Positions 1 to 64,000 of a stretch of 64,000 nucleotides of DNA are shown piece after piece. Location of the stretch: assembly GCA_013349405.1 (NCBI GenBank), contig DUZS01000004.1, positions 94,726 through 158,725 of the forward strand, read 5' to 3'. Numbering within the stretch: position 1 is the stretch's first letter; each line of letters starts with the position of its first letter. A model generated the notes under the pieces. It did not search any database and had not been told where the DNA came from. It saw nothing but the letters and a program-made list of their open reading frames with translations. The position numbers were made by a program, and so were the translations under genes. This DNA is from Desulfuromonadales bacterium (lineage in GTDB: Bacteria; Desulfobacterota; Desulfuromonadia; Geobacterales; Pseudopelobacteraceae).

Positions 1-3000
1 CGCTTTGTCGAATGGTGGTTCAAACAGGAGCACGACCCCTTCCTCCCGGAGGACAAGATGCTGCCAGGCAGACTCCAGCGCCCGCTCGGCACGAATTGGG
101 TCTGCAGTGCCGCAAAGCCAGGCCCATGACTGGGGCAGGGAGTCAATGCGTGCCTCGCTGTTGTTCGCAGAGCCGAGGGGCGAGCCGTCGTCAAACGTTC
201 CGCGCAGATACCACTCTCCGTCCCATCCGGCCAGTTCGGTCCGCCTGATCAGGCTGCTTCGATCCTCGAGATAGGCCTCGCCTAACTGAGGTTGCTCAAG
301 CTGATTCGATAATTCAGACATCCCCTGCAGTACTTCACAGAGGAACCAGGCGAGCCAGACGCTTTCCCCTTTTCCCTCTGCCCCCACGAGGTTCATCCCG
401 TCGTTCCAGTCCCCGGTGCCGATCAACGGCAGGCCATGCGGCCCGATCGTCAGGCCGCGAGCGGTGGCACGCCGGCAATGTTCAAAAAGCGTAGCGCGCT
501 CATGGCTGCTCTCCGGGACTGAGAACAGCTCATGCTGATTATCCGCCAGCGGGGGTGCGGTGAGAAAAGGTATCTCAAGGTGCAGAATGTCGAGGTCGCC
601 GCTCGTCCGGACGTAATATGCGACAACATACGGGAGCCAGAGCAGGTCGTCGGAAATGCGCGAACGTATGCCGGCACCGGCTGGTTCATGCCACCAATGC
701 TGGACATCGCCCTCGGTGAACTGCCGGCCTGCAGCCAGCAGGATCTGGGTGCGGGCCAGTTCCGGCTCTGTAAACAGGAAGGCCATGACATCCTGTAGTT
801 GATCACGAAAACCGAAGGCACCGCCTGACTGGTAAAACGCCGAACGCCCCCAGATGCGGCAGCTGAGCGTCTGATACTGAAGCCAGCGGTTGATCAGGAG
901 GTCTGCAGCCAGTTCGGGGGTGTGGACTTCAACCGTGCCGAGCAGATCATCCCACCATTTTTTTGTCTGTTCGAGAGCATCTTCCACAGCCCGATCTCCA
1001 TGAAATCCGAGCACCAGATTTCTGGCTTCTGATACGGAGTTGGACTGTCCCAGCATACAGGTGATTTCGCACATTTCACCGGGGTTCATCTCCAGGGTAA
1101 CCCGGAGTGCGGCGCAGGGGTCGAGTCCGGCACCGGTCAGCTGTGACAGCCGTGGCCGCTCCATCGCTGCCGGATCGGAGAGAGTCCGGTTCCTGCCGAT
1201 GAACGAACTGCGATCGCCACTGTATGAATCTGCCTCAGGTGTCATGGCGATAAACGTGACGCGCCCTCCGTACTCCGGGTGGTAACGGTTCCGTGCCAGC
1301 AGTGCTCTCGCTTCATTATCCCAGTTGGTTATGATATGCATCTGGGACGTCTCGCGGTTTTCGCCGAGAGTTAATTCCACATACCACGTTACCGAGAGGC
1401 GCCGCTTTCGTGAAGAAGCGTTGATGAGTCGCAGCTGCTGCAGTTTCACCGGTTTTCCGCCGTTGCCGTCCACCGGTACGAAGACCGTCAGTTCCTGCTC
1501 GATGCCGTGGCTGTTATGTTCAAAGGCCGTATAACCGGCTCCGTGACGCGCCCGATAGGCAGATTCCTCTCGAATCGGCGCCGCGGTCGGTGTCCAGAAA
1601 ATCCCGCTCTCCTCATCGCGGATGTAGAGCGCTTCCGATGCCGGGTCGAGCACCGGGTCATTCGACCAGCCGGTCAGACGATTGCGTTGGCTGTTGCCAA
1701 ACCAGGTAAAACCGCTGCCGGATTCGCTGATCATGGTGCCGAAGGTCGGATTGGCGATGACATTAACCCACGGAGCAGGGGTGGTGCTCCCCGGGCCGAG
1801 ATAGATCGCATATTCCCTTCCGTCCCGGGTAAAACCGCCAAGGCTGTTGAAATAGTTTAACTCCATGAACGGGAGAGGAGCCGATGGATACAGGGGGACA
1901 CGGCTGCGCACCAGCGTATCAGGTATATCGGGGACCTCAACCGCCACTCCTAACTGCTGAGGGAGAGTGCCGCGTGCCGCAACGAGTACGACACTGGCAA
2001 CGGCCTTAAGCAGTATCAGATCCTCCTCCGGCAGCTGCGCGGCACACTTGAGAAATATACCGCCCGCCCGGTCTGTTGCCGCGGTGACGGTATGCGCCTG
2101 GATCAGCCGTTGCAGCTGCTCCTGAAGCGGGCGCTCATAGCTCCCCGCCTCCTCGTTGAGGATTACCAGGTCGGTCGACAGGCCGTGCATGCGCCAATAG
2201 GTGTGCGCCTGAAGCATCTGGCGGACCAGACTGATCTCCCGTACTTCATCGATGGTGATCAGGACGATCGGCAGGTCGCCGGAAATTGCGTACGGCCACA
2301 ATCCCGCCTGTCCTTTGACATTGTCTTCAAGGCGCTCGGCAGGTGCCCGCAGCAGGTGATTCGGAAAGAGCAGATGGCCGGCCAATTGCTGGTAACGGCG
2401 CGCTTCGTCAGGTTGAATATGCAGCAGCTGCAGCTGCTGCTGAGCTGAACCCCAGGCAAAATCAAGTGCCCGCCCGGTTGCGTGAGGATCACGGTATTTG
2501 TCTATCAGCAGAAGCGCCTGCTCGCGAGAATCGGCGCCGGCAAGTATCAGGGAAACCTGGACGTTCTGGCCCGGCTCCAGGGTCAGGCTGTGCCGTATGC
2601 CGAGCATCGGATCGAGGACAAACCCCTCGCTGTTGCCGAGCTTCTGTACAGCCCCCTGAGGTTTTGCGAGAGTCCGCCCGCGTCCGATAAAAGCGGCACG
2701 GTCGGTTTCAAACTGAAAGGGATTTTCTTCAGACTGGTCAGACAAGTCCGAATTGTCTGAATGCCTGAGGGTCAGGCAATGGACCACATAGAGCGGCAGT
2801 TCGCTTTCACTCCGCGCTCTCCGGTAGGCAATCAGGGCCCGCTGCCCGGGGAGCGCTTCCGTCTCGATAAACAGTTTATTGAATGCCGGGTGCTGGCGAT
2901 CAGCGTTGTGCGGTGCCATGGAAAGCTCAACGTAGCTGGTCAGGTTGAGGTGGCGAGGATGTGATGAACGATTGATCAGGGTAATCCGGCGTATCTCGAC

Positions 3001-6000
3001 ATCGTCCTCCGGAGAAACAACAACCTCTGTTTCGGTGTGGATGCCGTTATCAACGCGCCTGAATACTGCGCGGTCGAGAGCAAAATCAACAGAATACTCT
3101 TTGACCGTGCCGCCAACCGGGTGATACGTGGCGGACCAGAGCCGATCATGATCACTCTCATGGATGTAGCAGAAGGTGCCGAGATTGTCGCAGGTTGGAT
3201 CTGATCGCCAGCGGGTAAGTTCACGCTCGCCCAGTTGGCTGTAGCCCCCGCCGCTGTTGGTAATCATCAAACCGTAGCGGCCGTTGGAGAGCAGCAGGCT
3301 CCGTGGCGTGGCGGTATGGGGGGTGCTGAAGGATATGACTGCAGGTGTAACCAGATCTTCATTCGGCGATGTCGGTACGGCGGGTCGTGTTGAAATCAGC
3401 TGCAGTGGCGGCAGGGTCGGTATACGCTCCTGCAGCAACGCCTCAAATGCCCGTACGCGGGGGTCGCTATGAAAGCGACGCGGGAACGGATTGCCATAAA
3501 GCATATTGGTCAAAGCCAGAAACGCCATCCCCTGGTGATGAGCCATATATGCCTCAACCACCACGCCGCGCCTGCCGGTTCTCAGCGTTTGGCGACTGAA
3601 ATCCATCGCTTCGTAATATCCATATTCCCCGAGCATACCGAGTGCTGCCAGCCGCTTCAGGTTTTTTAATGATTCGCACGGCGCCACATTCAATGCCAGC
3701 AGAGTGGCATAGGGTGCAACCACCAGCTGTTCCTCCTGGCCGCGCTTTAAACCGAGCGCAGGTACTCCGAATGCTTTGTATTGATAGGTCTTGCTCAGAT
3801 CGAGGTCAGCAAATGCAGACTCGGAGATTCCCCACGGTACTGAGCGCATCCGGCCATAGGCAATTTGTATTTCAACCGCGTCCCCGGCTGCTTTTTTCAG
3901 GAGTGAGCCTCCGTAGGAATGCTGGAACAGGAATGGCATCAGATATTCAAACATGGTGCCGGTCCAACTGAGCAGCACCCGCTGACGACCAATAGCACCA
4001 TAGGGGCGCCCCAGTGAAAACCAGTGTTCCAGTGGCACATCTCCCCGTGCGATGGCGACGAAACTGCCGAGCCGCGCTTCACTGGCGAGAAGATCGTAAC
4101 TCGAATTGTCAAGACGATCCGTGGAAACGTTGTAGCCGATGGCAAACAGTTTGTGTTTGGGGTCATAGAGAAAGCGCATGTTCATTGCGCTTGAAAGCTC
4201 ACGGATAGCTGCAGTTAACTGGCCGGCTTTCTCCAGGGTTTCCGCGGCCTGCAGCTGAGCTGTTGCAAATGCCGCCATTATCCGGTCGAGCCATGGGGTG
4301 AGCGGAGCAATGTCCGGGGAGGATTCGGCGCGAATTGCACGAAGAATCCGGATCGAGCTGATCTGGTCATAGGCAAGGGCAGAGAGTGATGGCGACTGTG
4401 TGAGATCCTGACTAATGGCAAGTAGTGCAACCGGACCAAGCGGAGCCAGCTCCGACCCGGTTTTTTCCGCAAGAATCTCTATCCAGGTGAGATAGCGTTC
4501 ACCGTTCTGAACCCAGGCCAATGTCTGCAGTCCAAGCGCAATCCCCCACGGTTCGGCTCCTGCGGCAGCAACAACAGACCTGACATCCGTCGCTATCAGC
4601 CGTTGCCGGGAAAGAAGCTCTGTGATACCCGATGGTGCGGCATACCACGAATGCAGCAGTTGCTCGAGCGGCTGGCAATAGAGACAACTGCTTCCTTCTG
4701 ATGCCGCAGCCAGTTTCAGCAGTTCTCCGGTATCAGCCAGACCGGCACAGGCTGTGTCAGTAAAAAGCGGTGCGTGCAGCAGTTCTTCAATTCCCTGGTC
4801 AAGTGCCCAGAGGGCACCGAGCAGATTTCCACTGTCTACGGTTGAAACATAGCGCGGTTCGAGAGGAGTCAGGGCCTGAATGTCGTACCAGTTGAGGAGA
4901 TGTCCTTCATAGCGTTCCAGGCGATTGATGCTTGCCATGCTTTCGGTCAGAGCGTCTATCACTTGATCAATCGTCAGGTACCCTGAATCGTGGGCTCCGA
5001 GAACAGCCGTCATCCAGAGGCCGATGTTGGTAGGACTGGTGCGCATCGCCACGCGGTTTTGATGGGCGACCTGAAAGTTGTCGGGCGGTAACCAGGATGT
5101 TTCTGCAGTGACAAATGTTGAAAAATAGCGCCAGGTGCGCCGGGCAATCTGCCTGAGGAAGCGCCGGTCTGCTTCTGTAAGAGGGTGTGCCGATTTTTCG
5201 ACGGGGCGCAGATTAAGGAGCCACGCGAGTAGCGGAGATAAAAACCAGAGCGTAAGCCAGGGAGCGGCGTGCGGCAGGCTGGTTGGCGTGAAGTGCCAGA
5301 TTGCCCACCCAACCCCGGCGCTGAAGGCACTGCCAAGAGCCAGCCCGGCAACGAACAGCGGCTGGCGGCGGGTGGCACTCCACTCTGTCGCCTGGGCGGT
5401 CCACTCCAGCAGGTTGCGCTGAGAAATCATACGCCGGTACCAGACTCGGGCAATGGCATCCAGAGTTACGGCTGACTGATGCGGAATCAAAGCCGCATCA
5501 GTTGCTGCCCGCAGCAGATCGTGCAGCAGCTTCGACGGGGAGAAGTATTTCAGTCCCTTGGGGGTGGTAGCCATGGTAAACGGCTGCGCCAGAGGATGGA
5601 AAAGGAGCTGCATGCCGACGACCAGTGTGGCAATTCCCGCGACCAGCGGGGATACGAACCAGGAGGTCACCAGCAGGCCGAAACTTGTCGCCGGCAGCAG
5701 GCTGCGGCGCAGGTTGTCAAGAATTTTCCAGCGATTGAGCAGTGAGAGATGGTTGGTCCCGCGCCCACCCAGAGCATGCGGCACCCGCGGTAAAATCCAT
5801 CCCGCGATCTGCCAGTCTCCACGCACCCAGCGATGAGTGCGGCTGCTGTAATTTTGATACCCCTGGGGGAATTCATCGTACAGTTCAATATCACTGGCCA
5901 ATCCCACCCGGACATGGGCGCCTTCGATCAGATCGTGACTGAGCACCCACTCTTCCGGAAAGCGCCCGGACAGTACGCGACTGAAAGCCCGTACATCGTA

Positions 6001-8607
6001 GATCCCCTTGCCATGATATGAACCCTCGCCACTCAGATCCTGATAGACATCTGAGATTGCCTGAGTATAGGGATCAATTCCGACTGAATCGGCGAAAAGT
6101 CGACTGAAAATCGAGACGCTAGTGCTTGGCAGGGTTGGACTCACCCGGGGCTGGATGATCGTGTACGAACCGGGCAGGATGGCACCGGCGGCATCAAAGC
6201 GTGGCTGGTTGAGCGGATGCGCCAGGGTTTCGACCATCCTGCGGGCGGTTCCGTGTGGCAGTTGGGTGTCACTGTCGAGTGTGATGATAAAGCGGACGTC
6301 AGTCAAGCGGTGGGGATCGCCGAGGTAGACCAGCTGTGCTGCATCCTCAGGGCGCGTGCCGTCAATGAGGCGGTTCAACTCCTCGAGTTTGCCCCGTTTG
6401 CGCTCCCAACCGATAAATTTCTGTTCAGAATCACACCAGATGCGTTCACGATGGAACAGAAAAAAACGCTCGGCGCCATAGCGCAGGTTGAGTTGTGACA
6501 GGCAGTCAGTAGCGAGTTGCAGCAGCTGGCTGTCATCGTTACGGGAAAGTGTCGGTGAGTCGGTATAATCTGTAAAGAGACTGAAGAGCAGATTTGCTTC
6601 TTTATTTGCCAGGTACCGGATCTCCAGTTTTTCCACTTCGGCCCGTACCGTAGCGACGTTTGTCAGCATCATCGGGACAACTACCAACGTGCGGAATTCA
6701 TCAGGGATCCCCGATACTTCAAAATCCATTTTGGCCAGGGGGCGAGGCGGCAGAAGTCGCGTGATGAGGTAATTCACCACTTCAATTGCCAACTGGCTGA
6801 CCGGAACCAGCATGAGCAGCAGCAGCCCGATGCGGATAGCGGGCGGTGGACCGGTATGGCCGTAAGTGGCAATCAGGACCATGTAGAGTGTGGTGAGACC
6901 GCTGATGCCGAACAGATACACGGCTGTGTGGTGAGACATGATCCATGCGAGGGTGCGATAGCGCAGTGACTCGCGGCATCCGAGCAGCTGGGCCAATGCG
7001 GCCCGCCCCTCCCCGGTCAGCCAGAAGCAGACATGGGTGCGCAGATTGTTACGCACCGCCTCGCGCCCTGATTTTATTGCCGCCGTGATAACCTGATCCG
7101 CAACCTGCTCCTCGCGTATGCCGGCAGCATGGGCAAGCTCTTCAACAGCCCGACGACAACGGTCACGGGTTGCAAAATCCATGTGTGGATAGACGCCGGA
7201 CGGATCGCGGCGCAGCGTCTGTTCCACCCGGCTGAGTTGCTCAAACAGTTCCCGCCAATCGAGCAGCGCCAGCAGACGCAGGCTGGTGATGGCGTTGCCG
7301 CAGGAGAGCTGCTCCCTGGTCTGACGGTTTTGCTCTCGCTGATTAACTTCGTGGAGAGGGCTTTTAAGCGTGCGCTCAAGCCAGGTCTGGACCGGTGACA
7401 ATGCGACCTCTTCGTCGTAGAGCAGGCTTACCAGTTGGGCAGCAAAATAGGGGCTGGGATGCGCTTTCGCTTTTGCGAGTTCCGCCAGTATCGCGAAAAG
7501 ATGATTTGAATCGCGGCGAGTGGCGGCAATCAGGCGGTTTGCCCAGAATTCGGCCAGCTGGTGTTCGCGCAGGTCCGCCAGTGCAGTGACGGCAAGACTC
7601 TGAACGCTTTCAATTAACGCCATGCGCAGCATCTGTGGAATTGCCCACAGTTCGCCGATGGTCAGCGTCCGCACCGCCTGATATTCTTCAATAAACTGCA
7701 GGATGTTTTCCCGTTCCAGGCGCAACTCGGTATGAGAGACAAGGTTCTTGGCCAGATCGTAGATACAGGGGAGGCCACGGTTTGGTTCAGAGGCCAGCGA
7801 GGGGAGTTGCCGGTAATAACGCCGGGGGAGATTCAGCAGGACATCGCGAACATTACCCTCCAGAATGTACTCGTTATCCAGAATCCAATCGGCAGCCGGC
7901 GTGGCTTTCTGCTCCAGGCGGCTTGCTGCGGTAAGGTCTTCGCATACCTGACGGACATGGAGGCGGGATTGTTTGAGGCGTTTGAGCAGTTCAGGACTGC
8001 TTTGCGGTTTCAGAACCACCTGTTGTTCCAGAGCATGGCGATGGGCATGTTCAAGTATCTGCGTCGGGGAGAGTTTTAGTGCCGTAATCCGGGCTTCAGC
8101 ACGGCGCTCACGTTTTGGATGCATGATAAACAGTGCCGGAGGTGGGTCGCCACTTTCCCGTAGCAGCTTCATCGGACGGTGCAGCGATCCAACCGGTGCC
8201 TGGAGAATCAGGACTGATTCACCGGACACGAGCCAGCGGGCATGATTACGCATGACAACTGCATCAACTCCATACCGGGAACGGCGAAACAATTGAGTTG
8301 TTGCGAGTATTCCGATAGCAGAAGTTCCTATGACGAGAATCAGCGTAGTGGGAAGGGTGCCGAAGAAGACAAGCTGCAACGGCTGCATGAACAGAGAGAT
8401 ACCCCAGCCAATGCCGCCGGAGAGCAAGGCAGCAACAATGACTCTGAGTGCACGGCGCCACAGAAAAGGATCACCGATATGAATAGTGGCCTCAGAACTC
8501 TTGCGCACCAGGGCGATGCGATGGAAACCTTGCCGCATAAGTTCCCTGAGAGCCCTCCGGGCTTCATCTCTGTTCGTGTAGTACCCGATGAGAATGCCAA
8601 TGTTCAC
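1..8607 (-). CDS. ndvB: giant cyclic beta-1,2-glucan synthase family protein (NdvB/ChvB/Cgs-like: N-terminal TM segments, GT84-type glycosyltransferase core, GH94-like C-terminal region); 3' end runs off the left edge
   Basis: Manual minus-strand translation, spot-checked codon by codon at several points, gives an open frame from GTG at 8607 to position 1 (8607 = 3 x 2869). It is absent from the ORF track because no stop lies in the window. No other ORF over 136 aa exists in 1-8600. Family hallmarks read directly: ADWILDNEYILE, FIITLDSDTQLPHG, GKGIYDVRAF, LSHDLIEGAHVR, RWVRGDWQI. Confidence 0.9.
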   Translation of the reverse strand, partial: MNIGILIGYYTNRDEARRALRELMRQGFHRIALVRKSSEATIHIGDPFLWRRALRVIVAALLSGGIGWGISLFMQPLQLVFFGTLPTTLILVIGTSAIGILATTQLFRRSRYGVDAVVMRNHARWLVSGESVLILQAPVGSLHRPMKLLRESGDPPPALFIMHPKRERRAEARITALKLSPTQILEHAHRHALEQQVVLKPQSSPELLKRLKQSRLHVRQVCEDLTAASRLEQKATPAADWILDNEYILEGNVRDVLLNLPRRYYRQLPSLASEPNRGLPCIYDLAKNLVSHTELRLERENILQFIEEYQAVRTLTIGELWAIPQMLRMALIESVQSLAVTALADLREHQLAEFWANRLIAATRRDSNHLFAILAELAKAKAHPSPYFAAQLVSLLYDEEVALSPVQTWLERTLKSPLHEVNQREQNRQTREQLSCGNAITSLRLLALLDWRELFEQLSRVEQTLRRDPSGVYPHMDFATRDRCRRAVEELAHAAGIREEQVADQVITAAIKSGREAVRNNLRTHVCFWLTGEGRAALAQLLGCRESLRYRTLAWIMSHHTAVYLFGISGLTTLYMVLIATYGHTGPPPAIRIGLLLLMLVPVSQLAIEVVNYLITRLLPPRPLAKMDFEVSGIPDEFRTLVVVPMMLTNVATVRAEVEKLEIRYLANKEANLLFSLFTDYTDSPTLSRNDDSQLLQLATDCLSQLNLRYGAERFFLFHRERIWCDSEQKFIGWERKRGKLEELNRLIDGTRPEDAAQLVYLGDPHRLTDVRFIITLDSDTQLPHGTARRMVETLAHPLNQPRFDAAGAILPGSYTIIQPRVSPTLPSTSVSIFSRLFADSVGIDPYTQAISDVYQDLSGEGSYHGKGIYDVRAFSRVLSGRFPEEWVLSHDLIEGAHVRVGLASDIELYDEFPQGYQNYSSRTHRWVRGDWQIAGWILPRVPHALGGRGTNHLSLLNRWKILDNLRRSLLPATSFGLLVTSWFVSPLVAGIATLVVGMQLLFHPLAQPFTMATTPKGLKYFSPSKLLHDLLRAATDAALIPHQSAVTLDAIARVWYRRMISQRNLLEWTAQATEWSATRRQPLFVAGLALGSAFSAGVGWAIWHFTPTSLPHAAPWLTLWFLSPLLAWLLNLRPVEKSAHPLTEADRRFLRQIARRTWRYFSTFVTAETSWLPPDNFQVAHQNRVAMRTSPTNIGLWMTAVLGAHDSGYLTIDQVIDALTESMASINRLERYEGHLLNWYDIQALTPLEPRYVSTVDSGNLLGALWALDQGIEELLHAPLFTDTACAGLADTGELLKLAAASEGSSCLYCQPLEQLLHSWYAAPSGITELLSRQRLIATDVRSVVAAAGAEPWGIALGLQTLAWVQNGERYLTWIEILAEKTGSELAPLGPVALLAISQDLTQSPSLSALAYDQISSIRILRAIRAESSPDIAPLTPWLDRIMAAFATAQLQAAETLEKAGQLTAAIRELSSAMNMRFLYDPKHKLFAIGYNVSTDRLDNSSYDLLASEARLGSFVAIARGDVPLEHWFSLGRPYGAIGRQRVLLSWTGTMFEYLMPFLFQHSYGGSLLKKAAGDAVEIQIAYGRMRSVPWGISESAFADLDLSKTYQYKAFGVPALGLKRGQEEQLVVAPYATLLALNVAPCESLKNLKRLAALGMLGEYGYYEAMDFSRQTLRTGRRGVVVEAYMAHHQGMAFLALTNMLYGNPFPRRFHSDPRVRAFEALLQERIPTLPPLQLISTRPAVPTSPNEDLVTPAVISFSTPHTATPRSLLLSNGRYGLMITNSGGGYSQLGERELTRWRSDPTCDNLGTFCYIHESDHDRLWSATYHPVGGTVKEYSVDFALDRAVFRRVDNGIHTETEVVVSPEDDVEIRRITLINRSSHPRHLNLTSYVELSMAPHNADRQHPAFNKLFIETEALPGQRALIAYRRARSESELPLYVVHCLTLRHSDNSDLSDQSEENPFQFETDRAAFIGRGRTLAKPQGAVQKLGNSEGFVLDPMLGIRHSLTLEPGQNVQVSLILAGADSREQALLLIDKYRDPHATGRALDFAWGSAQQQLQLLHIQPDEARRYQQLAGHLLFPNHLLRAPAERLEDNVKGQAGLWPYAISGDLPIVLITIDEVREISLVRQMLQAHTYWRMHGLSTDLVILNEEAGSYERPLQEQLQRLIQAHTVTAATDRAGGIFLKCAAQLPEEDLILLKAVASVVLVAARGTLPQQLGVAVEVPDIPDTLVRSRVPLYPSAPLPFMELNYFNSLGGFTRDGREYAIYLGPGSTTPAPWVNVIANPTFGTMISESGSGFTWFGNSQRNRLTGWSNDPVLDPASEALYIRDEESGIFWTPTAAPIREESAYRARHGAGYTAFEHNSHGIEQELTVFVPVDGNGGKPVKLQQLRLINASSRKRRLSVTWYVELTLGENRETSQMHIITNWDNEARALLARNRYHPEYGGRVTFIAMTPEADSYSGDRSSFIGRNRTLSDPAAMERPRLSQLTGAGLDPCAALRVTLEMNPGEMCEITCMLGQSNSVSEARNLVLGFHGDRAVEDALEQTKKWWDDLLGTVEVHTPELAADLLINRWLQYQTLSCRIWGRSAFYQSGGAFGFRDQLQDVMAFLFTEPELARTQILLAAGRQFTEGDVQHWWHEPAGAGIRSRISDDLLWLPYVVAYYVRTSGDLDILHLEIPFLTAPPLADNQHELFSVPESSHERATLFEHCRRATARGLTIGPHGLPLIGTGDWNDGMNLVGAEGKGESVWLAWFLCEVLQGMSELSNQLEQPQLGEAYLEDRSSLIRRTELAGWDGEWYLRGTFDDGSPLGSANNSEARIDSLPQSWAWLCGTADPIRAERALESAWQHLVLREEGVVLLFEPPFDKA

Positions 8608-9476
8608 GAGATATCCTTTCTATTTTTATGTTCAAGCTCCGCAATAACCTGAGCGCCGAGAAGCAGAATTATCGTGACAACTTCAATGCTGAGAAGGGCT
8701 ACCACCGTAATGGAGATGGAGCCGTAAATGATATTCACCATCGAGATCGCTGCGTAATACCAGACCAGTAGCCGGCGGGTAATCTCCCATAAAATCGCGG
8801 CAACCAGGCCGCCGATAAGGGCGTAGCGAAATCTGACCTGCACTGTCGGCATTACCAGATAGATGGAGGTGAGCATCAACACTTCGCCGACAATTCCCAA
8901 GATATAGAGTGCCACTCCGTTTGTACCGCCAAGGTCGAGACTCCAGCCCCGAAATGTCACACTCGTACTTTCCAGTGTCTCGATAGCACCGACAATAAAC
9001 GATACCAGGACGATGCCGAGGCCCATGGCAATGATGTACAGATAGGGAATGAGCGCGGAAACGAGAAAGTTGCGCCGTTTGACCCTGATCCGTTGGGAAA
9101 AGATTACTGACATGGCGTTTTCAAGCATTGAAAAAGCGAGAGAGCTGAAAAACAGCATGCCGAGGAAACCGATGATGCCGACCGTCCCGCGGTGTTCAAG
9201 GAATGCCCGCACCTGTTCAGTCAGCGTTGCCGCATACCCGGGAATGACCATTTCAAGGTACGTTGACAGCGTATGAATCAGTTGTTGCTCTTCTATGAGA
9301 TGGGTCAGTACTATCAGTGCGATGATGGAGAGCGGTATGATTGACAGCAGGGTGTAATAGGCAACCGCTCCGGACAGCAAGAACCCCTGATTTCGCATGA
9401 ACCCTCGTGCAACCTGCAGCAGGAACCTGGAGATGCGAACCGATACCTGATAGATGTTTTGAGTGGTGTCTCTCAT
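8604..9476 (-). CDS. YihY/BrkB family inner-membrane protein
   Basis: ORF 8604-9509. The LLSGAVAYYTLLSIIPLSIIALIVL motif and about 6 TM segments fit the family. The start is moved to ATG 9476 because 9508-9533 is a terminator. The TGA stop overlaps the GTG start of the glucan synthase (GTGA). Confidence 0.8.
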   Translation of the reverse strand: MRDTTQNIYQVSVRISRFLLQVARGFMRNQGFLLSGAVAYYTLLSIIPLSIIALIVLTHLIEEQQLIHTLSTYLEMVIPGYAATLTEQVRAFLEHRGTVGIIGFLGMLFFSSLAFSMLENAMSVIFSQRIRVKRRNFLVSALIPYLYIIAMGLGIVLVSFIVGAIETLESTSVTFRGWSLDLGGTNGVALYILGIVGEVLMLTSIYLVMPTVQVRFRYALIGGLVAAILWEITRRLLVWYYAAISMVNIIYGSISITVVALLSIEVVTIILLLGAQVIAELEHKNRKDIS

Positions 9477-9507
9477 TCGTACGGTTCCGATACTGTCCCG
9501 TTCAGGC

Positions 9508-9533
9508 AAAAAAAAGGCGCACCACAGTGCGCC
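9508..9533 (-). terminator. intrinsic terminator between the BON gene and yihY
   Basis: Minus-strand RNA reads GGCGCAC-UGUG-GUGCGCC followed by 8 U. It lies 18 nt after the BON gene stop. Confidence 0.75.
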
Positions 9534-9550
9534 CCTTACAGAGAGTCAGA

Positions 9551-10312
9551 TTATTCAATGGTCATCCGGTTAATTACTTTCGTCACGCCGTTTACGTCGT
9601 TGGCGATTTTGGTAGCGAGATCTTTTTCAGTGACACTCTTTGCCTTGCCGTCCAGTGTTACCACACCACGCTTGGTTTTAACGGTGGTGTGGATGGCACT
9701 GGTCGAACGATGATAGAGCAGAGTCGATTTAACCTGGGCAGTAATGGAGGAATCGTCAATTTTTTCACCGATAGTACGCTTCGTTTTTGCGTGCTTACCG
9801 ACAGTCATCTCATTTATGACGTCTTTAACTCCTTCGACATCCTTGGTATATTCAGTCGTCAACTCTTTTTGCGCCTGGCTGGAAGCAACACCTCTCAGAG
9901 TCACGATGCCGTCCTTGACGTCAACTTCTGTTGCCAGGCCGCTGACGCTGCGATGAAAAGAAAGAGTGATTTTAACTTTATCGCGCAGCCACGCATCCGA
10001 GTTTGCGGTTGGTGGTGCCCCTTTTGTTTCGAGTCGGTTATCAACATTCGTGACACCGGGAAGGCCGGCGACAGTATCCTCGGCCAATGACTTGTGGTAG
10101 CTTTCAGTAACGGTTCCGGTCAGCACAACGGCACCGTTTTTCGCCTGAACTTTTATGTCATCAGTTTTGAGGTAGGTCTTGAACACATATGAATTCTTTG
10201 CCGATGATTCAATGCGGCTGTCAGTTTGTTTTGCAGCGTGTACAAACGGTACACTCAGTGCCAGCAAAGATGCCGCCGTCACCATAATTGATAATGATTT
10301 TGATACATTCAT
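9551..10312 (-). CDS. periplasmic BON-domain protein (three BON repeats, OsmY-like)
   Basis: Signal peptide MNVSKSLSIMVTAASLLALSVPFVHA. Three repeats of the BON pattern (for example VDVKDGIVTLRGVASS...VEGVKDVINEMTV). Confidence 0.85.
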   Translation of the reverse strand: MNVSKSLSIMVTAASLLALSVPFVHAAKQTDSRIESSAKNSYVFKTYLKTDDIKVQAKNGAVVLTGTVTESYHKSLAEDTVAGLPGVTNVDNRLETKGAPPTANSDAWLRDKVKITLSFHRSVSGLATEVDVKDGIVTLRGVASSQAQKELTTEYTKDVEGVKDVINEMTVGKHAKTKRTIGEKIDDSSITAQVKSTLLYHRSTSAIHTTVKTKRGVVTLDGKAKSVTEKDLATKIANDVNGVTKVINRMTIE

Positions 10313-10347
10313 AGCGTGTTCTCCTTTTATCTGGTGGTTTGTAAATT

Positions 10348-10530
10348 CTACTTCCCCAATACTTTCTTGATCTGGCCAAGTTTTTCCTGAACTCTGCCGG
10401 CGATCTTTTCACCGACTCCTGCAGCTTCCAAATCCGGATCCTCATTAAGTCTTCCGGCGATCTCTTTAGCCGTACCCTTCAACTCGTGAAACGCCCCTTC
10501 TGTCTTGTCTCTGATGCTCGATTTCATCAT
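10348..10530 (-). CDS. CsbD-family general stress protein (60 aa)
   Basis: MMKSSIRDKTEGAFHELKGTAKEIAGRL...GEKIAGRVQEKLGQ matches the CsbD pattern. GGAGG sits 6 nt upstream of ATG 10530. The track ORF start at 10611 lies upstream of the promoter. Confidence 0.85.
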   Translation of the reverse strand: MMKSSIRDKTEGAFHELKGTAKEIAGRLNEDPDLEAAGVGEKIAGRVQEKLGQIKKVLGK

Positions 10531-10606
10531 GGTATCCTCCTTAAGGACAACAGCTTGAATTTTGCAGATGACACACCTGATTCCATGTCCTGCTGCAAAG
10601 CTGATT

Positions 10607-10623
10607 CGCAACTTGTGTGCCAG
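10607..10623 (-). promoter_or_regulatory. sigma-54 -24/-12 promoter candidate (csbD-BON-yihY-ndvB)
   Basis: Minus strand reads CTGGCAC-ACAAG-TTGCG, about 75 nt upstream of the csbD ATG. Confidence 0.75.
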
Positions 10624-10648
10624 AGGGGAAAATAAGGTACTGCCTGTG

Positions 10649-10665
10649 CAAGAGTCTGATTTTAA
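10649..10665 (-). promoter_or_regulatory. IHF-like site (AATCAG-N4-TTG on the minus strand)
   Basis: The 17-mer CAAGAGTCTGATTTTAA is identical to 61316-61332. Both start 26 nt beyond the -24 box of a minus-strand sigma-54 promoter. It fits WATCAR-N4-TTR. Confidence 0.45.
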
Positions 10666-10717
10666 AGTGAAAATATGGACAGTTTAAGGTGTGGGGGTAT
10701 ATGAACCGTCGAAGAAA

Positions 10718-10752
10718 TCTGCCATGTTTAGCATAACTGTTACATATGGTGG
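10718..10752. promoter_or_regulatory. shared upstream box (candidate enhancer/UAS)
   Basis: CTGCCATGTTTAGCATAACTGTTACATATGGTGG resembles 25008-25041 and 16324-16357. It lies midway between divergent sigma-54 promoters. Confidence 0.4.
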
Positions 10753-10849
10753 CCCATTCAACAGTTACGACTGCCGTCAGTTATGCCGGGTTTCTCATAA
10801 CACCCGTACAAACAGACTCTTACAGCTAATCAGAGCGCGGTGAGTGCTC

Positions 10850-10864
10850 TGGCACTCTCGTTGC
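10850..10864 (+). promoter_or_regulatory. sigma-54 -24/-12 promoter candidate (AI-2E transporter-pssA)
   Basis: TGGCAC-TCTCG-TTGCT, with a core identical to 61517-61532. It lies inside the track ORF 10844-12151, so the true start is downstream. Confidence 0.75.
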
Positions 10865-10909
10865 TTGGTGTTTTCCGCTGCACATTCAGGATCTCAACTG
10901 GTGCCAAAC

Positions 10910-12151
10910 ATGATGACTCAAGAATTAATAACCGGACTCCTCACAAATGGAAGCAGACGTCGCGTGATCCGCATTGAGCCATCACCGGGTACCATCATCG
11001 CACTACTGCTGCTCATTGCCGGAATATGGGCAATAACCCAACTGCTGGTGGTGGTTCTGGTGCTTGTGGCAGCGCTCACAATAGTCGGCGCCGTAAACCC
11101 TGCGGTTCGATGGTTTGAAGAGCGGGGTATGCGCCGCGGGATGGGTATTGCACTCGTATTCGCCACGCTCTCGGTAATTGCAGCACTCATTATTACACTG
11201 ACGATTCCATCGCTCATTGAGCAGATAAGCGACCTTTTGGACAAGGAACCGGCCTTGCGTGCAGGCTTGTCAAAATGGTTGAAGGAGTCACACCTGACCA
11301 GCCCCCTGGCGGATCTTCTGCGTAAAGTTCATTCAGGAGACCTTGTCAGAATGGCGGCAGCAAATGCTTTCGCGCTCTCTACGCGCCTCCTCGAGATTTT
11401 CGCGTACAGCCTGAGTTCTCTCTTTCTTGCCCTGTACATCATGATCGACCGGGACCGGCTTCGTGGAGGGCTCTTTCTGGTAGTACCGCGCTCCCACCAT
11501 ATCCGGCTTTCCCGGATCATGTTGAACCTTGAAACGATTGTTGGCGGGTACGTGCGCGGACAGTTAATCACTTCCGGGCTTATGTCCGCTTTTGTCTTCA
11601 TTCTGCTGACTTCCTGCGGCGCGCCAAACGCACTGGCTATTGCAGTGTTTGCCGGTGTTGCCGATGTACTCCCCTACATCGGCCCGATCTTTTCAGTGGG
11701 AGCAGCAGTAGTGGCGGCGTTTTCATTAAGTCCGGCAATTATTATCATTGTTCTCGTACTGATGCTCGTTTATGAAGAGTTCGAAAGCCGGTTGATTATT
11801 CCCCGGATTTATGGCCGTGCATTGCGACTCCCGTCATCGGTTATCCTGTTGTCGTTATTGGTTGGCGCTGTTCTGATGGGCATCATCGGGGCACTCCTTG
11901 CCCTTCCGGTAGCGGCTGCGCTGCTGATGCTGATTGAGGAACTGCGTGTTGAGCTGCCGGGACAACAGGAACAGGCAGAAGATGTGGAGATCAGAAAGCG
12001 GGATGATCGGGGTGAAGAAGAGTATGAGCGCCGCGCTGAAGGCATGCCTGCCGAGCAGGCCGCCGCAATCGCCGTCGAAATATCTACCGATCGACATAAT
12101 CAGGAAAAGAGTCTACCGTTAAAAACGGTTGCTCCAGAAAGCGAAGAGTGA
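10910..12151 (+). CDS. AI-2E family transporter (PerM/UPF0118-like permease)
   Basis: Multi-TM protein with an acidic C-terminal tail. The ...LPYIGPIFS... region fits the family. Start set at ATG 10910, downstream of the promoter. Confidence 0.75.
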   Translation: MMTQELITGLLTNGSRRRVIRIEPSPGTIIALLLLIAGIWAITQLLVVVLVLVAALTIVGAVNPAVRWFEERGMRRGMGIALVFATLSVIAALIITLTIPSLIEQISDLLDKEPALRAGLSKWLKESHLTSPLADLLRKVHSGDLVRMAAANAFALSTRLLEIFAYSLSSLFLALYIMIDRDRLRGGLFLVVPRSHHIRLSRIMLNLETIVGGYVRGQLITSGLMSAFVFILLTSCGAPNALAIAVFAGVADVLPYIGPIFSVGAAVVAAFSLSPAIIIIVLVLMLVYEEFESRLIIPRIYGRALRLPSSVILLSLLVGAVLMGIIGALLALPVAAALLMLIEELRVELPGQQEQAEDVEIRKRDDRGEEEYERRAEGMPAEQAAAIAVEISTDRHNQEKSLPLKTVAPESEE

Positions 12152-12158
12152 CACCCTT

Positions 12159-12821
12159 ATGCAAAAATTCACAAGGATGGAGATGAGAACTGATATGAAA
12201 AAACACCAACAGCACAAACCGTTCGCAATGATTCGCGAATTTCAGCTCGCCGACTGGTTCACCCTGGCAAACGCCGTCTGCGGAACGGGAGCACTGTTTT
12301 CCATGCTGTCGTACCTGCAGAATACTGACGTCAGACATGTCTATTTTGCCGGCGGACTGGTAGTGACTGCCTTGGTCTTTGATGTTCTGGACGGACGAAT
12401 TGCCCGGTGGCGTCAGAAAAATTCTATTTTGGGGCGTGAGCTCGATTCTCTTGCCGATGTCATCTCATTTGGTGTCGCACCTGCGGTAATTGCCTACGGA
12501 TGCGGGATGCAGGGGTTGTATGACCGTATAGTCCTGACCTGTTTTGTCGCCTGCGGTGTGTCGCGGCTCGCGCGGTATAATGTTACGGCGGATGAACTGT
12601 CTGAAGGCGGCAGTAAGGTGAAATATTTTGAAGGGACACCGATTCCGACATCAGTGCTGCTGGTATTACTGCTCTGTATTGCTGCATCTCAAGGAGCGCT
12701 GCGCGAATCACTCTGGTTCGGGCATATATTGTTCGCAGGGTTCACTCTTCATCCACTTGTGCTGCTGTATGCGCTTTCCGGTTCTCTGATGATCAGCCGT
12801 ATCAGATTCCCAAAGTTCTAA
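12159..12821 (+). CDS. pssA: CDP-diacylglycerol--serine O-phosphatidyltransferase (CDP-alcohol phosphatidyltransferase family)
   Basis: The D-G-x2-A-R-x8-G-x3-D-x3-D motif is read as DGRIARWRQKNSILGRELDSLADVISF. First ATG after the upstream stop. Confidence 0.8.
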   Translation: MQKFTRMEMRTDMKKHQQHKPFAMIREFQLADWFTLANAVCGTGALFSMLSYLQNTDVRHVYFAGGLVVTALVFDVLDGRIARWRQKNSILGRELDSLADVISFGVAPAVIAYGCGMQGLYDRIVLTCFVACGVSRLARYNVTADELSEGGSKVKYFEGTPIPTSVLLVLLLCIAASQGALRESLWFGHILFAGFTLHPLVLLYALSGSLMISRIRFPKF

Positions 12822-12832
12822 ATTGTTTATTG

Positions 12833-12876
12833 CTGCATAAACGGGCTGATGAATATTCATCAGCCCGTTTATGCAG
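12833..12876. terminator. perfect 44-nt palindrome between convergent genes (bidirectional terminator candidate)
   Basis: CTGCATAAACGGGCTGATGAAT|ATTCATCAGCCCGTTTATGCAG. The second half is the exact reverse complement of the first. Confidence 0.6.
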
Positions 12877-12921
12877 CCCTTGTTCAAATTATACTGTTAC
12901 GCTTGTTACGGTGAATCATTT

Positions 12922-13782
12922 TTATTTTTTGTCATGTTCCTTGTCTTTGTCATGTTCTTTATCGCTGTCATGGTCTTTATCGTGGTTGTGCTCTTTGTCA
13001 TGATCGTGGTCGCGGCCGCAATTATTATGGTCTACCGGAGGATCTACCGGCGGCAGTACCGGTCCGGAACCACTGCAGGCTGATACTGCAACACCGGTCA
13101 ACGTCGAGCCGGCTTTTGCCAGATCGCGGCCCATCAGGCTACCTCCGGTGAATGTGCTGGCAGCTCCTGACAGAAGGGTTCCCTGAAAGTTGGAAGTTGT
13201 CATTGTTGCAGCCTCGGCAGCCCACCAATATACGTTGCAGGGATTTCCGCCACCGGACATGACCACCGAGAAGTTTGTTCCGGTCAAAGCACCGGTTCCG
13301 AGTGTTCCGACCTTGAAAATCCATTCCCCGTTTGCAGGTCCGTCAAGCGTTAACTGGCCGGTGAGAGTCGCTGCAGCATCAAAACAATACACGTTCGGCG
13401 CCAGCACCTGGTTGGTGAGATCACCGGACAAGGTTACATTACAGGGCACTTGTGCAAACAGATCGTAGCCGACGAGAAAATCACTGTATGCAGCAATAGC
13501 ACTTGCATCTGCCTGGTGAATCGTCCCGGTAACAGGACTGGTTGTTTGTGTGACGGTGCTGAATGGTAGTCCGGAGCCAACATCACCAGTAACGGTTGAA
13601 TCGGTGAGGGTCACAGCCGTTCCGCCAAGAACGGCAAATGATGCGGAAGTTCCCAATGCCGGTGCGGCTTCAGCGATTCCCGTGTGGAACGGTGCGGCGG
13701 TAAGAAACAGTGACGAAAATGCCAATGCGCCGAGTTTTACTGAGAGTTTACGGAAAATATCCACCTTGATCTGTTTTTTCAT
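12922..13782 (-). CDS. secreted DUF3494 (ice-binding-like beta-helix) protein with a His/Asp/Lys-rich C-terminal tail
   Basis: Signal peptide, then LGTSASFAVLGGTAVTLTDSTVTGDVG ... NVYWWAAEAATMTTSNFQGTLLSG. Tail reads DHDHDKEHNHDKDHDSDKEHDKDKEHDKK. GGAGA sits upstream of ATG 13782. Confidence 0.8.
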   Translation of the reverse strand: MKKQIKVDIFRKLSVKLGALAFSSLFLTAAPFHTGIAEAAPALGTSASFAVLGGTAVTLTDSTVTGDVGSGLPFSTVTQTTSPVTGTIHQADASAIAAYSDFLVGYDLFAQVPCNVTLSGDLTNQVLAPNVYCFDAAATLTGQLTLDGPANGEWIFKVGTLGTGALTGTNFSVVMSGGGNPCNVYWWAAEAATMTTSNFQGTLLSGAASTFTGGSLMGRDLAKAGSTLTGVAVSACSGSGPVLPPVDPPVDHNNCGRDHDHDKEHNHDKDHDSDKEHDKDKEHDKK

Positions 13783-13912
13783 TGTTGTTGTCTCCATTAA
13801 ATTTGGTAATAAATCACTGAACATCCTATCTCCCTTTTTCCTGTCATTTTCTCACACTTCTCCTATGTCACAGTTTGATGAAAGTCCTATGATTGGCCGA
13901 CCTGCCGGGCTC

Positions 13913-14119
13913 TCAATGCTCCCATCTATTAGTGCTGATACTATTATTGCTTCCCGGTTTTGGTATGAAATTTTTCACTGCACGCCTGTCAGGTGAATGC
14001 CCTTTCTGATACTCAGTCGTCGGATCATTTCCTTTGTAATAACCTGTGCCCGGGTCCTTCTCCTTGTGCTGATCTGTCCCTGATTCGTTTTTGTTGAGAT
14101 GCTTTGTACTTTTGTCCAT
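13913..14119 (-). CDS. small hydrophilic protein (68 aa), unknown function
   Basis: AAAGGAG lies 9 nt upstream of the ATG, about 50 nt downstream of the predicted sigma-54 transcription start. The sequence is Lys/Asp/Gly/Thr-rich with no TM segment. Confidence 0.4.
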   Translation of the reverse strand: MDKSTKHLNKNESGTDQHKEKDPGTGYYKGNDPTTEYQKGHSPDRRAVKNFIPKPGSNNSISTNRWEH

Positions 14120-14183
14120 GTGTCTGTACTCCTTTCAGGTTGAAGTGAGTTGCTCTGATTATTTTCGTTCTGGGTATGTATCA

Positions 14184-14200
14184 GGCAACTACCATGCCAG
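14184..14200 (-). promoter_or_regulatory. sigma-54 -24/-12 promoter candidate
   Basis: Minus strand reads CTGGCAT-GGTAG-TTGCC. Confidence 0.7.
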
Positions 14201-14445
14201 AGATCTTTCATCCGTTATGAATGTCGTAAGCTACTTATATTGCTTATTAAATATAATTCTAACGTGTCTGGTGACGGAAAAACCGTATCACGATCCCGTC
14301 ACGCAGAATAAAAACCGCTAAATATGGCAGTTAACCTGTAATGGTACGGATTCCAATGGTGGTTGAAATCGTGCAATGTCGCACTACATACTATTTTCCC
14401 TTTATATTCAATCTGTTGCGCATTTTTAAACTGCTTGATTATCTA

Positions 14446-14461
14446 TGGCACGGTAGTTGCG
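14446..14461 (+). promoter_or_regulatory. sigma-54 -24/-12 promoter candidate
   Basis: TGGCAC-GGTAG-TTGCG. It overlaps the track ORF start at 14457, so the real start is the SD-preceded ATG at 14532. Confidence 0.75.
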
Positions 14462-14531
14462 ATTATCTGCCCGGCTGCATATGCAGCAAAGGAAACCATC
14501 TGAGCAAGAAGAACAGTACATAGGAGAGCAG

Positions 14532-14918
14532 ATGACAATTGAGGAATTAAAAACGAACGTAATTGATTTTGCGTCACTGATAACAACTGCCGGTGCTGTA
14601 GCAGTGCTCTGCATAGCTTACATAGTATTTGTGCTTACCTGGAGTTATTCAAAAGGCGACAGAATAGGATATATCCAGAAATTTTCAGAAAAAGGTTGGC
14701 TGTGTAAAACCTGGGAAGGGGAGCTGCAGATGCTGCCTATAGCGGGTGCGCTGCCTGAAAAATTTCTCTTTACCGTGCGCGACAAAACGATAGTCACTAA
14801 AATCAATGCCGCCGTGGGGAAGAAAGTTGCGCTCTATTACACACAGCACAAAGGCGTCCCCACAACCTGTTTCGGCGAAACAGAATACTTTGTGGGGGAA
14901 GTCCGGATTCTGGATTAG
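14532..14918 (+). CDS. membrane-anchored protein, unknown function (128 aa)
   Basis: AGGAGAG lies upstream of ATG 14532. One N-terminal TM (LITTAGAVAVLCIAYIVFVL). No motif recognised. Confidence 0.6.
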   Translation: MTIEELKTNVIDFASLITTAGAVAVLCIAYIVFVLTWSYSKGDRIGYIQKFSEKGWLCKTWEGELQMLPIAGALPEKFLFTVRDKTIVTKINAAVGKKVALYYTQHKGVPTTCFGETEYFVGEVRILD

Positions 14919-14934
14919 CCGTTCCATTCGTATA

Positions 14935-14964
14935 AAAAAGGCCAGGGGTGGGGAACCCCTGGCG
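14935..14964 (-). terminator. intrinsic terminator of the PEP-CTERM DUF3494 gene
   Basis: Minus-strand RNA reads GCCAGGGG-UUCCCCA-CCCCUGGC followed by UUUUUU. The stem is related to the 35-nt repeated hairpin. Confidence 0.7.
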
Positions 14965-14971
14965 AGTAAAT

Positions 14972-15961
14972 CTACACGTTATTGCTGTTCTGACGCCTCT
15001 TCACGTATATTACCAAACCAAGAAGACCACTGCCTAAGAGCATCATTGTGCCCGGTTCCGGAACCGGAGCAGAGGTTCCGCCGTCACTTACACTTCCACC
15101 GCCACCGCCGCTGAGACCGTCGCTGCCGAAGTCTTTGCTGTCGAGATCGTTGCTGCTGAAGTCGGAACAGCCATTTCCGGTACCCTGAGCGCTGCTGTTG
15201 GAGATGCGATTGTCTGTCATTGTCACTGCACCGGTGAGGGCAACGGCTCTCCCGCAGAGAATTTGTGCCGTCGGATCGAGGCCGACACTAGCAAGAGCAA
15301 GAATATTGCCCTCAAAAGTAGAACCTGAACCGAGAGTTGCCGAACTACCTACCCGCCAGTACACACCGTTCGTCGAATTTCCGTTGATGACAGACACCCT
15401 TGAAGCGCTTGCGGTTGTCAGGGTACTCCCGATATTGAATACGAAGTCTGCATCGGAAACGTTCTGGAAATCGAGAACCAGATTTCCGTTCAACTGTGCC
15501 GAAGAATTAAAATTATAGACTCCGGCGGTAAGTGTCGAGTGACCCGCAGAGCCGAGGATAAAACCGGTGTAATCTGCTGTCATTGCCATGCCGGCAAGCA
15601 TGTTGTATGCAGTTCTTGCATCGGCCAGAGCTGTTTGTGCAACCCCGTCGTTTGTATGAATTGTGCCGCCGCTCACGGCTCCATCAGGATAAAAGCCGGT
15701 GATCGCACTCCCGGGAGTCACACCCAGATTCCCGAAAATTGTTGTGGTTGCGTTCGGCGCGCTGTGACCGTTGGTAACGGTAGCGGCACCTAAAGCCGCA
15801 AAACTCTGTGCCGAACCGAGTATCGGTGTGGCTTCTGCAATAGTCGGGGAAAAGGCTGTCAACAGCGGCACGACAGCGAAGAGTGACAGGAACGTACATT
15901 TTACTTTCGCTGCAGTGACATAAGTAAATATGCTGCATGGTTTTTTAGATTTTTTTTTCAT
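14972..15961 (-). CDS. DUF3494 (ice-binding-like) protein with a PEP-CTERM sorting signal
   Basis: LGSAQSFAALGAATVTN...GVYWRVGSSATLGSGSTFEGNILAL. The C-terminus is VPEPGTMMLLGSGLLGLVIYVKRRQ (PEP motif, TM, basic residues). GGAGA lies upstream of ATG 15961. Confidence 0.85.
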   Translation of the reverse strand: MKKKSKKPCSIFTYVTAAKVKCTFLSLFAVVPLLTAFSPTIAEATPILGSAQSFAALGAATVTNGHSAPNATTTIFGNLGVTPGSAITGFYPDGAVSGGTIHTNDGVAQTALADARTAYNMLAGMAMTADYTGFILGSAGHSTLTAGVYNFNSSAQLNGNLVLDFQNVSDADFVFNIGSTLTTASASRVSVINGNSTNGVYWRVGSSATLGSGSTFEGNILALASVGLDPTAQILCGRAVALTGAVTMTDNRISNSSAQGTGNGCSDFSSNDLDSKDFGSDGLSGGGGGSVSDGGTSAPVPEPGTMMLLGSGLLGLVIYVKRRQNSNNV

Positions 15962-16150
15962 TTTGATCTCCATTTTTTTGTGTGTCTGATTGAACGCTGA
16001 TTTTCCGGATCGGGCTGTGATCGTGTTCGCTGATGAAATATTTCAGTAGACAGAACTGAATACAAATACTCCTGACTTACAGGTTCTCCTTTCTGGGTGA
16101 ATGGATTTTGTTGCGATGTTGCATCTGGTGCGGTGCATTCCTGCAGAGGT

Positions 16151-16193
16151 AAAAAATCACCAGGGGCCCATGGGAGGGAAAGCAGCCCCTGGT
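16151..16193 (-). ncRNA. leader hairpin plus U-tract (repeat copy A): attenuator or short sigma-54-dependent RNA candidate
   Basis: Minus-strand RNA reads ACCAGGGGC-UGCUUUCCCUCCCAUGG-GCCCCUGGU followed by GAUUUUUU. It begins about 20 nt after the -12 box at 16213. Confidence 0.5.
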
Positions 16194-16212
16194 CTGCCGC
16201 TGATATATACTT

Positions 16213-16229
16213 ATCAACAAGCGTGCCAG
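16213..16229 (-). promoter_or_regulatory. sigma-54 -24/-12 promoter candidate (PEP-CTERM DUF3494 gene)
   Basis: Minus strand reads CTGGCAC-GCTTG-TTGAT (the -12 box is GA rather than GC). 24/25 identical to 24895-24911 and its flank. Confidence 0.6.
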
Positions 16230-16323
16230 AGACTGCTGGAACCGGTAGTAAGTGTAACTATCAGAATTTACGAGATAAAATATAATGGCATGAAATTCAT
16301 GGAAGAATAATCATTTTTAATAT

Positions 16324-16357
16324 CTGTCACATATGATTTTTCTGTTACATGCGGCGG
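16324..16357. promoter_or_regulatory. shared upstream box (candidate enhancer/UAS)
   Basis: CTGTCACATATGATTTTTCTGTTACATGCGGCGG lies about 100 bp from the minus promoter and about 100-130 bp from the plus promoter. Confidence 0.4.
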
Positions 16358-16453
16358 CTGTCGCTGGCAGAATTTTCTCCATCCAGCCCGACTATCAGCT
16401 ACTTTCCCCTGCAAATACAGCCAATTGAACACGTAGTATCTTCTGCACTTCAC

Positions 16454-16469
16454 TGGCACATTTGTTGCG
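16454..16469 (+). promoter_or_regulatory. sigma-54 -24/-12 promoter candidate (PAP2 operon)
   Basis: TGGCAC-ATTTG-TTGCG. Confidence 0.75.
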
Positions 16470-16511
16470 AATCCCCTTTCTGTTTTATATATGAATAAAG
16501 GAGATTTCACT

Positions 16512-17072
16512 TTGAGAAATTCTATAACAAAAATCCTGCGTGCGTATCTGGTTATCGTGGTGCTTTTATTGCCAGTGACGGCTGCTATGGCCGGAAATAG
16601 CCATGAGATTCTGGCGGCTGACATCCTGACAGGCGTTGTTCCTCTGACCGGCTTGGCCGTCGCCTATTTCAGTGACGATACAGAGGGCCAAAAACAGTGG
16701 TTGAGAAATACCGGAGTTAATCAGGTCCTCACATCAGCCCTTCGGCTCGGATTCAATGAAACAAGTCTGGGTGAACGACCGAACGGAAATAAATACGGGT
16801 TTCCCTCCGGGCATGTGGCTTTTGTAATGTCCGGCGCAGCCTTTCTGGGTGAGCGCTACGGCTGGAAATGGGGTGCTCCCGCGTATATGGCGACTGCATA
16901 CGTCGCGTATGTCCGCGTTGACCAGGACAAGCATCACTGGCGTGATGTCATTGCCGCCGGTGCATTGGGATATGGCGTGGCCCTGCTCACGGTCACGCCG
17001 GAACATGCGACCCACCTTGCTCCGGTTATCGGACCGGATTTCCTCGGTCTGCGCTGGCAGCGCTCCTTCTGA
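16512..17072 (+). CDS. PAP2-family phosphatase (lipid phosphate phosphatase type)
   Basis: PSGH and SRx5Hx3D-type motifs are read as FPSGHVAF and YVRVDQDKHHWRDVIAAG. The start is probably TTG 16512 (AAGGAG 8 nt upstream). ATG 16491 would lie about 10 nt from the predicted transcription start. Confidence 0.8.
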   Translation: MRNSITKILRAYLVIVVLLLPVTAAMAGNSHEILAADILTGVVPLTGLAVAYFSDDTEGQKQWLRNTGVNQVLTSALRLGFNETSLGERPNGNKYGFPSGHVAFVMSGAAFLGERYGWKWGAPAYMATAYVAYVRVDQDKHHWRDVIAAGALGYGVALLTVTPEHATHLAPVIGPDFLGLRWQRSF

Positions 17073-17128
17073 CCGGCCTGCTTACCCGGATTCCTGAAGA
17101 CACTATCATCCGTTTGGAAGGATGCTCC

Positions 17129-17623
17129 ATGGTTTCGTTTTCACCACGTTACCGTCGGCTGTTTCTCGCGACTTTCTCAGCGCTGCTGACAGCCCTTATC
17201 CTGTCATCGTGCGTAGGCGCCGGTCACAGACAGAGGAGCGGGCTTGTCCCTTTTACCAGCGACGGGTGTACGCTCTTTCCTGACGGCACGTTCAAAGATC
17301 GCGACAAATGGTGCGATTGTTGCCAAACCCATGACCTTGCGTACTGGCAGGGCGGAAGCGCAGCTGAACGCAACCAGGCTGATACGGACCTGCGTGACTG
17401 TGTGCTGAAGCGCACTGGCGACCGCTACCTGGCGGAGACCATGTACCTCGGTACGAGGGCGGGTGGGCACCCGGCTTTCCCCACCTGGTATCGATGGGGT
17501 TACGGCTGGCCCTATGGACGCGGCTATCAGTCGCTTTCAAATGGAGAAAAAGCCGATGTTCGAGAGTGGCTTGCACTGTATGCGCAACAGCATCCGGATG
17601 GATTTTGCGTTGAAAAAAAGTAA
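17129..17623 (+). CDS. lipoprotein with a secreted-phospholipase-A2-like CCxxHDxxY motif
   Basis: Lipobox LILSSC. DGCTLFPDG...WCDCCQTHDLAYWQGG carries the PLA2 catalytic-type motif CC-x2-HD-x2-Y. Confidence 0.55.
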   Translation: MVSFSPRYRRLFLATFSALLTALILSSCVGAGHRQRSGLVPFTSDGCTLFPDGTFKDRDKWCDCCQTHDLAYWQGGSAAERNQADTDLRDCVLKRTGDRYLAETMYLGTRAGGHPAFPTWYRWGYGWPYGRGYQSLSNGEKADVREWLALYAQQHPDGFCVEKK

Positions 17624-17659
17624 GTAAGCATAAAACGGTGTAACTAAAGGGAAGGTGCC

Positions 17660-19216
17660 ATGTTGACAAAAATCAGTTTTTTACTCCTCAGTTATTCATT
17701 GCTTTTTGCTGCTTCAGTATATGCAGATCCGGACAAAGCGGTGAGACCGGAGGTGACCGAAACCGGGTACAGTTGGCGGCGTGTCAAATATGCGGAAAAC
17801 AACGTCTTTACCTCAGAGAATCCGCCCGATGCACCGAAGCCGGCCGCCATTGCTCCGGAGAGAGTCACTCCCTGGGAGCAGATGCCGAATAAAAGCTATC
17901 TCATTCCTGCTCTCGAGATTCCGGGGTTTCTTGCTCTGCTTAACATCTACGACAGGTATGCCTATCCGGACCAGTTGCAGGACGGAAAAAAGGTGTACAG
18001 CTCTACCTTCTCCAGCACCTGGGAGCACCTGAGAAAACAAAACTGGGTCTTCGACCAGGACCCTTTTAACGTAAATCAGTTCGGACATCCCTATCAGGGA
18101 GCGACAATGTACGGACTGGCCCGTTCCGCCAACCTCGGTTTCTGGGAGTCGGCCGCCTACAGCAACGCAGGCAGCTTTTTGTGGAAGATGGCCGGAGAAA
18201 CCGATCCTCCATCCATCAATGATCAGATCACGACCGGCACCGCAGGAAGCCTTCTCGGTGAGGCGCTGTTTCGTATGGCAGAGCTTGTGCTCAACGATGG
18301 CGGCTCTCATCCCGACCTCTGGCACGAAGCAGGCGCGGCAGTAATATCGCCACCAACTGCTTTCAACCGCATGGCTTTTGGCGATCGCTACAAGGCAAAA
18401 TTCCCCAGCCTTAACCCGGCGACCTTCTGGCGGTTTCAACTCGGCGCCAGCGAAAGCAACAGTTCGAAAAATAACGCAATCATTGACTTCGGCATGTCTT
18501 ACGGGCTACCTGGTAAGCCTGGGTATACCTACACCCGTCCTCTTGACTATTTTGATTTCGAGTTAAGCGGACAGACGAGAGCGGACAACCCCGTTGAAAA
18601 CATTATGCTGCGTGGCCTGCTGTACGGTAAGGATTATCGCGCCGGCGAAAAATATCGTGGCATCTGGGGCCTCTACGGGAGCTTCGACTATCTGTCTCCC
18701 TCCGCTTTTCGTGTTTCTACCACCGCCCTTTCACTTGGCACAACTGGGCAATACTGGCTAGCTCCCGGCGTGGCACTGCAGGGTTCACTGCTGGGAGGTG
18801 TCGGTTTCGGCGCTGCCGGAACAACGCCGAATGAATTCGGCGAAAGAGATTACCACTACGGAGTTGCCCCGCAGGGCCTACTTGCACTGCGTCTGCTCTT
18901 CGGTAATCGAGCAGCGCTTGAAGTGGTCGGCCGTGGCTATTATGTCAACGGCACGGGTCACTTCACCACTGTCGGCAGCACTGCATACGATAACGCAGGG
19001 GGGGCGGAAAAGATTGTCCGGGTCAAGACGGCCTTCAACATCAGAGTCTATGGTCGCCATGGCCTGGGGCTCCAGTTTGTCGAGTCTATCCGTGATTCGC
19101 AATATGCCAACCAACCGAGCAGGCATCAGAGTGAAGGAGTGACAAGCCTTGTCTATACATTTACCGGAGACTCGTTTTTCGGTGCTGTCGAATGGCGCGA
19201 TAATGTCAATCGGTAA
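17660..19216 (+). CDS. secreted or outer-membrane protein, possibly DUF3943 family
   Basis: Signal peptide ending SVYA. NWVFDQDPFNVNQFGHPYQGATMYGLARS. The C-terminal half is Gly/aromatic-rich and beta-barrel-like. The family name is recalled from memory only. Confidence 0.5.
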   Translation: MLTKISFLLLSYSLLFAASVYADPDKAVRPEVTETGYSWRRVKYAENNVFTSENPPDAPKPAAIAPERVTPWEQMPNKSYLIPALEIPGFLALLNIYDRYAYPDQLQDGKKVYSSTFSSTWEHLRKQNWVFDQDPFNVNQFGHPYQGATMYGLARSANLGFWESAAYSNAGSFLWKMAGETDPPSINDQITTGTAGSLLGEALFRMAELVLNDGGSHPDLWHEAGAAVISPPTAFNRMAFGDRYKAKFPSLNPATFWRFQLGASESNSSKNNAIIDFGMSYGLPGKPGYTYTRPLDYFDFELSGQTRADNPVENIMLRGLLYGKDYRAGEKYRGIWGLYGSFDYLSPSAFRVSTTALSLGTTGQYWLAPGVALQGSLLGGVGFGAAGTTPNEFGERDYHYGVAPQGLLALRLLFGNRAALEVVGRGYYVNGTGHFTTVGSTAYDNAGGAEKIVRVKTAFNIRVYGRHGLGLQFVESIRDSQYANQPSRHQSEGVTSLVYTFTGDSFFGAVEWRDNVNR

Positions 19217-19240
19217 TTTGCTTTTAAAAGGAGATTCAAC

Positions 19241-19456
19241 ATGAAGAAAATTGCTTGGAATAGTATTGCAGCAGTGGTTTTAGGCGTCCTGATTATCGGA
19301 GTGAGCGGCTGCAAGAAAGAGGGACCGATGGAGAGAACCGGCCAGAAAATTGATGAGGCTGTGGAAAAAACCGGTCAGCAGATTGATAAGGGAATCAAAA
19401 AGAGCGGAGAGAATATCGAAAAGGCAGGGGATAAAATCAAGGACTCGGTAAAATGA
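19241..19456 (+). CDS. small lipoprotein with K/E/G-rich repeats (71 aa)
   Basis: Lipobox GVSGC. Repeats TGQKIDEAVEKTGQQIDKGIKKSGENIEKAGDKIKD. GGAGA lies upstream. Confidence 0.7.
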   Translation: MKKIAWNSIAAVVLGVLIIGVSGCKKEGPMERTGQKIDEAVEKTGQQIDKGIKKSGENIEKAGDKIKDSVK

Positions 19457-19570
19457 AAGGGTAATACCAAAGCGCAATCAACTGGTCACAAGGGGTGCCC
19501 CTTACGGGTACTACATCGGTGGATAGCCCGTTCATCATGGCAAATCCGTTTCAGTAGAAAACCTGTCCAC

Positions 19571-19586
19571 TGGCATGCTCATTGCG
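19571..19586 (+). promoter_or_regulatory. sigma-54 -24/-12 promoter candidate (usp-ATPase-GGDEF)
   Basis: TGGCAT-GCTCA-TTGCG. Confidence 0.7.
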
Positions 19587-19659
19587 AACACCTTCTGAAT
19601 GCGACATGCCACCTGTGCCAATTACCATCGGGCTGATGACTGGAAATGGGGGAAGGGAT

Positions 19660-19710
19660 ATGAAAAAGTCATGGAGTGACCGGAATGCCTGGTTCCGGTG
19701 GCAGAAATGA
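19660..19710 (+). CDS. 16-codon Trp-rich uORF (MKKSWSDRNAWFRWQK) coupled to usp
   Basis: GAAGGGA lies upstream. Its TGA overlaps the usp ATG (ATGA at 19707-19710). Confidence 0.3.
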   Translation: MKKSWSDRNAWFRWQK

Positions 19711-20501
19711 GCTACCGCACAATAGTTACTGTCGTTAACGAACACACGATATCCATGGTGATAGCCCGCTATGCCATCGCACTGGCGGCAGCCGGCAAGA
19801 CTAATCTGGTATTGTATGCCGTCGATGACGATGGCAGTGACCAGACCGTACTGCAACGGAGTGCTCGCCATCAGGATCACCTCTACTCGGTCGCTTCTGA
19901 ACTTGGCATCTCCGTGACGCGAATACGTGAAGTCGGCAAGATCGCTACGCTGCTGCCAAAGCGGGTAGTGCTCGAAAAAGCCGATCTCGTGTTTTATCCG
20001 CTGACGCCGTATAAACGCTTCGGCGCTGACCGGCAGCGGCTTCTGCTTCACACCCTGCTGCAGTCAATCAGGACTGATCTGGCCATCATGCGTGTCGTCA
20101 CCCTGGCCAGGCCGCACCCGGGGCATATACTGGTGCCGCTTGGGAAGAACATCAGCGGTAAGGAGCACCGACTGTTGTTTATCAGCGAGTTGGCCTCCTG
20201 TTTCCACGCAGAGATCACGCTGCTTCATCTGTTTGCAGAGCGTGACAAGCCAACCATGCCTGACGAGATCCACCAGTTTCGCAAGCTGCTCGAACAGCGG
20301 CACATTTCGGTACATGAGCGAAGCGGGCAGGGACAGATCGGCAGAGCCATCACCGTGGAAGCGGTCACCCGTCAGAATGACCTGGTCGTGCTCGGTGCCA
20401 GCGGGCGCGGAGTAGTGCGGAGACTGTTCTTCGGCAATCCCGCCGGTGATGTCATGCAGCAGCCACCCTGTAACACGATCCTGTTCCAGGCTGCTCACTG
20501 A
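19707..20501 (+). CDS. tandem universal stress protein (UspA family)
   Basis: Two Usp halves. The C-terminal motif is DLVVLGASGRGVVRRLFFGNPAGDVMQQPPCNTILF. Confidence 0.8.
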   Translation: MSYRTIVTVVNEHTISMVIARYAIALAAAGKTNLVLYAVDDDGSDQTVLQRSARHQDHLYSVASELGISVTRIREVGKIATLLPKRVVLEKADLVFYPLTPYKRFGADRQRLLLHTLLQSIRTDLAIMRVVTLARPHPGHILVPLGKNISGKEHRLLFISELASCFHAEITLLHLFAERDKPTMPDEIHQFRKLLEQRHISVHERSGQGQIGRAITVEAVTRQNDLVVLGASGRGVVRRLFFGNPAGDVMQQPPCNTILFQAAH

Positions 20502-20507
20502 ACCGTC

Positions 20508-23123
20508 ATGAAAATTCAAACACTCTCCCATGATGAAGTATTCACAAGTCTGCTGAGTTCCCCCCGGGGACTCACTACGGAAGAGGCGACGCACAGACGC
20601 GGCGAGTATGGATCCAACGAGATCCGCGAGTCACGGGGCCGCCCCATGATTCTGCGCCTGGCGTCCCAATTTACCCACTTTCTGGCCCTGCTGCTCTGGT
20701 TCGCCGCCGCCCTCTGTTTCCTCTCCGAATATCTGCACCCCGGTGAAGGACTGCTGCGTCTCGGTTGGGCAATCCTGGCCGTTATCTTCATAAACGCCAC
20801 CTTCACGTTCATCCAGGAGTACCGCACCGAAAAGGCTATCGAGGAGCTCCGCAAGATGCTCCCCTTCAGAGTGGCCGTCATCAGGAACGGGGTCGAAGTT
20901 GAGCTTGATGCCGCTGATATTGTACCGGGAGATCTGGTGCTGCTGAAAGAAGGGGACAAAGTACCGGCCGATGCGCGCGTCATACTGACCAATCGACTGA
21001 CGGTCAATAACGCGCCTCTGACCGGCGAATCCGACTCCCGTATGCTCACTGACGCCCCCTGCGAAACGGAACTGCTGGACAGCTCGAACCTGGTGTTTGC
21101 CGGCACTCTCGTCGTAAGCGGGAGCGGACAGGCTGTTGTCTATGCCAGCGGCATGGCTACGGAGTTCGGTAAGATCGCCCGGATAACCGGCACGGTGGAG
21201 CAGGAGGTCAGTCCGCTTCATCTGGAAATCACCCGGGTCAGCCGGATTGTTGCCATCATAGCCGTGGCGTGCGGCGCCGGCTTTTTTCTGGTCGGTGTTC
21301 TGGTGGGGCGCGGTTTTTGGGATAATTTTCTGTTTGCCATCGGTATTATCATCGCTACCGTGCCGGAAGGGCTGTTGCCGACCGTGACCCTGTCACTGGC
21401 TATGGGGAGCAAGCGCATGGCCCGCCGCAATGCCCTCGTGAAAAACCTCAACGCCGTGCAGGCTCTCGGTTCGGTTGACCTGATCTGTACCGACAAGACC
21501 GGTACGCTTACGCAGAACCTGATGACGGTGAAAACGTTCTGGAGCCCCGCTGATAAAGGCACCATGGCATATACGGTCGCCCAGCTCTGCAGCAATGTCA
21601 CCGTGACGCCGGAGGGCGTCAAGGGTGATCCGACCGAGACGGCGCTCTACAATTATGCGGTCATGCAGGGAGTCGTGACTGGTGAACGGCTGGGTGAAAA
21701 CCCCTTTGATGCCGACCGGAAACGGATGGCCACCCTGCACCGCATCGACGGTAAGCTTTTTGTCCTGGTCAAAGGGGCCGGTGAAAGCGTCATTCCGCTC
21801 TGCACAGCACCGGACAAGCCCGATTCAAAGGACTCTACGACCGACAGCAGCAGCGCTGGACTCCTGGCGAGATTGCAGGCAATGGCCTCTGAGGGTCTTC
21901 GTGTGATCGCACTGGCCTATCGGGAACTCGACTCGGCTCCGAGCGGAGATATCCCTGAAGAGGGGCTGGTTTTTGCCGGATTCATGGGACTGCTCGACCC
22001 ACCCCGTCCCGAAGTGCCGCAGGCCCTCAAGGATTGTCACAGCGCCGGTATCAGGGTGATCATGATTACCGGTGATGCCGGACCCACAGCAGCAGCCATC
22101 GCCAGGGATATCGGCCTGATAACCGGAGATCCGGTGGTCATTGAAGGGCGTGCCTGCGTCGCTATGCCGGACGAACAGTTGCGGGAAGAACTGAAAAAAG
22201 AGAACCTGATCTTCGCCCGCATGTCGCCCCAGAACAAGATGCGGGTTGTCACTCTGCTGATCGAAGAGGGGCACCGGGTAGCGGTGACCGGAGATGGCGT
22301 CAATGATGCGCCGGCCCTGAAAAAGGCGCATGTCGGTATTGCGATGGGGCTGACCGGAACCAGTGTTGCCCGCGAGGCCGCCGATATCGTACTGCTGGAT
22401 GACAACTTCGCCTCTATTGTCAATGCCATTGAGGAAGGGCGCGCCGTCTTCGAGAACATCCGGAACTTCATAACCTACATCTTCGCTTCCAATATACCGG
22501 AACTGATCCCCTACATCGGCTACATCCTGTTCGGTATCCCGCTGCCGCTGACCATCATGCAGATTCTGGCGGTGGACCTCGGGACCGACATGCTGCCGGC
22601 TCTGGCCCTTGGCGCGGAGAAACCATCGCCGGACATCATGCAGCGGCCACCCCGGCCAAAAGACGAGCATCTGCTCACCAGAGGGGTTCTCTTGAGGGCC
22701 TATCTCTATCTCGGGTTATGGGAGGCATGTGCCGGCATGAGCGCCTATTTCTTTGTCCTGCATCAGGGCGGCTGGAGTTGGTCTCAGACGCTGGCGCCTG
22801 CCTCAACGCTTTACCTGCAGGCGACCACCGCCTGTCTGGCCGGCATAATCGCAACGCAGATTGCCAACGTCTTTGCCTGCCGCTCACCGAATGTTTCCAT
22901 TCTGACTCTGGGGATTTTTTCAAACCGGCTGGTACTGGCAGGCATCGCTACCGAAGTGCTTCTGGCGGCGCTGATCATCTACACGCCGCTCGGCAACTCA
23001 CTGTTCGTCTGCGCTCCGATCGGTATCAACGTCTGGCTGCTGCTGATCCCGTTTGCCCTGCTGCTGCTGGTATTTGATGAAACACGGAAGTATTTTGTCA
23101 GGCGTGTGGTTATGCGGGCGTAG
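20508..23123 (+). CDS. cation-transporting P-type ATPase (P2-type, Ca2+/Mg2+-like)
   Basis: DKTGTLT, TGDGVNDAPALKKA, PEGLLPTVT, and about 10 TM segments. Confidence 0.9.
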   Translation: MKIQTLSHDEVFTSLLSSPRGLTTEEATHRRGEYGSNEIRESRGRPMILRLASQFTHFLALLLWFAAALCFLSEYLHPGEGLLRLGWAILAVIFINATFTFIQEYRTEKAIEELRKMLPFRVAVIRNGVEVELDAADIVPGDLVLLKEGDKVPADARVILTNRLTVNNAPLTGESDSRMLTDAPCETELLDSSNLVFAGTLVVSGSGQAVVYASGMATEFGKIARITGTVEQEVSPLHLEITRVSRIVAIIAVACGAGFFLVGVLVGRGFWDNFLFAIGIIIATVPEGLLPTVTLSLAMGSKRMARRNALVKNLNAVQALGSVDLICTDKTGTLTQNLMTVKTFWSPADKGTMAYTVAQLCSNVTVTPEGVKGDPTETALYNYAVMQGVVTGERLGENPFDADRKRMATLHRIDGKLFVLVKGAGESVIPLCTAPDKPDSKDSTTDSSSAGLLARLQAMASEGLRVIALAYRELDSAPSGDIPEEGLVFAGFMGLLDPPRPEVPQALKDCHSAGIRVIMITGDAGPTAAAIARDIGLITGDPVVIEGRACVAMPDEQLREELKKENLIFARMSPQNKMRVVTLLIEEGHRVAVTGDGVNDAPALKKAHVGIAMGLTGTSVAREAADIVLLDDNFASIVNAIEEGRAVFENIRNFITYIFASNIPELIPYIGYILFGIPLPLTIMQILAVDLGTDMLPALALGAEKPSPDIMQRPPRPKDEHLLTRGVLLRAYLYLGLWEACAGMSAYFFVLHQGGWSWSQTLAPASTLYLQATTACLAGIIATQIANVFACRSPNVSILTLGIFSNRLVLAGIATEVLLAALIIYTPLGNSLFVCAPIGINVWLLLIPFALLLLVFDETRKYFVRRVVMRA

Positions 23124-23148
23124 AGATGGATATTTAAGGAGGTGGTGC

Positions 23149-24021
23149 ATGAAGCTGGTCGATTCGCTCGCCAAGTTGCCTCATTCCCTTGTTACGGCGC
23201 TGGCGTTGTTTCTCTGTATTGCTGTGGGAGTGGTTGACGGGGTAGTCGGACACGTCTACTCGCTGGTGCCGTTCTATCTTGTTCCTGTCGTTCTGGCAGC
23301 CTGGTGCGTCGGGAGGAAAACCGGCTATCTGCTCTCCTTTATCTGCTCTCTGGGATGGTTATCGGCTGAATTAGCAGCCGGGCTGTTCTTGAAAGCCGAT
23401 TTTGCCATGTACTGGAATGACGCAATGAAGCTTTTGCTCTTTGTCCTGACGACCACGGTTATCTCCGCGCTTAAAGAGGCACTTGAGAGGGAAAATGTAT
23501 TAGCCCGGACAGATCATCTTACCGGTATTCCCAACAGACGCAGTTATTATGAGTCAGTCTCCGGAGAGATTCGGCGCAACCTCCGCTATTATGATCCCTT
23601 CACAATCGTATATCTCGACATTGATAACTTCAAAAATGTCAATGATACCAGGGGGCATGCCGGGGGAGATACGCTGTTAAAGCTCGTAGCTTCAGTCCTT
23701 GCAAAATCAGTCCGCGAAATCGATACGGTCGCTCGTCTGGGGGGTGATGAGTTTGCACTGCTACTCCCTGAAACCGATGGTGATGCTGCTGATATAGTGG
23801 CAACCAAGGTACGGCAGCGCCTTAAAATGAACGTGGAAAACCACTGGCCGGTGACCTTCAGCATGGGTCTGGTAACCTATCATAAAGCCCCGGCTACCAT
23901 CGATAAAGTAATCGGATATGCCGACCGCCTCATGTTTAAAGCGAAAGAGGGGGGTAAAGATGCCATCTGCTGCGAAGTGGTAGGGGAAATGGATAACGAC
24001 AAAGCCCCACAAGATTTCTGA
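23149..24021 (+). CDS. membrane-bound diguanylate cyclase (GGDEF, with RxxD I-site)
   Basis: AAGGAGG lies upstream of ATG 23149. N-terminal TM segments. FKNVNDTRGHAGGD, REID-x5-GGDEF. Confidence 0.85.
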   Translation: MKLVDSLAKLPHSLVTALALFLCIAVGVVDGVVGHVYSLVPFYLVPVVLAAWCVGRKTGYLLSFICSLGWLSAELAAGLFLKADFAMYWNDAMKLLLFVLTTTVISALKEALERENVLARTDHLTGIPNRRSYYESVSGEIRRNLRYYDPFTIVYLDIDNFKNVNDTRGHAGGDTLLKLVASVLAKSVREIDTVARLGGDEFALLLPETDGDAADIVATKVRQRLKMNVENHWPVTFSMGLVTYHKAPATIDKVIGYADRLMFKAKEGGKDAICCEVVGEMDNDKAPQDF

Positions 24022-24029
24022 GGGGCTTT
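24001..24029 (+). terminator. hairpin spanning the stop codon (weak terminator candidate)
   Basis: AAAGCCCC-N13-GGGGCTTT followed by GTCGTT. The U-tract is poor. Confidence 0.35.
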
Positions 24030-24141
24030 GTCGTTACTCTACGAATGGCTGCATTAGCCTATTTCATCCCATAACCATATAAGAATCATTTCGATCATTG
24101 TCATAACGTGTTCCTCTTTCAGGATAGTACGGTTTGTGCTG

Positions 24142-24186
24142 TTTTAAAAGACCAGGGGCCCATGGGAGGGGAAGCAGCCCCTGGTC
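24142..24186 (-). terminator. repeat hairpin copy C acting as the terminator of the pal-like gene
   Basis: Minus-strand RNA reads GACCAGGGGC-UGCUUCCCCUCCCAUGG-GCCCCUGGUC followed by UUUU. It starts about 10 nt after the stop. Confidence 0.7.
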
Positions 24187-24194
24187 AGCCGCCA

Positions 24195-24797
24195 TCAGGG
24201 TGTTGCAATAATAAATTCAGCGCGACGATTATTAGCCCACGCCGTCTCATCATTTCCGCCCGCAGACGGTTTTTCTTTCCCGTAACTGATTGTTGACAGG
24301 CGGTCACTGTCGACACCCATGGCTACCAGATAGTGCTGTGCGGCTATTGCGCGACGTTCACCGAGCGCAAGGTTGTATTCTGCCGAACCTCTCTCGTCGC
24401 AGTTACCTTCAATCCGGATATTGACGGTGGATTTATCGGTAAGCATTTCGGCATTTTTGGCCAATGTAGCGCGGGCAGATTCGGATAGCCCGGCGGAATC
24501 AAAATTGAAATAAATTTTATTCAAAGCTGCCTGCAGTTTCCTGTTTGCAGCTGTCTGCTGATCAAGTTGCGACGCAAATGAAGAGGACGACGGAGAGACT
24601 TCGCGTGTGTCGACCGGTGTAGATGGCGTCACAGCTGATGCTGACCGGTCCGTTCCGGGCGACTCGGTCTGTCTGACGACAGGCGCGGGAGAAATCCCCT
24701 CGTCCTTTTTAACGACATCAGGTTTTGCGCAACCGGAGGATACGAGGAGAGAAACGAGCAACAGGGACACAACATGATTCGGCACGATTTTCAGCAT
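24195..24797 (-). CDS. peptidoglycan-associated lipoprotein (OmpA-family C-terminal domain, Pal-like)
   Basis: Lipobox LVSSGC. The OmpA_C motif is read as NIRIEGNCDERGSAEYNLALGERRA...NRRAEF. AAGGAG lies upstream of ATG 24797. Confidence 0.85.
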   Translation of the reverse strand: MLKIVPNHVVSLLLVSLLVSSGCAKPDVVKKDEGISPAPVVRQTESPGTDRSASAVTPSTPVDTREVSPSSSSFASQLDQQTAANRKLQAALNKIYFNFDSAGLSESARATLAKNAEMLTDKSTVNIRIEGNCDERGSAEYNLALGERRAIAAQHYLVAMGVDSDRLSTISYGKEKPSAGGNDETAWANNRRAEFIIATP

Positions 24798-24830
24798 GGT
24801 AGAGACTCCTTGACATACGATTGTCTGATT

Positions 24831-24873
24831 TAAAAAAGACCAGGGGCCCATGGGAGGGGAAGCAGCCCCTGGT
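24831..24873 (-). ncRNA. leader hairpin plus U-tract (repeat copy B): attenuator or short sigma-54-dependent RNA candidate
   Basis: Minus-strand RNA reads ACCAGGGGC-UGCUUCCCCUCCCAUGG-GCCCCUGGU followed by CUUUUUU. 34/35 identical to copy A. It lies about 20 nt after the -12 box and about 40 nt before the pal ATG. Confidence 0.5.
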
Positions 24874-24894
24874 AAGTGAAGCTGCTATATACTT

Positions 24895-24911
24895 ATCAAC
24901 AAACGTGCCAG
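24895..24911 (-). promoter_or_regulatory. sigma-54 -24/-12 promoter candidate (pal-like gene)
   Basis: Minus strand reads CTGGCAC-GTTTG-TTGAT. Confidence 0.6.
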
Positions 24912-24937
24912 AGTTATCTCATACCATGTAAAAAACG

Positions 24938-24951
24938 TAATTATCTGATTC
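24938..24951 (-). promoter_or_regulatory. IHF-like site
   Basis: Minus strand reads AATCAG-ATAA-TTA (WATCAR-N4-TTR), at the same offset from the -24 box as 10649-10665. Confidence 0.4.
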
Positions 24952-25007
24952 TGAAAGACAAAATATAATGGCAGTGAGATCGGTGGAGTAATAACCGTTA
25001 ACTTTAC

Positions 25008-25041
25008 CTGTCACTTCTAGCATAACTGTCATATATAGCGG
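25008..25041. promoter_or_regulatory. shared upstream box (candidate enhancer/UAS)
   Basis: CTGTCACTTCTAGCATAACTGTCATATATAGCGG, midway between divergent promoters. Confidence 0.4.
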
Positions 25042-25136
25042 ATAATATTGACGGTTTCCCGCCCGGCCTGAACAGATACTTCCAATTTTAACCATGCATT
25101 CAGATAGTTGCAGCTTTCATAGCAGTCAATCGCCTC

Positions 25137-25152
25137 TGGCACATTAGTTGCC
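25137..25152 (+). promoter_or_regulatory. sigma-54 -24/-12 promoter candidate (NRAMP-cheB-like operon)
   Basis: TGGCAC-ATTAG-TTGCC, identical to the core at 50782-50797. Confidence 0.75.
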
Positions 25153-25207
25153 TTTACGCACGTATCTGCAGATGATTAACACTGACGTTTAACAGCGAGG
25201 TTGCACC

Positions 25208-25234
25208 ATGGAAAAACAGTTCGAAGCAGAATAG
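25208..25234 (+). CDS. 8-codon uORF (MEKQFEAE) ending 4 nt before the NRAMP ATG
   Basis: GAGGT lies 6 nt upstream of its ATG. The main ORF has no SD of its own. Confidence 0.3.
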   Translation: MEKQFEAE

Positions 25235-25238
25235 CCAG

Positions 25239-26975
25239 ATGAGTATCCACTCTCGGGAATTGGCCAAAGAAATTGAGATCGGTATGGCTGTAGAGGCCGA
25301 TGAGGGTGATCTGGGGCAGGAAGATATAAGCGAAGCCACCGTGATTTCCATTGTTCATGACCTGGCGGGAAATGTTGAGTCTGTCGTTGCCGAGAAAGGG
25401 ATTATCTTCAGAAAAGAGATTAATATTCCAGTGGAGAGGCTTCTGTCCGTTTCGCCCGATTCGTGCGGTTATGCATCAGGTCATTCGCCGGGTAAACTGA
25501 TCTTCTCAGCAAGTGAAGATGAGGTTGATGCGCTTACGTCCGTTGGAGAAGAGGCGTTTCCACCTATAGAGTTGATCCGGCAAACGTATGGCAATGACTT
25601 GCTGGATTTGACGGAGGTAGCACTGCCCACGGTTGTCGGTTTACGCAGACTCGAAGAGGAAACAGCAGAATCAGGCCGACTGAAAACTGCATATGAAACG
25701 GGTAACGCCGGCGGCAGAGGTACCAGCGCAGATCCCATTAAGGGAGATGATGATTCTGTCGACATCTCCAAGGTTCTTGGCCCGGGGTTATTATCAGGGA
25801 TGGCAGGTAACGATGCTTCTGCAGTTGCCTCGTATTCATTGGATGGCGCTCAGAACGGCTACGGCCATCTCTGGCTGATGCTTCTCGCGACTCCGCTGCT
25901 TCAGGCCGTACAATTTGCGTGCGCCAAAATAGGTCGAATCCAGCAAAAGGGTCTTGCTGAAATACTGAGAGAACAGTACGGCAGAAAAGTGGCGCTTCCA
26001 GCTGCAGTGCTGCTGGTTGTTGCCAATATCGCCCTGATCGCTGCTGATTTGGCAGCGATCAGCACCGGAATCGAATTGATAACGGGTGTACACTGGGCGT
26101 GGTTCGCGGTGCCGGTTGCTCTCGTACTCTGGTATATCACGGTATACGAGAACTTTCGTGCCATTGAAAAAATATTTTTGGTGATGAGTATGGTTTTTGT
26201 TGCCTATATCATCACTGCATTCTTTTCAAAGCCGGATTGGAGCGCCGTGCTGACCAGCACCTTTATTCCGCACATTGACTTCGGATTTGCCAGTATCAGC
26301 ACCGCCGTTGCTCTGCTCGGCGCCACCATATCTCCGTATACGATTTTCTGGCAGGTGCAGGGAGAAAAAGAAGACAAGCGCTTCGGTTCAACAGAGCGTA
26401 AGTTCCGACTTGCCGCTCTGGACATTGCCGCCGGGGTGATCAGTGGCAATGTGATTGCGTACTTCATTGTGGTCTCTACCGCAGCAACACTGTTTGCCAA
26501 TCACCAGCAAATACATAGCGCACTCGATGCTGCACGCGCTCTGGAGCCACTGGTCGGGCCCTTTGCCAAATACCTGTTCGCCTTGGGACTGATAGGTGCG
26601 GGAGTTATTGCCATCCCGGTGTTGTTGGCCAGTGCGTCTTATGGAGTCGCCGGCACCATCGGCTGGCCGTCCGGTCTGTCGAAGAAACCGTGGCAGAACG
26701 AGGGGTTTTATCTGATCATGACAGTAGGTCTTGCGGTAAGCCTGCTCCTCGCTCTCATTGGTCTGGATCCGGTGCATCTCATGTTCTGGGCAAATGTGCT
26801 GCAAGGGGTACTGTCACCGGCACTGGTGGTATTACTTGTGGTTATTGGCAACAATCCCAAAATAATGGGTGGGAACAAACTGGGCCTGGCAACCAACGCT
26901 GGACTGGTGATGGCGGCCATAGTCATGTTCGGCGCTTCACTGCTGCTTTTCTACGGGTTGGCGACAGGACAATAA
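25239..26975 (+). CDS. NRAMP-family divalent metal transporter with an approx. 190-aa N-terminal cytoplasmic extension
   Basis: The C-terminal approx. 390 aa show GPGLLSGMAGNDASAV...WLMLLATPLLQAVQ and about 11 TM segments. The N-terminal part (IEIGMAVEADEGDLG...VVAEKGIIFRKEINIPVERLLSV) looks PRC-barrel/DUF2171-like. Confidence 0.8.
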   Translation: MSIHSRELAKEIEIGMAVEADEGDLGQEDISEATVISIVHDLAGNVESVVAEKGIIFRKEINIPVERLLSVSPDSCGYASGHSPGKLIFSASEDEVDALTSVGEEAFPPIELIRQTYGNDLLDLTEVALPTVVGLRRLEEETAESGRLKTAYETGNAGGRGTSADPIKGDDDSVDISKVLGPGLLSGMAGNDASAVASYSLDGAQNGYGHLWLMLLATPLLQAVQFACAKIGRIQQKGLAEILREQYGRKVALPAAVLLVVANIALIAADLAAISTGIELITGVHWAWFAVPVALVLWYITVYENFRAIEKIFLVMSMVFVAYIITAFFSKPDWSAVLTSTFIPHIDFGFASISTAVALLGATISPYTIFWQVQGEKEDKRFGSTERKFRLAALDIAAGVISGNVIAYFIVVSTAATLFANHQQIHSALDAARALEPLVGPFAKYLFALGLIGAGVIAIPVLLASASYGVAGTIGWPSGLSKKPWQNEGFYLIMTVGLAVSLLLALIGLDPVHLMFWANVLQGVLSPALVVLLVVIGNNPKIMGGNKLGLATNAGLVMAAIVMFGASLLLFYGLATGQ

Positions 26976-26999
26976 AACATGTGAAAAGGAGGAGTCGTA

Positions 27000-27587
27000 A
27001 TGAAATCGGCAGAAACTGCAAAAAAATTCCCGGTTGTGTGTGTCGGCGGATCGGCCGGCGGTCTCGATGCCTATATCCGGTTACTGCAACATCTGCCGGC
27101 TGATATGGGGGTTGCCATCGTCATCGTCAATCATCTGAGAACCGTGGCGACCATGCTTCACAAAATTCTTCCCCGATATACGGAGATGCCGGTTGAACTG
27201 ATTACGGACTCCCTGCTCATTGAGCCCAACCATGTATTCATTATTCCGGAAAAGCGGGATTTGCATGTACGTGAGGGTGAATTTCGTCTGGAGCCGATAT
27301 CGAAGCCGAGAGGGTGGCCGGATGTGATTACCGTATTCATGCGCTCATTGACCGAAAACTGGGATGGCACGCTGATTGCGGTAATAGTTTCCGGATTTGA
27401 TGGTGATGGTGCAAATGCTCTGTGCGGTATTAAAGAAGTTGGCGGCATAACAATCGCGCAAAGGCCGGACACCGCCGCTCAGCCGGATATGCCTGAAAGC
27501 GCAATTGATAGCGGCTGTATCGATTTCATTCTCTCACCTAAGGACATTGCCAAAAAAATAGTCGAGATTGTCAACTTAGTTTACTGA
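27000..27587 (+). CDS. stand-alone CheB-type methylesterase domain protein (no receiver domain)
   Basis: VVCVGGSAGGLDAYIRLLQHLP, IVIVNHL and GFDGDGANAL match the Ser/His/Asp context of CheB. Paralogous to the N-terminus of 37552-40251. Confidence 0.75.
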   Translation: MKSAETAKKFPVVCVGGSAGGLDAYIRLLQHLPADMGVAIVIVNHLRTVATMLHKILPRYTEMPVELITDSLLIEPNHVFIIPEKRDLHVREGEFRLEPISKPRGWPDVITVFMRSLTENWDGTLIAVIVSGFDGDGANALCGIKEVGGITIAQRPDTAAQPDMPESAIDSGCIDFILSPKDIAKKIVEIVNLVY

Positions 27588-27608
27588 AACGGTGGCATTG
27601 GTGGATAT

Positions 27609-28139
27609 ATGAACGTGAGAATAGTAACTTTTGGAGCAGTTGTCGCGCTGTTCGGCCTGTTGTTGCCGGTCATAGCGGCAATTTATGTGATTGATAACCC
27701 GTCAGATAAAATTAAAAACCCGGCATCAACGATGAATAACCCGGCAACTCAGATCAAAAATCCGGCGTCTAACATATACAACCCTGCCGATCGGATGGAA
27801 AATCCAGATCCGCTTTCTCCGGTTACCCCCGCTATTCCCAGGCCACCGGAAGCAAAAAATATTCCGGCAGTACCGGCTGTAAAAACCGGTAAAAGACCGC
27901 TGATTCGGGCTACGGTCGCAGTTCCTCACAAAGAATACCATTTCAAAACGGTTGCTGCGTATATTTTCGCCGCTAAAAAAGCCTTCAGCCGCGACAACTA
28001 CAGTGAATTTCTTGCCATTACAGATGATGCTTTGAGGCGGATAGCTGCCGGTACACTCAAAGCTTCAAACAAATCCAGGCAGACATTACTGAAGTACAAA
28101 ATATTCGGCCAGAGCTTATTAGACAGAACCGGGGAGTAA
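27609..28139 (+). CDS. membrane-anchored protein with six xNPxxxx heptad repeats
   Basis: N-terminal TM. Repeats DNPSDKI KNPASTM NNPATQI KNPASNI YNPADRM ENPDPLS. Confidence 0.6.
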   Translation: MNVRIVTFGAVVALFGLLLPVIAAIYVIDNPSDKIKNPASTMNNPATQIKNPASNIYNPADRMENPDPLSPVTPAIPRPPEAKNIPAVPAVKTGKRPLIRATVAVPHKEYHFKTVAAYIFAAKKAFSRDNYSEFLAITDDALRRIAAGTLKASNKSRQTLLKYKIFGQSLLDRTGE

Positions 28140-28150
28140 AAAATAATCAA

Positions 28151-29263
28151 TCACGTTATGCCGATGCAATTCCTGAGCGGAATGCTTACGCTGAACCTGC
28201 TCCCTATACCAAACTCACTTTCAACCCGGATGGTGCCGCCATGGAGTTCCACCAACTGCCGTATCAGGGGCAGGCAGAGGCCGGAGCCTTCGTTTTTCAG
28301 TGTATACTCCGATTCCAGAAGCGTGAAGGCTTTGAAGAGGTTCGGGAGGACCTCTTCCCTGATCCCCGTGCCCATATCCGCAATGGTAATTTTCAGCAGA
28401 TCTCCGTCCCGCACAGATTTCACGTCCACCGTTCCGTTTGCCGGGGAGAATCTGATGGCATTGGCGAGCAGGCTGAAAAATATCTGCTTGAGCATCTCAA
28501 AGTCAGCCACGATGCGCTGGTTGGCTTCCGGGGCAAGATCCGGATGGATGGCAACACCTCTTTCCTGCATCTTTTCTCTGAGCATTGCCATTGCAGCATC
28601 AAGTGCCTCCCGAATTGAACAAACGCCAAGCTCAAGCGCAATGTTCCCCGACGCCAACGTGGTACCGTTGTGGTGGACGATTTCATGTATCTGCGGCACG
28701 GTTTCTTTTTGCCTTGAGATGTTGAGCAGGGAGAGGCGGCATTCCTGCCCCGAAGAGCTGATAGCAGCTCCGATCTCTACGGTGAGTGGAAGTCCCGCGT
28801 TGTCCAGGATTACCGCTTCGCATGTTTCATCGGTTCGGGTGGTAAAGATCCTTTCGAGAAAGCGAGTGAAAGTGGTGCGACCTTCTTCCGCAAGTAATTC
28901 TCTGAAACAACGACCAGGCAGGAGCGACCGTTCAATCCGGATAAGGTTGGCAGCCGCCAGATTCACGGCGAGTATGGTACCGTCCCGGTTAAGATTAAAG
29001 TAACCCACCAGGCCATGTTCGTAGAGGTCGGTATACCTTTCCAAATCCATCTCAACTTCATAACGGGCATCACGCAACTCCGTATTCTGGATTTCCAACT
29101 CGATCTGATGAACCTCAAGATCATGGACAAGGCGCTCTGTCGCCTCGCCACTCCCGACCACACGCTCATCAGGTGTGTGCAGACGCATCTGCTCTTCCGC
29201 GATGCGGTGCAACTCATCAGAATCTGTCAAATGATTTCTGGTATGGATGATTTCCATTGGCAA
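28151..29263 (-). CDS. PAS plus HATPase_c sensor-kinase-like protein lacking a recognisable H-box
   Basis: Coiled coil LEVHQIELEIQNTELRDARYEVE, a PAS domain, then N/G1/G2 boxes (LLANAIRFSP, DMGTGI, GSGLCLPL). No SHELRTP-like phosphoacceptor motif was seen. Confidence 0.7.
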   Translation of the reverse strand: MPMEIIHTRNHLTDSDELHRIAEEQMRLHTPDERVVGSGEATERLVHDLEVHQIELEIQNTELRDARYEVEMDLERYTDLYEHGLVGYFNLNRDGTILAVNLAAANLIRIERSLLPGRCFRELLAEEGRTTFTRFLERIFTTRTDETCEAVILDNAGLPLTVEIGAAISSSGQECRLSLLNISRQKETVPQIHEIVHHNGTTLASGNIALELGVCSIREALDAAMAMLREKMQERGVAIHPDLAPEANQRIVADFEMLKQIFFSLLANAIRFSPANGTVDVKSVRDGDLLKITIADMGTGIREEVLPNLFKAFTLLESEYTLKNEGSGLCLPLIRQLVELHGGTIRVESEFGIGSRFSVSIPLRNCIGIT

Positions 29264-29473
29264 TTCTCACTTCCCGCGAATTGTTAGGAGGTATGGTGCA
29301 GTCACTTGTTTTCATCCGAATCTGTTTTTTTAAAATCAGAACCAACAGTCTCTTCATGAGCTCTTTTATTTCCAGGCGATCCTGTTTCCGGTTTTCCGAA
29401 AATCTCATCAAAGGAGCTCCTGATTTTATGAAACGCTCCGTGTGGCTTGTCTTTTGTGTAAAATTCCATGACG

Positions 29474-29854
29474 TTACCCCCGTAGAAAATGACTTTTCAG
29501 GCTCTTATACCAGGAATTTGATTTTGCATGGCGTGGGTTATGAGTAGGCAGCAGTGGTGAAAACCCTGTGTCAAAGCTCAAACGCTGAATATCCTGCTGC
29601 AGTCGCTCCGGCAGGTTGACCAGTTTCGCCTCAACGCCCCTGAATTTGGCGCACTGCATCCAGGCGTGGAGCAGTTGCAGGCCGCTCCTGTCTGCTGAAA
29701 TTACTCTCCCGCAATCAATTTTAATGTTTTTTTCTCCGCCGGATCCGAGTTTCTGCAATGAAGCCGCCAACGTATTGACGATATTGTGCGTTACGCCGGA
29801 ATGGGTCAAGTCACCGTGCAGATATGCAACTGTTCCGTTTGTATATACTTCCAT
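29474..29854 (-). CDS. STAS-domain protein (anti-sigma-antagonist/MlaB-like)
   Basis: GGAGG lies 5 nt upstream of ATG 29854. VAYLHGDLTHSGV...IKIDCGRVISADRSGLQLLHAWMQCAKFRGVEAKLVNLPERL. Confidence 0.65.
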   Translation of the reverse strand: MEVYTNGTVAYLHGDLTHSGVTHNIVNTLAASLQKLGSGGEKNIKIDCGRVISADRSGLQLLHAWMQCAKFRGVEAKLVNLPERLQQDIQRLSFDTGFSPLLPTHNPRHAKSNSWYKSLKSHFLRG

Positions 29855-29921
29855 GTAGTCCTCCTGGTATGGGTAAAGGTGAGAGAAAACTTCGCTGCTT
29901 TTGATCTGATGGCAAGTATAA

Positions 29922-29938
29922 AGCAACAAGGATGCCAT
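29922..29938 (-). promoter_or_regulatory. sigma-54 -24/-12 promoter candidate (STAS / kinase-like genes)
   Basis: Minus strand reads ATGGCAT-CCTTG-TTGCT, about 70 nt upstream of ATG 29854. Confidence 0.7.
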
Positions 29939-30104
29939 ACCGCAAACAGGGTACATAATGGCGTAACATACTGACTATAAAGGTTAAAGTATGATTCATA
30001 GAATCGGGCTGCGAAAAAACTGCCAAAAATAACTGTTATAGATGACATAGTCGTCAAATGTGGTGGAGTTTGTACCGGAGTTGCCCCTGAGCAGAAAACT
30101 GCGC

Positions 30105-30156
30105 AAAAAAAGACGGAGACAGACAGGATTTCAACCCTGCGTGCCTCCGTCTTTTT
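30105..30156 (-). terminator. intrinsic terminator of the DUF3494 gene 30206-31087
   Basis: Minus-strand RNA reads AAAAAGACGGAG...CUCCGUCUUUUUUU, a long interrupted hairpin followed by a U-tract. Confidence 0.7.
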
Positions 30157-30205
30157 GGCCTGCTGTGTTCCGTGACTGAAACCCGGAACACCTGTGTTAC
30201 GTGAC

Positions 30206-31087
30206 TTATGGTGCCGGTACGGTAATGGTGGTGTTTACCATGGTAACTGAAGCGTGCAGCGCAAGTGCTCTGCCCTGCAGTGCTGTTAATGTGGTGTTGC
30301 CTGCAGTTGAGAAAGATGCACCGGAAAAGGCGATAATAGTTCCTACCATGGTGCCGCCACCGGCAGCGTTGATTGTTGCGGCACTACCGACCTGCCAAAA
30401 AACGTTTTTGGCCTGAGCACCGTTGATCAGGTGGACACTCTGGGGGAATGCAGCACCGGGGCCACCCACGGTAAGTGTTGAAGCCATCTGGAACACGAAT
30501 GTTGCATTCGCGTCGCCACGGCCGTCAAGAGTGAGGTCTCCACCGGTTATGGCAAATGAGCCTGGTGCGGATTTGTAGACGCCTGGAGCAAGGTAACGTC
30601 CGCCGAGTTCACCGGCACCGCCGCCGAGCGTTGAAACATCAATCCCGCCCGGAAGGGCTGCGGGGGAGAGCTTGTCGAAAGCTTTTTGTGCTGCGAGTGC
30701 GACTGCGGCAGCTTTAACACCCGGGACAGAGCCACGGGGAGCGGTTGCGGTATAGACTGTTCCGGTTACGTTTCCTTTATTCATGGTCGTTTCCGTATAG
30801 ACCGCTTTACTGTCGTGGAAACCGGTAACCATCGTTGATGCGCCTGTGGTGCCGATGTCACCTTTCACTACGGTATAAATCCCTTGATTGGTCATCCCGG
30901 CGCCGCCGCCAAAAACACCGAACGTCGATGCTGCGCCAAGATCAACGATTTTGGAAACAGCCGGGGGAGGCGGGTTATGGCTATCATGGTGTTTATCAGA
31001 GCCGGCAAAAACCATTGAACTACTTGCCAAAACAGTTAACGCCAACATTCCTGCAAGATACGTTTTTGGTGCGATACAGTTTTTCAT
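30206..31087 (-). CDS. secreted DUF3494 (ice-binding-like) protein
   Basis: Signal peptide. LGAASTFGVFGGGAGMTNQG...KNVFWQVGSAATINAAGGGTMVGTIIAFSGASF. AAAGGGGA lies upstream of ATG 31087. Confidence 0.85.
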   Translation of the reverse strand: MKNCIAPKTYLAGMLALTVLASSSMVFAGSDKHHDSHNPPPPAVSKIVDLGAASTFGVFGGGAGMTNQGIYTVVKGDIGTTGASTMVTGFHDSKAVYTETTMNKGNVTGTVYTATAPRGSVPGVKAAAVALAAQKAFDKLSPAALPGGIDVSTLGGGAGELGGRYLAPGVYKSAPGSFAITGGDLTLDGRGDANATFVFQMASTLTVGGPGAAFPQSVHLINGAQAKNVFWQVGSAATINAAGGGTMVGTIIAFSGASFSTAGNTTLTALQGRALALHASVTMVNTTITVPAP

Positions 31088-31240
31088 AACATCCCCTTTT
31101 ATCAATAAGAACAGTAGCTGTTCTCTGTCGGTGCGATCAATTCTCTGGCCCTTCAGAGTGTGAATCGCGACGTGGTGTATTTATTAGTATGTTTCAATGG
31201 TTGCAGGAATAAGGCGAAAAAGGAACCTGTTCACTGAAAA

Positions 31241-31330
31241 CGTACTGATACGTGGCAACCTGGCTGTCTCTGAGAGATCCTGTAGGCTTTCCGTCCCATC
31301 CTCGCGGATGGTTTAGTAGTATCGTGTACC
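31241..31330 (-). ncRNA. GEMM-I (c-di-GMP-I class) riboswitch aptamer with the A20, cGAMP-type (GEMM-Ib) signature
   Basis: Minus-strand RNA reads GGUACACGAUACUACUAAACCAUCCGCGAGGAUGGGACGGAAAGCCUACAGGAUCUCUCAGAGACAGCCAGGUUGCCACGUAUCAGUACG. It has the conserved AAACC-stem-GNRA(GCGA)-stem-GGGACG.AAAGCC core, a swapped G21-C46 pair (C...G), and a closing stem GUAC/GAUAC with GUAUC/GUAC. Confidence 0.75.
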
Positions 31331-31475
31331 GCCGGATTTATGCCTGTTCCCGGATAAACCCCCGGTCAGTATAAATGTTCGCCTGTTACGGCGCTTAAAC
31401 CCGAATTGGGATGATCTCTCCTCCTCTTAATAAGATTTACCTGCTAACCGGTATTTCTGCACTGATACTGTAGGG

Positions 31476-31492
31476 AGCAACGAACGTGCCAG
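31476..31492 (-). promoter_or_regulatory. sigma-54 -24/-12 promoter candidate (riboswitch leader plus DUF3494 gene)
   Basis: Minus strand reads CTGGCAC-GTTCG-TTGCT. The leader to ATG 31087 is about 375 nt. Confidence 0.75.
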
Positions 31493-31570
31493 TAAATAAA
31501 AACGTATTTTTATGAGTAACTAGCCGTAATAATACATTAAATTGTTTGTTGTCGCACCTCGTGCTGAAAA

Positions 31571-31619
31571 TCTGTCACGCGTATCTGTTGTAATTAACAG
31601 AAGTGTAATATGCGGCGGG
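31571..31619. promoter_or_regulatory. upstream box (candidate enhancer/UAS)
   Basis: CTGTCACGCGTATCTGTTGTAATTAACAGAAGTGTAATATGCGGCGG, about 80-130 bp upstream of the -24 box. Confidence 0.4.
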
Positions 31620-31726
31620 CACTCATGGGTGAGTGATATCATTAATGCCGTCAGCGGTTTTCCTCAAGAAATTCATGTGCGGTTATAATCTTGAATGATG
31701 CTGTCATGAGAGGCCCCTTCATCACG

Positions 31727-32314
31727 TTACCACGATGTATGCTCAGACTTTTTCGTACCTTTTGATCTGCTGGAATTTTGTAACTGCGGCATGGCTTCCA
31801 TGACAGCGGTGCGATACATGGCTTCCAGATCATGGCGGGCATTTTCAATGATTTTTCCCGGAATTCCGGGCAGATAGCTACCGGTATAGAGGATATTCGC
31901 CGTGGTGAATTTTTCGAGCGCGGCGGAATGATCTGCAAGTGATGACAGTTGGAGTCCTTCAAGAACCGTGCTGTAAAACTCGCGCGCATCGACATGGATA
32001 CGCTTCAGGTCAATGCGTATCCCTTCAGGACCAGCAACAAGCGGATTAAAGCCCAACTCTTTCACAAGGAACACGCCGAGCGGTCGAATGACCTTCTCAT
32101 CCAGTCGATGCCTGCTGGGACGAGTTTCCGGCATATCCCACATGGAGCGACAGATACGATCCCAGGTGAAGTATAGATCGAGAGGTGAGAGCAGCGAGCA
32201 GAAAAACACTTTAAGCGTTTCATCCGGCCAGGAAGCAGCCACAGGTTTTCCCTCGTTGCTAATGCTGAAGCGTCCGAGCGTCTGGATTTCCAGAGGTGTG
32301 TCAGGTTTATCCAT
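31727..32314 (-). CDS. SARP/BTAD-like transcriptional regulator (winged-helix plus bacterial transcriptional activation domain)
   Basis: LEIQTLGRFSISNEGKPV...W...KVFFCSLL, then IRIDLKRIHVDAREF...LEKFTTANILYTGSYLPG. AGGGAG lies upstream of ATG 32314. The track start at 32422 lies upstream of the promoter. Confidence 0.6.
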   Translation of the reverse strand: MDKPDTPLEIQTLGRFSISNEGKPVAASWPDETLKVFFCSLLSPLDLYFTWDRICRSMWDMPETRPSRHRLDEKVIRPLGVFLVKELGFNPLVAGPEGIRIDLKRIHVDAREFYSTVLEGLQLSSLADHSAALEKFTTANILYTGSYLPGIPGKIIENARHDLEAMYRTAVMEAMPQLQNSSRSKGTKKSEHTSW

Positions 32315-32386
32315 CAGAGGCTCCCTGAATGATAATATGAGTTGGAGTAACAGGCAGAGAATATGGCCCTGCAAGAGGAGAAGTAA

Positions 32387-32403
32387 GGCAACTACTGTGC
32401 CAG
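32387..32403 (-). promoter_or_regulatory. sigma-54 -24/-12 promoter candidate (SARP-like regulator)
   Basis: Minus strand reads CTGGCAC-AGTAG-TTGCC, about 70 nt upstream of ATG 32314. Confidence 0.75.
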
Positions 32404-32530
32404 TTGGATATTGCTGCGGCAACTAGCTGTTTTTACGATGATTGATTAAAACGGGAGTGCTGCTGTGAAGGGTAACTGTCAGTGGAATCCGTCAGGGGTA
32501 ACATTACTGTTAAATGTGGAGGATGGTTGG

Positions 32531-32632
32531 GAAGGGGGAATATACCCCCCTCCCAGCCTCCCCCCGCTGGGGGGAGGAGCTAATTAAGTTCCCTCACCCA
32601 GCGGGGGAGGGGTAGGGAGGGGGAGGCGGGAA
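32531..32632. repeat. G-run/C-run palindromic intergenic element (REP-like), copy 1
   Basis: CCTCCCCCCGCTGGGGGGAGG and CCCTCACCCAGCGGGGGAGGGGTAGGGAGGGGGAGG. Same family flavour as 46264-46365 and 52460-52502. Confidence 0.6.
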
Positions 32633-32664
32633 AGTGAGAAAGTAAAATCAGGGGGGATTTGCCG

Positions 32665-34215
32665 TTACACCCTCACAATCCCGTACTTTCTCATCCGGGC
32701 GCGCAGGGTGCTGGCGTTGAGACCAAGAATAATTGCAGCGCCGTTTCTTCCCTCGATACGCCAGCCGGTTTTTTTGAGCACCTGCATGATGTGGTCATGT
32801 TCCAGTTCCACAAGGGCTTTAATCTCCTGCCCGGTCGATTCCTCAATTTTCGGGAAAGACTCAAAACGGTCCAATACCTGGAGAGATGTTCCCTGGGTAA
32901 TGATGACGGCCCGTTCGATGACGCTTTCCAGCTCCCGCACGTTGCCCGGCCAGCTGTACCCCTGAAGGGAATTGAGTGTTTCTTTTGTGACGGTCTCGAT
33001 CCTCTTGCCGATCTTTTTGTTGAACTTGGCGACAAAATGATTGACGAGCAGCGGAATGTCTTCACTGCGCTGCCGGAGTGGCGGCATGGTGATGGGGAAC
33101 ACGTTGAGGCGGTAGTAGAGGTCTTCCCGGAAGGTGCCGTTCTTCACTTCATCGGCCAGGTTCCTGTTGGTGGCAGCGATGATGCGGACATCGACCTTTA
33201 TGGTGCGTGGACTGCCGAGGCGCTCAAACTCGCCGTCCTGAATGACCCTCAGCAGCTTGCATTGGAGTTCCAGCGGCATCTCGCCGATTTCGTCGAGGAA
33301 GATTGTACCGCCGTCAGCCAGCTCGAACCGTCCGATCTGCCGGGCATCAGAGCCGGTGAACGCGCCCCGCTCCCGGCCGAACAGCTCGCTTTCCACCAGG
33401 GTCGATGGCAATGTCGTGCAGTTGACGGTAATCAGAGGGCGTCCTTTGCGACTGCTGCTGCTGTGGATAGCACGAGCCACCACCCCCTTGCCGGTGCCGG
33501 TTTCACCGAGGAGTAGCACCGTTGCGTTCATGGGGGCCACCTGTTCGACCTGAAGAAATACCCGTGTCAGGACGGAACTCTGGCCAATAATCTCGCCGAA
33601 GTTGTATTCCCGGTCAACCTCCTGCTGCAGGTAGATGTTCTCTTCCTGGAGCCGGTCTTTCAAGGTTTTTATTTCTGCATAAGTCCCCTGAAGTGACCCT
33701 TCCGCCTTCTTCCGTTCCTCAATTTCCTGGGTGAGCTGGACATTCGCCGTCAGCAGGTCACTTGTCCGTTCCTGGACCGTCTCTTCAAGCTCCTTGTTAT
33801 AATTAACGAGTTTCTTATAGAGCAGCCGCACTTCGAGCATGTTGCGGATGCGGGTTTTCACTTCCACCAGATCAAACGGTTTGCTGATAAAATCCTTCGC
33901 GCCGACTTCCAGTGCCCGCAGTTTATGACCCGGTTGGGCGGTGATGACCAGAACCGGAAAGTGACTGCCGCTTTCAACACTCTTCAACTTTTCCATAACC
34001 TGGAAACCGTCCATGACCGGCATCTGCAGATCGAGCAGGATCAGGTCGTAGCGGTTTTTGTCATGCAACCCGCAGACCGTCTGTGGATCCATTGTTGAGG
34101 TGACGCAGGTATAGCCTGCTTCCACCAGTACCTGCTCAAGCAGTGTGATATTGGATTCCTGATCATCAACGATCAGGATACCGGCGCTCATTATTTCCGA
34201 CTCGGTGAGTATCAT
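32665..34215 (-). CDS. sigma-54-dependent response regulator (NtrC family: REC, coiled coil, AAA+ and Fis-type HTH)
   Basis: DLILLDLQMPVMDG, Walker A GETGTGKG, ERGAFTGS (GAFTGA variant), and a C-terminal HTH AAIILGLNASTLRARMRKYGI. The ATG overlaps the kinase stop by 4 nt. Confidence 0.9.
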   Translation of the reverse strand: MILTESEIMSAGILIVDDQESNITLLEQVLVEAGYTCVTSTMDPQTVCGLHDKNRYDLILLDLQMPVMDGFQVMEKLKSVESGSHFPVLVITAQPGHKLRALEVGAKDFISKPFDLVEVKTRIRNMLEVRLLYKKLVNYNKELEETVQERTSDLLTANVQLTQEIEERKKAEGSLQGTYAEIKTLKDRLQEENIYLQQEVDREYNFGEIIGQSSVLTRVFLQVEQVAPMNATVLLLGETGTGKGVVARAIHSSSSRKGRPLITVNCTTLPSTLVESELFGRERGAFTGSDARQIGRFELADGGTIFLDEIGEMPLELQCKLLRVIQDGEFERLGSPRTIKVDVRIIAATNRNLADEVKNGTFREDLYYRLNVFPITMPPLRQRSEDIPLLVNHFVAKFNKKIGKRIETVTKETLNSLQGYSWPGNVRELESVIERAVIITQGTSLQVLDRFESFPKIEESTGQEIKALVELEHDHIMQVLKKTGWRIEGRNGAAIILGLNASTLRARMRKYGIVRV

Positions 34216-37200
34216 ACGTGTCCTTTTGTTTTTGCGTAGTTAAGTGCGATGTTCAGTGTATCCATAAATTTATCGACGTTGATCGGTTTGGTGAGGTAGC
34301 GAAAGAACCCGGCTTTCAGTCCCATTTCGATATCGCGCGGCATGGCATTGGCACTGAGCGCCACCACCGGTATGTGGGCGGTGGTCTGATCAACCGCCAG
34401 GATTTTCATGGCGTCAATGCCGCTGATACCGGGCAGATTGATGTCCATCAGGATGACATCCGGCAGAGAGGCGCGCGCCAGCTCAATACCGCTTTTGCCG
34501 TTCCGGGCCGTCAGCAGGCGGATATCCGGTCGGCGGGCAATAATATCCTCAACCAGCATCATATTGGCCGGATTGTCCTCGACATAGAGGAGCGTCTGCG
34601 TTGGTGCGTCACCTTCTTTGTGCCCCATGACCGCTGTCATCGTTCCGGATGAATAGGCGGGAGCGTGCGGTTTTGCCATCAGGCTCATCTCTATCCAGAA
34701 GACACTCCCCACGCCAACGGTACTTTCCACGCCGATGACACCCCCCATCAGCTCAACGAGGCGTTTGGACACGACCAGTCCGATACCGGTTCCCTGTTCG
34801 CCGCTCGATTCCTGTCCAAGACGATTAAACGGCTGGAAAAGCTGGGCAAGCTGTTTTGGAGTGAGTCCTGCCCCGGTATCCCGAACGTTGATCCGAACCG
34901 ACTCCGTGCCGTTCACAACGCTCTCCACCAGCACCGTTCCGCCCGCTCTGTTATATTTGATCGCGTTGGAAAGAAGATTGATGAGCACCTGTTTGACCCG
35001 TGTTCGATCCGCCTCGATAAAGCAGGGGAGAGCGAATTCTTGAAAGGTCACGCTGATGGCATGTTTTATCGCCTCTGGTTCGATCATGGTCTCACATTCG
35101 TGCATGACTTCAGGCAGGGAAACCGGTTCCAGCGACATGGAAAGTTTGCCTGACTCTATCAAGGCGAGGTCGAGGATCTCGTTGATTAACTCGAGCAGGT
35201 ACCAGCCGGCCTTGAGAATCTGATCGATGCTGCGCTTCTGGTTTGGGGTCGGCTGAGGTGAACCGGATTCCACGAGTTGGGCAAAGCCGAGGATCGCACT
35301 GAGCGGCGTGCGCAGCTCATGGCTCATACTGGAGAGGAAATCCGATTTTGCCAGGTTGGCTTTTTCCGCGACAAGCGTGGCACGCTCCAGTTCGATGTTT
35401 TTATCCTGCAGTACCTGTTCGAGCCGGACACGTTCGGCTTCAACCAGCTTGCGAGCGGTGTTGTCGGTGCCGATCAGCAGGTATCCGATGATAGCATTAT
35501 GGACATCGCGCAGAGCCGTTACCGACACGACCGCCGGAAAACGGCTGCCATCCTTGCGGATATAGGTCAGTTCGTAAATATCCTCAATGCTGCGCGAAGC
35601 CTTGAACACCAGAGCCTCAAAACCGGGCGCGATGGCGGTGCCGAGTTCGGAACTCAAGGTCTCGGCACGCAAAATAACTTCCTGCGGATCGGAAATTTCG
35701 GCCGGGGTGATCTTGTTCATCACTTCTGCGGCCGTGTAACCGAGCATCCGCTCTGCGCCGACATTAAAGATCTGGATAACCCCCTTGGCGTCGGTGGCGA
35801 TACTGGAGAAGTTGGCGCTGTTAAAAATCGCACTTTGCAGCGCCCCCGCTTTGACCAGGGCCTCTTCCGCCAGCTTGCGAGCCGATATATCGCGCAAAAT
35901 TCCGGTGAAGTAGCGCTGCCCTCCCATCCACATCTCGCTGGCTGCAAGCTCCAACGGGAAATAGCTGCCGTCTTTACGTTTCCCCATAACTTCGCGACCG
36001 TGGCCACTGGCACGAGCCGCTTCACTCGCGCTGTAATATTCGAGAGAACCGTCGCGTTGATCCTGATCGAGCTCAGGAATCAGCAGACTGAAGTTCTGAC
36101 CTTCGAGTTCTTTAGCCGTATAGCCGAACATCAGTTCAGCCGCAGGATTAACCGTTTCAACGAGAGCGCCGTGTGCATGAATGGTGATAATTCCATCCAC
36201 CACGGTATTGAGAATCGCCCGCATCAGCGCGGCACTGTCACGCATCGATTGCTGCACCAGGTATTCCTCGGTGACATCACGGAACACCAGCACGGCGCCG
36301 ATCACCTGATCTTCGCGGTTGCGGATCGGGGAGCAGCTGTCAGCAATATCATATTCGCTGCCATCGCGGGCAATCAACACGGTGTGGTTGGCCAGGCCCT
36401 GGGACGTGCCATGGAGAATGGCAGCCATTATCGGGATAGGTGCGGGGAGTCGGGTCTCTTTATTGACAATGTGAAAGATCTCGTCTACCAGGTGCCCGGA
36501 AGCTTCAGCTCCACTCCAGCCGGTGAGCTGTTCGGCAACCGGATTCATGCGGGTTATCCGCGCTGTGTCATCGGTTGCTATTACCGCATCGCCGATGGAG
36601 TTGAGCGTTACGGCAAGCTGCTCTTTGCTGTCCCGCAGGACGGTCTCAAGCTGCATGGCGAGCTCTCGTGCCTCGCATAACGATTCGTTCTGCATCTCCA
36701 GTTCGACCTGGGATGTTTCCAGTTCCTGCTGGGAGCGTTGCAAATCAGTGTTCTGCGCCTCCAGTTCGTACTGGGAAATCTCCAGCTGAGCTAAAAGTTT
36801 CCGCGTTTTTTCATCGTTTTCCTGTAATGACACGTTGGCCTGTGCCAGTTGTGTATTTGAATCTTTCTGAATCTCAAGCAGATGCTCTGTTTCAAGATGA
36901 ACGATATCTTTAAGCCGCTGCTTGGATTCTTTATAGATCAGATAGGCGAACGCAAGTGCCAGCAGTAGCGTCATCAGACTGGCGAAAGCAATGGCGGCAA
37001 AAAGCATACGCAGTTTAGATTGAAATTCCGCTTCGCTTTGCAGCAGCACTCCCTGCTTTTTGCTGAAGCTGTCGATCTCGGCGCGAATCGAATCCATAAG
37101 CGGCTTACCCTGCATGCCGCGTATATTTACTAATGGGGCCGCAAGGTTGCCGGCGCGACGCAACTCGATATTTTTAGCGAAATATGCCAGTTTCGTATCA

Positions 37201-37535
37201 ATCAATGGCACCAGTGCATCCAGATTTTTATCGGCACCACTCATCCGGGGCGTTTGGCGTAATTGTGCCAACCGGACTTTGACCGTATCGCGTACCGCCA
37301 GGTACGGCTGCAGAAAGCTTTCCTCTCCGGTTAACAGATAGCCCCGCAGGCCGGTCTCGGCATCCAGTAATTCGGATTGCATCTCGCCTGTGAGGCTTAT
37401 TACTGTGGAGATCTGCCTGCGTGCTTCGGCAGCAGTTGCGATCTGGCGGAAAGAGTGGAAGGTTAGCGACACAACCAGCACAACCATAAGCGCCAGTCCG
37501 ACAAGTAAGCAGATAATTTTAGTACTGTATTTCAT
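34212..37535 (-). CDS. hybrid sensor histidine kinase (CHASE3, TM, coiled coil, 3 PAS, HisKA, HATPase and REC)
   Basis: CHASE3 motif ETGLRGYLLTGEESFLQPY, H-box SHELRTPLSAILGF, GTGIGL, REC DVILMDINLPGISG. Start set at ATG 37535, after the upstream stop at 37552. Confidence 0.9.
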   Translation of the reverse strand: MKYSTKIICLLVGLALMVVLVVSLTFHSFRQIATAAEARRQISTVISLTGEMQSELLDAETGLRGYLLTGEESFLQPYLAVRDTVKVRLAQLRQTPRMSGADKNLDALVPLIDTKLAYFAKNIELRRAGNLAAPLVNIRGMQGKPLMDSIRAEIDSFSKKQGVLLQSEAEFQSKLRMLFAAIAFASLMTLLLALAFAYLIYKESKQRLKDIVHLETEHLLEIQKDSNTQLAQANVSLQENDEKTRKLLAQLEISQYELEAQNTDLQRSQQELETSQVELEMQNESLCEARELAMQLETVLRDSKEQLAVTLNSIGDAVIATDDTARITRMNPVAEQLTGWSGAEASGHLVDEIFHIVNKETRLPAPIPIMAAILHGTSQGLANHTVLIARDGSEYDIADSCSPIRNREDQVIGAVLVFRDVTEEYLVQQSMRDSAALMRAILNTVVDGIITIHAHGALVETVNPAAELMFGYTAKELEGQNFSLLIPELDQDQRDGSLEYYSASEAARASGHGREVMGKRKDGSYFPLELAASEMWMGGQRYFTGILRDISARKLAEEALVKAGALQSAIFNSANFSSIATDAKGVIQIFNVGAERMLGYTAAEVMNKITPAEISDPQEVILRAETLSSELGTAIAPGFEALVFKASRSIEDIYELTYIRKDGSRFPAVVSVTALRDVHNAIIGYLLIGTDNTARKLVEAERVRLEQVLQDKNIELERATLVAEKANLAKSDFLSSMSHELRTPLSAILGFAQLVESGSPQPTPNQKRSIDQILKAGWYLLELINEILDLALIESGKLSMSLEPVSLPEVMHECETMIEPEAIKHAISVTFQEFALPCFIEADRTRVKQVLINLLSNAIKYNRAGGTVLVESVVNGTESVRINVRDTGAGLTPKQLAQLFQPFNRLGQESSGEQGTGIGLVVSKRLVELMGGVIGVESTVGVGSVFWIEMSLMAKPHAPAYSSGTMTAVMGHKEGDAPTQTLLYVEDNPANMMLVEDIIARRPDIRLLTARNGKSGIELARASLPDVILMDINLPGISGIDAMKILAVDQTTAHIPVVALSANAMPRDIEMGLKAGFFRYLTKPINVDKFMDTLNIALNYAKTKGHV

Positions 37536-37551
37536 GGTGGAGGTTCCTTGG

Positions 37552-40251
37552 TCACGCATTCGCTTCAAGCATCGCCTGCAGCCGTACGTTCTCCGCCCGC
37601 AGTTCCGCTTCCAGAGTCTTGGTTGCGGTGATGTTGGCAAAGGTAATTACCACACCGGAAATGACGTCATCCATGGTGCGGTATGGCATGATGCGTACCG
37701 AAAACCAGCGATTGTCGGTGGTGGTGATCTGTTTTTCCGAAAAGATCAGCGTACGGTGTACCTGACGCGAGTCCTCGATAATGTCGGGATAGTTGAGGTC
37801 GTTGACGATTTCGGAAAGAGGTCGGCCGATATCAACGGTACGCAGCTTGAATATGGTATCAGTCCCGCTGGTGAAGCGCCGGATATGGAGATCATTGTCC
37901 AGAAATACGGTCACGATTTCGGTACTGTTGAGCAGGTTGCGCATATCGTTGTTGACCCGCGCAAGCTCGTCCATTTTCGACTGCTGCTCGGCGTTCACCG
38001 TCTGTAGCTCTTCATTCAGTGACTGCATCTCCTCCCTCGAAGTGGTCAGCTCTTCGTTGGTGGATTGCAGCTCTTCGTTGGTTGACTGTAGTTCCTCATT
38101 GGTAGATTTAAGCTCCTCCTGGGAGGATTGCATCTCTTCGCGGTTGGCCTGGAGCGTTTCCCGGAACTGACGTTGTTCCTGTTCCAGTTCGAGCACCCGG
38201 GCGCTGCTGATTGAAGGGGGGCCGTCATGATTCGACGGAGCATGAACCTGGATGGGCGATGACACGTCGCGGAAGATGATCATGACCATCCCGCGCAGCG
38301 CTTCCGGTTCTTCGACGGACTGAACGGTGATGTCAACCGATTGTGCTGCATCACCTTTGCCCACCGTGAGACCCTTGGCCATGACGGTCTCTTTGAGTCG
38401 GACCGCTCTCTGGAACGCACTGCCAAGATCAGAACGAAGCCCTTCACGAGCCATTGCAAAAATATTCCAGTTGGCTTTTCCGGCGGCAGGTTCCAGGTAT
38501 TTGCCGGTTTTGCCACTGATATAGAGAATATCACCGCTTTCATTGGTCAGTACGGCGGGTGGTGAAAACTGCTGCAGAAGCAGATTGTCGGCCAGTGACT
38601 GCAGGTTGACAGCCGGTTTTACCATCGGCAACTCCTTTGAGGTTCCGTGAAAAGCGGGAACAAACGAGGCGGGAAATGCAAGCGGCTCTAACTGTATGAC
38701 GGACTCCCGCCGCTGGAAGAAGCGCGACTTGACGTTCAATGGTGCAAAAAGGTGCGTATAGGTGCTGATGGTTTCGGCACTCCCCAGAAACAGGATGCCG
38801 CCCGGTGCAAGGCTGTAATGGAAGAGCGGCATGAGCTTTTTCTGCAGTTCCGGTGTCAGATAGATGAGCAGGTTACGGCAGATGAGGATATTCAGCCGTG
38901 TAAATGGGGGATCCATGATGATGTTCTGTGTGGCAAAGGTCACGACATCGCGGATCTCCTTGCTGACCCGGTAGCCGTTTTCCTCCTTGATAAAGAACCG
39001 TTTCAGCTGTTCGTCGGCAACATTCTCGCTGATGGTGAGCGGATAGAACCCATGACGGGCCTTGTCAATCGAATCGTTATCCAGATCGGTGGCAAAAATC
39101 TGCAGCGAAAAATTTTCAGACGGTCTGACCTGTTCCAGCGCCATCTTGAAGGCGATGGCCAGCGAGTAGGGTTCCTCTCCGCTTGAACAGCCGGCCGACC
39201 ATGCCCGCAGAATCCCGCCTGACGGGTGCGCGGCCAACAGCGCCGGTATGCCTTCCTTGATCAGATATTCCCATGACTCGGGGTCGCGAAAAAAGCTCGT
39301 CACACCAATCAACAGCTCTTTGAAGAGAATTTCCACCTCCTGGGGGTTCTCCCGCAGGTAGCGGACATACGCCCCGATCCGGTCAATCTGGTGGACACTC
39401 ATGCGCCGCTCAATGCGGCGCTGCACAGTGTTTTTCTTGTACAATGAGAAGTCACTGCCGGTCTTGGCCCGCAGGAGGATGAGGACCTTCTCCAGGGCGC
39501 TTTGATCTTTCTCCTCCAGCGGTGGTTCACTCCTGGTAATGACCAGGGTGTGGTGGAGATAGGCGATGATCTTGCCCGGCAGCTCCTCGGCCGGGGCGAC
39601 AATATCTGCTACCCCGGCATTAATGGCGCTTTTCGGCATGCTGTCGAATTTTGCTGAAGCCGGCTCCTGTGCCAGGGTCACGCCACCATGCTCTTTAATC
39701 GCCGTGAGCCCCAGCGTGCCGTCCGAACCCATACCGGAGAGGACAACTCCAATGGCACCATCCGTGCGATCATCGGCTAAAGAGTGGAAGAAAAAATCGA
39801 TCGGAAGCCGGAGACCACGCGCTGCCGCCGGTTCAAACAGGTGCAGCACGCCGTGCAGGAGGGACATGTCCCTGTTGGGCGGGATGACATACACGCAGTC
39901 CGGTTGAACCTTCATCTGATCTATGACCTGAAAAACCTTCATCCCGGTAACCCGCTGGAGCAGCTCAGGCATGATCCCCTTGTGGGTTGGATCCAGGTGC
40001 TGAATGATGACAAAAGCGCAGCCGCAATTTTCCGTCACATGCCGCAGAAACTGTTCCAGCGCCTCAAGTCCACCGGCAGAGGCACCGATGCCGACGATGG
40101 GGAAGGGGGCTTCCGGAATGCTTTCACAGGAAGCCGGTTCGTGGGCATTTCCACGTCTGGTCATTTTAGTTCGCACTTTCATACGGTTACCATAACAGTA
40201 TTCCGGCGAATGCACTAATTTATTGTGTGGAGCCCCTCCCGCGCGGTTCAT
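37552..40251 (-). CDS. CheB methylesterase/CheR methyltransferase fusion with a coiled coil and C-terminal PAS
   Basis: VGIGASAGGLEALEQFL, VIIQHLDP, the CheR SAM region ILRAWSAGCSSGEEPYSLA, STNEELQ x3, then PAS. Confidence 0.85.
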   Translation of the reverse strand: MNRAGGAPHNKLVHSPEYCYGNRMKVRTKMTRRGNAHEPASCESIPEAPFPIVGIGASAGGLEALEQFLRHVTENCGCAFVIIQHLDPTHKGIMPELLQRVTGMKVFQVIDQMKVQPDCVYVIPPNRDMSLLHGVLHLFEPAAARGLRLPIDFFFHSLADDRTDGAIGVVLSGMGSDGTLGLTAIKEHGGVTLAQEPASAKFDSMPKSAINAGVADIVAPAEELPGKIIAYLHHTLVITRSEPPLEEKDQSALEKVLILLRAKTGSDFSLYKKNTVQRRIERRMSVHQIDRIGAYVRYLRENPQEVEILFKELLIGVTSFFRDPESWEYLIKEGIPALLAAHPSGGILRAWSAGCSSGEEPYSLAIAFKMALEQVRPSENFSLQIFATDLDNDSIDKARHGFYPLTISENVADEQLKRFFIKEENGYRVSKEIRDVVTFATQNIIMDPPFTRLNILICRNLLIYLTPELQKKLMPLFHYSLAPGGILFLGSAETISTYTHLFAPLNVKSRFFQRRESVIQLEPLAFPASFVPAFHGTSKELPMVKPAVNLQSLADNLLLQQFSPPAVLTNESGDILYISGKTGKYLEPAAGKANWNIFAMAREGLRSDLGSAFQRAVRLKETVMAKGLTVGKGDAAQSVDITVQSVEEPEALRGMVMIIFRDVSSPIQVHAPSNHDGPPSISSARVLELEQEQRQFRETLQANREEMQSSQEELKSTNEELQSTNEELQSTNEELTTSREEMQSLNEELQTVNAEQQSKMDELARVNNDMRNLLNSTEIVTVFLDNDLHIRRFTSGTDTIFKLRTVDIGRPLSEIVNDLNYPDIIEDSRQVHRTLIFSEKQITTTDNRWFSVRIMPYRTMDDVISGVVITFANITATKTLEAELRAENVRLQAMLEANA

Positions 40252-40405
40252 CGTTCCTCTTCATGAATGTCCCCCTCAATATACTAAAGAACCACCAAAT
40301 ATGAAGGCTAACCAGGCTTTTGAGGCCGGTAGATTGTGGTGGTACGTGAAGCCAACAACCTGTAATGGCACGATATTACCGCTGTTAATATGATTATTAA
40401 TTTGT

Positions 40406-40421
40406 TGGCGGACTAATTGCT
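40406..40421 (+). promoter_or_regulatory. sigma-54 -24/-12 promoter candidate (Ig-like/DUF3494 lipoprotein operon)
   Basis: TGGCGG-ACTAA-TTGCT. The leader to ATG 40685 is about 265 nt. Confidence 0.55.
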
Positions 40422-40684
40422 TTACTAGGGACATGATCCTGGTCATTCCACAAAAATACTGGATTTTATTCCATTTTTCGGTGGGGGATATATCACGAAT
40501 AAGCAGCGCCAAGATGTCTTCATTGAAGAAATAAGGGAGGGGAAATGCGAAATAACGAATTTGTACCAGGCACCAGTGAGGGTGCACGACCGTAAAACAG
40601 TCCCATGAGAGAAAGAGGCAGACCATCAGGCGTGCCACTACATTAGCTTCACCTGTTTGACCGTCCCTTAAGGAGGGGACACAT

Positions 40685-42751
40685 ATGAATAAAAATAAAC
40701 TCGTAACAAAGATGCGTTATCTGATGTTGCTCACCGTCGCGTTTGTGGCCGGATGTGCAAGTAATGGCCAGGAAATTCCGCTGATTCCTGCTGACACTAT
40801 CGCACCCACGGTGAGCTTTACGGCGCCGGATAGCGCTCAAACCGCCGTTCCTGTCAACCGGAAAGTTTCTGTTGCTTTTAGTGAGGCAATGAACCAGTCA
40901 ACACTCACTGCGGCAACGTTCAAAGTTTCCGGTCCGGGCCTGACGCCCGTGCCAGGTGCAGTCACCGGAGTTGGTCCGACAGCAATCTTTACGCCGACAA
41001 CAGCATTCTCTAACAGTACTCTCTATACCGCCACGATTACCGTTGGTGCCAAAGATCCTGCCGGTAATGCGCTGGCTGCAAACTATTCATGGACCTTCAC
41101 CACAAGCGCAATCGCTGACGTTATCAAACCGACGGTCAGTTTCACCGCGCCGATTACCGGCCAAACGGCTGTTCCCACAAACCGGATAATCCACGTAGCG
41201 TTCAGCGAGGTAATGGATCCTTTTACAATTATCGGAGCAAACGTTACGTTGACAGCCCCGGGTGCTGTTCCTGTTGCCGGAACTGTTGAGGGTATCGGAA
41301 CATCTGCCACCTTCACGCCGACCAGCGCACTGGCCAACAACACGTTGTATACCGCTACGGTCAAAACCGGTGTTAAAGACCTGGCAGGTAATACCATGGC
41401 AAGTAACTATGTCTTTACCTTCACGACAGGTCTGGCCGCAGACACAACACGTCCGACGGTAAATGTCACATCACCGACCGACACCGCAATAGCCGTGCCA
41501 CTCAACCGGAAAGTAAGCGTCGGCTTCAGTGAGGTGATGGATCCATTAACGATCACCACGACTTCATTTACGTTAACTGGCCCGGGTGTAACTCCCGTAG
41601 TGGGAACAGTTGCTCCAAGTGGTACGTCAGCTGTCTTTACGCCATCCAGTAATCTTGCCTACAGCACTCTCTATACCGGTACGATTACCACTGCAGCCAA
41701 AGACCTGGCCGGCAATGCCCTGGCAAGTAACTTTGTCTTTACCTTCACAACCGGTACACTTGCAGATAGTACAGCTCCGATCGTGGTGACGGTGAACCCC
41801 GCTGATCTCGCAACTGATGTGGCGATAAACAGCGCCGTTCATGCAACATTCAACAAGGATATGGATCCTCTGACCTTCAGCAGCACAACCTTTACGCTGC
41901 AGACATCCGGCCCGCCATTAGGTGTTCCCGCTGTAACAGGAGCGGTTACCTATAACACGCTGACCAAAATAGCCACTTTCACACCGGCAGCGGATCTCGC
42001 CGTCGACACGAAATATACTGCAACCGTTACAACCGGAGTCAAGGATCTGGCCGGTAATGCCCTGACAAGTGACAAGGTCTGGAGCTTTACAACAGCCGCC
42101 GCAATTGTCCCGCCGCCTGTTAACAATACTCACCTTGGTTCGGCAGCAGCCAACGGGATCATGGCAACCTCCTCAATTTCCAGTACCGGCCCTTCTGTCG
42201 TTAATGGTGATGTTGCCATGGAACCGGGCACTGCCAACGGTTTGCTGCCATCACAGGTAAACGGTACAATCAATCTGAATAATGCAATATCACACCAGGC
42301 CTATGCCGACCTGCTGATCGGGTATAATTACTACAAAGCCCTGCCATCGGGAACGATCATCACAGCCGGTGCAGATCTGGGTGCGTTATACCCGTTAGGT
42401 ATTCCACCGGGTACCTATACATCGGGAAGTACGATGTCAATCGCTACTCCTCTCAAGCTTGATGCGGGCGGTAACCCGAATGCCGTGTGGGTATTTCAGA
42501 TCGGCTCCTCACTGACAACGACCACGCCGTTAGGTAATGTTCAACTCCTCAACGGTGCAAACCCCAACAATGTGTTTTGGGTTCCTACTGCGTCAGCGAC
42601 TATCGGAGTCGGTACCACCTTCTACGGTACTGTTATTGCCGGTGTAACTATCACCGGTCAGACCGGTGCCACCATTAACGGTCGATTGTTGGCCGGGGCA
42701 ATCGGTGCCGGCGTAATTACGCTGGATAGCAATGTTGTTACCGTTCCGTAA
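40685..42751 (+). CDS. lipoprotein with four SbsA/Big_5-type Ig-like repeats and a C-terminal DUF3494 (ice-binding-like) domain
   Basis: Lipobox FVAGC. Four approx. 100-aa repeats (D..PTV.FT.P...V..N..I.V.FSE.MD..T......L...G..V.G.V......A.FTP...L...T.YT.T......DLAGNAL). The C-terminus is LGSAAANGIMA...NVFWVPTASATIGVGTTFYGTVIAG. Confidence 0.85.
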   Translation: MNKNKLVTKMRYLMLLTVAFVAGCASNGQEIPLIPADTIAPTVSFTAPDSAQTAVPVNRKVSVAFSEAMNQSTLTAATFKVSGPGLTPVPGAVTGVGPTAIFTPTTAFSNSTLYTATITVGAKDPAGNALAANYSWTFTTSAIADVIKPTVSFTAPITGQTAVPTNRIIHVAFSEVMDPFTIIGANVTLTAPGAVPVAGTVEGIGTSATFTPTSALANNTLYTATVKTGVKDLAGNTMASNYVFTFTTGLAADTTRPTVNVTSPTDTAIAVPLNRKVSVGFSEVMDPLTITTTSFTLTGPGVTPVVGTVAPSGTSAVFTPSSNLAYSTLYTGTITTAAKDLAGNALASNFVFTFTTGTLADSTAPIVVTVNPADLATDVAINSAVHATFNKDMDPLTFSSTTFTLQTSGPPLGVPAVTGAVTYNTLTKIATFTPAADLAVDTKYTATVTTGVKDLAGNALTSDKVWSFTTAAAIVPPPVNNTHLGSAAANGIMATSSISSTGPSVVNGDVAMEPGTANGLLPSQVNGTINLNNAISHQAYADLLIGYNYYKALPSGTIITAGADLGALYPLGIPPGTYTSGSTMSIATPLKLDAGGNPNAVWVFQIGSSLTTTTPLGNVQLLNGANPNNVFWVPTASATIGVGTTFYGTVIAGVTITGQTGATINGRLLAGAIGAGVITLDSNVVTVP

Positions 42752-42780
42752 GCTGCACGTGCATCAGATCTAAATATGTC

Positions 42781-42815
42781 GGTTATCCCCGCAGCCACAG
42801 GTTGCGGGGATAACC
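42781..42815 (+). other. 13-bp-stem hairpin between co-oriented genes
   Basis: GGTTATCCCCGCA-N9-TGCGGGGATAACC with no U-tract. Confidence 0.4.
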
Positions 42816-42863
42816 CCTGAAGAAAATGTAAACTCATTCAAAAAATAGAGAGGAGAACTTAAA

Positions 42864-44459
42864 ATGAAAAAACTACTGAAGGGAACATTGGCAGGCCTGC
42901 TGCTTGTCACTCTCACAACCCCCGGATATGCCGAAAACAGAAAGGGGTCAGGCAACTTGTCGCCATTCGTCGGCGGCTATGTTCTGGACAAGGAGCAACG
43001 CGAAGAGAGTCGTCCGATGTTCGGTCTGCGCGCCGGTTACAACTTCACCAAAAACCTCGGTATCGAGGGGATGTTCGGCTACAGCCTCACTGAAACGAAG
43101 CGGGGGATCAATGGCTCGAGGGAAACCGACCTGTATCGCTATGGCGGCGAATTCCTCTACCATTTCATGCCGGACGGTAAATTCGTACCGTTCATTGCCG
43201 CAGGCGGCGGCGGCACCAGCTTCATCATACCTCAGACCCCCAGCCTGCAGAACCACTCTGCCTATCTGGTCGATTACGGCGGCGGTTTTAAATACTTCGT
43301 TGCTCCGGATGTTGCACTGCGGGCCGACGTGCGCCACGCAATTCTTATCCACGACACCGGCGACAACAATGTTGAATATTCGGCCGGTCTGACTTTTCAG
43401 TTTGGCGGTGTGAGAAAAACGGCTGCAGCAATTGCTGCGGTTGAAGATACCACCATACCGACCGTAATATTCACGGCACCGGTTAATGGCGCCACTATGG
43501 TGTATGTCAATCAGAAAGCCAATGTTGCCTTTAGCGAAGATATGGATACAACAACGATCAACACAGAATCTTTCACTCTGAAGCAGGGGTCGACACCGGT
43601 ATCAGGGTCGGTGACAGCAACCGGTTCAACGGCAACCTTTACTCCGTTATACAATTATGAAAAAGGTAAGGTCTACACCGCTACAGTTACTACCGGGGCC
43701 AAAGACCTTGCCGGCAACAGACTGGCAAACAACTATATGTGGGAATTCAATGCCGGTCAGGCTGCAGATACAACCGCACCGACAGTGATGTTTACCTCAC
43801 CGGTCAGGGGCGATAATACGACGCCGGTCACTCAGAATGTCAGCGCAGCCTTCAGTGAAAATATGGATCCGGTGACGATCAATGCTGCCACCTTTACCGT
43901 AAAACAGGGTGAAACTCCTGTTTCAGGCAAGGTAACGTCAAACGCCTCAACAGCAACCTTCACCCCGGCGCGGAACTTTGAAAAAGGGAAAGCCTACAGC
44001 GCTACTGTTACCACCGGAACCAAAGACCTGGCCGGAAATGCCCTGGCAAAAAACTATATGTGGGACTTTAAAGCATATCAGGCACCGAAGGTTATCGGTG
44101 TATTGGCCACACTCGAAAATTCACATTTTGACTTCGATAGTGCTGCCATCAGCGAAAACGGTAAAACAATCCTCAACCATAATGCCGTGTCGTTGAAAAA
44201 GAACACTAATATGAAACTTCGCATTGTGGGACATACCTCGGCATCTGGTTCTGAGGAGTATAATCAGGATCTGAGCGAAAGAAGAGCCGAATCAGTCAAA
44301 GAGTACCTCGTTAAAACCGGTGGTATTGAGAGCAGCAGACTCTCCACAATCGGCTTCGGTAAAATGAGACCGATTAAGCATGAAGCTGACCCCTCGGATA
44401 AATTGTCGGCTGAAGCGTACGCCAATATGCGCGTCGTTATTGAGATCATCGAAGAGTAG
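42864..44459 (+). CDS. outer-membrane beta-barrel, two Big_5 Ig-like repeats and an OmpA C-terminal domain in one protein
   Basis: Signal peptide. Barrel-like N-terminus (GLRAGYNFTKNLGIEGMFGYS...). Two repeats homologous to the upstream gene. The OmpA_C motif is read as LRIVGHTSASGSEEYNQDLSERRAESV. Confidence 0.8.
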   Translation: MKKLLKGTLAGLLLVTLTTPGYAENRKGSGNLSPFVGGYVLDKEQREESRPMFGLRAGYNFTKNLGIEGMFGYSLTETKRGINGSRETDLYRYGGEFLYHFMPDGKFVPFIAAGGGGTSFIIPQTPSLQNHSAYLVDYGGGFKYFVAPDVALRADVRHAILIHDTGDNNVEYSAGLTFQFGGVRKTAAAIAAVEDTTIPTVIFTAPVNGATMVYVNQKANVAFSEDMDTTTINTESFTLKQGSTPVSGSVTATGSTATFTPLYNYEKGKVYTATVTTGAKDLAGNRLANNYMWEFNAGQAADTTAPTVMFTSPVRGDNTTPVTQNVSAAFSENMDPVTINAATFTVKQGETPVSGKVTSNASTATFTPARNFEKGKAYSATVTTGTKDLAGNALAKNYMWDFKAYQAPKVIGVLATLENSHFDFDSAAISENGKTILNHNAVSLKKNTNMKLRIVGHTSASGSEEYNQDLSERRAESVKEYLVKTGGIESSRLSTIGFGKMRPIKHEADPSDKLSAEAYANMRVVIEIIEE

Positions 44460-44494
44460 AAACATCCTGTTTCATCACCAGTAAGCATGGTGGA

Positions 44495-44530
44495 GGCCCG
44501 GCGGAATTGAAAATCTGCCGGGCCTTTTAA
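44495..44530 (+). terminator. intrinsic terminator
   Basis: GGCCCGGC-N14-GCCGGGCC followed by TTTTAATT. Confidence 0.75.
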
Positions 44531-44722
44531 TTCCTTACCCACCTCAGAATATAATTCCTTCATCTCCCATCAACTGGCATCGGCAATTTAGAATTCCACC
44601 ATATGTAGCGGCATGTCTGAATGTGGCGGGTGTATGTGACGGATTTTCCGTATTATCGAATAGTAAGTCTTTAATTAATAACAATAACAGTATGTTACCG
44701 AATATGAAGATGAGTCGTTTAT

Positions 44723-44738
44723 TGGCTCGATAGTTGTA
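44723..44738 (+). promoter_or_regulatory. sigma-54 -24/-12 promoter candidate (weak -12 box)
   Basis: TGGCTC-GATAG-TTGTA. The promoter and about 30 nt of leader are homologous to 45849 onwards. Confidence 0.5.
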
Positions 44739-44797
44739 ATACTACAGGTATCGACAGGCCGTAGAGTCTGTAAAAAAAATGAAAGAGGAGTTTACCA

Positions 44798-45610
44798 ATG
44801 AAAACGAATGTACGTAACAACAGGTGGTTCACAGCAGTATTTCTGGCGGCCGTATCAATGGCCGTAGCACTGACAGGATGCGGAGGCGGCGACGGAGGAA
44901 ATAATACACCAGTGGCGGGACCCAACACCGGGCCGTCAGCAGTTCAACTTGGAACAGCCGGAAATTATGCGATTTTTGCAGAGACAGGGGTGGTCACTAA
45001 TCCGAATCCCTCAGTAATTACCGGAAATATCGGCACCGGACCAGGGGTCACCTCTTCTGCCATTACCGGATTTGCTCTTACTTTGCCGGCAGCTGGAGCC
45101 TTTTCGACTTCAGCCCAGGTAACCGGAAACATCTATGCCTTCGATTATGCAGCGCCGACCCCGGTTAACGTGACCACCACTTCAGCCGACATGGGTACAG
45201 CGTACACTGATGCTGCCGGACGTCCTGCAGGAGTCGGTCCCTTCCTGAACGTCGGGGCAGGAACCGTCAGTGGTAAAACACTTGCTCCGGGTACCTACAC
45301 ATGGACAAGTGCAGTTACGATACCGACAGATCTCACACTTAACGGAAGCTCGAATGATGTCTGGATTTTCCAGATTGCCGGAACTCTCGACATGGCCGCA
45401 GCCAAAAAAGTCATCCTCAGCGGTGGTGCTCTGGCCAAAAACGTATTCTGGCAGATTGCCGGAGCTGTATCCATCGGTGCAGACACGGAGTTCAAGGGTA
45501 ATGTTATGGGTAAAACTGCAATCACCCTGGGTAACAAAGCGAAAATCGACGGCAGACTGCTGGCGCAAACGGCGGTTAATCTTAATGGCACAACGGTGAC
45601 AAAACCGTAA
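44798..45610 (+). CDS. DUF3494 (ice-binding-like) lipoprotein
   Basis: Lipobox ALTGC. LGTAGNYAIFAETGVVTN...KNVFWQIAGAVSIGADTEFKGNVMGKTAITL. Confidence 0.85.
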   Translation: MKTNVRNNRWFTAVFLAAVSMAVALTGCGGGDGGNNTPVAGPNTGPSAVQLGTAGNYAIFAETGVVTNPNPSVITGNIGTGPGVTSSAITGFALTLPAAGAFSTSAQVTGNIYAFDYAAPTPVNVTTTSADMGTAYTDAAGRPAGVGPFLNVGAGTVSGKTLAPGTYTWTSAVTIPTDLTLNGSSNDVWIFQIAGTLDMAAAKKVILSGGALAKNVFWQIAGAVSIGADTEFKGNVMGKTAITLGNKAKIDGRLLAQTAVNLNGTTVTKP

Positions 45611-45640
45611 TACCGAAGCATCCCTATTCTCACCTGCACC

Positions 45641-45689
45641 GCGCAGAACCGATGGTCACCCGCACGAAGGTGGCCATCGGTTCTGCGTC
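45641..45689 (+). terminator. long (approx. 20 bp) hairpin after the DUF3494 gene
   Basis: GCGCAGAACCGATGGTCACC-N8-GGTGGCCATCGGTTCTGCGT, followed by CATTAATT. Confidence 0.5.
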
Positions 45690-45717
45690 ATTAATTCAGA
45701 CCGGATTTCCTGGCAAC

Positions 45718-45752
45718 CTGTCACATATAACGGCTGTGTCACATATAACAGG
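45718..45752. promoter_or_regulatory. direct repeat of the upstream box (candidate enhancer/UAS)
   Basis: CTGTCACATATAACGG-CTGTGTCACATATAACAGG, about 100-130 bp upstream of the -24 box at 45849. Confidence 0.45.
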
Positions 45753-45848
45753 TCCCCCTCCCGCCCGATTAACCCGGCACATTGGATTTTAATCATAATT
45801 ATTATTATATTTCAGCATGTTGTGTTTCAGGTGCTGATTACCTTCACT

Positions 45849-45864
45849 TGGCACACTAGTTGTA
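45849..45864 (+). promoter_or_regulatory. sigma-54 -24/-12 promoter candidate
   Basis: TGGCAC-ACTAG-TTGTA. Confidence 0.6.
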
Positions 45865-45933
45865 ATACTACCAGGTATGCAACAGGCCGTTACGGCTGCA
45901 ACAAAGTTAAATACAGTGCATCAAGGAGATGGT

Positions 45934-46245
45934 ATGCGCACAAAATCGTTACTTGCACTTCTGGTTCTCTCGGCAGCTCTTTCAACCTTTGGCGTAAATG
46001 ACGCCACGGCTGAAGTTTCCCTGCAGGTAGGTACTCCCAACCTGAGTTTCAGCCTCAGCGACTTCCAGCCGGCGCCTCCCAACGTCTACGTCTACCAGAA
46101 CAGCGGTCGCCCGTATTATGTGGAAAGAGAGCGCCGGGTCTATATGGAGAGGAGAAAACCGGGCAAGCATTATAAATATGACAAGCATCACGAGAACAAT
46201 GGCCGGGGAAAAGGGCATGACAAGCATGACAGGCATGATCGCTAG
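45934..46245 (+). CDS. small secreted protein with a His/Lys/Asp-rich tail (103 aa)
   Basis: AAGGAG lies upstream of ATG 45934. Signal peptide. Tail reads KHYKYDKHHENNGRGKGHDKHDRHDR. The N-terminal motif VSLQVGTPNLSFSL resembles the next gene. Confidence 0.65.
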   Translation: MRTKSLLALLVLSAALSTFGVNDATAEVSLQVGTPNLSFSLSDFQPAPPNVYVYQNSGRPYYVERERRVYMERRKPGKHYKYDKHHENNGRGKGHDKHDRHDR

Positions 46246-46263
46246 GAGTCCGAACATTTAAAT

Positions 46264-46365
46264 CTAACCCCCCTCAGTCCCCCCCTTACCTAAGGGGGGA
46301 AGCCTTGAAGTCTCCCCTTCGATAAGTACCCTCTGGGGCATAAAGGGAGAGTTAGAGGGGTTAGT
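46264..46365. repeat. G-run/C-run palindromic intergenic element (REP-like), copy 2
   Basis: CTAACCCCCCTCAG...CCCCCCTTACCTAAGGGGGG...AGAGGGGTTAG, nested inverted repeats. Confidence 0.6.
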
Positions 46366-46453
46366 TACGGAAATGCATGAAATTTTAAGTGTTACAAGGC
46401 ATTAGGACGCAACGGTCTGAATCGGATACCTATCTATAAAAAGGAGCATGAAA

Positions 46454-47452
46454 ATGAACATAAAACTATTCGGATTGATTGTGATGGTAACGCTGATGTG
46501 TCCGGTAACCTATGCCAAAGCTCAGGTGAGTATCGGCATTGGCATCGGGTTGCCCAACCTGAGCATCGGTATCAACCTGCCGATGTATCCGACCCTTGCA
46601 CCGATGCCCGGCTATCCGGTCTATTACGCACCGGAAGTGAATGGCAATTATTTCTTCTATGACAGCATGTACTGGGTTTATCAGGGCGATAACTGGTACG
46701 CAAGCTCCTGGTATAACGGGCCATGGGGGTATGTGGAGCCGATGTCGGTGCCACTGTTCGTACTCCGTATTCCCGTACGATATTATCGGCAACCTCCTGT
46801 CTATTTTCGCGGATGGCAGCCAAATGCACCGCCCCGCTGGGGTGAGCACTGGGGTAATGACTGGGAACACCGGCGCAGCGGCTGGGACAGGTGGAATCGC
46901 AGGGCGGTACCGGCGCGGGCGCCTCAGCCGGCATATCAGCGTCAGTATTCCGGAGATCGCTATCCTCATGTAGAGCGGCAGCGTGAGTTACGCAGCGAGA
47001 GCTATCGCTACCAGCCGAAGGATAAGGCTGTCCGCCAACATATACAGCAGCAGAAAAATTCACCTCCCGCTCAACGGGAAAGAGAGCGCGAACCACAGGG
47101 GAGAAGCCCGCAGCAGATTGAGCAGCAACGCCAGGCACCGCACCAACAGGGTGCTCCGCCGGATCGGCGTTCTCAGCCGCCGCAGCGTGGCGGTGAAGAA
47201 GCGCAGCGGGTAAGCCCGGGCCAACCGGCTCACCAACAGCGCGGTCCGGAACAGCGTGAGCAGAAACAGCAGCCGGCAGCTCAACAGCGCGAGCAACAGG
47301 CGCCACGTCAGCAGGGACAGGAGCAACGGCAGGAACAACGACCGCAGGAGCAGCGACAGCAGCAGGAGAGGGGGGCAGCCCAGGATTCCGGTCGCGGTCA
47401 CGGACAGGGACAGGGACAGGATAAAGAAGATGATCGAGGCCGGGGACGGTAA
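46454..47452 (+). CDS. secreted protein: aromatic/Pro-rich N-terminal half and Gln/Arg/Glu-rich low-complexity C-terminal half
   Basis: Signal peptide ending YAKA. FFYDSMYWVYQGDNWYASSWYNGPWGYV. The C-terminus is QQREQQAPRQQGQEQRQEQRPQEQRQQQ. AGGAG lies 7 nt upstream of ATG 46454. Confidence 0.6.
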   Translation: MNIKLFGLIVMVTLMCPVTYAKAQVSIGIGIGLPNLSIGINLPMYPTLAPMPGYPVYYAPEVNGNYFFYDSMYWVYQGDNWYASSWYNGPWGYVEPMSVPLFVLRIPVRYYRQPPVYFRGWQPNAPPRWGEHWGNDWEHRRSGWDRWNRRAVPARAPQPAYQRQYSGDRYPHVERQRELRSESYRYQPKDKAVRQHIQQQKNSPPAQREREREPQGRSPQQIEQQRQAPHQQGAPPDRRSQPPQRGGEEAQRVSPGQPAHQQRGPEQREQKQQPAAQQREQQAPRQQGQEQRQEQRPQEQRQQQERGAAQDSGRGHGQGQGQDKEDDRGRGR

Positions 47453-47455
47453 GCC

Positions 47456-49936
47456 ATGAAAACATTGATCGACCTGTTCAACACCTTTGAGGCGCTCGGT
47501 GACAAGACCGCTTTTGTGAATCGAACCGGCGTGCGTCGGTTGGTGGTCTCCTTCCGGGAGTTTCATGATCTTGCCCTGAAGATGGCGAATCTGCTGGCTC
47601 AATATGGGGTGGCACCGGGAGACAGGGTGCTTATCTGGGCACCAAACTCTTCCTGGTGGGCGGTCGCTTATTGGGGCGTCATCGTCCGGGGTGCAATCGC
47701 CGTTCCGGTCGACTTTATGTCCGACCTGGCACGGGCGGAATCTATCCGCACCCTCACGAAAGCAGAGGTTGTTCTGCAAAGTCGCTTCAAATCGGAGCGG
47801 ATAGCGGCAGCAACGTCTCTGCTACTGGAAGATCTGCAGTTCCTGCTTGAAGATATTGGGCCGATCAGTAGTCTTGCCGATGTCTCACCTGAAGATATGG
47901 CTCAACTGGTGTATACCTCCGGAACAACCGGTAATCCGAAAGGTGTCATCCTCACCCACAAAAACCTGGTAGCTAATATCACACAGATACATCAACAGGT
48001 ACCGATCATCACCTCTCGATTTACCTTTCTCTCGCTGCTGCCGCTCTCCCACATGTTCGAATTGACGGGCGGCTTTTTAACGCCGCTCTGCCGTGGTGCC
48101 TCGATTGTGTATCTGCGCACACTCAAGCCCTCAGCAATCATGTCCGCGCTTGATGAAGAGGATATTTACGTCATCATGTCCGTTCCCCGTCTCATGCAGC
48201 TGTTGAAGACATCCATCGAGCGGAACCTGGATGAGAAGCACCTCTCCGGACTGTTCCGGTTCCTGGTGCAGCTTGCAAAACGGCTTCCGAAAGAGCTGCG
48301 GCGACTGCTCTTTTTCCCGGTTCAGAAAACGTTTGGCGCTCATTTTACTCTGTTTGTCTCAGGCGGCGCTCCTCTGGCTCCGGACGATTTCACGTTCTGG
48401 GACGGTATGGGTTTTACGGTTCTGGAAGGGTATGGACTCACTGAAACCTCGCCCGTACTCTGCGTCAATACCATGGAGCGACAGCAGGCGGGCTCGGTTG
48501 GGCCACCGCTGCCCGGTGTTCAGGTGAAGATCGACAAGAAAGAGGTACTGGTACGCGGTGATAACGTCTTTCCCGGCTACTACCAGAACGAGGAGGCAAC
48601 CCGTGCCGCCTTCACCGCTGACGGCTGGTTCCACACCGGCGATTTTGGAGAGATCGGCCCGGACGGCTGGGTTACCATAAAGGGGCGTCAGAAGGAGATG
48701 ATCGTTACCGGATCGGGTGTCAACGTCTATCCTGACGAGCTGGAAGCGACCCTGAACAGGATTGCCGGGGTGAAGGAATCTTCAGTTATCGGACTCGAAA
48801 AAGGGGGGGCGGAAGAGGTTCACGCTGTGCTGATTCTCGACGGCAGTGGCAGAGCGCCGGAAGAGATACTTGCCGAGGCAAACAGCCATCTTGATGCGCT
48901 GCAGCAGATTACCGGCTTTACCCTCTGGAAGGAAGCCGAATTCCCCAAAACCACAACACTGAAAATCAAGAAGTTTGCAGTCAAGGAGACGATTGAAAAA
49001 GATGCCGAGGGGGGCGATACCACGGTCAGCGCGGACAGTCTGATCAACCTCATAGCACGGGTAACCGGAGTCGCTGCCGCACAGATCAGCGAGGATTCAC
49101 TGCTGGTGTCGGAACTCGGCCTTACCTCCATCGACCGGGTGGAGTTGGTTAATTTTCTTGAACAGCAATTCCGCCTCGATATTGAAGATTCACAAATCGG
49201 CCTGGAAACAAAAGTATCCGACCTGCGCACGATTATTGCGAAACGGGAAAAAGTGACCAGCCACGATCATTTCCGCTTCTGGACCAATGGTTCATTTTTT
49301 AGAGGGGTGCGAATGGTATGGGACGCCCTGTTCCATCGTCCCCTCTTCAGCAGCTTCGTCACGCTCGAACCGCAGGGGCTTGAGGAACTGAAAAAACTGA
49401 AGGGGCCGCTCTTTTTTGTCGCCAATCATCTCTCCTACCTCGATCATCTTGCGGTCATGTTCGCTCTGCCACCCGGAATTCGCTCCAGAACCGCCACCGC
49501 CGCCTGGGAAGAGTTTTTTTTCGGCGATTACCATGGGATAAACCGGATATTACGGCGCCTCAGTTACGAATACGCCACGCTGCTGTTCAACATCTTTCCG
49601 CTGCCGCAGTCACAGGGCTTCAGTCGTTCACTCGCGTTTATGGGCAAACTCGTCGATGGGGGCTGTAATATCCTGCTGTTTCCGGAAGGTGAACATTCCC
49701 GTGATGGTCAAATGCATGGCTTTCATCTCGGTCTCGGCACGATGGTCAAAGAACTGGGGATTCCGGTTGTGCCGGTACAGATCAACGGCACGTTTCAGGT
49801 ACTTCCCCATGGAGCCAGTTTTCCCAAGCAGGGCAGGGTGACGGTAACTTTCGGGAAGCCGCTTTACTTTCGCAATGAGGAACCGGCCGAGATTGTGGAG
49901 ATTACGCGTAATGCGGTGGAGCAGCTCGGCATATAA
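47456..49936 (+). CDS. tri-domain AMP-dependent acyl ligase, acyl carrier domain and lysophospholipid acyltransferase (PlsC-type)
   Basis: YTSGTTGNPKGV. A carrier motif ELGLTSIDRVELV. HX4D read as NHLSYLDH, and FPEGEHSRDG. Confidence 0.85.
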   Translation: MKTLIDLFNTFEALGDKTAFVNRTGVRRLVVSFREFHDLALKMANLLAQYGVAPGDRVLIWAPNSSWWAVAYWGVIVRGAIAVPVDFMSDLARAESIRTLTKAEVVLQSRFKSERIAAATSLLLEDLQFLLEDIGPISSLADVSPEDMAQLVYTSGTTGNPKGVILTHKNLVANITQIHQQVPIITSRFTFLSLLPLSHMFELTGGFLTPLCRGASIVYLRTLKPSAIMSALDEEDIYVIMSVPRLMQLLKTSIERNLDEKHLSGLFRFLVQLAKRLPKELRRLLFFPVQKTFGAHFTLFVSGGAPLAPDDFTFWDGMGFTVLEGYGLTETSPVLCVNTMERQQAGSVGPPLPGVQVKIDKKEVLVRGDNVFPGYYQNEEATRAAFTADGWFHTGDFGEIGPDGWVTIKGRQKEMIVTGSGVNVYPDELEATLNRIAGVKESSVIGLEKGGAEEVHAVLILDGSGRAPEEILAEANSHLDALQQITGFTLWKEAEFPKTTTLKIKKFAVKETIEKDAEGGDTTVSADSLINLIARVTGVAAAQISEDSLLVSELGLTSIDRVELVNFLEQQFRLDIEDSQIGLETKVSDLRTIIAKREKVTSHDHFRFWTNGSFFRGVRMVWDALFHRPLFSSFVTLEPQGLEELKKLKGPLFFVANHLSYLDHLAVMFALPPGIRSRTATAAWEEFFFGDYHGINRILRRLSYEYATLLFNIFPLPQSQGFSRSLAFMGKLVDGGCNILLFPEGEHSRDGQMHGFHLGLGTMVKELGIPVVPVQINGTFQVLPHGASFPKQGRVTVTFGKPLYFRNEEPAEIVEITRNAVEQLGI

Positions 49937-50029
49937 CCCCAAAGCACCCCACCCCGACAATTGAACTGTTGGACGACCTCCCTCTGCCCGCATCCATTGC
50001 GCAGGAGTTTTCTTTGTACTTGCCTTGGC

Positions 50030-50047
50030 GATAGCGTATATGCTATC
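50030..50047. promoter_or_regulatory. palindromic operator candidate upstream of hicAB
   Basis: GATAGC-GTATAT-GCTATC, ending 9 nt before the hicA ATG. Confidence 0.4.
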
Positions 50048-50055
50048 GTTCAGCC

Positions 50056-50289
50056 ATGAAGAAACAAATCCTCGACAATCCCAACAACGTGCCGTTTAAT
50101 AAACTTCTTGTGTTATGTTGTGCTTACTTCGGAGCACCGAGGGTTGCCGGAAGTCACCATATATTCAAAACACCGTGGCAGGGAGACCCGCGCGTCAATC
50201 TTCAGCGAGATGGCAAAATGGCGAAGCCATATCAGGTACTTCAGGTAATAAAGGCGATTGAAAAAATGGAGAAAAAACATGAAGTATGA
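50056..50289 (+). CDS. hicA: HicA-family type II toxin (mRNA interferase)
   Basis: VAGSHHIFKTPWQGDPRVNLQRDGKMAKPYQVLQV fits the HicA/YcfA pattern. It overlaps the next gene by 11 nt. Confidence 0.7.
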   Translation: MKKQILDNPNNVPFNKLLVLCCAYFGAPRVAGSHHIFKTPWQGDPRVNLQRDGKMAKPYQVLQVIKAIEKMEKKHEV

Positions 50290-50602
50290 TCAGAGAAAAT
50301 ACACCTATCGCATTGAGTGGTCGGATGAAGACCAGGTACATATTGCCCGTTGCCTCGAATTTCCCTCACTGGCAACCCATGGCAAGACACCGGAAAAGGC
50401 GCTCAAAGAGATCGAATTTGTAGTTGCGGAATCCATTCGCTGGATAGAAGAAGAAGGGGGCGTTGTGCCGGAACCTCTCGGCACCAGACACTACAAAGGA
50501 AACATCACACTGCGAGTTCCGCCGGATGTGCATCGGAATCTGGCAATGCTTTCCGCCGAGCAAGGCGTCTCAATCAATCAACTGGTGCTTTCCCGTCTGT
50601 AG
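50279..50602 (+). CDS. hicB: HicB-family antitoxin with a C-terminal RHH-like DNA-binding tail
   Basis: YRIEWSDEDQVHIARCLEFPSLATHGKTPEKALKEI... and LRVPPDVHRNLAMLSAEQGVSINQLVLSRL. Confidence 0.75.
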   Translation: MKYDQRKYTYRIEWSDEDQVHIARCLEFPSLATHGKTPEKALKEIEFVVAESIRWIEEEGGVVPEPLGTRHYKGNITLRVPPDVHRNLAMLSAEQGVSINQLVLSRL

Positions 50603-50781
50603 GCTCTTCCCGGCATTTTTCCATTCGTCGCACAGAACCTCCTCAAAATCACCCGTCAAATAATACAGTTATTTCAAACATGACGGGATCAGATAGCAGT
50701 TTTCCATTCTCCATGCCGCAGTGTATCTCAATTCCCCCATATATTCAGACTCTTGCAGGCTATGATTCCGTGATGCTTACA

Positions 50782-50797
50782 TGGCACATTAGTTGCC
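50782..50797 (+). promoter_or_regulatory. sigma-54 -24/-12 promoter candidate (DUF4398-OmpA pair)
   Basis: TGGCAC-ATTAG-TTGCC. Confidence 0.75.
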
Positions 50798-50842
50798 ATA
50801 TATTTTACTGATAGAAAATTCCACGTAGTGAAGGAGGACTCA

Positions 50843-51208
50843 ATGAAGTATGTATCCAGGATCGGAATGACGCTGTTAGCCGTGGCCGTTGTGGCCACAG
50901 GACTGATTGCGGGATGCGCAAACGTGCCATTGCGTACAGAGAAGTCGACGTCGAATATCCGTGCTGCCGAGGAGGCAGGCGCCGCCACGGTGCCGCAAGC
51001 ATCGTTGCATCTGCAACTGGCCAAAGAAGAGTTGGAGGCTGCCAAAAAGCTTTCTGCGAAAGGGGATAAGGAAGAGGCCAGATCGATGCTGACGCGGGCT
51101 GAAGCTGACGCCGAACTGGCAATCACCCTCTCGCATAAGGATACTGAAAAGACAGAGGCCAGAGAAGCCGTAGAGCGTGTACGCCAACTCCGTAAAGACA
51201 ACCTGTAA
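50843..51208 (+). CDS. DUF4398-type helical lipoprotein
   Basis: GAAGGAGG lies upstream of ATG 50843. Lipobox LIAGC. ASLHLQLAKEELEAAKKLSAKGDKEEARSMLTRAEADAELA. Confidence 0.7.
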   Translation: MKYVSRIGMTLLAVAVVATGLIAGCANVPLRTEKSTSNIRAAEEAGAATVPQASLHLQLAKEELEAAKKLSAKGDKEEARSMLTRAEADAELAITLSHKDTEKTEAREAVERVRQLRKDNL

Positions 51209-51226
51209 ATCATAAAGGGGAATTCC

Positions 51227-52438
51227 ATGAAAGTATTACAATTATGTATCCTGACCATATCTGCAGCATATCTTGCTGGCTGCGCATCCGTTGCGCCAAA
51301 AGAGCTCGTCGATGCCCGTTCGGCATACCAGACCGCGAGCGCAGGGCCTGCACAGGAACTTGCGCCGGCGGATTTACACAAAGCACAACTGGCACTCAAC
51401 GAAGCGGAGCAATCCTTCCACAAGGACTCTGATTCTACTAAAACCAAAGATCTCTCGTACGTTGCCCAGCGGAAATCCGAGCAGGCGGGAGCACTTGGTG
51501 CTATCGCCGCTGCCAAGTCGACGAAAGAGAGAGCGAACGCTGACTTTCAGAAGCAGCAGGCAGCAATCGTGGAGCAGGGTAAAAAGGATTTGAGAGAATC
51601 CGAAAAACAGTCAGCTGTTACACAGGCGGAACTTGAAAAACAGGCAGCTCTCAAGACGGCCAAGGATACAGCGGACGCAGAATTGAAAGCGTCAGAACAA
51701 CGAACAGCCGCCGGACAACAGGCAGCTGCAGTTCAGGCTGAACGTGCCAGACAAGCATCAGAACAACAGGCAGCCGCAGAACAACGGACGGCCGCTGCCC
51801 AGACCGAACTCGCACGGCAAGCCGAGGTCAAGGCTGCCAAGGAGAGAACGGACGCTGAATCTCAGAGGCAGCAGGCCTTGATTGAGCAGGGTAAGAGGGA
51901 TGTCGTTGAAGCCGAGAAGCGGGCAGCCGTGACACGGGCGGAACTTGACAAGCAGGCAGCGCTCAACAGAGCCAAGGCTTCAGCGGATGCCGAATTGAAA
52001 GCATCGGAACAACGGACAGCTGCTGCAATGGCTGAACTCGCTGCGATCGCTTCTCTCAAGGAAGAGGAACGCGGCCTGGTACTGACTCTCTCCGGAAGTA
52101 TTCTGTTTCGATCCGCAGAAGCATCCTTGATGCCTGCTGCTCAGGTAAAGCTTGACCAGGTAACGAAAGCGTTGCTGACGATTCACCCACGCAGCCTTGT
52201 TGTCGAGGGTCACACCGACTCACAGGGTTCCGACGCATACAATCAGGCTCTTTCGCAACGTCGTGCCGACGCGGTCAGAGATTATCTGGTACAGAAAGGC
52301 TATCCGGCCAACCAGATTCAGGCACGCGGACAGGGCGAAGGAAGCCCAATCGCAAAAAACAGTTCCGCCGAGGGGCGCGCCAACAATCGCCGCGTTGAGA
52401 TCGTTATCCAGCGTGAAGTGCAGACATCTAAAAAATAA
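51227..52438 (+). CDS. OmpA-family lipoprotein with a DUF4398-like N-terminus and a duplicated approx. 60-aa coiled-coil repeat
   Basis: Lipobox YLAGC. Two repeats ...QQA.IEQGK.D..E.EK..AVT.AEL.KQAAL..AK...DAELKASEQRTAA. The OmpA_C motif is read as LVVEGHTDSQGSDAYNQALSQRRADAV...NRRVEI. Confidence 0.85.
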   Translation: MKVLQLCILTISAAYLAGCASVAPKELVDARSAYQTASAGPAQELAPADLHKAQLALNEAEQSFHKDSDSTKTKDLSYVAQRKSEQAGALGAIAAAKSTKERANADFQKQQAAIVEQGKKDLRESEKQSAVTQAELEKQAALKTAKDTADAELKASEQRTAAGQQAAAVQAERARQASEQQAAAEQRTAAAQTELARQAEVKAAKERTDAESQRQQALIEQGKRDVVEAEKRAAVTRAELDKQAALNRAKASADAELKASEQRTAAAMAELAAIASLKEEERGLVLTLSGSILFRSAEASLMPAAQVKLDQVTKALLTIHPRSLVVEGHTDSQGSDAYNQALSQRRADAVRDYLVQKGYPANQIQARGQGEGSPIAKNSSAEGRANNRRVEIVIQREVQTSKK

Positions 52439-52459
52439 GCGGAAAGAAATGATTTTAAA

Positions 52460-52502
52460 GTCCCCCATCCCCTTGTGGGAGAGGGTTAGGGGGGTGGGGA
52501 GA
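52460..52502. repeat. G-run/C-run palindromic intergenic element (REP-like), copy 3
   Basis: TCCCCCATCCCCTTGTGGGAGAGGGTTAGGGGGGTGGGGA. Confidence 0.55.
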
Positions 52503-52596
52503 TTTGCCATTTTTGACGCTGACATCAATATCACCCACCCCTCAATCCACTTTCGTCCGTAGTTGAATTTGAGTTTTTGTGTAATGGAGAAACAAT

Positions 52597-52701
52597 ATGC
52601 GTAATGCAGAAAAAGGAAAGGTAGGCTGGATACTCCTATGGCTCTTGGGAATTCCGCTCCCGATTCTACTGGTACTGTATTTTCTGCGTGGTTGCACGTG
52701 A
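52597..52701 (+). CDS. 34-aa single-TM small protein (below the ORF-track cutoff)
   Basis: MRNAEKGKVGWILLWLLGIPLPILLVLYFLRGCT. GGAGA lies 7 nt upstream. It ends 18 nt before the DUF748-like gene. Confidence 0.55.
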   Translation: MRNAEKGKVGWILLWLLGIPLPILLVLYFLRGCT

Positions 52702-52719
52702 GACGCCTCTGTGTAAAAC

Positions 52720-54324
52720 ATGGCAACTAAGTCAGAACTCATAAAACCTCGCTCTTCAAAGCTGCTGCGCTGGCTGATCGGAATTCCGGTCGTACTTGCT
52801 CTGCTGCTTGTGGCAGGATCATATTTTCTTGATGAACCGTTGCGCCGCTTCATGGAAGAGAGAATCAACCGCAATCTGAAAGGGTATTCGGTTCGGCTCC
52901 CCGCTGTGCATCTCCAACTGATCGGCCTCTCACTGACCTTGAAGGGACTGACACTCATTCAACAGGCACATCCCGCTCCGGCTGTCGCATCTTTCCCTTT
53001 GATTAATGCCTCGATCCACTGGCGCGAGATTTTCTCGGGGAAGCTTGTCGCCGAAGTGCTGCTGAATCAGCCGAACATCAACATCAATCTGAAACAGTTG
53101 AGCAGCGAGGCGGCCAGTACGGTTCCGCTTAAAGAACGCGGCTGGCAGCAGGCGCTGGAGGATATCTACCCGCTTAAAATCAACACCGTCACCGTTACGG
53201 ATGCCAATGTCACCTACATCGACCAGGATCCGCAGAAACCACTCGTCCTGAGCCATCTTAACCTCCGTGCCACCAATATCCGTAATATCCATCAGCCGGA
53301 CTTGATCTATCCTTCTCCGTTCACGCTTGATACGGCCATCTTTGAGAGCGGTTCTGGCAGCATTGAGGGGCATGCAAATTTCCTCGCACAGCCGCATATC
53401 GGCCTGAAAGGACGCCTTTCGCTGGACAAAATACCGCTCGACTACTTCAAAACGCTGGCTGCCCGCTCGAACTTCTCACTCGATGGCGGACTGTTGAAAG
53501 GCACCGGTAACGCCGAGTATGGACCAACGGTAAAAACCGCCCGTATGGAGAGTCTGATCATTCAGGGTATGAAGCTGGACTATATCCATTCACCGCGTAC
53601 CGCCGGCGCCGAAAAAGCCCGTGCTGTCGTGATAAAGAAAGCCGCCAGAAAAATTACCAACAAAGCGGATCTTTTGATCCGTGCTGATACGGTGATCTTG
53701 ACCGGGTGTACCCTCGGCGTTGTAAATAAGGCGGCCAGAAAACCGTACCGCGTCTTCCTGGCAGACACTGATCTGCGGCTGAGCAATTTTTCAAACCAGT
53801 TTGAGCAGGGCCCCGCACAGGTGAGCGTGAAGGCAAAATTTATGGGAAGTGGGGTAACAACGGCTTCTGCTACGTTCCGACCGGAGAACAGAGGGCCGGA
53901 TCTTGATCTTTTCGTCAATATCGGGGCAACCCGACTGACATCGATGAACGACCTGCTCCGCTCGTATGGTGATTTTGACGTCTCTGCCGGGGTATTCTCG
54001 CTCGTGACAGAACTGCATATTAAAAATGGCGCCATATCCGGTTACATCAAGCCGTTCTTTAAAGGAATGGATGTCTATGACCGGCGCACAGACAGTGATC
54101 GCGGCGTTGGTCACAAAATGTACGAAATGATGGTTGGCGGTGTTGCCAAAATTCTTGAAAACAGGCCGCGCCACCAGGTTGCCACCAAAGTGTATATCAG
54201 CGGCCCGGTGGAGAATCCGGAAACCAGCGGTTGGCAGATCGCCCTGGAACTGATCAAAAACGGCTTTTTTAAGGCGATTCTTCCCGGTTTTGAAAAAAAA
54301 GCGAGTGGTGGAGGCATCAAATGA
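52720..54324 (+). CDS. membrane-anchored DUF748/AsmA-like protein
   Basis: N-terminal TM, then a long beta-rich periplasmic region. The family name comes from overall pattern only. Confidence 0.5.
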   Translation: MATKSELIKPRSSKLLRWLIGIPVVLALLLVAGSYFLDEPLRRFMEERINRNLKGYSVRLPAVHLQLIGLSLTLKGLTLIQQAHPAPAVASFPLINASIHWREIFSGKLVAEVLLNQPNININLKQLSSEAASTVPLKERGWQQALEDIYPLKINTVTVTDANVTYIDQDPQKPLVLSHLNLRATNIRNIHQPDLIYPSPFTLDTAIFESGSGSIEGHANFLAQPHIGLKGRLSLDKIPLDYFKTLAARSNFSLDGGLLKGTGNAEYGPTVKTARMESLIIQGMKLDYIHSPRTAGAEKARAVVIKKAARKITNKADLLIRADTVILTGCTLGVVNKAARKPYRVFLADTDLRLSNFSNQFEQGPAQVSVKAKFMGSGVTTASATFRPENRGPDLDLFVNIGATRLTSMNDLLRSYGDFDVSAGVFSLVTELHIKNGAISGYIKPFFKGMDVYDRRTDSDRGVGHKMYEMMVGGVAKILENRPRHQVATKVYISGPVENPETSGWQIALELIKNGFFKAILPGFEKKASGGGIK

Positions 54325-55562
54325 CTGCCGTGACAATCTCAACATCCTACCGTCGCTATGCTCTCGGTCTTCTCCTCACGGTTAACATGCTTAATTATAT
54401 TGACCGTCAGGTGCTCTTCGCAGTTTTTCCGCTGATCAAGATCGATCTTCAGATCACTGATGCGGCACTCGGCCTGCTCGGGTCTGCTTTCATGTTCAGC
54501 TATATGCTCTTCGCGCCGCTTTTCGGCTGGCTGGGTGACCGATGGAGCCGTACTCTGCTCGCTTCCGGTGGCCTCGTTGTCTGGAGTGTGGCGACCGCCC
54601 TTGCCGGTTTTGCCCCCGGTTACCGCACCCTGCTGGCTGCCCGTGCCACTGTCGGCGTCGGTGAGGCGAGTTTTGGCACGGTATCCCCCGGGCTTGTTTC
54701 AGATTTTTTTCCGAAAGAGCGCCGTGGTAAAATTCTCTCCTGGTTCTATGTTGCCATCCCGGTCGGGAGTGCGCTCGGCTACCTCCTTGGCGGACTGCTG
54801 GGGCAGAACTACGGCTGGCATGCCGCATTTATGATGGTCGGAGTGCCGGGCCTGCTGCTCGCAATTCCGATTGCGCTGTTGCGCACACCACCGCGCGGTG
54901 GTGATACCCTTCAACCTGCCGGAGATGAAAAAAATGCATCTTCAGGATACGCGGCGCTGTTAAAAAATCGCTCGTTCGTCTGCAATACGTTGGCAATGGC
55001 AGCTATGACCTTTGCCGTCGGGGGACTTTCGCAATGGCTCCCTTCGTTCCTGCACCGCGTTCACTCTCTTGATGTTGCCAAGGGCAATATGCTGTTCGGT
55101 GCGACCACCGTGCTGGCGGGGATACTGGGCACTCTGGTCGGTGGCTGGCTTGGTGACCGCTGGCAGAAAAAGGACGGTAAGGGCTATCTGCTGTTGTCCG
55201 GGTGGGGGTTTCTCATCGGTACGCCGTTCGCGGTATTGGCTCTCATTGCTCCTGAAATAGTCGGCTGTATGTCGGCAATTTTTATCGCCGAGTTCTTCCT
55301 CTTTCTCAACACCGGTCCGCTGAATACCGTGATTCTCAATGTTACCAGTCCGACTGTTCGCGCCATGGCTTTTGCGGTTAATATCTTCTTTATCCACGCT
55401 CTCGGAGATGCCTTTTCTCCTGCCATTATCGGATGGCTGTCTGACCAGTGGGGGTTGCGCAATGCACTTCTGATAACCCCCGGGGTCATGGTACTGGCCG
55501 GTCTGTTCTGTTTTATCTGCGGCAGATATGTGGTGCAGGATATGGCGAGTGTTGAGGCGTGA
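54321..55562 (+). CDS. MFS transporter
   Basis: 12 TM segments. GWLGDRWSR and the loop 2-3 motif. ATGA overlap with the upstream stop. Confidence 0.8.
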   Translation: MTAVTISTSYRRYALGLLLTVNMLNYIDRQVLFAVFPLIKIDLQITDAALGLLGSAFMFSYMLFAPLFGWLGDRWSRTLLASGGLVVWSVATALAGFAPGYRTLLAARATVGVGEASFGTVSPGLVSDFFPKERRGKILSWFYVAIPVGSALGYLLGGLLGQNYGWHAAFMMVGVPGLLLAIPIALLRTPPRGGDTLQPAGDEKNASSGYAALLKNRSFVCNTLAMAAMTFAVGGLSQWLPSFLHRVHSLDVAKGNMLFGATTVLAGILGTLVGGWLGDRWQKKDGKGYLLLSGWGFLIGTPFAVLALIAPEIVGCMSAIFIAEFFLFLNTGPLNTVILNVTSPTVRAMAFAVNIFFIHALGDAFSPAIIGWLSDQWGLRNALLITPGVMVLAGLFCFICGRYVVQDMASVEA

Positions 55563-55609
55563 ACTCAATCTGCCGGGATCAAAAACAGCTGCACAGCAAG
55601 GAGTCGTTC

Positions 55610-55885
55610 ATGAACGTACCAATTCTGCCAATCCTCATCATCGGCTGCTGCCTTCTCGGCGGGTGCTCGAATTTCTATACCAGACAATCAGATGCGCCTT
55701 CTGCCATGCAGGTACCAAAGACGCTGGTTCATCCGGTTGGTAAAAACTGGCAGGTGATAGAAGAAGCGCCGAAAATAAGTGATGAACGGGGACGCCTTCC
55801 TTTTCAGACGGAACAATCGTTACAACCGGAGCGGTCAACGGTACCGGTACCTGCGAAGAATCGCACCATCGAGACACCGCGATGA
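55610..55885 (+). CDS. small lipoprotein (91 aa)
   Basis: AAGGAG lies upstream of ATG 55610. Lipobox LLGGC. Confidence 0.6.
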   Translation: MNVPILPILIIGCCLLGGCSNFYTRQSDAPSAMQVPKTLVHPVGKNWQVIEEAPKISDERGRLPFQTEQSLQPERSTVPVPAKNRTIETPR

Positions 55886-57162
55886 AACAACTGATCCTGT
55901 CACTGATAGTATTATTCATCATGCTGCCCCTGACGACCGTTGCGGCAGATGACGGCTATGGCTACCCGATCCCGGGGTCATATGAAGCCACCATTATCGG
56001 AACTCCGGTTACGCTGATGCCGGAACTGCCCGCATATATTACCACCCGGCAGCTTGTTCTTGACGTCAATCCGGGTAGAAAGCGCCCGCCGATCTTCTTT
56101 TATGACGAGGGATTGCGCTGCACGTTTGCTTATCAGGAGAAGAAAGCGCCTCTCGTTTTTCTGATCGCCGGAGCCGGTTCGGGTGATCGTTCCGTCAAGC
56201 TGATGACCATGATGAAAGCCTTCTATGTGGCCGGTTTTCACGTCATAACAGTGCCGTCGCCGTCACATGCAAATTTCATCATCTCAGCCTCCCGCAGCAG
56301 TGTCCCGGGAGATTTGGCCGAAGACGCTGCTGATCTCTATCGGGCCATGGAGAGTGCCTGGAAACAGGTCGCGGGTGATATTGAAGTTTCCTCTTTCAAC
56401 CTCTGCGGCTACAGCCTCGGAGGCACTCAGGCGGCTTTTGTGGCCAGGTTGGACGAGGAACGAAAGGTCTTCAATTTTCGCAAAGTGCTTATGATCAACC
56501 CGGCGGTAAGCCTCTTTAGTTCAGCAACCCGAATCGAAGATCTGATGAAGCAGATCCCGGGCGGAGCCAAGAAACAGGGGATCTTTTTCAACAAAATGCT
56601 GTCCAAATTCAGCCAGTATTATCGCTATGGTAATTTTGTTGCCATAAATGATGAGTTTCTCTACTCGATCTATACAGAGAAGCTGTTCTCTCTGGAAGAG
56701 ACGGCCGGTTTGATCGGACTCACCTACCGCATCAACCTGGCAGGCATGATTTTCGCTTCTGATGTCATGACCAACAGCGGCTACGTCGTACCGAAGAATC
56801 GCAACCTGAAGACCACTGATTCCATTTTTGACTATTTTCTGGTCTCCTCCCACTTGAGCTTCATCGACTATTTCAACGAGTATCTGTTCCCCTATTTCCA
56901 GAAGCAGCGACCGGGTCTGACCAAACAGCAGTACATCCATTCCCTGAGCCTCAAGAGCATCGAGGGGTACCTTACCTCTACAACCAAATTTGCTGTGATG
57001 ACCAACGAAAATGACTTTATTCTGACCGGTGAAGATCTTGATTACCTGCGTCAAATATTCGGCGAGCGTGCCAGGATATACCCTCGCGGCGGACATCTCG
57101 GCAACCTTGAATATAAAGAGAATCTGGCCTCTATGGTATCGTTTTTCGAGGAGACAAAATGA
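55882..57162 (+). CDS. secreted alpha/beta-hydrolase-fold serine hydrolase (lipase/esterase-like)
   Basis: Signal peptide. Nucleophile elbow GYSLGG. ATGA overlap with the upstream gene. Confidence 0.6.
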   Translation: MKQLILSLIVLFIMLPLTTVAADDGYGYPIPGSYEATIIGTPVTLMPELPAYITTRQLVLDVNPGRKRPPIFFYDEGLRCTFAYQEKKAPLVFLIAGAGSGDRSVKLMTMMKAFYVAGFHVITVPSPSHANFIISASRSSVPGDLAEDAADLYRAMESAWKQVAGDIEVSSFNLCGYSLGGTQAAFVARLDEERKVFNFRKVLMINPAVSLFSSATRIEDLMKQIPGGAKKQGIFFNKMLSKFSQYYRYGNFVAINDEFLYSIYTEKLFSLEETAGLIGLTYRINLAGMIFASDVMTNSGYVVPKNRNLKTTDSIFDYFLVSSHLSFIDYFNEYLFPYFQKQRPGLTKQQYIHSLSLKSIEGYLTSTTKFAVMTNENDFILTGEDLDYLRQIFGERARIYPRGGHLGNLEYKENLASMVSFFEETK

Positions 57163-57938
57163 TCGTTATGAGAGCCCTGGTAATCGTGACCGTTATACTG
57201 CTGCTGGCACTACTGGTGTCCGGTTGTGCCACGACGAACAGCAGCACCCTGGCAGAGGTACCGGCGATGCACTCCATAGCTGAGTTCAAAGATCAGCGTT
57301 TCGCCGATGTCTCCGATCCGTGGGAAGGTTTCAATCGGAACATGTACCGGTTTAACTACTACTTCGATAAATATATCTTTATCCCCGTAGTAACCGGCTA
57401 TGAGTTCGTCACCCCCACTTTTGTTCAGAAGCGCATAAGCGGTGTCTACAGTAATCTCGGTGAAGTAACTAATTTTACCAACAGCCTGTTTCAGTTGAAG
57501 GGCACCGAATCAGTCACGACGCTTGGCCGTTTCGTGACAAACAGTACCATAGGTCTTGCCGGAATGTTCGACCCGGCGACCAGTTTCGGCCTTGAGCGGC
57601 ACGACCAGGATTTCGGCAAAACGCTCGGGTACTGGGGTGCAGGCTCCGGCCACTATCTGGTGCTGCCGGTTTTCGGCCCCTCATCCCTCCGTGACGCAGG
57701 GGGACTTGCCGTTGACAGCGCCATAAAATATGGCATATATACCGCTATCGATCCGTTTGGCAGTTCCGGAAACAGTCTCGCCATCGATGCCGGAATAACT
57801 GTTCTGGGGGGCGTCGACGCACGGCACCAGCAGAGTTTCCGCTATTTCGAGAGCGGTAATCCCTTTGAATACTACCTGGTTCGTTTCATCCACCACGAGA
57901 AGCGCTCTATTGAAATAAACCCGCAGGTTACCAAGTAA
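57159..57938 (+). CDS. mlaA: MlaA/VacJ-family outer-membrane lipoprotein
   Basis: Lipobox LVSGC. DPWEGFNRNMYRFNYYFDKYIFIPVVTGYEFVTP. Confidence 0.85.
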   Translation: MIVMRALVIVTVILLLALLVSGCATTNSSTLAEVPAMHSIAEFKDQRFADVSDPWEGFNRNMYRFNYYFDKYIFIPVVTGYEFVTPTFVQKRISGVYSNLGEVTNFTNSLFQLKGTESVTTLGRFVTNSTIGLAGMFDPATSFGLERHDQDFGKTLGYWGAGSGHYLVLPVFGPSSLRDAGGLAVDSAIKYGIYTAIDPFGSSGNSLAIDAGITVLGGVDARHQQSFRYFESGNPFEYYLVRFIHHEKRSIEINPQVTK

Positions 57939-57950
57939 TAGGAGAAGAAT

Positions 57951-58499
57951 ATGGACTCGTCAATTATCAGAAGCATCACAATCGGCAGTATATCGCTGGT
58001 GGCTCTCGCGGTTGCCTCAGTCGGGGGGTGCACGGAAATGAGCCAGCCGAAGTTTGCCGATGTTGTCGCGGTAAAAGAAATAACGGAGACGATCACAACA
58101 CCGCGCGAGGAGTGCCGGGATGTGCAGGTACAGACGAAGGCGCCGGTTAAGGATTCCAATCGAATCGCCGGGACTGTAATTGGCGGAGTTGTCGGCGCCG
58201 TATTGGGCAACCAGATCGGCGGCGGCAGAGGCAAGACAGTCGCCACGATAGCAGGTGGTGCCGGTGGAGCGTATGCCGGAAACAAGGTGCAGGATGGTCT
58301 GCAGGAGAGCGACGTTGTCACTACGACGAGACGGGATTGCAAAACGGTCTATGACAAAGCGAAGAAAGTGGTCGGCTATGACGTCACGTATCGTCTCAAA
58401 GACAAGGAAGGGGTCGTAAGGACTTCGTTCCGTCCGGGCAGCACACTGCCGGTGGAAAATGGCATGGTGGTTGTGACACCGCCTGTAGCTGCGCAGTGA
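57951..58499 (+). CDS. glycine-zipper 2TM lipoprotein (SlyB / 17-kDa antigen-like)
   Basis: GTVIGGVVGAVLGNQIGGGRGKTVATIAGGAGGAYAGNKV. Confidence 0.8.
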   Translation: MDSSIIRSITIGSISLVALAVASVGGCTEMSQPKFADVVAVKEITETITTPREECRDVQVQTKAPVKDSNRIAGTVIGGVVGAVLGNQIGGGRGKTVATIAGGAGGAYAGNKVQDGLQESDVVTTTRRDCKTVYDKAKKVVGYDVTYRLKDKEGVVRTSFRPGSTLPVENGMVVVTPPVAAQ

Positions 58500-58520
58500 C
58501 CGGATCTTCCGTTCATGTTG

Positions 58521-58617
58521 GTAGGGGCGATCCCGGCGGGTCGCCCTGTCAGGATAGCCAATATATCCGGGGATTGGCGCATATCGAGACAGGGCGAGCC
58601 AACGGCGTCGCCCCTAC
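58521..58617. repeat. composite palindromic element between convergent genes
   Basis: The arm GTAGGGGCGA-N10-TCGCCCTGTC and its inverted copy GACAGGGCGA-N10-TCGCCCCTAC are separated by 37 nt. Each arm is itself a hairpin. Confidence 0.6.
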
Positions 58618-58645
58618 AAGGTAAATCGGAATTTTCTATATCCTT

Positions 58646-59512
58646 TTACTTACGCACTATCTTGATGATGGCACAGATATCTTCTTCGCCAAGACCGGCA
58701 TCAACTGCGGCCTGGTACACCTTGCTTGCCGATTCAGCGGCAGGGAGATTCAGTCCGACCAGACGTGACGCATTCATTGCCATATGAAGCTGGTCGTTGA
58801 CATATTTGAGTGCGAGACTGCGTGAGAAGTCGCCGCGTGCCATGGCGCGACCTTTCTGGTGGAATAGTGGCGACGCGACTCCGCGGGTGTCAAGAACTTC
58901 CAGAATTTTGTCAGCGCTGAACCCCATCTTCTCGCCAAGCACCAGACCTTCTGCCAGAACCTGTACCAACTCTGCCTGTACAAGATTTACGATCATCTTC
59001 ATCTTGGTGGCGTCACCAATCTCGCCGACATGAATGGTATTAAGCCCGAAAAAGGAGAACGGCTCGCGGCATTTACCAACCAGAGCGGGGTCGCCGGCGG
59101 TGATGATGGTCATCAGCCCGTTAACGGCATGATCTTTACTCCCCCACACCGGCGCATCCAGATAGTGAATATTCCTCCTTGCACACTCTTCCGCGAGTTT
59201 CATCGTTGTTTCAAGAGAGTGTGAGCCCATATCGGCAAGAATGGTACCGCTGTCTATGCCGGCCAGAATACCCTGCTCACCAAAAAAGAGCGGTCCCAAT
59301 TCATCACCTTCGGGAACAATAGCGATAACAAGATCACGCCCTTTAGCTGCTTCAAACGCTGATGAGGACGCCCTGGCACCCGAAACGGTCAATTCCTGCA
59401 CGACCGCCGCTTCCATATCAAATACCGTCAGTTCATAGTTCGCCTTGGCCAGATTGACAGCCATATGTCGTCCAACAGTACCAAGCCCGATAAAACCGAT
59501 TTTCCTCAACAT
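58646..59512 (-). CDS. NAD(P)-dependent 3-hydroxyisobutyrate/2-hydroxy-3-oxopropionate reductase-family oxidoreductase
   Basis: The Rossmann motif is read as KIGFIGLGTVGRHMAVNL. AAAGGAGG lies upstream of ATG 59512. Confidence 0.8.
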   Translation of the reverse strand: MLRKIGFIGLGTVGRHMAVNLAKANYELTVFDMEAAVVQELTVSGARASSSAFEAAKGRDLVIAIVPEGDELGPLFFGEQGILAGIDSGTILADMGSHSLETTMKLAEECARRNIHYLDAPVWGSKDHAVNGLMTIITAGDPALVGKCREPFSFFGLNTIHVGEIGDATKMKMIVNLVQAELVQVLAEGLVLGEKMGFSADKILEVLDTRGVASPLFHQKGRAMARGDFSRSLALKYVNDQLHMAMNASRLVGLNLPAAESASKVYQAAVDAGLGEEDICAIIKIVRK

Positions 59513-59763
59513 ACAAATACCTCCTTTAAGTAGCAATCATAACGATTGCTCAAATATTTATATATACTTTCAGTTCTTTCGTCATGTTGACTTCATATAT
59601 CCATCGATTGTAATTGCGTCACGATTGCCATTTCCCATGGCGAGGCTGGTAGTTGTGTCAACCTCGCGAAATTTCCTCCTGCAGACCACCTGTTAGACAT
59701 GCAACAAATATGCGCCAAAACTTTTCTGATACCCTTTTGAATGGACTTAGCCGGATGTTTGTT

Positions 59764-59979
59764 TCATGCGTGCAAGCGTTGGGTAAGCGTGAACCGTGTA
59801 ACTTCATCATTGCTGAATATCCTGGTTCTGCCTAAAGAGTCGTGCGCGGTGATCCTGGCAAAAGCACATACACCCTTGCCACGTATTTTTGGCTGTACCA
59901 TGACCGTGAAACTATCGCTATAAGATGGAATATAGACCTGATCTCCGGGGCCGAGCGTTTTTGCTTCATCAATTTGCAT
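59764..59979 (-). CDS. small protein, unknown function (71 aa)
   Basis: AAGGAGG lies 7 nt upstream of the ATG. Last gene of a four-gene minus-strand unit. Confidence 0.55.
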   Translation of the reverse strand: MQIDEAKTLGPGDQVYIPSYSDSFTVMVQPKIRGKGVCAFARITAHDSLGRTRIFSNDEVTRFTLTQRLHA

Positions 59980-60007
59980 TTTGTTCCTCCTTATGTTCAG
60001 GGCGTGC

Positions 60008-60217
60008 TTATTTCCCTGATGGAATTATTTTTTTAATACCATGCTCATAGTCGTTGGTAATTGTCTTCAGGTTACTTTTGACGTGACCTTGGGTGTACGA
60101 ATGATACAGGTACCACGCTCCGATAAGAGCCAGTAAAAACATGATGATTGCGATTACGCCACCATTATGGTTATGCAGGGGGCCGGCCAGGTTTTTAGGT
60201 GTAGTAACTTTGTTCAT
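60008..60217 (-). CDS. small single-TM protein (69 aa)
   Basis: AAGGAG lies upstream. TM segment VIAIIMFLLALIGAWYLY. Confidence 0.55.
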   Translation of the reverse strand: MNKVTTPKNLAGPLHNHNGGVIAIIMFLLALIGAWYLYHSYTQGHVKSNLKTITNDYEHGIKKIIPSGK

Positions 60218-60239
60218 GGATGTACTCCTTGAAAAGGTG

Positions 60240-60884
60240 TCAGAAATAAGAGACCGTCAGCAAAGGCGCCCGGTTGATTGTGGTGTCGTCTATTTCAATA
60301 AGCCCCGGGAAAACAAACCCATCATCCTCCAGAATGCGGATCTGGAAATAAACCAATCCACGGTGCTGGGCTTCCACCATCAATGATGTCACATCTACCG
60401 TAACGTGGCGGAGAACGTCGGCCCGGGATATCGGAGGTGTGATCGTCGTTACCGCCAGGGCAGGTTGAATAATGCGGTCAAAATCAGATGCCAGCAATGT
60501 CTGGGGTGGAAAAGCGACGAGCTCGATACGAATTGGAATTGAACCGGCCGCCGGCTGGATAGAGATGCTGTCAATAAAAATGTCGAGTGTTGCCGAGTTG
60601 ATGATTGCGCTCCCTGGAACTCCGCCCGTACCTGTCAGAGAAAAAGCCAGGAAAGCACGGTACTCAGATCCGGTGGCAGGATCTATGCCGGCAAATACGC
60701 TTGGGGGATTGCCCTGCACTATTGAAAACAGGTTTGGGGGATCTAACCGGATATCACCATCAAACGCCGCGCGACTGAGTATTTGCGTCACAACCACAGG
60801 CGGTGGACTGCTACCGCCACCACCGCACCCTGACATTGCCAGCATTAGTGAGATCATAACTGTTGCATAGAGAATCGTTTTCAA
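60240..60884 (-). CDS. lipoprotein, unknown function (beta-rich)
   Basis: Lipobox LAMSGC followed by GGGGSSPPP. No motif recognised. Confidence 0.65.
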   Translation of the reverse strand: MKTILYATVMISLMLAMSGCGGGGSSPPPVVVTQILSRAAFDGDIRLDPPNLFSIVQGNPPSVFAGIDPATGSEYRAFLAFSLTGTGGVPGSAIINSATLDIFIDSISIQPAAGSIPIRIELVAFPPQTLLASDFDRIIQPALAVTTITPPISRADVLRHVTVDVTSLMVEAQHRGLVYFQIRILEDDGFVFPGLIEIDDTTINRAPLLTVSYF

Positions 60885-60990
60885 AGTGGCCTCCTTTTAT
60901 TTTCAATTATTATGTGTCTCATCCTGTCGGCACATCAAATTTTTGTTCGTCACTGGATGTGTGGAATATCCGAGCCATCTGAATATTCAC

Positions 60991-61197
60991 TCAATCGCAA
61001 TCAAGGAATTCTGGTTTTGACTTTTTAACATGATGTATTTTTTGAATCAGATCATCAACCTTGACCCGCATCGCACGGGTATCGTGATGTTCGGCACAAA
61101 TCGAACCGTCATCTACCCATTTCAGGATAAGTGGCGTTTCCAGGCAATATGTTGCGACCGCATTTTCAATTGACGTCCAGGTTGTTTCAGATGACAT
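60991..61197 (-). CDS. small protein, possibly an excisionase/MerR-like HTH protein (68 aa)
   Basis: AAGGAGA lies upstream. SIENAVATYCLETPLILKWVDDGSI...RVKVDDL resembles the HTH_17 pattern. The assignment is weak. Confidence 0.45.
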   Translation of the reverse strand: MSSETTWTSIENAVATYCLETPLILKWVDDGSICAEHHDTRAMRVKVDDLIQKIHHVKKSKPEFLDCD

Positions 61198-61273
61198 GAC
61201 GAATCTCCTTTTTCAGTAAGCGTTCCATTGGGTGCATGCGTTGCTGTGAGCATGTTCTGCCAGGAAGCGATAT

Positions 61274-61290
61274 CGCAACTAACGTGCCAT
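61274..61290 (-). promoter_or_regulatory. sigma-54 -24/-12 promoter candidate (four small genes 61197-59764)
   Basis: Minus strand reads ATGGCAC-GTTAG-TTGCG, about 75 nt upstream of ATG 61197. Confidence 0.75.
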
Positions 61291-61315
61291 AGAATAACTA
61301 CAGAAATTGCGCTCT

Positions 61316-61332
61316 CAAGAGTCTGATTTTAA
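61316..61332 (-). promoter_or_regulatory. IHF-like site
   Basis: CAAGAGTCTGATTTTAA is identical to 10649-10665 and sits at the same offset from the -24 box. Confidence 0.45.
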
Positions 61333-61516
61333 TGGGTTTAAATCGAGTGAAAGGTTCTGAGTGAAGGGGTCGCCGCCATCGCCTCCCGTCATATTTGGCA
61401 GTTGCGTTAGGCGTGACGGGTTCCGCATATAAATTCGGCTTTACGCTTTACGCATATTTTATATTTATCCGTTTACAAACAGACCGTTGCAATTGCAACG
61501 CCCGCATATTTTTTTC

Positions 61517-61532
61517 TGGCACTCTCGTTGCT
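61517..61532 (+). promoter_or_regulatory. sigma-54 -24/-12 promoter candidate (41-aa ORF)
   Basis: TGGCAC-TCTCG-TTGCT, identical to 10850-10864. Confidence 0.75.
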
Positions 61533-61628
61533 CTGAACAATACTTTGAAAGAAATATAATTTCACTTGTTGAGGGTAATACCGTTCACTGAAGCCGTACG
61601 TGAACAGTATTGCAGCTAAAGAGGCCTT

Positions 61629-61754
61629 ATGATGGATCATACTGACGGCTGGATGGGTGGATGGATGGGCGGACAGATGTCGATTTGGATGGTACTCGCC
61701 ATTCTGGTGGTAGTTGTTGTCGTGATCAAGAGTCTGACCAGAAAAAAATCGTGA
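61629..61754 (+). CDS. 41-aa single-TM small protein (below the ORF-track cutoff)
   Basis: MMDHTDGWMGGWMGGQMSIWMVLAILVVVVVVIKSLTRKKS. AAAGAGG lies 4 nt upstream, about 85 nt after the predicted sigma-54 transcription start. Confidence 0.45.
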   Translation: MMDHTDGWMGGWMGGQMSIWMVLAILVVVVVVIKSLTRKKS

Positions 61755-62075
61755 GTTGCCGACAGCCAAACCTGGAAACCAAAGTAACGCGCACACGATC
61801 GGCTTGCAAGGCGAACACCCCCAGGAAGCGAAGCTAGGCCCATGCTTGATTATTTGATCAATTCTGTAGGTAGCCTTGGTCACAGGGCTATCCTGCACGA
61901 CACTATCGTGAAAATTGCATAAGCAACACCGTACACCAATCACCGCCCGTCATATATGGTCATTATGCTAAATACAACGGTTTCTGCTGGCGACTTCACT
62001 TTCACCACCCGTTCCGAATATTATAGTATCTATTAAAAACAGCTTGTTAGGCTGCAAAGAATCCAAAGATTATCT

Positions 62076-62091
62076 TGGCGTGGTAATTGCG
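62076..62091 (+). promoter_or_regulatory. sigma-54 -24/-12 promoter candidate upstream of dnaK
   Basis: TGGCGT-GGTAA-TTGCG, about 70 nt upstream of the ATG. Confidence 0.55.
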
Positions 62092-62160
62092 TTTACCTTC
62101 TATTGAATTTAATTTCATTATAATCGTCACAAAAAAAGGCAAAAAAGGAGATCTACAGCC

Positions 62161-64000
62161 ATGAGTAAAGTAATCGGAATTGATCTTGGAACAACCAACT
62201 CCTGCGTTTCAATCATGGAGGGTGGCGAGCCGATCGTTATCGCCAACTCCGAAGGAAACCGCACAACGCCTTCGATGGTGGCAATTTCGGACAGCGGTGA
62301 ACGTCTGGTGGGACAACAGGCCAAACGCCAGGCGGTCACAAACCCGGAAAACACCCTCTATTCAATCAAGCGCCTGATTGGGCGAAAGTTCGATACTGAA
62401 GCGGTGAAAAAGGACATCGCCATTTCTCCATTCAAGATTGTCAAGGCTGATAACGGCGATGCCTGGGTCGAGGTGCGCGGCAAGCGCTATTCAGCCCCGG
62501 AAATCTCGGCAATGATCCTGCAAAAAATGAAGAAAACAGCCGAGGATTATCTGGGCACGACTGTTACCGATGCGGTCATTACCGTGCCGGCCTATTTCGA
62601 CGATTCCCAGCGTCAAGCGACCAAGGATGCCGGCAAGATCGCCGGACTAAACGTCTTGCGCATCATCAATGAGCCGACGGCTGCCGCATTGGCCTATGGA
62701 CTCGATAAGAAGAAGGACGAAAAGATTGCCGTATTCGATCTGGGTGGCGGCACCTTCGACGTCTCAATTCTCGAACTGGGCGACGGTGTCTTTGAAGTCA
62801 AATCGACCAACGGCGATACATTCCTGGGTGGAGAGGATTTTGATCAGTTGATCATTGACTGGATCGCAGATGAATTCAAAAAGGATCAGGGTATCGATCT
62901 GCGCAGTGACAAAATGGCACTTCAGCGTCTCAAGGAAGCTGCAGAAAAGGCCAAATGTGAACTCTCGACATCTGTGGAGACCGATATTAATCTCCCCTTC
63001 ATCACCGCCGCCGCCTCCGGGCCGAAGCACCTGACCCTCAAGCTCTCCCGCGCCAAACTGGAGTCAATTTGCGCCGAACTGTTGGCCAGGCTGGATGGCC
63101 CCTGCCGCACTGCACTCAAGGACGCAGGGCTGAGCGCCAGTGAAATCAACGAGGTTATCCTCGTGGGCGGCATGACCCGTATGCCGGCCGTACAGAAAAA
63201 AGTTGAGACAATATTTGGCAAGGTCCCCAACAAAGGCGTCAACCCCGACGAGGTTGTTGCCATCGGTGCCGGCATCCAGGGGGGCGTTCTTACCGGAGAC
63301 GTCAAGGATGTCCTGCTCCTCGATGTCACACCACTCTCGCTCGGTATCGAGACCCTTGGCAGTGTTATGACCAAACTGATCGAAAAGAACACCACTATCC
63401 CCTGCCGCAAGAGTCAAACCTTCTCCACCGCCTCAGACAACCAGGCGGCGGTATCGATTCACGTCCTTCAGGGTGAACGTGAAATGTCCCGTGACAACAA
63501 GACCATCGGCAACTTTGAGCTGACCGGCATTCCGGCAGCACCGCGTGGCGTCCCGCAGGTTGAGGTAACTTTTGATATTGACGCGAACGGCATTGTCCAC
63601 GTTTCTGCCAAGGACCTCGGCACCGGCAAGGAACAGTCCATCAGCATCACGGCATCGTCAGGGCTGTCCAAGAGTGAAATTGAAAAGATGGTTCGTGACG
63701 CAGACGCCCATGCCGACGAGGACAAAAAGAAGCGTGAAATCATAGAGGTCCGTAACCATGCTGACAGCCTGGTCTACAGCACCGAAAATTCACTGAAAGA
63801 GTTCGGTGCTAAAATAGATGCCGTGGAAAAGGCTGCTATCGAAAATAAACTGGCCGAATTGAAAAAACTCATGGAAGGCGAAGATGCCGAGGCAATCAAG
63901 AAGGCCACCGATAATCTGGCCCAATCTGCACACAAGCTGGCAGAGGCCATATACGCCAAGGAAAAAACCGGCTGTGCTGACGGGTCCTGCGGGGACTCCT
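62161..64000 (+). CDS. dnaK: molecular chaperone DnaK (Hsp70), 3' end off the right edge
   Basis: Manual translation gives [22 protein letters not shown]..., [12 protein letters not shown] and [17 protein letters not shown] lies upstream. It is absent from the ORF track because no stop lies in the window. Confidence 0.95.

Follow-up and report, generated by a model that had tools for sequence, protein, structure and literature searches.

Introduction

Does a cluster of nineteen matches to the sigma-54 (RpoN) promoter motif, lying within about 52 kb of one bacterial contig, represent the regulon of one activator, or does RpoN act in this organism as a general-purpose sigma factor? The stretch of DNA analyzed here (the window) comprises 64,000 nt from a Desulfuromonadales bacterium (GTDB lineage Desulfobacterota; Desulfuromonadia; Geobacterales; Pseudopelobacteraceae), i.e., positions 94,726–158,725 of the forward strand of contig DUZS01000004.1 in the MAG GCA_013349405.1, and the sigma-54 sites examined are located within its positions 10,607–62,091. 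An initial annotation had proposed that these matches are genuine sigma-54 promoters, approximately one per transcription unit, that form one co-regulated set. This proposal is supported by a shared promoter architecture, a local activator and the recurrence of both in other genomes, and as far as can be judged from sequence the region is likely to be a dense cluster of RpoN-dependent promoters constituting one regulon served by one activator (EBP).

Sigma-54 promoter matches

All 19 sites reported before are present in the sequence; the coordinates on the minus strand were 1 nt too low (10608 instead of 10607, and so on). Ten sites match TGGCAC-N5-TTGC exactly (10608, 10850, 14446, 16454, 25137, 31477, 32388, 50782, 61275, and 61517), six carry one mismatch (TGGCAT at 14185, 19571, and 29923; TTGA at 16214 and 24896; TTGT at 45849) and three carry two (40406, TGGCGG; 44723, TGGCTC/TTGT; 62076, TGGCGT). 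At four sites the −12 GC is reduced to its G, so that the claim of exact GG/GC elements is true for 15 of the 19. The extended motif CTCTGGCA(C/T) is found at six of the 19 sites, and the core promoters at 10850 and 61517 are identical. Exact matches number 12 in the window versus 0.31 ± 0.51 expected (100 dinucleotide shuffles, maximum 2). Two of these, 27365(+) and 41486(−), were absent from the earlier list; both are intragenic and without enhancer.

Intergenic DNA makes up 12.8% of the window, based on SD- or lipobox-supported starts, and includes all 19 listed sites. For strong matches in general, 19 of 21 are intergenic (binomial P ~2e-15), a statistic that is partly circular because the promoters were already known when some start codons were refined; the gene calls of the MAG itself concur with the refined starts for two genes. 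Every site is located upstream of a co-oriented, SD-preceded gene with the start codon 26–379 nt from the predicted transcription start, whereby the gene starts for 25137, 61517, and 19571 were missed by the start scan and were read directly off the sequence. Signal peptides and lipoboxes downstream of the sites were also found as originally described.

A shared enhancer and IHF-like site

A common upstream architecture is present at 18 of the 19 sites, 19571 being the exception. It consists of an enhancer (UAS) composed of two tandem 16-bp palindromes with the consensus CYGTCAYATATGACRG and centers 18 bp apart, and of an IHF-like core, WWWCAR-N4-TTR. The enhancer ends 93–98 bp from the −24 TGG at 16 of the 18 promoters; the two other gaps of 86 bp (32388) and 115 bp (14446) differ by about one and two helical turns. 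At 16 of the 18 promoters the distance from the IHF-like core to the TGG downstream of it is 35–37 bp, and at 32388 it is 27 bp; CAR-N4-TTR is exact in 13–14 cores, the TT is invariant and three modules have the identical core CAGACTCTTG. If the T of TGGCAC is numbered −26, the palindrome units center at approximately −131 and −149 and the IHF-like site near −58. The 18 promoters have 13 enhancers, five of which are symmetric and common to divergent pairs. In these pairs the enhancer is located midway with gaps of 95–97 bp on each side, except for 115 bp on the P14446 side, and each promoter has its own IHF-like site, suggesting that one activator assembly could fire both.

A matrix for the enhancer unit built from seven enhancers, and thus trained partly on the window, recovered the remaining six, and at a relaxed threshold the tandem sites in the 64 kb are just the 13 upstream of sigma-54 sites. 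At ≥18 bits, ten tandem enhancers occur in the window versus none in ~2.1 Mb of other activator (EBP-containing) loci, including those of relatives, and no composite module was found in these controls. At a relaxed threshold of 12 bits the controls contain 19 tandem enhancers (0.009 per kb versus 0.2 per kb in the window), and single palindrome units of ≥12 bits have a density of 0.30 per kb in the window versus 0.019 per kb in the controls. The presence of one precisely placed enhancer and bending site at 18 of 19 sites makes the region look like one regulon.

Modules and their candidate targets

Five of the 13 modules are bidirectional. Module 1 (10608–10864) has a UAS at 10719–10752 (30.5 bits; gaps 96 and 97 bp) and IHF-like cores at 10649–10658 and 10813–10822 (offsets 36 and 37). 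Its exact minus-strand promoter (10608–10622) precedes csbD (10530–10348), a BON/OsmY-like gene (10312–9551), brkB (9509–8604) and a cyclic beta-1,2-glucan synthase-like ORF (8607–1) open at the window edge; its exact plus-strand promoter (10850–10864) precedes genes for an AI-2E transporter (10901–12151) and a CDP-alcohol phosphatidyltransferase (12129–12821). In module 2 (14185–14460; UAS 14296–14330) the units are 19 bp apart and the gaps are 96 bp on the left and 115 bp on the right, where about two helical turns of extra DNA separate UAS and IHF-like site; P(−) (14185–14199, TGGCAT) is followed by a 68-aa ORF and an ice-binding-like gene (13824–12922), P(+) (14446–14460) by a gene for a 128-aa membrane protein (14532–14918). 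Module 3 (16214–16468; UAS 16324–16357; gaps 95/96) has P(−) (16214–16228, −12 TTGA) followed by a hairpin (16192–16160) and an ice-binding-like/PEP-CTERM gene (15961–14972), and P(+) (16454–16468) followed by PAP2 (16512–17072), a 164-aa lipoprotein, DUF3943 (17660–19216) and a 71-aa ORF (19241–19456). Module 4 (24896–25151; UAS 25008–25041; gaps 97/95) is similarly built, with P(−) (24896–24910, −12 TTGA), a hairpin (24872–24840) and an OmpA-like lipoprotein gene (24797–24195) on one side and P(+) (25137–25151), an 8-codon mini-ORF, Nramp (25239–26975), a CheB-like gene (27000–27587) and a 176-aa ORF on the other. Both promoters of module 12 (61275–61531; UAS 61386–61419; gaps 96/97) are exact, P(−) (61275–61289) preceding a 68-aa ORF and a 214-aa lipoprotein gene (60884–60240), and P(+) (61517–61531) a 41-aa membrane peptide (61629–61754).

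The other eight modules are unidirectional. Three are on the minus strand. Module 5 (29923–30066; P 29923–29937, TGGCAT; IHF-like core 29964–29973; UAS 30033–30066; gap 95) precedes a STAS gene (29854–29474) and a PAS-histidine kinase gene (29263–28151), and module 6 (31477–31618; P 31477–31491, exact; UAS 31585–31618; gap 93) a leader with a c-di-GMP-I riboswitch (31327–31251) and an ice-binding-like gene (31087–30206). Module 7 (32388–32522; P 32388–32402, exact; IHF-like core 32420–32429; UAS 32489–32522; gap 86), whose entire upstream half is ~10 bp nearer to the promoter than in other modules, adjoins the activator gene directly downstream and precedes the gene of a 195-aa protein with a sub-threshold BTAD match (32314–31727).

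On the plus strand, module 8 (40274–40420; UAS 40274–40307, 14.8 bits; P 40406–40420, TGGCGG-N5-TTGC; gap 98) is the weakest, with one good UAS unit, no clean IHF-like core and a promoter weak in every element; its candidate targets encode a Big_5/ice-binding-like lipoprotein (40685–42751) and an OMP-Big_5-OmpA protein (42864–44459). Module 9 (44596–44737; UAS 44596–44629, 17.2 bits; IHF-like core 44688–44697; P 44723–44737, TGGCTC-N5-TTGT; gap 93) precedes an ice-binding-like lipoprotein gene (44798–45610). Module 10 (45718–45863; UAS 45718–45751; IHF-like core 45813–45822; P 45849–45863, −12 TTGT; gap 97) has the top-scoring UAS of the window (38.4 bits) and precedes genes for a 103-aa secreted protein, a 334-aa protein (46448–47452) and an Aas-like acyl-ligase/acyltransferase (47456–49936). 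Module 11 (50653–50796; UAS 50653–50686; IHF-like core 50746–50755; P 50782–50796, exact; gap 95) heads eight genes, encoding a DUF4398 lipoprotein (50843–51208), DUF4398-OmpA (51227–52438), DUF748 (52720–54324), an MFS transporter (54321–55562), two proteins without assigned function, MlaA (57159–57938) and a Gly-zipper protein (57951–58499). Module 13 (61947–62090; UAS 61947–61980; IHF-like core 62040–62049; P 62076–62090, TGGCGT-N5-TTGC; gap 95) precedes dnaK (62161 to past 64000).

Site 19571 and hairpins

The match TGGCATGCTCATTGC at 19571–19585 (+, 15.4 bits) shows neither the shared UAS in the enhancer matrix scan nor an IHF-like core at the expected column. Downstream are genes for Usp (19698–20501), a P-type ATPase (20508–23123) and a GGDEF protein (23053–24021). 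Because it lacks the shared enhancer it is set apart from the regulon, probably as a sigma-54 promoter of its own under another activator. The proposed co-regulated set comprises the other 18 sites.

A GC-rich hairpin with a U-run occurs in three copies: at 16160–16192 (−), starting ~11 nt past the predicted start site of P16214; at 24840–24872, downstream of P24896; and at 24152–24184, as terminator of the OmpA-like gene. The first copy marks either a candidate sigma-54-dependent small RNA of ~55 nt or a leader terminator. The hairpin matches no Rfam family and was not found in related loci.

The local activator and its conservation

A candidate regulatory operon (32665–40251, −), assigned by Pfam and translation, encodes a CheB-CheR-PAS_10 fusion (40251–37552), a CHASE3/PAS hybrid histidine kinase (37640–34212) and an NtrC-type REC-sigma54 AAA+-HTH_8 activator (34215–32665) with GAFTGS loop and Walker A GETGTGKG. 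No module is located in front of the operon itself. The composite module recurs near activator orthologues (77–93% identity) in five other Desulfuromonadaceae/Geobacteraceae genomes (L005, L163, L164, L165, and L166) with enhancer-promoter gaps of 86–98 bp, and in the window and these five genomes modules lie within 0.1–2 kb of the activator gene. The HTH region is highly conserved among the orthologues (~80% identical across five), and the cheBR-kinase-activator gene order is retained in L163–L166, where all nine strict TGGCAY-N5-TTGC sites are accompanied by the enhancer. In L163, L165, and L166 the module downstream of the activator gene occupies the same relative place; L166 has an analogous weak module before the orthologue of a module 8 target gene, and in L005 a TTGT −12 variant (P20134) is likewise upstream of the orthologous 334-aa gene. 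Targets in these relatives include CsbD, BON, DUF748, OMP, STAS, and ice-binding-like proteins and the 195-aa protein. In L165 a second EBP is encoded 9 kb away, adjoining another module. For L003, L004, and L008 (orthologues 77–80% identical, same HTH), no module was found in the limited flanks examined, which are short for L004 (12 kb) and L008 (8.8 kb).

Proposed mechanism and alternative explanations

The tandem palindromes might be occupied by an NtrC-type activator, either as two dimers or as a larger oligomer. This activator is most likely the REC-AAA+-HTH_8 protein encoded at 32665–34215, as adjacency and co-occurrence suggest. The adjacent hybrid kinase would phosphorylate it, perhaps with modulation from the CheB-CheR-PAS protein. 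With the stretch from enhancer to promoter bent by IHF, the activator would hydrolyze ATP to open the closed sigma-54 holoenzyme complex; on a midway enhancer, one assembly could fire both divergent promoters. RpoN dependence, transcription starts and IHF binding are predictions from motifs. Neither rpoN nor ihf genes are encoded within the 64-kb window and their presence in the genome is assumed from the lineage; in G. sulfurreducens RpoN is essential and IHF is present (PMC2725144, PMC7962754).

A reading of the matches as hits to a short degenerate motif that arose by chance or from base composition, rather than as promoters, has a negligible probability. At two mismatches the enrichment is indeed modest (104 versus 77 expected in the window), two exact matches are intragenic without enhancer and three listed sites have two mismatches; however, the excess of exact matches, their concentration in intergenic DNA in the orientation of the genes and the phased, conserved enhancer and IHF-like site speak against it, and the shuffles together with this phased co-occurrence effectively refute it. 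Also very improbable is an origin of the ~250-bp control regions from a dispersed repeat or a MITE-like mobile promoter cassette, in which case they would resemble each other due to recent copying and not due to selection for a shared regulatory role. Five regions are near-identical in length (240–261 bp) and layout, two core promoters and three IHF-like cores are identical, and 16214 and 24896 have a common downstream hairpin. However, global pairwise identity between modules is 0.52–0.62 versus 0.50 for shuffled sequence with the likeness confined to functional motifs, no terminal repeats or target duplications were seen in the alignment of the control regions, eight modules are unidirectional, and the same motifs with the same spacing precede orthologous genes in five other genomes.

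Less remote, though still unlikely, is that promoters and enhancer are real and the palindromes are bound by another regulator, i.e., an EBP from another part of the genome or a non-EBP modulating factor, the local two-component system controlling something else. The activator was assigned from proximity, its operon has no module in front, three genomes have orthologues with the same HTH and no module in the flanks, and L165 has a second EBP beside another module. On the other side, two of these flanks are short, modules accompany the activator gene closely in six genomes, and L005 has retained both HTH and enhancer despite an exchanged sensor domain (PAS for REC). Moreover, a 16-bp palindrome is of the size typically bound by a Fis-type HTH dimer. 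Also weighing against the reading as one regulon, five promoters are off consensus at −24 or −12.

Discussion

The region is best read as the regulon of one activator packed together, and not as a sign that RpoN is the organism's general-purpose sigma factor; the control loci of relatives have almost no such sites. Its predicted output comprises ~45 genes of families commonly associated with protection against osmotic, envelope, and general stress: CsbD, OsmY-like BON, BrkB/YihY, and cyclic beta-1,2-glucan synthase; OmpA-type and DUF4398 lipoproteins and MlaA; PAP2, CDP-alcohol transferase, and Aas-like lipid enzymes; Nramp, STAS/kinase proteins, and DnaK; and seven ice-binding-like surface proteins. 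A role in envelope and osmotic stress, and an inducing signal of this kind, is suggested by the family names CsbD, BON/OsmY, Usp, and DnaK. Compared with known systems, an unusually dense sigma-54 regulon of a single activator would be new, while the underlying kind of bacterial gene control is already known.

Predicted sigma-54 promoter sites

All 19 sites that the initial annotation had read as sigma-54 promoters (here named by P and their coordinate) are present in the sequence; the coordinates it gave are correct for the plus strand and 1 nt too low for the minus strand. Its description of the GG and GC doublets as exact holds for the GG and the spacing in all 19 sites, whereas the full GC is found in 15 and the G alone in four (-12 TTGA twice, TTGT twice). 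Apart from these exceptions at -12, the 19 sites show the two doublets exactly 10 bp apart in TGGCAC-N5-TTGC(W), as is characteristic of the sigma-54 class. Ten of them match exactly, six carry one mismatch (TGGCAT at 14185, 19571 and 29923; -12 TTGA at 16214 and 24896; -12 TTGT at 45849) and three carry two (40406, 44723 and 62076). The exact sequence TGGCAC-N5-TTGC occurs 12 times in the 64-kb window compared to 0.31 +/- 0.51 times, with a maximum of 2, in dinucleotide-preserving shuffles. The two exact matches that had not been listed are intragenic: 27365-27379 (+) is located within the CheB-like gene, with the next gene 244 nt further on, and 41486-41500 (-) is antisense within a Big_5 gene. 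With a generic sigma-54 weight matrix, scores of at least 13 bits are almost confined to these sites. At low thresholds the excess of matrix matches over shuffled sequence is only modest (50 matches vs 35 in shuffles), so that the signal comes from the strong sites. The matrix match at 30011 (-) (TTGGCAG...TTCGCA) was rejected as a promoter and belongs to the enhancer region of P29923.

Several promoters sit within the longest open reading frames, which argues that the annotated starts of these genes belong further downstream. Gene starts were reset to the first in-frame start codon with a Shine-Dalgarno sequence, and this mostly reveals a signal peptide or a lipobox, as had been predicted; for two genes the reset starts match the gene calls of the metagenome-assembled genome (MAG) itself. 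With reset starts, the non-coding share of the window is 12.8% and holds all 19 listed sites, and 19 of 21 strong matches are intergenic (P ~2e-15, a value that is partly circular as it uses these starts). Every listed site thus has the non-coding, co-oriented upstream position known from the sigma-54 class, with 26-379 nt between the start codon and the predicted transcription start, which in this class is placed about 12 nt past the GC. Long leaders follow the promoters at 16214 (with a hairpin inside), 31477 (with a c-di-GMP-I riboswitch inside) and 40406. No rpoN gene was found within the 64-kb window, and a tRNA scan found none.

A shared enhancer and an IHF-like core at fixed spacing

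Ten of the sites form five divergent pairs with their -24 elements 240-261 bp apart. Alignment of these pairs revealed conserved blocks in the middle of the region and to both sides. The central block consists of two adjoining 16-bp palindromes with the consensus CYGTCAYATATGACRG and centres 18 bp apart, a tandem referred to here as the enhancer. A unit matrix trained on seven enhancer sites of the window recovered the remaining ones, located upstream of 14185/14446, 29923, 31477, 32388, 40406 and 44723. Even at a relaxed threshold (at least 12 bits) the whole window contains only 13 tandem sites, each of them upstream of a sigma-54 site. In 16 of 18 promoters, 93-98 bp separate the end of the enhancer from the T of TGGCAC, the exceptions being 86 bp at 32388, i.e., about one helical turn less, and 115 bp at 14446, about two turns more. 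Within each of the five divergent regions the enhancer lies midway, 95-97 bp from either promoter, except for 115 bp on the P14446 side. Activator sites of the sigma-54 class lie approximately 80-150 bp upstream, and the tandem palindromes are found 86-115 bp from the TGG in 18 of the 19 cases, P19571 being without one.

When the promoters are anchored on TGGCAC, 16 of 18 show an IHF-like core, WWWCAR-N4-TTR, with an invariant TT in a fixed column that lies 35-37 bp upstream of the TGG. In the sigma-54 class, a bending site for IHF or another protein is frequent between enhancer and promoter, though not required. At 32388 this core has moved by 9-10 bp along with the enhancer. The motif agrees with the E. 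coli IHF consensus core, WATCAR-N4-TTR, and the IHF sites of textbook sigma-54 promoters occupy the same position. Moreover, IHF has been linked to RpoN promoters in Geobacter (PMC7962754).

A repeated layout of this kind might originate from a mobile or repeat cassette. This idea was rejected on the pairwise identity of the control regions, which is near-random (0.52-0.62 vs 0.50 for shuffled sequence). Because the control regions are near-random outside the motifs, and because the spacing exceptions are close to whole helical turns, selection on function is favoured over recent copying. The shared enhancer and IHF-like site were not found at 19571, 27365 and 41486, despite good sigma-54 matches. 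The intergenic site 19571-19585 (+) precedes Usp, P-type ATPase and GGDEF genes; it probably responds to another activator and stands outside the shared set, of which 40406 is a weak member. The proposal of one co-regulated sigma-54 set gains support from the shared enhancer and its spacing and can be refined to a single-activator regulon. As judged from the motifs, it is likely that the clustered sites form a co-regulated sigma-54 regulon, with 13 enhancers, 18 promoters and approximately 45 genes in 52 kb, i.e., about one promoter per 3 kb.

The activator and its operon

Three genes on the minus strand form a candidate regulatory operon, in which a CheB-CheR-PAS_10 fusion protein (40251-37552) is followed by a CHASE3/PAS hybrid histidine kinase (37640-34212) and then by a REC-Sigma54_activat-HTH_8 activator (34215-32665). 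The last is the only enhancer-binding protein (EBP) in the window and shows the features of the sigma-54 activator class, namely the Sigma54_activat domain (2.2e-70), Walker A and B motifs, the GAFTGS loop and HTH_8. A sigma-54 promoter or enhancer was looked for ahead of the cheBR-kinase-activator operon and none was found. Assignments to named NtrC-family equivalogs (NtrC, ZraR, AtoC, FhlA, NifA, PspF, GlrR and others) were rejected, all scoring below the curated NCBIfam cut-offs; the best was FhlA (408 vs a cut-off of 830), and ZraR and PspF reached 355 (cut-off 760) and 283 (cut-off 444). In a protein search, at least 120 separate clusters at 79% identity or more were found among the matches listed, and these bear generic names only ("NtrC family", "FhlA"), where any is given. 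The C-terminal HTH region is approximately 80% identical across five orthologues, including the one of Geobacter sp. UBA6802 (locus L005). It is fairly likely that the local activator is the one that binds the tandem palindromes and controls the regulon.

Predicted target genes

The predicted targets comprise csbD, a BON/OsmY-like gene, brkB and a cyclic beta-1,2-glucan synthase; an AI-2E transporter and a CDP-alcohol phosphatidyltransferase; PAP2, a lipoprotein and DUF3943; an OmpA-like lipoprotein; Nramp and a CheB-like protein; a STAS protein and a PAS-kinase; seven ice-binding-like (PF11999) surface proteins; an Aas-like acyl-ligase/acyltransferase; an eight-gene operon (DUF4398, DUF4398-OmpA, DUF748, MFS, two of unknown function, MlaA and Gly-zipper); small membrane peptides; and a bona fide DnaK. 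A PEP-CTERM domain is found in one target of the window only (14972-15961). The glucan synthase-like reading frame, 1-8607 (-), encodes more than 2868 aa and is open at the window edge. It contains a weak GT2 match, a glucoamylase-like domain, two GH94 supersandwich domains and a GH94 catalytic domain, a layout known from cyclic beta-1,2-glucan synthases of the Cgs/NdvB type. As the reading frame begins within the stop region of brkB, with which it overlaps, it would be the last gene of the csbD-BON-brkB operon. Going by their predicted families, the targets together make up an envelope, lipid and osmotic/general-stress set.

The dnaK gene (in the region 61947-64000) has no hrcA or grpE ahead of it and possesses its own enhancer, IHF-like core and TGGCGT-N5-TTGC promoter. 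Upstream of it, a gene for a 41-aa membrane peptide (61629-61754) has its own sigma-54 promoter.

Leader elements

The 379-nt leader between P31477 and the start of an ice-binding-like gene at 31087 contains a c-di-GMP-I riboswitch (RF01051) at 31251-31327 (-), which matches the full-length model with 39.7 bits compared to a gathering score of 35. Therefore, this gene would be gated by both the activator and c-di-GMP. The Usp-ATPase operon nearby includes a GGDEF gene (23053-24021).

A GC-rich hairpin is present in three identical copies on the minus strand (16160-16192, 24840-24872 and 24152-24184). It has a 10-bp stem and the minus-strand loop UGCUUCCCCUCCCAU, which as a sequence resembles an anti-Shine-Dalgarno sequence, and every copy is followed by a U-run. 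Two copies begin approximately 11-13 nt past the predicted starts of P16214 and P24896, the two promoters with a -12 TTGA, and may represent small RNAs of ~55 nt under sigma-54 control or else terminators within the leaders. The copy at 24152-24184 is the terminator of the OmpA-like gene; the start codon of this gene at 24797 leaves no room for another promoter ahead, so that the gene needs read-through. The promoter-proximal hairpin had no Rfam match at gathering or E-value thresholds and was absent from all related loci fetched. With a sequence this short and GC-rich, the z-scores of the fold do not reach significance.

Two further leaders were noted. The Nramp start codon at 25239 is without a good Shine-Dalgarno sequence. 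Ahead of it, and downstream of P25137, a mini-ORF of 8 codons (MEKQFEAE) that does have one is located at 25208-25234 (+) and may act as leader peptide or by translational coupling. The leaders at 44738-44797 and 45864-45933 (+), after P44723 and P45849, have a stretch in common, AATACTAC.AGGTAT..ACAGGCCGT..., which suggests a common 5'-UTR element before two paralogous secreted-protein genes.

Conservation in other genomes

The nearest relatives of the genome are Desulfuromonadaceae and Geobacteraceae MAGs. As controls, 160 other loci (~2.1 Mb) were fetched with the activator as bait, and among these no tandem enhancer of at least 18 bits was found outside L005, the locus of Geobacter sp. UBA6802, which contains six. 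Four of the six were paired automatically to sigma-54 sites with gaps of 87-98 bp; the other two precede slightly degenerate -24 elements, TGGCCC at 96 bp and GGGCAC at 86 bp, and IHF-like cores are present there as well. In L005 the orthologous gene downstream of P45849 is likewise preceded by the non-consensus -12 TTGT. The L005 activator (9395-11122) directly follows cheBR without a kinase in between and has a PAS/coiled-coil N-terminus instead of the receiver domain, while its HTH and the DNA site are kept, which is a sensor-domain swap inside one regulon family. Just past the stop codon of this activator, L005 has a sigma-54 promoter at 11287; no obvious ORF separates it from the next enhancer, and it may drive a non-coding RNA.

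Four further orthologous loci (L163-L166), two of them from closed genomes of 3.7 Mb (OW818642.1) and 4.2 Mb (OW818669.1), encode activators that are 81-93% identical. In all four the cheBR-kinase-activator order is kept and the module of enhancer and promoter is present, and a tandem enhancer precedes all nine of their strict TGGCAY-N5-TTGC sites by 86-97 bp. Three of these loci also have a module just downstream of the activator gene, ahead of a conserved ~197-aa protein. The targets of the modules in the other genomes again include CsbD, BON, DUF748, OMP beta-barrel, STAS/kinase and ice-binding-like genes, in L005 additionally an ElaB-like protein. In the flanks of three more orthologues (L003, L004 and L008), which are short or non-syntenic, no module was found; two strong single palindromes in these loci lie within coding sequence and were dismissed as chance. 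Metagenome contigs matched by the activator (best only 58% identical, too low for orthologous context; 0.8 Mb as negative control) contained no tandem enhancer.

A ~195-199-aa protein with its own enhancer and sigma-54 module adjoins the activator operon every time (window 31727-32314 (-); L005 5969-6484; L163 11931-12527; L165 12005-12598; L166 11964-12563). A sub-threshold BTAD match (E = 0.016) is its only domain match, and on visual inspection its N-terminus looks similar to a winged-helix/SARP-type domain. The protein may be a co-regulator or part of a feedback.

Proposed mechanism and significance

The simplest reading would be a canonical enhancer-dependent system that is unusual in its scale and regularity. 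One activator would bind the tandem palindromes centred at approximately -131 and -149, IHF would bend the DNA near -58, and the sigma-54 holoenzyme would wait at -24/-12, presumably making these genes RpoN-dependent. The inducing signal might be envelope/osmotic stress.

A broader and less likely possibility is that a clade of Desulfuromonadaceae/Geobacteraceae runs its general osmotic/envelope/desiccation-type stress response via sigma-54 and one dedicated EBP, this wiring replacing an RpoS-, SigB- or EcfG-type sigma factor. In that case, the CHASE3/PAS hybrid kinase would sense the signal, possibly tuned by the CheB-CheR methylation module, and the rigid, often bidirectional enhancers would fire approximately 18 or more promoters together. 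The hairpin or small RNA with its anti-Shine-Dalgarno-like loop, the c-di-GMP riboswitch and the BTAD-like co-regulator would be added layers.

If the single-activator regulon is correct, a widespread and unnamed family of sigma-54 activators gains a function, the control of an envelope and osmotic-stress regulon. It would also mean that usual RpoS/SigB clients (CsbD, OsmY-like BON, BrkB, DnaK) can be enhancer-dependent and all-or-none. Furthermore, the locus is a natural experiment in sigma-54 promoter design, with 18 promoters that have the enhancer and the putative bending site in common and differ little in their spacing. Offsets of about one or two turns, five cases of symmetric bidirectional use and non-consensus -12 elements that are conserved make it useful for studies on DNA looping and for synthetic sigma-54 circuits.

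Comparison with known systems

In enterobacteria, ZraSR-zraP and PspF-psp similarly use sigma-54 and an NtrC-family activator to control envelope-stress proteins, and zraP and zraSR are divergent sigma-54 units with common ZraR sites. These systems differ in having one or two target operons compared to 18, and no Zra or Psp homologues were found among the window targets. CsbD/YjbJ, OsmY (BON), YihY/BrkB, Usp and ElaB-like proteins are classic members of the RpoS (E. coli) or SigB (Bacillus) regulons, and the effector families of these responses overlap with those of the window (for ElaB-like, of L005). The stress genes of the window lie behind -24/-12 promoters and an enhancer; therefore, all-or-none ATP-dependent activation by an EBP would be expected and not sigma-factor competition.

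The window holds about one promoter per 3 kb, whereas G. sulfurreducens, taking its genome as 3.8 Mb, has about one RpoN promoter per 35 kb. The latter figure uses the 110 RpoN promoters predicted genome-wide in this species (Leang et al., 2009; PMC2725144). The Geobacter relatives use RpoN widely, and the stress genes of G. sulfurreducens are without detectable RpoN elements (PMC2725144). The theme of the window targets, with lipoproteins, outer-membrane proteins, phospholipid enzymes and exopolymer synthesis, fits the proposal of sigma-54 as "controller of the bacterial exterior" (Francke et al., 2011; PMC3162934).

For D. vulgaris Hildenborough, the sigma-54 regulome (PMC4641369) and the studies on the orp operons with OrpR and IHF (PMC3897727; PMC8359166) describe several similar features. 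It also belongs to an EBP-rich lineage of the former Deltaproteobacteria, its regulons were rebuilt from EBP-adjacent sigma-54 promoters and palindromic sites (PMC4641369), and divergent sigma-54 operons have a common EBP site (T3SS/DVUA0100; orp1/orp2). IHF is required there (PMC3897727; PMC8359166), and the window has predicted IHF-like cores. EBPs are annotated for envelope and general stress (PMC4641369), and sigma-54-dependent non-coding RNAs are found beside EBP genes. In the rows of the regulon table covered, each EBP is assigned 1 to ~9 operons scattered over the genome, whereas the window has 18 promoters behind a single type of enhancer, all in 52 kb and at almost invariant spacing; EBP family, site and targets differ as well.

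The nearest analogue in concept is the PrsK/PrsR PEP-CTERM regulon of Proteobacteria (Haft et al., 2006; PMC1569441). As in the window, many small operons for secreted/surface proteins lie behind long intergenic regions, in each of which a sigma-54 -24/-12 motif comes after a motif for the activator site. Regulation is likewise assigned to a response regulator of NtrC type (REC-AAA+-Fis), and the regulon was defined by DNA motif and phylogenetic profile alone (PMC1569441). By score the activator was rejected as a PrsR member, with 345.9 bits against TIGR02915 (PEP_resp_reg) and a cut-off of 502.6. The PrsR site, a 17-nt motif 1 ending in TTTACA at ~63 +/- 11 nt from the sigma-54 motif ahead of PEP-CTERM genes (PMC1569441), differs, as compared by its description, from the tandem 16-bp palindrome at 93-98 nt. 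In addition, the PEP-CTERM tail is restricted to one window target, and neither PrsK nor PrsT was seen in the window.

The single features are thus not new in kind, since they are documented in PrsK/PrsR, D. vulgaris and the exterior proposal. What appears to be new is the activator family with its site and its regulon and the placement of the CsbD, OsmY-like, BrkB and DnaK families under predicted enhancer-dependent control. The architecture is also new in how dense and how stereotyped it is.

Follow-up and report, generated by a model that had tools for sequence, protein, structure and literature searches.

Overlap of one-way units on a symmetric enhancer probably fixes the spacing of divergent sigma-54 promoter pairs in a Desulfuromonadales bacterium

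In the nif promoters activated by NifA, a TGT-N10-ACA site lies ∼100–150 bp upstream, an IHF bend lies between, and activation is helix-face dependent. Some activators of this kind serve divergent genes; for example, the E. coli NtrC-family response regulator ZraR has a single target in the zraP/zraSR spacer for two divergent sigma-54 units (PMC8249747). In Desulfovibrio vulgaris Hildenborough, divergent sigma-54 operons of a T3SS have one activator site, that of DVUA0100, in common (PMC4641369), and OrpR co-regulates divergent sigma-54 operons with IHF via 17-bp imperfect palindromes (PMC8359166). At norVW, NorR needs several adjacent dyad sites for the assembly of a single active oligomer at its sigma-54 promoter (PMC2831303). 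Here we consider a 64-kb stretch of a Desulfuromonadales genome (the window), in which a sequence-only reading had pointed to five back-to-back sigma-54 promoter pairs and had described them as a reusable bidirectional module of a type not previously known. The claim of novelty does not stand, as divergent sigma-54 promoters with one activator site have already been described for zraP/zraSR and for the Desulfovibrio T3SS, and the repeated entity, as predicted from its motifs, is not a bidirectional cassette: it is a one-way unit of ∼146 bp consisting of an upstream activating sequence, an IHF site and a promoter.

A direct motif check of the window recovered all five divergent pairs at the coordinates first given, in the form TGGCAY-N5-TTGC/TTGA, and their offsets, measured as in the sequence-only reading, are indeed 228, 247, 226, 227 and 228 bp for pairs 1 to 5. 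On the minus strand, the -24 box of pair 2 is TGGCAT, off the perfect consensus, and the -12 box of pairs 3 and 4 is TTGA, not TTGC; otherwise the boxes show the GG/GC doublets of TGGCAC-N5-TTGCW, and all ten promoters have a sigma-54 box score of at least 9/10 and face an open reading frame that starts no more than ∼250 nt away. Exact TGGCAC-N5-TTGC occurs 12 times in the 64-kb window against 0.62 expected, and TGCCA-N220-250-TGGCAY-N5-TTGC ten times against 0.03 expected from shuffles, with eight of the ten matches coming from the five pairs. Every pair has two outward promoters and, in the common spacer, one predicted activator-binding region, the shared element being a 34-bp core in four pairs and a 16-bp site in the other. 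Very probably, these boxes are sigma-54 promoters that have IHF sites and a central activator site, and the transcription starts that they imply are likewise predictions. A scan of two pairs detected no sigma-70-like promoter against 2.0 expected, and rpoN is absent from the 64-kb window. Elsewhere, a sigma-54-like box at 19571 stands without an enhancer. The genes beside the pairs had been called unrelated between copies, and the gene sets do differ in all five (Table 1). What looks like an 8.6-kb gene desert at the left edge of the window is one giant open reading frame that runs off it.

What does a single unit look like? The window holds 18 of them, ten in the five pairs and eight alone. 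The predicted enhancer contains two 16-bp imperfect palindromes (consensus CTGTCATATATGACAG) that are 18 bp apart and, on the promoter side, a half-site, TGRCRG, which is weak or missing in some units. The two palindromes span -131 to -98 relative to TGGCAC, that is, they are dyad sites within the ∼80–150 bp upstream of a promoter where an upstream activating sequence is looked for. Between enhancer and promoter lies an IHF-like core (consensus AATCAG-N3-GTTR). Its start is 89–92 bp downstream of the distal end of the enhancer, where the first palindrome lies, and 10–15 nt upstream of the core is a tract that is 80–100% A/T across 25 units. The -24/-12 promoter follows 39/40 bp beyond the core or, in a minority, 29/30 bp beyond it, one helical turn shorter. 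Among the 16 listed window units, the distance from the far edge of the enhancer to TGGCAC is 129–131 nt in 13 and 127 (twice) or 120 nt in the rest, and the core is at -38 to -40 in 14 and at -30 where the enhancer is at -120.

The internal landmarks noticed in the sequence-only reading fit into this unit, not all of them in the form proposed. The IHF-like WATCAR-N4-TTR site is real, almost all units having the start of its core 39/40 nt before the T of TGGCAC; the AAAATAT(AA)TGGCA element also exists, but it falls on the A/T-rich tract ahead of the IHF core; and the central CTGTCAC...ATATGCGG box, real as well, is not a single box but the paired 16-bp palindromes with their flanking half-site. 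Profiling these regions gave statistical support to the internal motifs. Most palindromes lie above the window's 99.9th percentile in score, and a 47-bp enhancer matrix scores 15.8–49.7 at the window units versus a maximum of at most 13.0 in 20 shuffled windows. Leave-one-out scores are 13–40 for nine of the ten training sites, and units outside the training set reach 32.1 (dnaK), 15.8 and 17.6. A comparison of 8-mers between the regulatory regions and the remaining sequence picked up mainly A/T-rich words of intergenic DNA and was of no use. The gammaproteobacterial LexA SOS box (CTGT-N8-ACAG) has a look-alike consensus, but the arms here are not invariant, with C at positions 2 and 4 in 41% and 39% of half-sites; the palindromes lie ∼130 bp from sigma-54 boxes, a sigma-70 promoter was not found in the two pairs scanned, and LexA was rejected.

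Table 1. Predicted units, their parts and the linked signalling genes, with positions in the window
Feature	Position	Strand	Remarks
Pair 1, minus promoter	10608..10622	-	TGGCACACAAGTTGC; predicted to drive CsbD (10348-10530), then BON, BrkB, possibly cyclic-glucan synthase
Pair 1, IHF-like core, minus promoter	10649..10661	-	AATCAGACTCTTG; 39 nt upstream of TGGCAC
Pair 1, enhancer	10706..10765	.	two-palindrome shared core 10719-10752; half-site each side
Pair 1, IHF-like core, plus promoter	10810..10822	+	AAACAGACTCTTA
Pair 1, plus promoter	10850..10864	+	predicted to drive AI-2E-family transporter (10910-12151)
Pair 2, minus promoter	14185..14199	-	TGGCATGGTAGTTGC; predicted to drive 68-aa protein (13913-14119)
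Pair 2, IHF-like core, minus promoter	14227..14239	-	TATAAGTAGCTTA
Pair 2, enhancer	14284..14361	.	one 16-bp palindrome (14315-14330) shared, 'site 1' for both promoters
Pair 2, IHF-like core, plus promoter	14406..14418	+	ATTCAATCTGTTG
Pair 2, plus promoter	14446..14460	+	predicted to drive 128-aa membrane protein (14532-14918)
Pair 3, minus promoter	16214..16228	-	TGGCACGCTTGTTGA; then hairpin and T-run (16154-16200), ice-binding-like PEP-CTERM gene (14972-15973)
Pair 3, IHF-like core, minus promoter	16255..16267	-	ATTCTGATAGTTA
Pair 3, enhancer	16311..16370	.	shared core 16324-16357
Pair 3, IHF-like core, plus promoter	16415..16427	+	ATACAGCCAATTG
Pair 3, plus promoter	16454..16468	+	predicted to drive PAP2 phosphatase gene (16491-17072)
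Pair 4, minus promoter	24896..24910	-	TGGCACGTTTGTTGA; then hairpin and T-run (24834-24880), OmpA-family gene (24195-24797)
Pair 4, IHF-like core, minus promoter	24938..24950	-	AATCAGATAATTA
Pair 4, enhancer	24995..25054	.	shared core 25008-25041; half-site each side
Pair 4, IHF-like core, plus promoter	25098..25110	+	ATTCAGATAGTTG
Pair 4, plus promoter	25137..25151	+	predicted to drive Nramp transporter gene (25239-26975)
Pair 5, minus promoter	61275..61289	-	predicted to drive 68-aa protein (60991-61197)
Pair 5, IHF-like core, minus promoter	61316..61328	-	AATCAGACTCTTG
Pair 5, enhancer	61373..61432	.	shared core 61386-61419
Pair 5, IHF-like core, plus promoter	61477..61489	+	AAACAGACCGTTG
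Pair 5, plus promoter	61517..61531	+	predicted to drive 41-aa membrane peptide (61629-61754)
Single unit	29923..30066	-	before STAS / 55-aa / histidine-kinase-like genes (29956 down to 28151)
Single unit	31477..31618	-	then c-di-GMP-I riboswitch (31251-31327), ice-binding-like gene 30206-31105
Single unit, short class	32388..32522	-	enhancer -120, IHF -30; predicted to drive 195-aa BTAD-like gene 31727-32314
Weak candidate unit	40274..40420	+	Big_5/ice-binding-like gene 40685-42751; TGGCGGACTAATTGC at 40406; by eye in part
Weaker single unit	44596..44737	+	ice-binding-like gene 44798-45610; TGGCTCGATAGTTGT
Single unit	45718..45863	+	122-aa gene 45877-46245
Single unit	50653..50796	+	DUF4398/OmpA/DUF748 gene run (50828 onwards)
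Single unit	61947..62090	+	enhancer 61947-61993, IHF 62037-62049, TGGCGTGGTAATTGC 62076-62090; dnaK 62161 to window end
Candidate cognate enhancer-binding protein	32665..34215	-	receiver, sigma-54 AAA+, Fis-type HTH
CHASE3-PAS hybrid histidine kinase	34212..37640	-	presumed sensor for activator
CheB-CheR-PAS10 fusion protein	37552..40251	-	adjoins activator gene in relatives too

The minus promoters of pairs 3 and 4 may yield short RNAs rather than mRNAs, given their TTGA at -12 and the terminator-like hairpin directly ahead. These leader hairpins, which a simple terminator scan missed because the loop is 15 nt, fold with unremarkable z-scores of -0.5 to -1.1.

The geometry of the pairs can be derived from that of the unit. 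The two-palindrome core is identical on both strands, so outward-pointing units can overlap on it. Where both palindromes are shared (34 bp), the expected offset is d(+) + d(-) - 34 + 1 = 226–229 bp; where one is shared (16 bp), it is 247 bp, which accounts for pair 2, whose promoters share only the palindrome at 14315–14330; and where none is shared, as in the related locus L204, divergent units with separate enhancers are offset by 377 bp. The formula reproduces all five offsets in the window as well as those of L138 (229) and L191 (226). Since the enhancers of L204 are separate, the unit, not the pair, appears to be the basic element, and a rigid one-way unit would by itself give constant pair geometry, which would then not be a property of a separate bidirectional element. 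In other words, the pairs are in all likelihood two ordinary units overlapped on a dyad-symmetric enhancer, with the rigid unit fixing their spacing. What survives of the proposed reusable bidirectional module is therefore the reuse, the same design standing before unrelated genes, while the eight single units and the separate enhancers of L204 speak against a bidirectional entity; similarly, the near-constant spacing is real but not specific to a module, as both 226–228 bp and 247 bp follow from the arithmetic of overlap. Mechanistically, we propose that activator dimers on the palindromes would assemble into an active hexamer, that IHF would bend the DNA such that the enhancer-bound ATPase touches the sigma-54 polymerase on the correct helix face, and that the two-palindrome core, common to both outward units, would impose the fixed overlap and hence the constant spacing.

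Which protein binds the enhancer? Presumably it is the NtrC-family activator encoded at 32665–34215, or a paralogue with the same DNA-binding helix, linkage and conservation being the evidence for this assignment. The short-class unit lies directly downstream of the activator gene, and in four further orthologue loci (82–93% identity) a unit is found 220–380 bp downstream of that gene, or ∼2.2 kb in L204. When related genomes were searched, similar units appeared in no fewer than eight related contigs, each from a genome that has an activator orthologue, and the same unit distances recur in L005, L138, L191, L203, L204, L205 and L206. Units are present in six of nine orthologue loci (the window, L005, L203, L204, L205 and L206); for the other three (L003, L004 and L008), no convincing unit was found in the flanks present, two of these contigs ending <0.6 kb from the gene, and L003 has a different gene context without a unit. 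Across 80 loci around activator relatives (1.36 Mb), there are 12 enhancer-matrix matches above 14, and 11 of these fall in L005, where the activator has 77% identity across its AAA+ and DNA-binding portions; 78 loci with distant activators gave one weak match. Enhancer and cognate activator gene thus co-occur across genomes, and the recognition helix STLRARMRKYGI is conserved across the orthologue group. Proteins of this activator type form more than 120 clusters at ≥79% identity in environmental Desulfuromonadaceae/Geobacteraceae genomes. The activator does not reach the curated cut-off for any named family tested: FhlA, the best-scoring model (408 bits versus 830), ZraR (355 versus 760), NorR (346 versus 476), NifA (373 versus 529), AtoC, NtrC, and the PEP-CTERM-box regulator PrsR (TIGR02915; 345.9 versus 502.6), though one target gene has a PEP-CTERM tail.

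Could the pairs and their spacing have arisen by chance, or are divergent intergenic regions generally ∼230 bp long? Some support for the latter comes from a metagenome sample, in which the matches listed include 116 divergent sigma-54 box pairs that are non-redundant and perfect and have gaps of 212–242: among these listed pairs, gaps of 226–228 are over-represented (21 of 116, p ∼0.004) and only three of the 116 carry the present enhancer, so the preference for this distance may be general. We nevertheless give this explanation virtually no weight, for the number of pair matches far exceeds that in shuffles, the internal motif positions are fixed to within 1–2 bp, and the same unit distances account for the 247-bp and 377-bp cases; chance lengths coupled with a lack of motif conservation do not describe this window, where box, pair and enhancer-matrix statistics all exceed expectation. 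A copied or mobile DNA module, be it a promoter cassette or a MITE/REP-like repeat, inserted between unrelated genes is also very improbable. The spacer sequences between the boxes have a mean identity of 28–34% across all units, about random, which suggests a regulon under geometric constraint and not a copied cassette; only the minus halves of pairs 3 and 4 depart from this, with spacers ∼60% identical, 94% identity over a 33-nt stretch and a leader hairpin in common, and we take this likeness to mean that a half-unit was duplicated at least once. Pairs 1 and 5 do have exact 17-mers in common around their promoter boxes and IHF site, but the boxes are equally frequent as single one-way units, and pair 5 has a positional orthologue in the related contig L191 with the same 68-aa gene alongside. 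A repeat search of the window found the promoter boxes as its only inverted repeats, with no terminal inverted repeats or target duplications; a MITE/REP-like cassette, which should show whole-length similarity and either terminal repeats or target-site duplications, was rejected on both counts.

It is also unlikely, although less far-fetched, that the palindromes are bound by another protein whose needs the geometry serves, such as a PAS-type paralogue of the activator, the BTAD-like protein (31727–32314) or a repressor. In all cases the 195-aa BTAD-like gene accompanies the system, and a unit stands in front of it; a second, receiver-less activator gene adjoins a unit in L205 (a locus that ends before the DNA-binding end of this gene), and L005 has, in the part of the locus that is present, the same sites with a PAS-type activator only. 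However, this second activator type of L005, with a PAS domain instead of a receiver, has nearly the same DNA-binding end and recognition helix, which makes it a variant of our preferred explanation and no contradiction of it; the sites of repressors generally overlap the promoter, and for an enhancer-binding protein, 16-bp dyad sites ∼130 bp upstream of a sigma-54 promoter, with IHF between, are in the textbook position.

We consider it likely that the 18 promoters of the window belong to a single sigma-54 regulon and form a dense island of it. The genes that these promoters face are, by their predicted products, mostly of cell-envelope, osmotic-stress or general-stress type. A stress-response reading would take in as targets dnaK, CsbD, BON/OsmY-like, Usp and OmpA-family genes, cyclic-glucan synthase, ion transporters and DUF3494 'ice-binding-like' surface proteins. 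Our literature search for sigma-54 in connection with CsbD, dnaK or a stress regulon of this lineage turned up nothing specific. More speculatively, and with considerable doubt, one can imagine that an uncultured Desulfuromonadaceae/Geobacteraceae lineage has a sigma-54 general envelope and osmotic stress response, governed by a signalling set of a conserved CheB-CheR-PAS protein, hybrid kinase, activator and BTAD-like protein, in which one hexamer on a strictly stereospecific two-way enhancer drives, or alternates between, two promoters in one of two discrete overlap registers.

Sequence alone yields a putative binding motif, regulon core and promoter grammar for an uncharacterised and widespread sigma-54 activator, and suggests that genes for chaperones and stress proteins are under sigma-54 control in this lineage. 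A grammar rigid to ±1–2 bp, with an alternative one helical turn shorter, offers a natural test bed for enhancer position, IHF bending and helical phase. The shared symmetric enhancers also pose a mechanistic question: would one bound activator complex serve two promoters simultaneously or competitively?

How, then, does this locus compare with described systems? It resembles that of ZraR in that the targets are tied to envelope stress, but ZraR acts at a single locus whereas here five pairs and eight single units lie within 64 kb; the site sequence differs, and the present activator fails the ZraR model. We know of no report of a rule of fixed overlap registers for zraP/zraSR. For OrpR, each operon has a single site upstream, the sites flanking the gene of OrpR itself, and there is no overlapped enhancer, unlike in the pairs here; the regulons of DVUA0100 and OrpR are one or two loci in size, and their motifs (GGGCGYRTTTTGCGCCC for OrpR) are unrelated to ours. 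The three-site NorR enhancer is similar to the two palindromes plus half-site found here, but it belongs to a single locus, and the divergent norR is not described as sigma-54 dependent in the account cited. The layout of upstream site, IHF and sigma-54 promoter is that of the NifA systems, which differ in regulon function and in motif, the motif here being CTGT-N8-ACAG-like, and whose model the present activator also fails. What is new, as far as these predictions go, is an unusually dense and rigid example of a known design, the divergent shared enhancer.

All five divergent sigma-54 promoter pairs that a sequence-only reading had located in the window are present where it placed them, with the offsets tabulated below (last base of the minus-strand TGGCAC or TGGCAT to first base of the plus-strand TGGCAC). 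Exact copies of TGGCAC-N5-TTGC number 12 in the window, where shuffles predict 0.62, and the pair pattern TGCCA-N220-250-TGGCAY-N5-TTGC matches 10 times versus 0.03 expected, with 8 of the 10 matches belonging to the five pairs. Three boxes are off consensus: TGGCAT at 14194-14199 and a -12 TTGA in two minus promoters, those at 16214 and 24896. A scan of two cassettes for sigma-70-like promoters returned none (2.0 expected).

What is the repeated element? The pair had been taken for a reusable bidirectional module of near-constant geometry, a reading that is supported only in part; what repeats is a one-way unit of enhancer, IHF-like site and -24/-12 promoter. When the upstream regions of all intergenic sigma-54 boxes are oriented, ten paired promoters and eight single ones have the same anatomy, and in a related locus, L204, two divergent units have separate enhancers 377 bp apart; the basic element must therefore be smaller than the pair. 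The "central box" of the earlier reading is real but resolves into two 16-bp imperfect palindromes whose starts are 18 bp apart (consensus CTGTCATATATGACAG), followed by a TGRCRG half-site at +41 to +46. Likewise, its "AAAATAT(AA)TGGCA element" exists but is better described as the A/T tract (80–100% A/T) that lies 10–15 nt upstream of the IHF-like core, AATCAG-N3-GTTR. Ten of the enhancers were used to build a 47-bp matrix, which scores 15.8–49.7 at units and no higher than 13.0 across 20 shuffled windows. In leave-one-out scoring, nine of those ten sites reach 13–40, and three non-training sites (61947, 44596 and 40261) are recovered.

Counted to the T of TGGCAC (by eye for the 14446+ unit), the far edge of the enhancer lies 129–131 nt upstream in 14 of 17 window units, 127 nt in two and 120 nt in one. 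The IHF core starts 38–40 nt upstream in 15 of the 17 and 30 nt upstream in the 120-nt unit; the 31491- unit has no convincing IHF core. Because enhancer edge and IHF core are 89–92 nt apart wherever a core is called, this distance is invariant, and the IHF core stands at either of two distances from the promoter, which differ by one helical turn. Conservation does not extend to the spacers between boxes (mean identity 28–34%), with the exception of cassettes 3 and 4, whose minus halves are 60% identical, have a leader hairpin in common and are evidently a recent duplicate.

The constant pair spacing follows from this anatomy. Since the two-palindrome core is symmetric, with the same reading on either strand, outward-facing units can overlap on it. 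Where the distal palindrome of each promoter is also the proximal one of the other, 34 bp are in common. Such sharing gives an offset of d(+) + d(-) - 34 + 1, which equals the observed value in cassettes 1, 3, 4 and 5 (228, 226, 227 and 228). In cassette 2 a single palindrome is in common, the distal site for both promoters at 131 nt each, and therefore 131 + 131 - 16 + 1 = 247. The half-site flanks the core on both sides in cassettes 1 and 4 and on the promoter side only in single units.

Related genomes hold similar units. A genome-collection scan with the activator yielded 80 loci (1.36 Mb), in which the enhancer matrix has 12 matches above 14, 11 of them in L005; the activator there is 77% identical over its AAA+ and DNA-binding parts, and its enhancers are followed, at a distance of 128–132 nt or 120/121 nt, by sigma-54 boxes. 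Four further orthologue loci (L203–L206) all keep the order CheBR, kinase, activator, ~190-aa protein. In L203 (enhancer/IHF distances 130/39), L205 (120/29) and L206 (129/39) a unit closely follows the activator gene; in L204 (130/39) it is 2.2 kb away. The available flanks of three other orthologue loci, L003, L004 and L008, contain none. Perfect divergent box pairs separated by 212–242 bp were found at at least 120 loci in a metagenome scan; among the matches listed, only three carry the unit-type enhancer: L138 (offset 229), L191 (226; next to the 68-aa gene, as is cassette 5, its positional orthologue) and L142 (230; a variant motif). Gaps of 226–228 are over-represented (21 pairs, p ~0.004, in a small sample of 116 non-redundant pairs among the matches listed), a hint that similar constraints act in other regulons. 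Gaps across L083–L202, again among the matches listed, are uneven, with humps at 213–217, 226–228 and 235–236; almost none of these pairs has the window's enhancer, and L178 and L179 are examples with NtrC-like sites.

The window encodes one sigma-54 activator, the candidate for this enhancer, with receiver, AAA+ and Fis-type HTH domains; its gene comes after those for a CHASE3-PAS hybrid kinase and for a CheB-CheR-PAS fusion. Its recognition helix, STLRARMRKYGI, is kept across the orthologue group, and a protein search returned more than 120 clusters at 79–93% identity, all from uncultured Desulfuromonadaceae/Geobacteraceae-type genomes. Against each of the named NCBIfam activator families the protein scores below the curated cut-off (best FhlA, 408 bits versus 830). 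In L005 the activator (575 aa) has a PAS domain, no receiver and a nearly identical DNA-binding end, and lies directly behind the CheB-CheR-PAS gene without the hybrid kinase; in L205 a unit lies beside a second activator gene (572 aa), which lacks the receiver and whose DNA-binding end lies beyond the locus. These two genes suggest that two paralogous activators may share the enhancer, and the regulon may respond to two kinds of input. The ~190-aa protein, whose gene is in every case linked to that of the activator, matches BTAD weakly and has a SARP-like N-terminus; it may be a co-regulator or take part in feedback. A unit faces its gene wherever the upstream region was checked (window, L005, L138, L203, L204, L205 and L206). 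A G+C-rich 37-nt inverted repeat directly follows the activator stop codon and closely precedes the next enhancer; it probably terminates the operon.

Coordinates of the promoter pairs, units and associated features (window positions unless a locus is named)
Feature	Position (strand)	Remark
Cassette 1	10608/10850	offset 228 bp
Cassette 2	14185/14446	offset 247 bp; common palindrome 14315-14330
Cassette 3	16214/16454	offset 226 bp
Cassette 4	24896/25137	offset 227 bp
Cassette 5	61275/61517	offset 228 bp
Single-unit promoters	62076+, 45849+, 44723+, 50782+, 40406+, 32402-, 31491-, 29937-	40406+ weak
Glucan-synthase-like ORF	1-8619 (-)	at least 2873 aa, off left end
Hairpin copies	16154-16200, 24834-24880, 24146-24192 (-)	
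Sigma-54-like box	19571-19585 (+)	TGGCATGCTCATTGC
Ice-binding-like gene	30206-31105	
c-di-GMP-I riboswitch	31251-31327 (-)	RF01051, 39.7 bits; gathering score 35
~190-aa protein	31727-32314 (-); L138 383-991; L005 5912-6472	
Inverted repeat	32545-32623	
Activator	32665-34215 (-)	
dnaK unit	61947-62090	-24 box TGGCGT
dnaK	62161-64000	Hsp70, 905 bits
L005 activator	within L005 6768-11122	
L205 second activator	L205 20335-21551	

The promoters face genes that are mostly associated with stress or the cell envelope: CsbD, BON (OsmY-like), BrkB, an AI-2E transporter, a PAP2 phosphatase, OmpA-family proteins, Nramp, DUF4398/DUF748 proteins and several DUF3494 "ice-binding-like" proteins. MlaA lies further along the DUF4398/DUF748 run; a Usp protein and a P-type ATPase, further along the PAP2 run, are candidate members at most. 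What had looked like an 8.6-kb ORF-less stretch is one giant ORF (GT2, glucoamylase and GH94; cyclic beta-1,2-glucan-synthase-like) directly downstream of CsbD-BON-BrkB, and it may belong to the same sigma-54 operon. With a unit of its own, albeit with a weaker -24 box, the core chaperone DnaK appears to belong to the regulon; sigma-54 control of chaperone genes has been predicted in other phyla (PMC12316311). The riboswitch, placed between the 31491 unit and an ice-binding-like gene, implies two putative layers of control on that gene. Upstream of the Usp gene, a sigma-54-like box without a recognisable enhancer of the unit type is either another activator's target or a chance match. One hairpin (ACCAGGGGC, a 15-nt loop with CCCUCCC, GCCCCTGGT and a T-run) occurs three times: shortly after the minus promoter in cassette 3, likewise in cassette 4, and at the 3' end of the OmpA gene. 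It may act in the leader as a terminator or attenuator, or define a ~55-nt sRNA, and among all loci compared it was found in this genome only.

Every part of the unit is textbook sigma-54 architecture. An activator hexamer would assemble on two or three dyad sites, and the IHF bend would bring it to sigma-54 polymerase on one side or both, a mechanism deduced wholly from the sequence that we regard as probably the right reading. The sequence-only reading was not aware of a described module of this type. Divergent sigma-54 units with one activator region are already published: within the spacer that separates zraP from zraSR, ZraR binds one target (PMC8249747). The divergent orp operons are co-regulated by OrpR with IHF (PMC8359166), and NorR requires a set of three enhancer sites next to one another (PMC2831303). 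The unusual points in the window are that 18 units of one enhancer type occur in 64 kb, that their geometry is maintained to ±1–2 bp across genomes and that the overlap registers are discrete; compared with known divergent sigma-54 systems, the window differs in degree, not in kind.

Follow-up and report, generated by a model that had tools for sequence, protein, structure and literature searches.

Five exported DUF3494 proteins in a Desulfuromonadales bacterium, four of them in one predicted sigma-54 regulon and one behind a GEMM-I riboswitch

Results

Five DUF3494 proteins of one fold and several placements

The 64-kb stretch of Desulfuromonadales DNA analyzed here (64,000 nucleotides; the window) encodes five exported proteins, IBP1 to IBP5, which are right-handed beta-solenoids of the IBP-1/DUF3494 fold, defined by a beta-solenoid of triangular shape with a single long alpha-helix as its brace (Table 1). 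The five-gene set is a known family in regulatory variant form, and four of its members (IBP1, by way of a leader ORF, IBP2, IBP3 and IBP5) belong to what we predict from their upstream regions to be a single sigma-54 regulon. Based on homology and gene neighborhood, we tentatively favor ice as the ligand and freeze-thaw protection as the role, with a probability of roughly 40%.

All five ORFs match Pfam PF11999 Ice_binding (E 6e-24 to 4e-66), with scores of 85.2 (IBP1), 154 (IBP2), 163.4 (IBP3), 132.7 (IBP4) and 223.1 bits (IBP5) against a gathering cutoff of 28.7 bits. A phmmer search across all 452 ORFs of at least 60 amino acids found exactly five DUF3494 genes in the window, and their coordinates agree with the gene calls of the public record GCA_037134735.1. 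The HMM search thus bears out the five paralogs proposed in an earlier, sequence-only reading of this DNA, while the core motif that it gave for all of them holds approximately, with deviations in IBP1 (NVYWWA), IBP2 (FGNLG and GVYWRV) and IBP4 (NGDVA and NVFWVP). The ORFs are all intact and carry export signals. Their pairwise identity is only 28-41%, indicating ancient subfamilies rather than recent duplicates. When scored with the NCBIfam ice-binding equivalog NF045625 (IBP_CFB), IBP5 reaches 220.5 bits and the other four 47-62 bits, all far below the curated cutoff of 400 bits.

The fold assignment rests on an AF2 model for IBP1, on 53% identity over the core to the crystallized ice binder PDB 4NU3 for IBP5 (E 5.5e-66, aligned end to end), and on sequence only for IBP2 and IBP4. 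The IBP1 model has a pLDDT >90 over residues 40-235, with a helix at 93-110 plus stacked strands and a disordered tail, and all of its significant Foldseek matches (31/31, TM 0.75-0.86) are ice-binding (DUF3494) structures. The IBP3 model is partly confident (pLDDT 65), its N-terminal half giving no clear fold. More than 514 relatives of IBP3, at 57-85% identity and from several phyla, are present among GTDB species representatives; IBP5 has more than 7,400 homologues, one of them from the polar alga Phaeocystis antarctica, and is also close to TisAFP and the Cryosericum IBPs.

Outside the cytoplasm, the predicted placement differs among the five proteins. IBP1 and IBP3, with a Sec signal only, are expected to be free secreted proteins. 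IBP4 and IBP5 would be lipid-anchored, as judged by lipoboxes read straight from the translations (pattern [LVI][ASTVI][GAS]C; contexts ...LLTVAFVAGC and ...SMAVALTGC, respectively), and IBP4 would stand on a four-domain Ig-like stalk (Big_5, 303 bits over four stretches). IBP2 is a predicted exosortase/PEP-CTERM substrate: its C-terminus VPEPGTMMLLGSGLLGLVIYVKRRQ combines the PEP motif, a transmembrane helix and a basic cluster, and scores 30.3 bits with PF07589 (cutoff 20.7) and 21.6 bits with TIGR02595 (cutoff 16). The annotation of the window shows no exosortase (EpsH/XrtA). IBP1 ends in DHDHDKEHNHDKDHDSDKEHDKDKEHDKK, a tail whose His/Asp/Lys composition is kept across the IBP1 subfamily (homologues at 60-93% identity), and a second protein with a His-rich tail is encoded near the DUF3494 genes at 45877-46245. 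The OmpA-type protein encoded downstream of IBP4 is its probable operon partner, and the two share a 62-nt Big_5 repeat family (phmmer E 1e-50). On these points the sequence-only reading was accurate, both in the anchoring modules that it listed (the His/Asp/Lys-rich tail, the PEP-CTERM signal, and two lipoproteins, one with four Ig-like repeats) and in its proposals of display at different envelope depths and of two nearby proteins with His/Asp tails.

Table 1. Features of the DUF3494 island, in coordinates of the window
Feature	Position	Strand	Description
IBP1	12922..13782	-	Sec signal, DUF3494 core, Pro-rich linker, His/Asp/Lys-rich C-terminal tail; PF11999
68-aa hydrophilic ORF	13913..14119	-	Between sigma-54 promoter and IBP1; called gene in GCA_037134735.1
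Sigma-54 promoter, 68-aa ORF and IBP1	14184..14199	-	TGGCATGGTAGTTGCC; 2 mismatches; 114 bp to upstream-site centre
Palindromic upstream activator site	14296..14330	.	Common to divergent promoters 14184(-) and 14446(+)
IBP2	14972..15961	-	Sec signal, DUF3494 core, Gly/Ser/Asp linker, PEP-CTERM sorting signal
Sigma-54 promoter, IBP2	16213..16228	-	TGGCACGCTTGTTGAT; -12 element TTGAT non-consensus; 112.5 bp to upstream-site centre
Upstream activator site	16324..16357	.	Common to IBP2 promoter and divergent PAP2-operon promoter (16454+)
IBP3	30206..31087	-	Sec signal, short His-rich N-terminus, DUF3494 core; PF11999
GEMM-I aptamer, IBP3 leader	31251..31327	-	RF01051 c-di-GMP-I, 39.7 bits (gathering score 35)
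Sigma-54 promoter, riboswitch and IBP3	31476..31491	-	TGGCACGTTCGTTGCT; perfect consensus, 0 mismatches
Upstream activator site, IBP3	31585..31618	.	PWM match outside training set; 110.5 bp from promoter
NtrC-family response regulator/sigma-54 enhancer-binding protein	32665..34215	-	Response_reg, Sigma54_activat, HTH_8
CHASE3/PAS hybrid histidine kinase and CheB-CheR-PAS fusion	34212..40251	-	Operon with enhancer-binding protein
Weak sigma-54 promoter candidate, upstream of IBP4	40406..40421	+	TGGCGGACTAATTGCT
IBP4	40685..42751	+	Lipoprotein (VAGC), four Big_5 Ig-like repeats, C-terminal DUF3494
OmpA-type protein	42864..44459	+	OM beta-barrel, two Big_5, OmpA peptidoglycan-binding domain (Pfam, NCBIfam)
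Upstream activator site, IBP5	44596..44629	.	Kept in L091
Sigma-54-like promoter, IBP5	44723..44738	+	TGGCTCGATAGTTGTA; -12 element TTGTA non-consensus; upstream site correctly spaced
IBP5	44798..45610	+	Lipoprotein (LTGC), Gly-rich linker, DUF3494 core of classical ice-binder clade

A sigma-54 regulon with a shared upstream site

The window contains 16 matches to the sigma-54 consensus, compared with 2.5 expected. Many of the promoters are accompanied by an upstream site, a 34-bp inverted repeat with the half-site CYGYCAYATNT, whose centre lies ~113 bp upstream of the -24 element; upstream-site pairs number 14, against ~1 in simulated sequence, and 6-7 of them fall outside the training set. 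For 12 of 13 upstream sites, a sigma-54-type promoter is found 103-133 bp away, mostly at 110.5-114.5 bp, which amounts to ~17 promoters. The palindrome stands 110-114 bp upstream for IBP1, IBP2, IBP3 and IBP5 as well as for 13 other promoters, five times in the 64 kb a single site lies between two divergent promoters, +/-113 bp away, and an IHF-like AATCAGA-N4-TTG element is located between upstream site and promoter. The sequence-only reading had assigned each DUF3494 gene its own sigma-54 promoter. This holds for the IBP1 unit, for IBP3 and, with -12 elements that depart from the consensus, for IBP2 and IBP5, with IBP1 being the second gene of its unit because the promoter lies upstream of the 68-aa ORF; it does not hold for IBP4, which has a weak candidate and before which no regulon upstream site was found. 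Nor are these promoters specific to DUF3494 genes, given the ~17 promoters with one type of upstream site in 64 kb.

The same geometry is present in five related genomes (L007, L009, L087, L089 and L091). A small ORF likewise precedes the IBP1 orthologue in L089, the IBP5 promoter is conserved as TGGCACGATAGGTGTA in L091, and the arrangement of site and promoter before IBP3 in L007 and L009 matches that of the window. Other genes predicted to be co-regulated are a CsbD-BON-cyclic-glucan synthase group (the BON protein being OsmY-like and the synthase a cyclic beta-1,2-glucan synthase), those of five OmpA-type tethers, of ion transporters and of lipid enzymes (phospholipid and lipid A), and those of Usp and DnaK. 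By its content, the regulon looks like one of general or envelope stress.

The island also encodes an NtrC-type response regulator that is generic for its family, scoring under every equivalog cutoff, including that of PrsR; its gene adjoins IBP3 in L087 as it does in the window. We propose that this regulator would bind the 34-bp site and that the adjacent CHASE3/PAS hybrid kinase would control it. IBP3 may additionally require a cyclic dinucleotide, probably cGAMP, via the A20 GEMM-I aptamer in its leader, and the need for both regulon activation and the dinucleotide would make its expression an AND gate. As a canonical Asp-type cyclase, the GGDEF protein of the island does not qualify as a cGAMP synthase.

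A GEMM-I riboswitch in the leader of IBP3

The aptamer sits between the perfect sigma-54 promoter and IBP3, matches RF01051 over its full length (model positions 1-87) and is the sole Rfam match in the window. With model position 11 of RF01051 taken as the presumed equivalent of Vc2 G20, the window aptamer and that of L009 have an A, and that of L034 a G, as the unpaired nucleotide on the 5' side of the first P1 pair. An A at position 20 is the signature of the GEMM-Ib, or cGAMP, class (PMC6140456, PMC6456294) and gives cGAMP selectivity in Geobacter (PMC6456294); for some natural A20 aptamers, binding of both ligands has been described (PMC6140456). The ligand of the IBP3-leader aptamer would be a cyclic dinucleotide, probably cGAMP as far as the sequence tells. 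The earlier proposal of a cGAMP-type riboswitch before one paralog is supported by a match above the gathering score and by A at position 20. Its link to insoluble Fe(III) oxides is supported too, in that growth of Geobacter on Fe(III)-oxide particles is tied to cGAMP, which is needed for their reduction (PMC6456294).

No canonical intrinsic terminator was found 3' of the window aptamer; those of L009 and L034 have a clear one that overlaps the 3' strand of P1. The sigma-54 promoter is kept upstream of IBP3 orthologues. The riboswitch is limited to two lineages before IBP3, being missing from the 87%- and 85%-identical orthologues, from other Geobacteraceae orthologues, and from 39/40 IBP3-like and 20/20 IBP4-like loci scanned. 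In another Geobacterales MAG, a c-di-GMP-class GEMM-I element lies upstream of a Big_5-DUF3494 gene. In Geobacterales, both classes of cyclic-dinucleotide riboswitch are found before DUF3494 genes. We found no association of a GEMM-Ib riboswitch with a DUF3494 gene in the literature searched.

Conservation of the island

The gene set of the island is conserved in GCA_028688955.1, where the combination of IBP1, IBP2 and IBP3 recurs with the same neighbors. In L091, the pairing of IBP5 and IBP1 recurs, and between the two orthologues lies a cluster of a porin and 5-, 3- and 10-heme (MtrC-like) cytochromes, preceded by the upstream site and sigma-54 module. The window itself holds no multihaem cytochromes and no classical cold-shock genes, and GC content is uneven along the island. 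Three observations point to a mineral rather than to ice, namely, the cGAMP-class riboswitch, the conserved His-rich tails and the cytochrome conduit in the regulon of a relative.

Discussion

We chose ice because it is the only ligand shown for the DUF3494 fold and for the close relatives of IBP5; all solved structures with this fold are, to our knowledge, those of ice binders. In the proposed mechanism, the flat face of the solenoid would let the proteins adsorb to an extracellular ordered solid. An envelope response to freezing, desiccation or osmotic stress explains the co-regulated genes more readily than respiration does. An antifreeze role had been called unlikely in the sequence-only reading, which does not agree with the identity of IBP5 to 4NU3, with the Foldseek matches of the IBP1 model, or with neighbors that are general or envelope stress genes, including dnaK, in a window without cytochromes. 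Counting against ice are the frequent occurrence of the family in habitats that do not freeze (PMC11645318, PMC7783341), the lack of classical cold-shock genes in the window and the scores of all five proteins far below the equivalog cutoff, besides the three observations that point to a mineral. The five proteins need not share a common ligand.

Alternatively, the solenoid faces, with help from His/Asp tails, might adsorb to crystalline particles, of Fe(III)/Mn(IV) oxide or of another kind, and so keep the cell, or proteins that it secretes, at the surface while it is attached transiently, under cGAMP signalling, for extracellular electron transfer. Such mineral binding is speculation, and we consider it rather unlikely. 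It would account for the A20 aptamers in the IBP3 leader and L009, given the cGAMP requirement of Fe(III)-oxide reduction (PMC6456294), for the conserved tail of the IBP1 subfamily and its His-tailed neighbor, and for the regulon module on the cytochrome cluster of L091, and it is consistent with the c-di-GMP-class element before a Big_5-DUF3494 gene. Members of the family are also known from caves, groundwater and sediments, and substrates other than ice, minerals among them, were proposed by Raymond and co-workers in 2021 and 2024 (PMC7783341, PMC11645318), so that calling this function undescribed for the family was an overstatement. However, no DUF3494 member is known to bind a mineral, the window lacks multihaem cytochromes, the riboswitch is missing from the 85-87%-identical and other Geobacteraceae orthologues and from nearly all loci scanned, the window aptamer lacks the terminator of its L009 and L034 counterparts, and the island GGDEF protein is of the canonical type. 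The presence of dnaK, csbD, usp and BON genes in the regulon and the kinship of IBP5 with proven ice binders also speak against it.

The solenoids could instead attach to ordered polymers made by the cell itself, such as exopolysaccharide, periplasmic or cyclic glucans, or an LPS/S-layer lattice. They would then have no crystalline inorganic ligand and would have a structural or adhesive part in a protective coat or biofilm that stress induces. This possibility, which we regard as unlikely, agrees with the tie of PEP-CTERM proteins to EPS-producing systems (Haft 2006, as cited in PMC7783341), with the cyclic glucan synthase and OmpA-type peptidoglycan tethers of the regulon, including a Big_5-bearing partner for IBP4, with riboswitches of both dinucleotide classes, and with the spread of the IBP3 subfamily over many phyla of soil and freshwater bacteria. 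Yet glycan binding has no known precedent for the DUF3494 fold, Pfam finds a carbohydrate-binding domain in 0/5 of the proteins, and the conserved metal-chelating tail is left unexplained. Finally, the five genes might be unrelated horizontal acquisitions with different or no current functions, their shared promoters merely reflecting a sigma-54-rich genome. While low mutual identity, the known horizontal transfer of the family (PMC7783341) and the uneven GC content would fit, we judge such a coincidence quite improbable, since gene combinations recur in GCA_028688955.1 and L091, the site and its 113-bp spacing are kept before orthologues in five other genomes, and all five ORFs remain intact with export signals. 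Ice thus remains our preferred, if tentative, reading.

Comparison with known systems

In NtrC-type sigma-54 regulons, an upstream activator site is combined with an IHF bend, and sigma-54 controls the bacterial exterior. The predicted regulon shares with them -24/-12 promoters, a palindromic site ~110 bp upstream with an IHF-like element between, a nearby response-regulator activator gene and envelope-related targets. It differs in that one site serves two divergent promoters, five times, in that the targets are general-stress genes plus DUF3494 genes, and in that the activator matches no named equivalog. Similarly, the IBP3 leader has the GEMM-I fold and A20 of the Geobacter GEMM-Ib riboswitches (pgcA/GSU1761, Gmet_0970), likewise in Desulfuromonadales and upstream of a gene for an extracellular protein (PMC6456294, PMC6140456), whereas here that gene encodes a DUF3494 protein, a canonical terminator is lacking and ligand selectivity is predicted.

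Among solved structures, IBPv (PDB 5UYT) is the best relative of IBP1 (E 1e-24), and the IBP1 model superposes on EfcIBP (PDB 6EIO) at an rmsd of 1.8 A (TM 0.82); identity to both is only ~30%, and IBP1 adds four conserved Cys and the His/Asp/Lys tail. EfcIBP is the best solved relative of both IBP2 (E 8e-30) and IBP4 (E 6e-30), again at ~30% identity, to which IBP2 adds the PEP-CTERM signal and IBP4 the Ig-like stalk. IBP2 shares the order of DUF3494 core and PEP-CTERM with nIBP of Nostoc sp. HG1 and other such proteins, for which association with the surface or EPS has been proposed (PMC7783341, PMC11645318); ice-binding activity was measured for nIBP, from an Antarctic host, whereas IBP2 is known here from sequence alone. 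IBP4 resembles SfIBP_1 of Shewanella frigidimarina (PDB 6BG8), a proposed ice adhesin, in placing tandem Ig-like beta-sandwich domains before DUF3494, but has Big_5 repeats, a lipobox and a downstream OmpA-type protein with the same repeats, and its DUF3494 domain matches 6BG8 at only E 1e-17. Compared with the classical ice binders FfIBP, LeIBP, TisAFP and the Cryosericum IBPs (4NU2, 4NU3, 3UYU, 3VN3, 9LHN), IBP5 scores 220 bits where the NCBIfam equivalog asks for 400; it is a lipoprotein with putative ice activity, encoded in the MAG of an anaerobic member of the Desulfuromonadales and expressed from a predicted sigma-54 promoter with an upstream activator site. It has the same fold and keeps strands of the T-A-x-T/N type at its C-terminal coils (TAIT, TAVN).

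Five DUF3494 proteins with different predicted placements outside the cytoplasm

The five DUF3494 genes of the window (IBP1 to IBP5, numbered by coordinate) coincide with called genes of GCA_037134735.1 (contig JBAXLQ010000003.1), and all five products match Pfam PF11999 (Ice_binding) at 85-223 bits, at a cutoff of 28.7 bits, which confirms the family membership proposed in the sequence-only reading. The core motif quoted there fits the five proteins only approximately, and the NCBIfam ice-binding equivalog cutoff is reached by none of them. A phmmer search of all 452 window ORFs of at least 60 aa recovered just these five and no sixth DUF3494 gene. Since pairwise identities are 28-41%, we regard IBP1-5 as ancient subfamilies and not as recent duplicates. 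The export and anchoring modules claimed for the paralogs are all borne out and predict distinct placements (table below), and the metal-chelating His/Asp/Lys tail is conserved within the IBP1 subfamily. The Big_5 repeats of IBP4 and of the outer-membrane protein encoded 3' of it belong to one 62-nt repeat family, suggesting that the two form a matched stalk pair.

Features of the window, ordered by position
Feature	Position	Strand	Description
Cyclic beta-1,2-glucan synthase	1-10622	(-)	GH94 synthase (~3,055 aa, partial, runs past window start) with the CsbD, BON and BrkB-family genes of its apparent operon
IBP1	12922-13782	(-)	Sec signal, Pro-rich linker, 35-residue His/Asp/Lys tail
IBP2	14972-15961	(-)	PEP-CTERM, over both curated cutoffs
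47-nt element, three copies	16154-16200, 24146-24192, 24834-24880		GC-rich hairpin (CCAGGGGC...GCCCCTGG); 81-100% identical
GGDEF protein	23149-24021	(+)	Membrane protein; last gene of Usp and P-type cation ATPase unit with sigma-54 promoter at 19571
IBP3	30206-31087	(-)	Sec signal only
c-di-GMP-I aptamer	31251-31327	(-)	Between perfect sigma-54 promoter and IBP3
195-aa protein	31727-32314	(-)	Own upstream site and sigma-54 promoter; N-terminus LEIQTLGRFSISNEGKPV
120-aa gene call	40276-40638	(-)	Called in NCBI record; overlaps intergenic region between IBP4 and kinase operon
IBP4	40685-42751	(+)	VAGC lipobox, four Big_5 repeats
Outer-membrane protein	42864-44459	(+)	Beta-barrel, two Big_5 repeats, OmpA peptidoglycan-binding domain
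IBP5	44798-45610	(+)	LTGC lipobox
His-tailed protein	45877-46245	(+)	122 aa, secreted; His/Lys/Asp-rich tail (KHYKYDKHHENNGRGKGHDKHDRHDR); own upstream site and sigma-54 promoter
332-aa protein	46454-47452	(+)	Secreted, next after His-tailed gene; long Gln/Arg/Glu/Pro-rich low-complexity C-terminal half; no family match
Upstream site of dnaK	61947-61980		112.5 bp from TGGCGTGGTAATTGCG
dnaK (Hsp70)	62161-64000	(+)	Runs past window end

Sequence matches in the PDB are, for each of the five proteins, to ice-binding proteins only. The closest relationship is that of IBP5, which matches 4NU3 with an E value of 5.5e-66 (53% identity over the core) and TisAFP and the Cryosericum IBPs at 1e-60 or better, and which has more than 7,400 homologues, one of them from Phaeocystis antarctica. 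For IBP1, the weakest Pfam match of the five, the AlphaFold model is confident in its core (pLDDT above 90) and disordered in the tail, and all 31 significant Foldseek matches to it are DUF3494 ice binders (TM 0.75-0.86, rmsd ~2 A), the next match following at an E value of 0.3. The IBP3 model (pLDDT 65) is poorly predicted in its N-terminal half and too uncertain for an analysis of its faces.

A shared upstream site connects four of the genes to a predicted envelope and stress regulon

Allowing at most one mismatch, the sigma-54 consensus occurs 16 times in the window versus 2.5 times expected, and several matches form divergent pairs ~242 bp apart with a 34-bp inverted repeat (half-site CYGYCAYATNT) midway between them. 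A position weight matrix trained on seven copies of this repeat, the candidate activator site referred to here as the upstream site, yielded 14 site pairs in the window versus ~1 in simulated sequence, and all newly found pairs lie within promoter regions. A sigma-54-type promoter is located 103-133 bp away from 12 of 13 sites, mostly at 110.5-114.5 bp. Altogether, ~17 sigma-54 promoters (10607-62091) have this palindrome in common, and the distance from its centre to the -24 element is ~113 bp; at 10.7, 14.3, 16.3, 25.0 and 61.4 kb (approximate positions, five in all) one site is positioned midway between two divergent promoters, and in several cases an IHF-like AATCAGA-N4-TTG block separates site and promoter. 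With its 17 promoters and five sites that each serve a divergent pair at +/-113 bp, the regulon lends itself as a clean natural model for the geometry of sigma-54 enhancers. We rejected recent duplication or mobile elements as the source of these repeated modules, which are only ~66% identical; what is conserved in them is limited to promoter, IHF-like block and upstream site. The 47-nt hairpin elements all sit at gene ends beside promoter modules and are thus terminator- or REP-like.

Upstream site and promoter precede orthologous genes at the same spacing in five related genomes (L007, L009, L087, L089 and L091), and the gene set of the island, the region of the window that carries the regulon, is found again in GCA_028688955.1. 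At 10902-17050 of L091 (JGI 3300045973 contig Ga0485830_0000026), the module is followed by a putative porin (413 aa) and 5-, 3- and 10-haem MtrC-like cytochromes, a cluster flanked by orthologues of IBP5 and of IBP1, the latter His-tailed. IBP3 orthologues of other Geobacteraceae (L008, L010-L014, L016, L017, L019, L021) keep the sigma-54 promoter (TTGGCAGGCTAnTTGC) and have a different palindrome upstream (CCTCAA-N4-TTGAGG), implying a different activator for the same gene in those lineages. The expectation that each paralog has its own sigma-54 promoter holds for IBP3 and, via a 68-aa leader ORF, IBP1, and probably for IBP2 and IBP5, which have the upstream site but a -12 element that deviates from consensus; it is not borne out for IBP4, which has no upstream site and only a weak candidate promoter, and whose relatives from the metagenome scan, used to compare promoter conservation, are ~42% identical to it.

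Besides these four DUF3494 genes, the targets of the regulon comprise CsbD-BON-BrkB-cyclic beta-1,2-glucan synthase, AI-2E/PerM with a CDP-alcohol phosphatidyltransferase, PAP2-DUF3943, an OmpA-like lipoprotein, Nramp, STAS with a HATPase protein, DUF4398 with an OmpA protein, the His-tailed 122-aa protein and dnaK. CsbD, a protein with two BON domains, a BrkB-family protein and the glucan synthase appear to be encoded in one sigma-54 operon, and the upstream site and TGGCGTGGTAATTGCG before dnaK bring a chaperone into the regulon. Taken together, these features show IBP1-5 as predicted exported proteins of the IBP-1 fold that have distinct placements and, IBP4 aside, share their predicted regulation with envelope and general-stress genes.

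The island also encodes an NtrC-type response regulator, together with a CheB-CheR fusion and a hybrid kinase of the CHASE3/PAS type. The response regulator, whose gene keeps its position beside IBP3 in a relative, may be the protein that binds the upstream site. Its identification as PrsR, the PEP-CTERM-box regulator, was rejected (346 bits versus a cutoff of 502.6), and no named equivalog matched it. Between the candidate activator gene and IBP3 lies the gene of the 195-aa protein, a placement kept in L087; its N-terminus resembles SARP/OmpR-type winged-helix regulators, and no family model matched it. The 120-aa gene call is probably spurious, given its odd composition and the lack of any family match.

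A predicted cGAMP-class aptamer before IBP3

The aptamer before IBP3 is the sole Rfam match in the window. The unpaired nucleotide directly 5' of its first P1 pair is an A, at an Rfam model position that we take to correspond to Vc2 position 20. An A at position 20 is the mark of GEMM-Ib riboswitches, which are selective for cGAMP, and the exchange A20G brings back selectivity for c-di-GMP (PMC6140456, PMC6456294). In the window, the aptamer lacks a canonical terminator 3' of it; the IBP3 orthologue of L009 has an A20 aptamer too, with a clear terminator. Across 40 IBP3-like loci from GTDB genomes, 3 close-relative loci and 20 IBP4-like metagenome loci, GEMM-I was found in L009 and L034 only, and it is absent from L087 (87% identical IBP3 orthologue), L007 (85%), other Geobacteraceae orthologues and 59 further loci, which led us to reject a general association between riboswitches and DUF3494 genes. 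Given this distribution, cGAMP control of IBP3, by a putative mechanism, is plausible but would be lineage-specific.

In L034 (1934-5497, Geobacterales MAG Co_metawrap_2320), a G20 GEMM-I of the c-di-GMP class with a terminator precedes a Big_5 x2-DUF3494 gene (516 aa), 3' of which lies a gene for a lipoprotein of 555 aa that combines three repeats with a further DUF3494 domain; a third DUF3494 gene (L025) is located ~2.5 kb upstream. The GGDEF protein of the island was rejected as a Hypr cGAMP synthase: the residue at its selectivity position (GHAGGDTLL) is Asp, as in canonical cyclases, and its predicted product is c-di-GMP, not cGAMP.

Ice, mineral or matrix as possible ligands

For the ligand of these proteins, we infer a ranking with ice first, minerals or particles second and a matrix or envelope polymer third. 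To our knowledge, ice is the ligand of every characterised DUF3494 member; IBP5 is closely related to such proteins and the regulon reads as one of envelope and general stress, and for these reasons we assign a probability of about 0.4 to ice as the ligand, with a role in freeze or osmotic protection. The same closeness of IBP5 to proteins that all bind ice argues against the earlier dismissal of an antifreeze role. Mineral or particle binding is in our view unlikely. It is backed by circumstantial evidence from the aptamer with A20, the chelating tail conserved in the IBP1 subfamily and the L091 cytochrome cluster under the same upstream-site/sigma-54 module, but a search for cytochromes in the window found none, and the canonical Asp-type cyclase of the island also speaks against it. 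A matrix or envelope polymer is a still less probable ligand.

It is tempting to speculate that the DUF3494 solenoids of Desulfuromonadales are modules that bind Fe/Mn-oxide surfaces and act alongside cytochrome conduits of the outer membrane, with a sigma-54 activator and cGAMP riboswitches jointly controlling their deployment. We consider this combination improbable; if true, it would provide the first non-ice ligand of a very large fold family and add to extracellular electron transfer a missing component that holds particles. The ice and mineral hypotheses would be told apart by the signal that fires the regulon, which may be cold or freezing, osmotic stress or contact with particles.

Comparison with known DUF3494 systems

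DUF3494 ranks high in size among the "ice-binding" families, its bacterial members come mostly from places with little ice, and sets of several isoforms are already described; we know of no non-ice function ever shown for it. In the literature searched, we found no cyclic-dinucleotide riboswitch on a DUF3494 gene, no DUF3494 member of a defined sigma-54 regulon, no His/Asp/Lys-tailed subfamily and no relevant publication on DUF3494 in Geobacter or on GEMM with ice binding. The locus thereby offers handles on the non-ice question, with four divergent subfamilies wired to one sigma-54 upstream site, a cGAMP-class aptamer on one subfamily, a chelating tail on another and the cytochrome conduit in the regulon of a relative, and a demonstrated non-ice ligand would sharply raise its significance. 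Mineral or other substrates have already been suggested for DUF3494 members of non-icy habitats (PMC7783341, PMC11645318, PMC12337378), and the mineral-binding interpretation made from the sequence alone is supported in part, losing both its claim to a function undescribed for the family and its view of an antifreeze role as unlikely. PEP-CTERM DUF3494 proteins like IBP2 are likewise described (PMC7783341, PMC11645318), as are adhesin candidates with Ig repeats (SfIBP_1, PDB 6BG8). Within this known family, the locus represents a variant in regulation and architecture.
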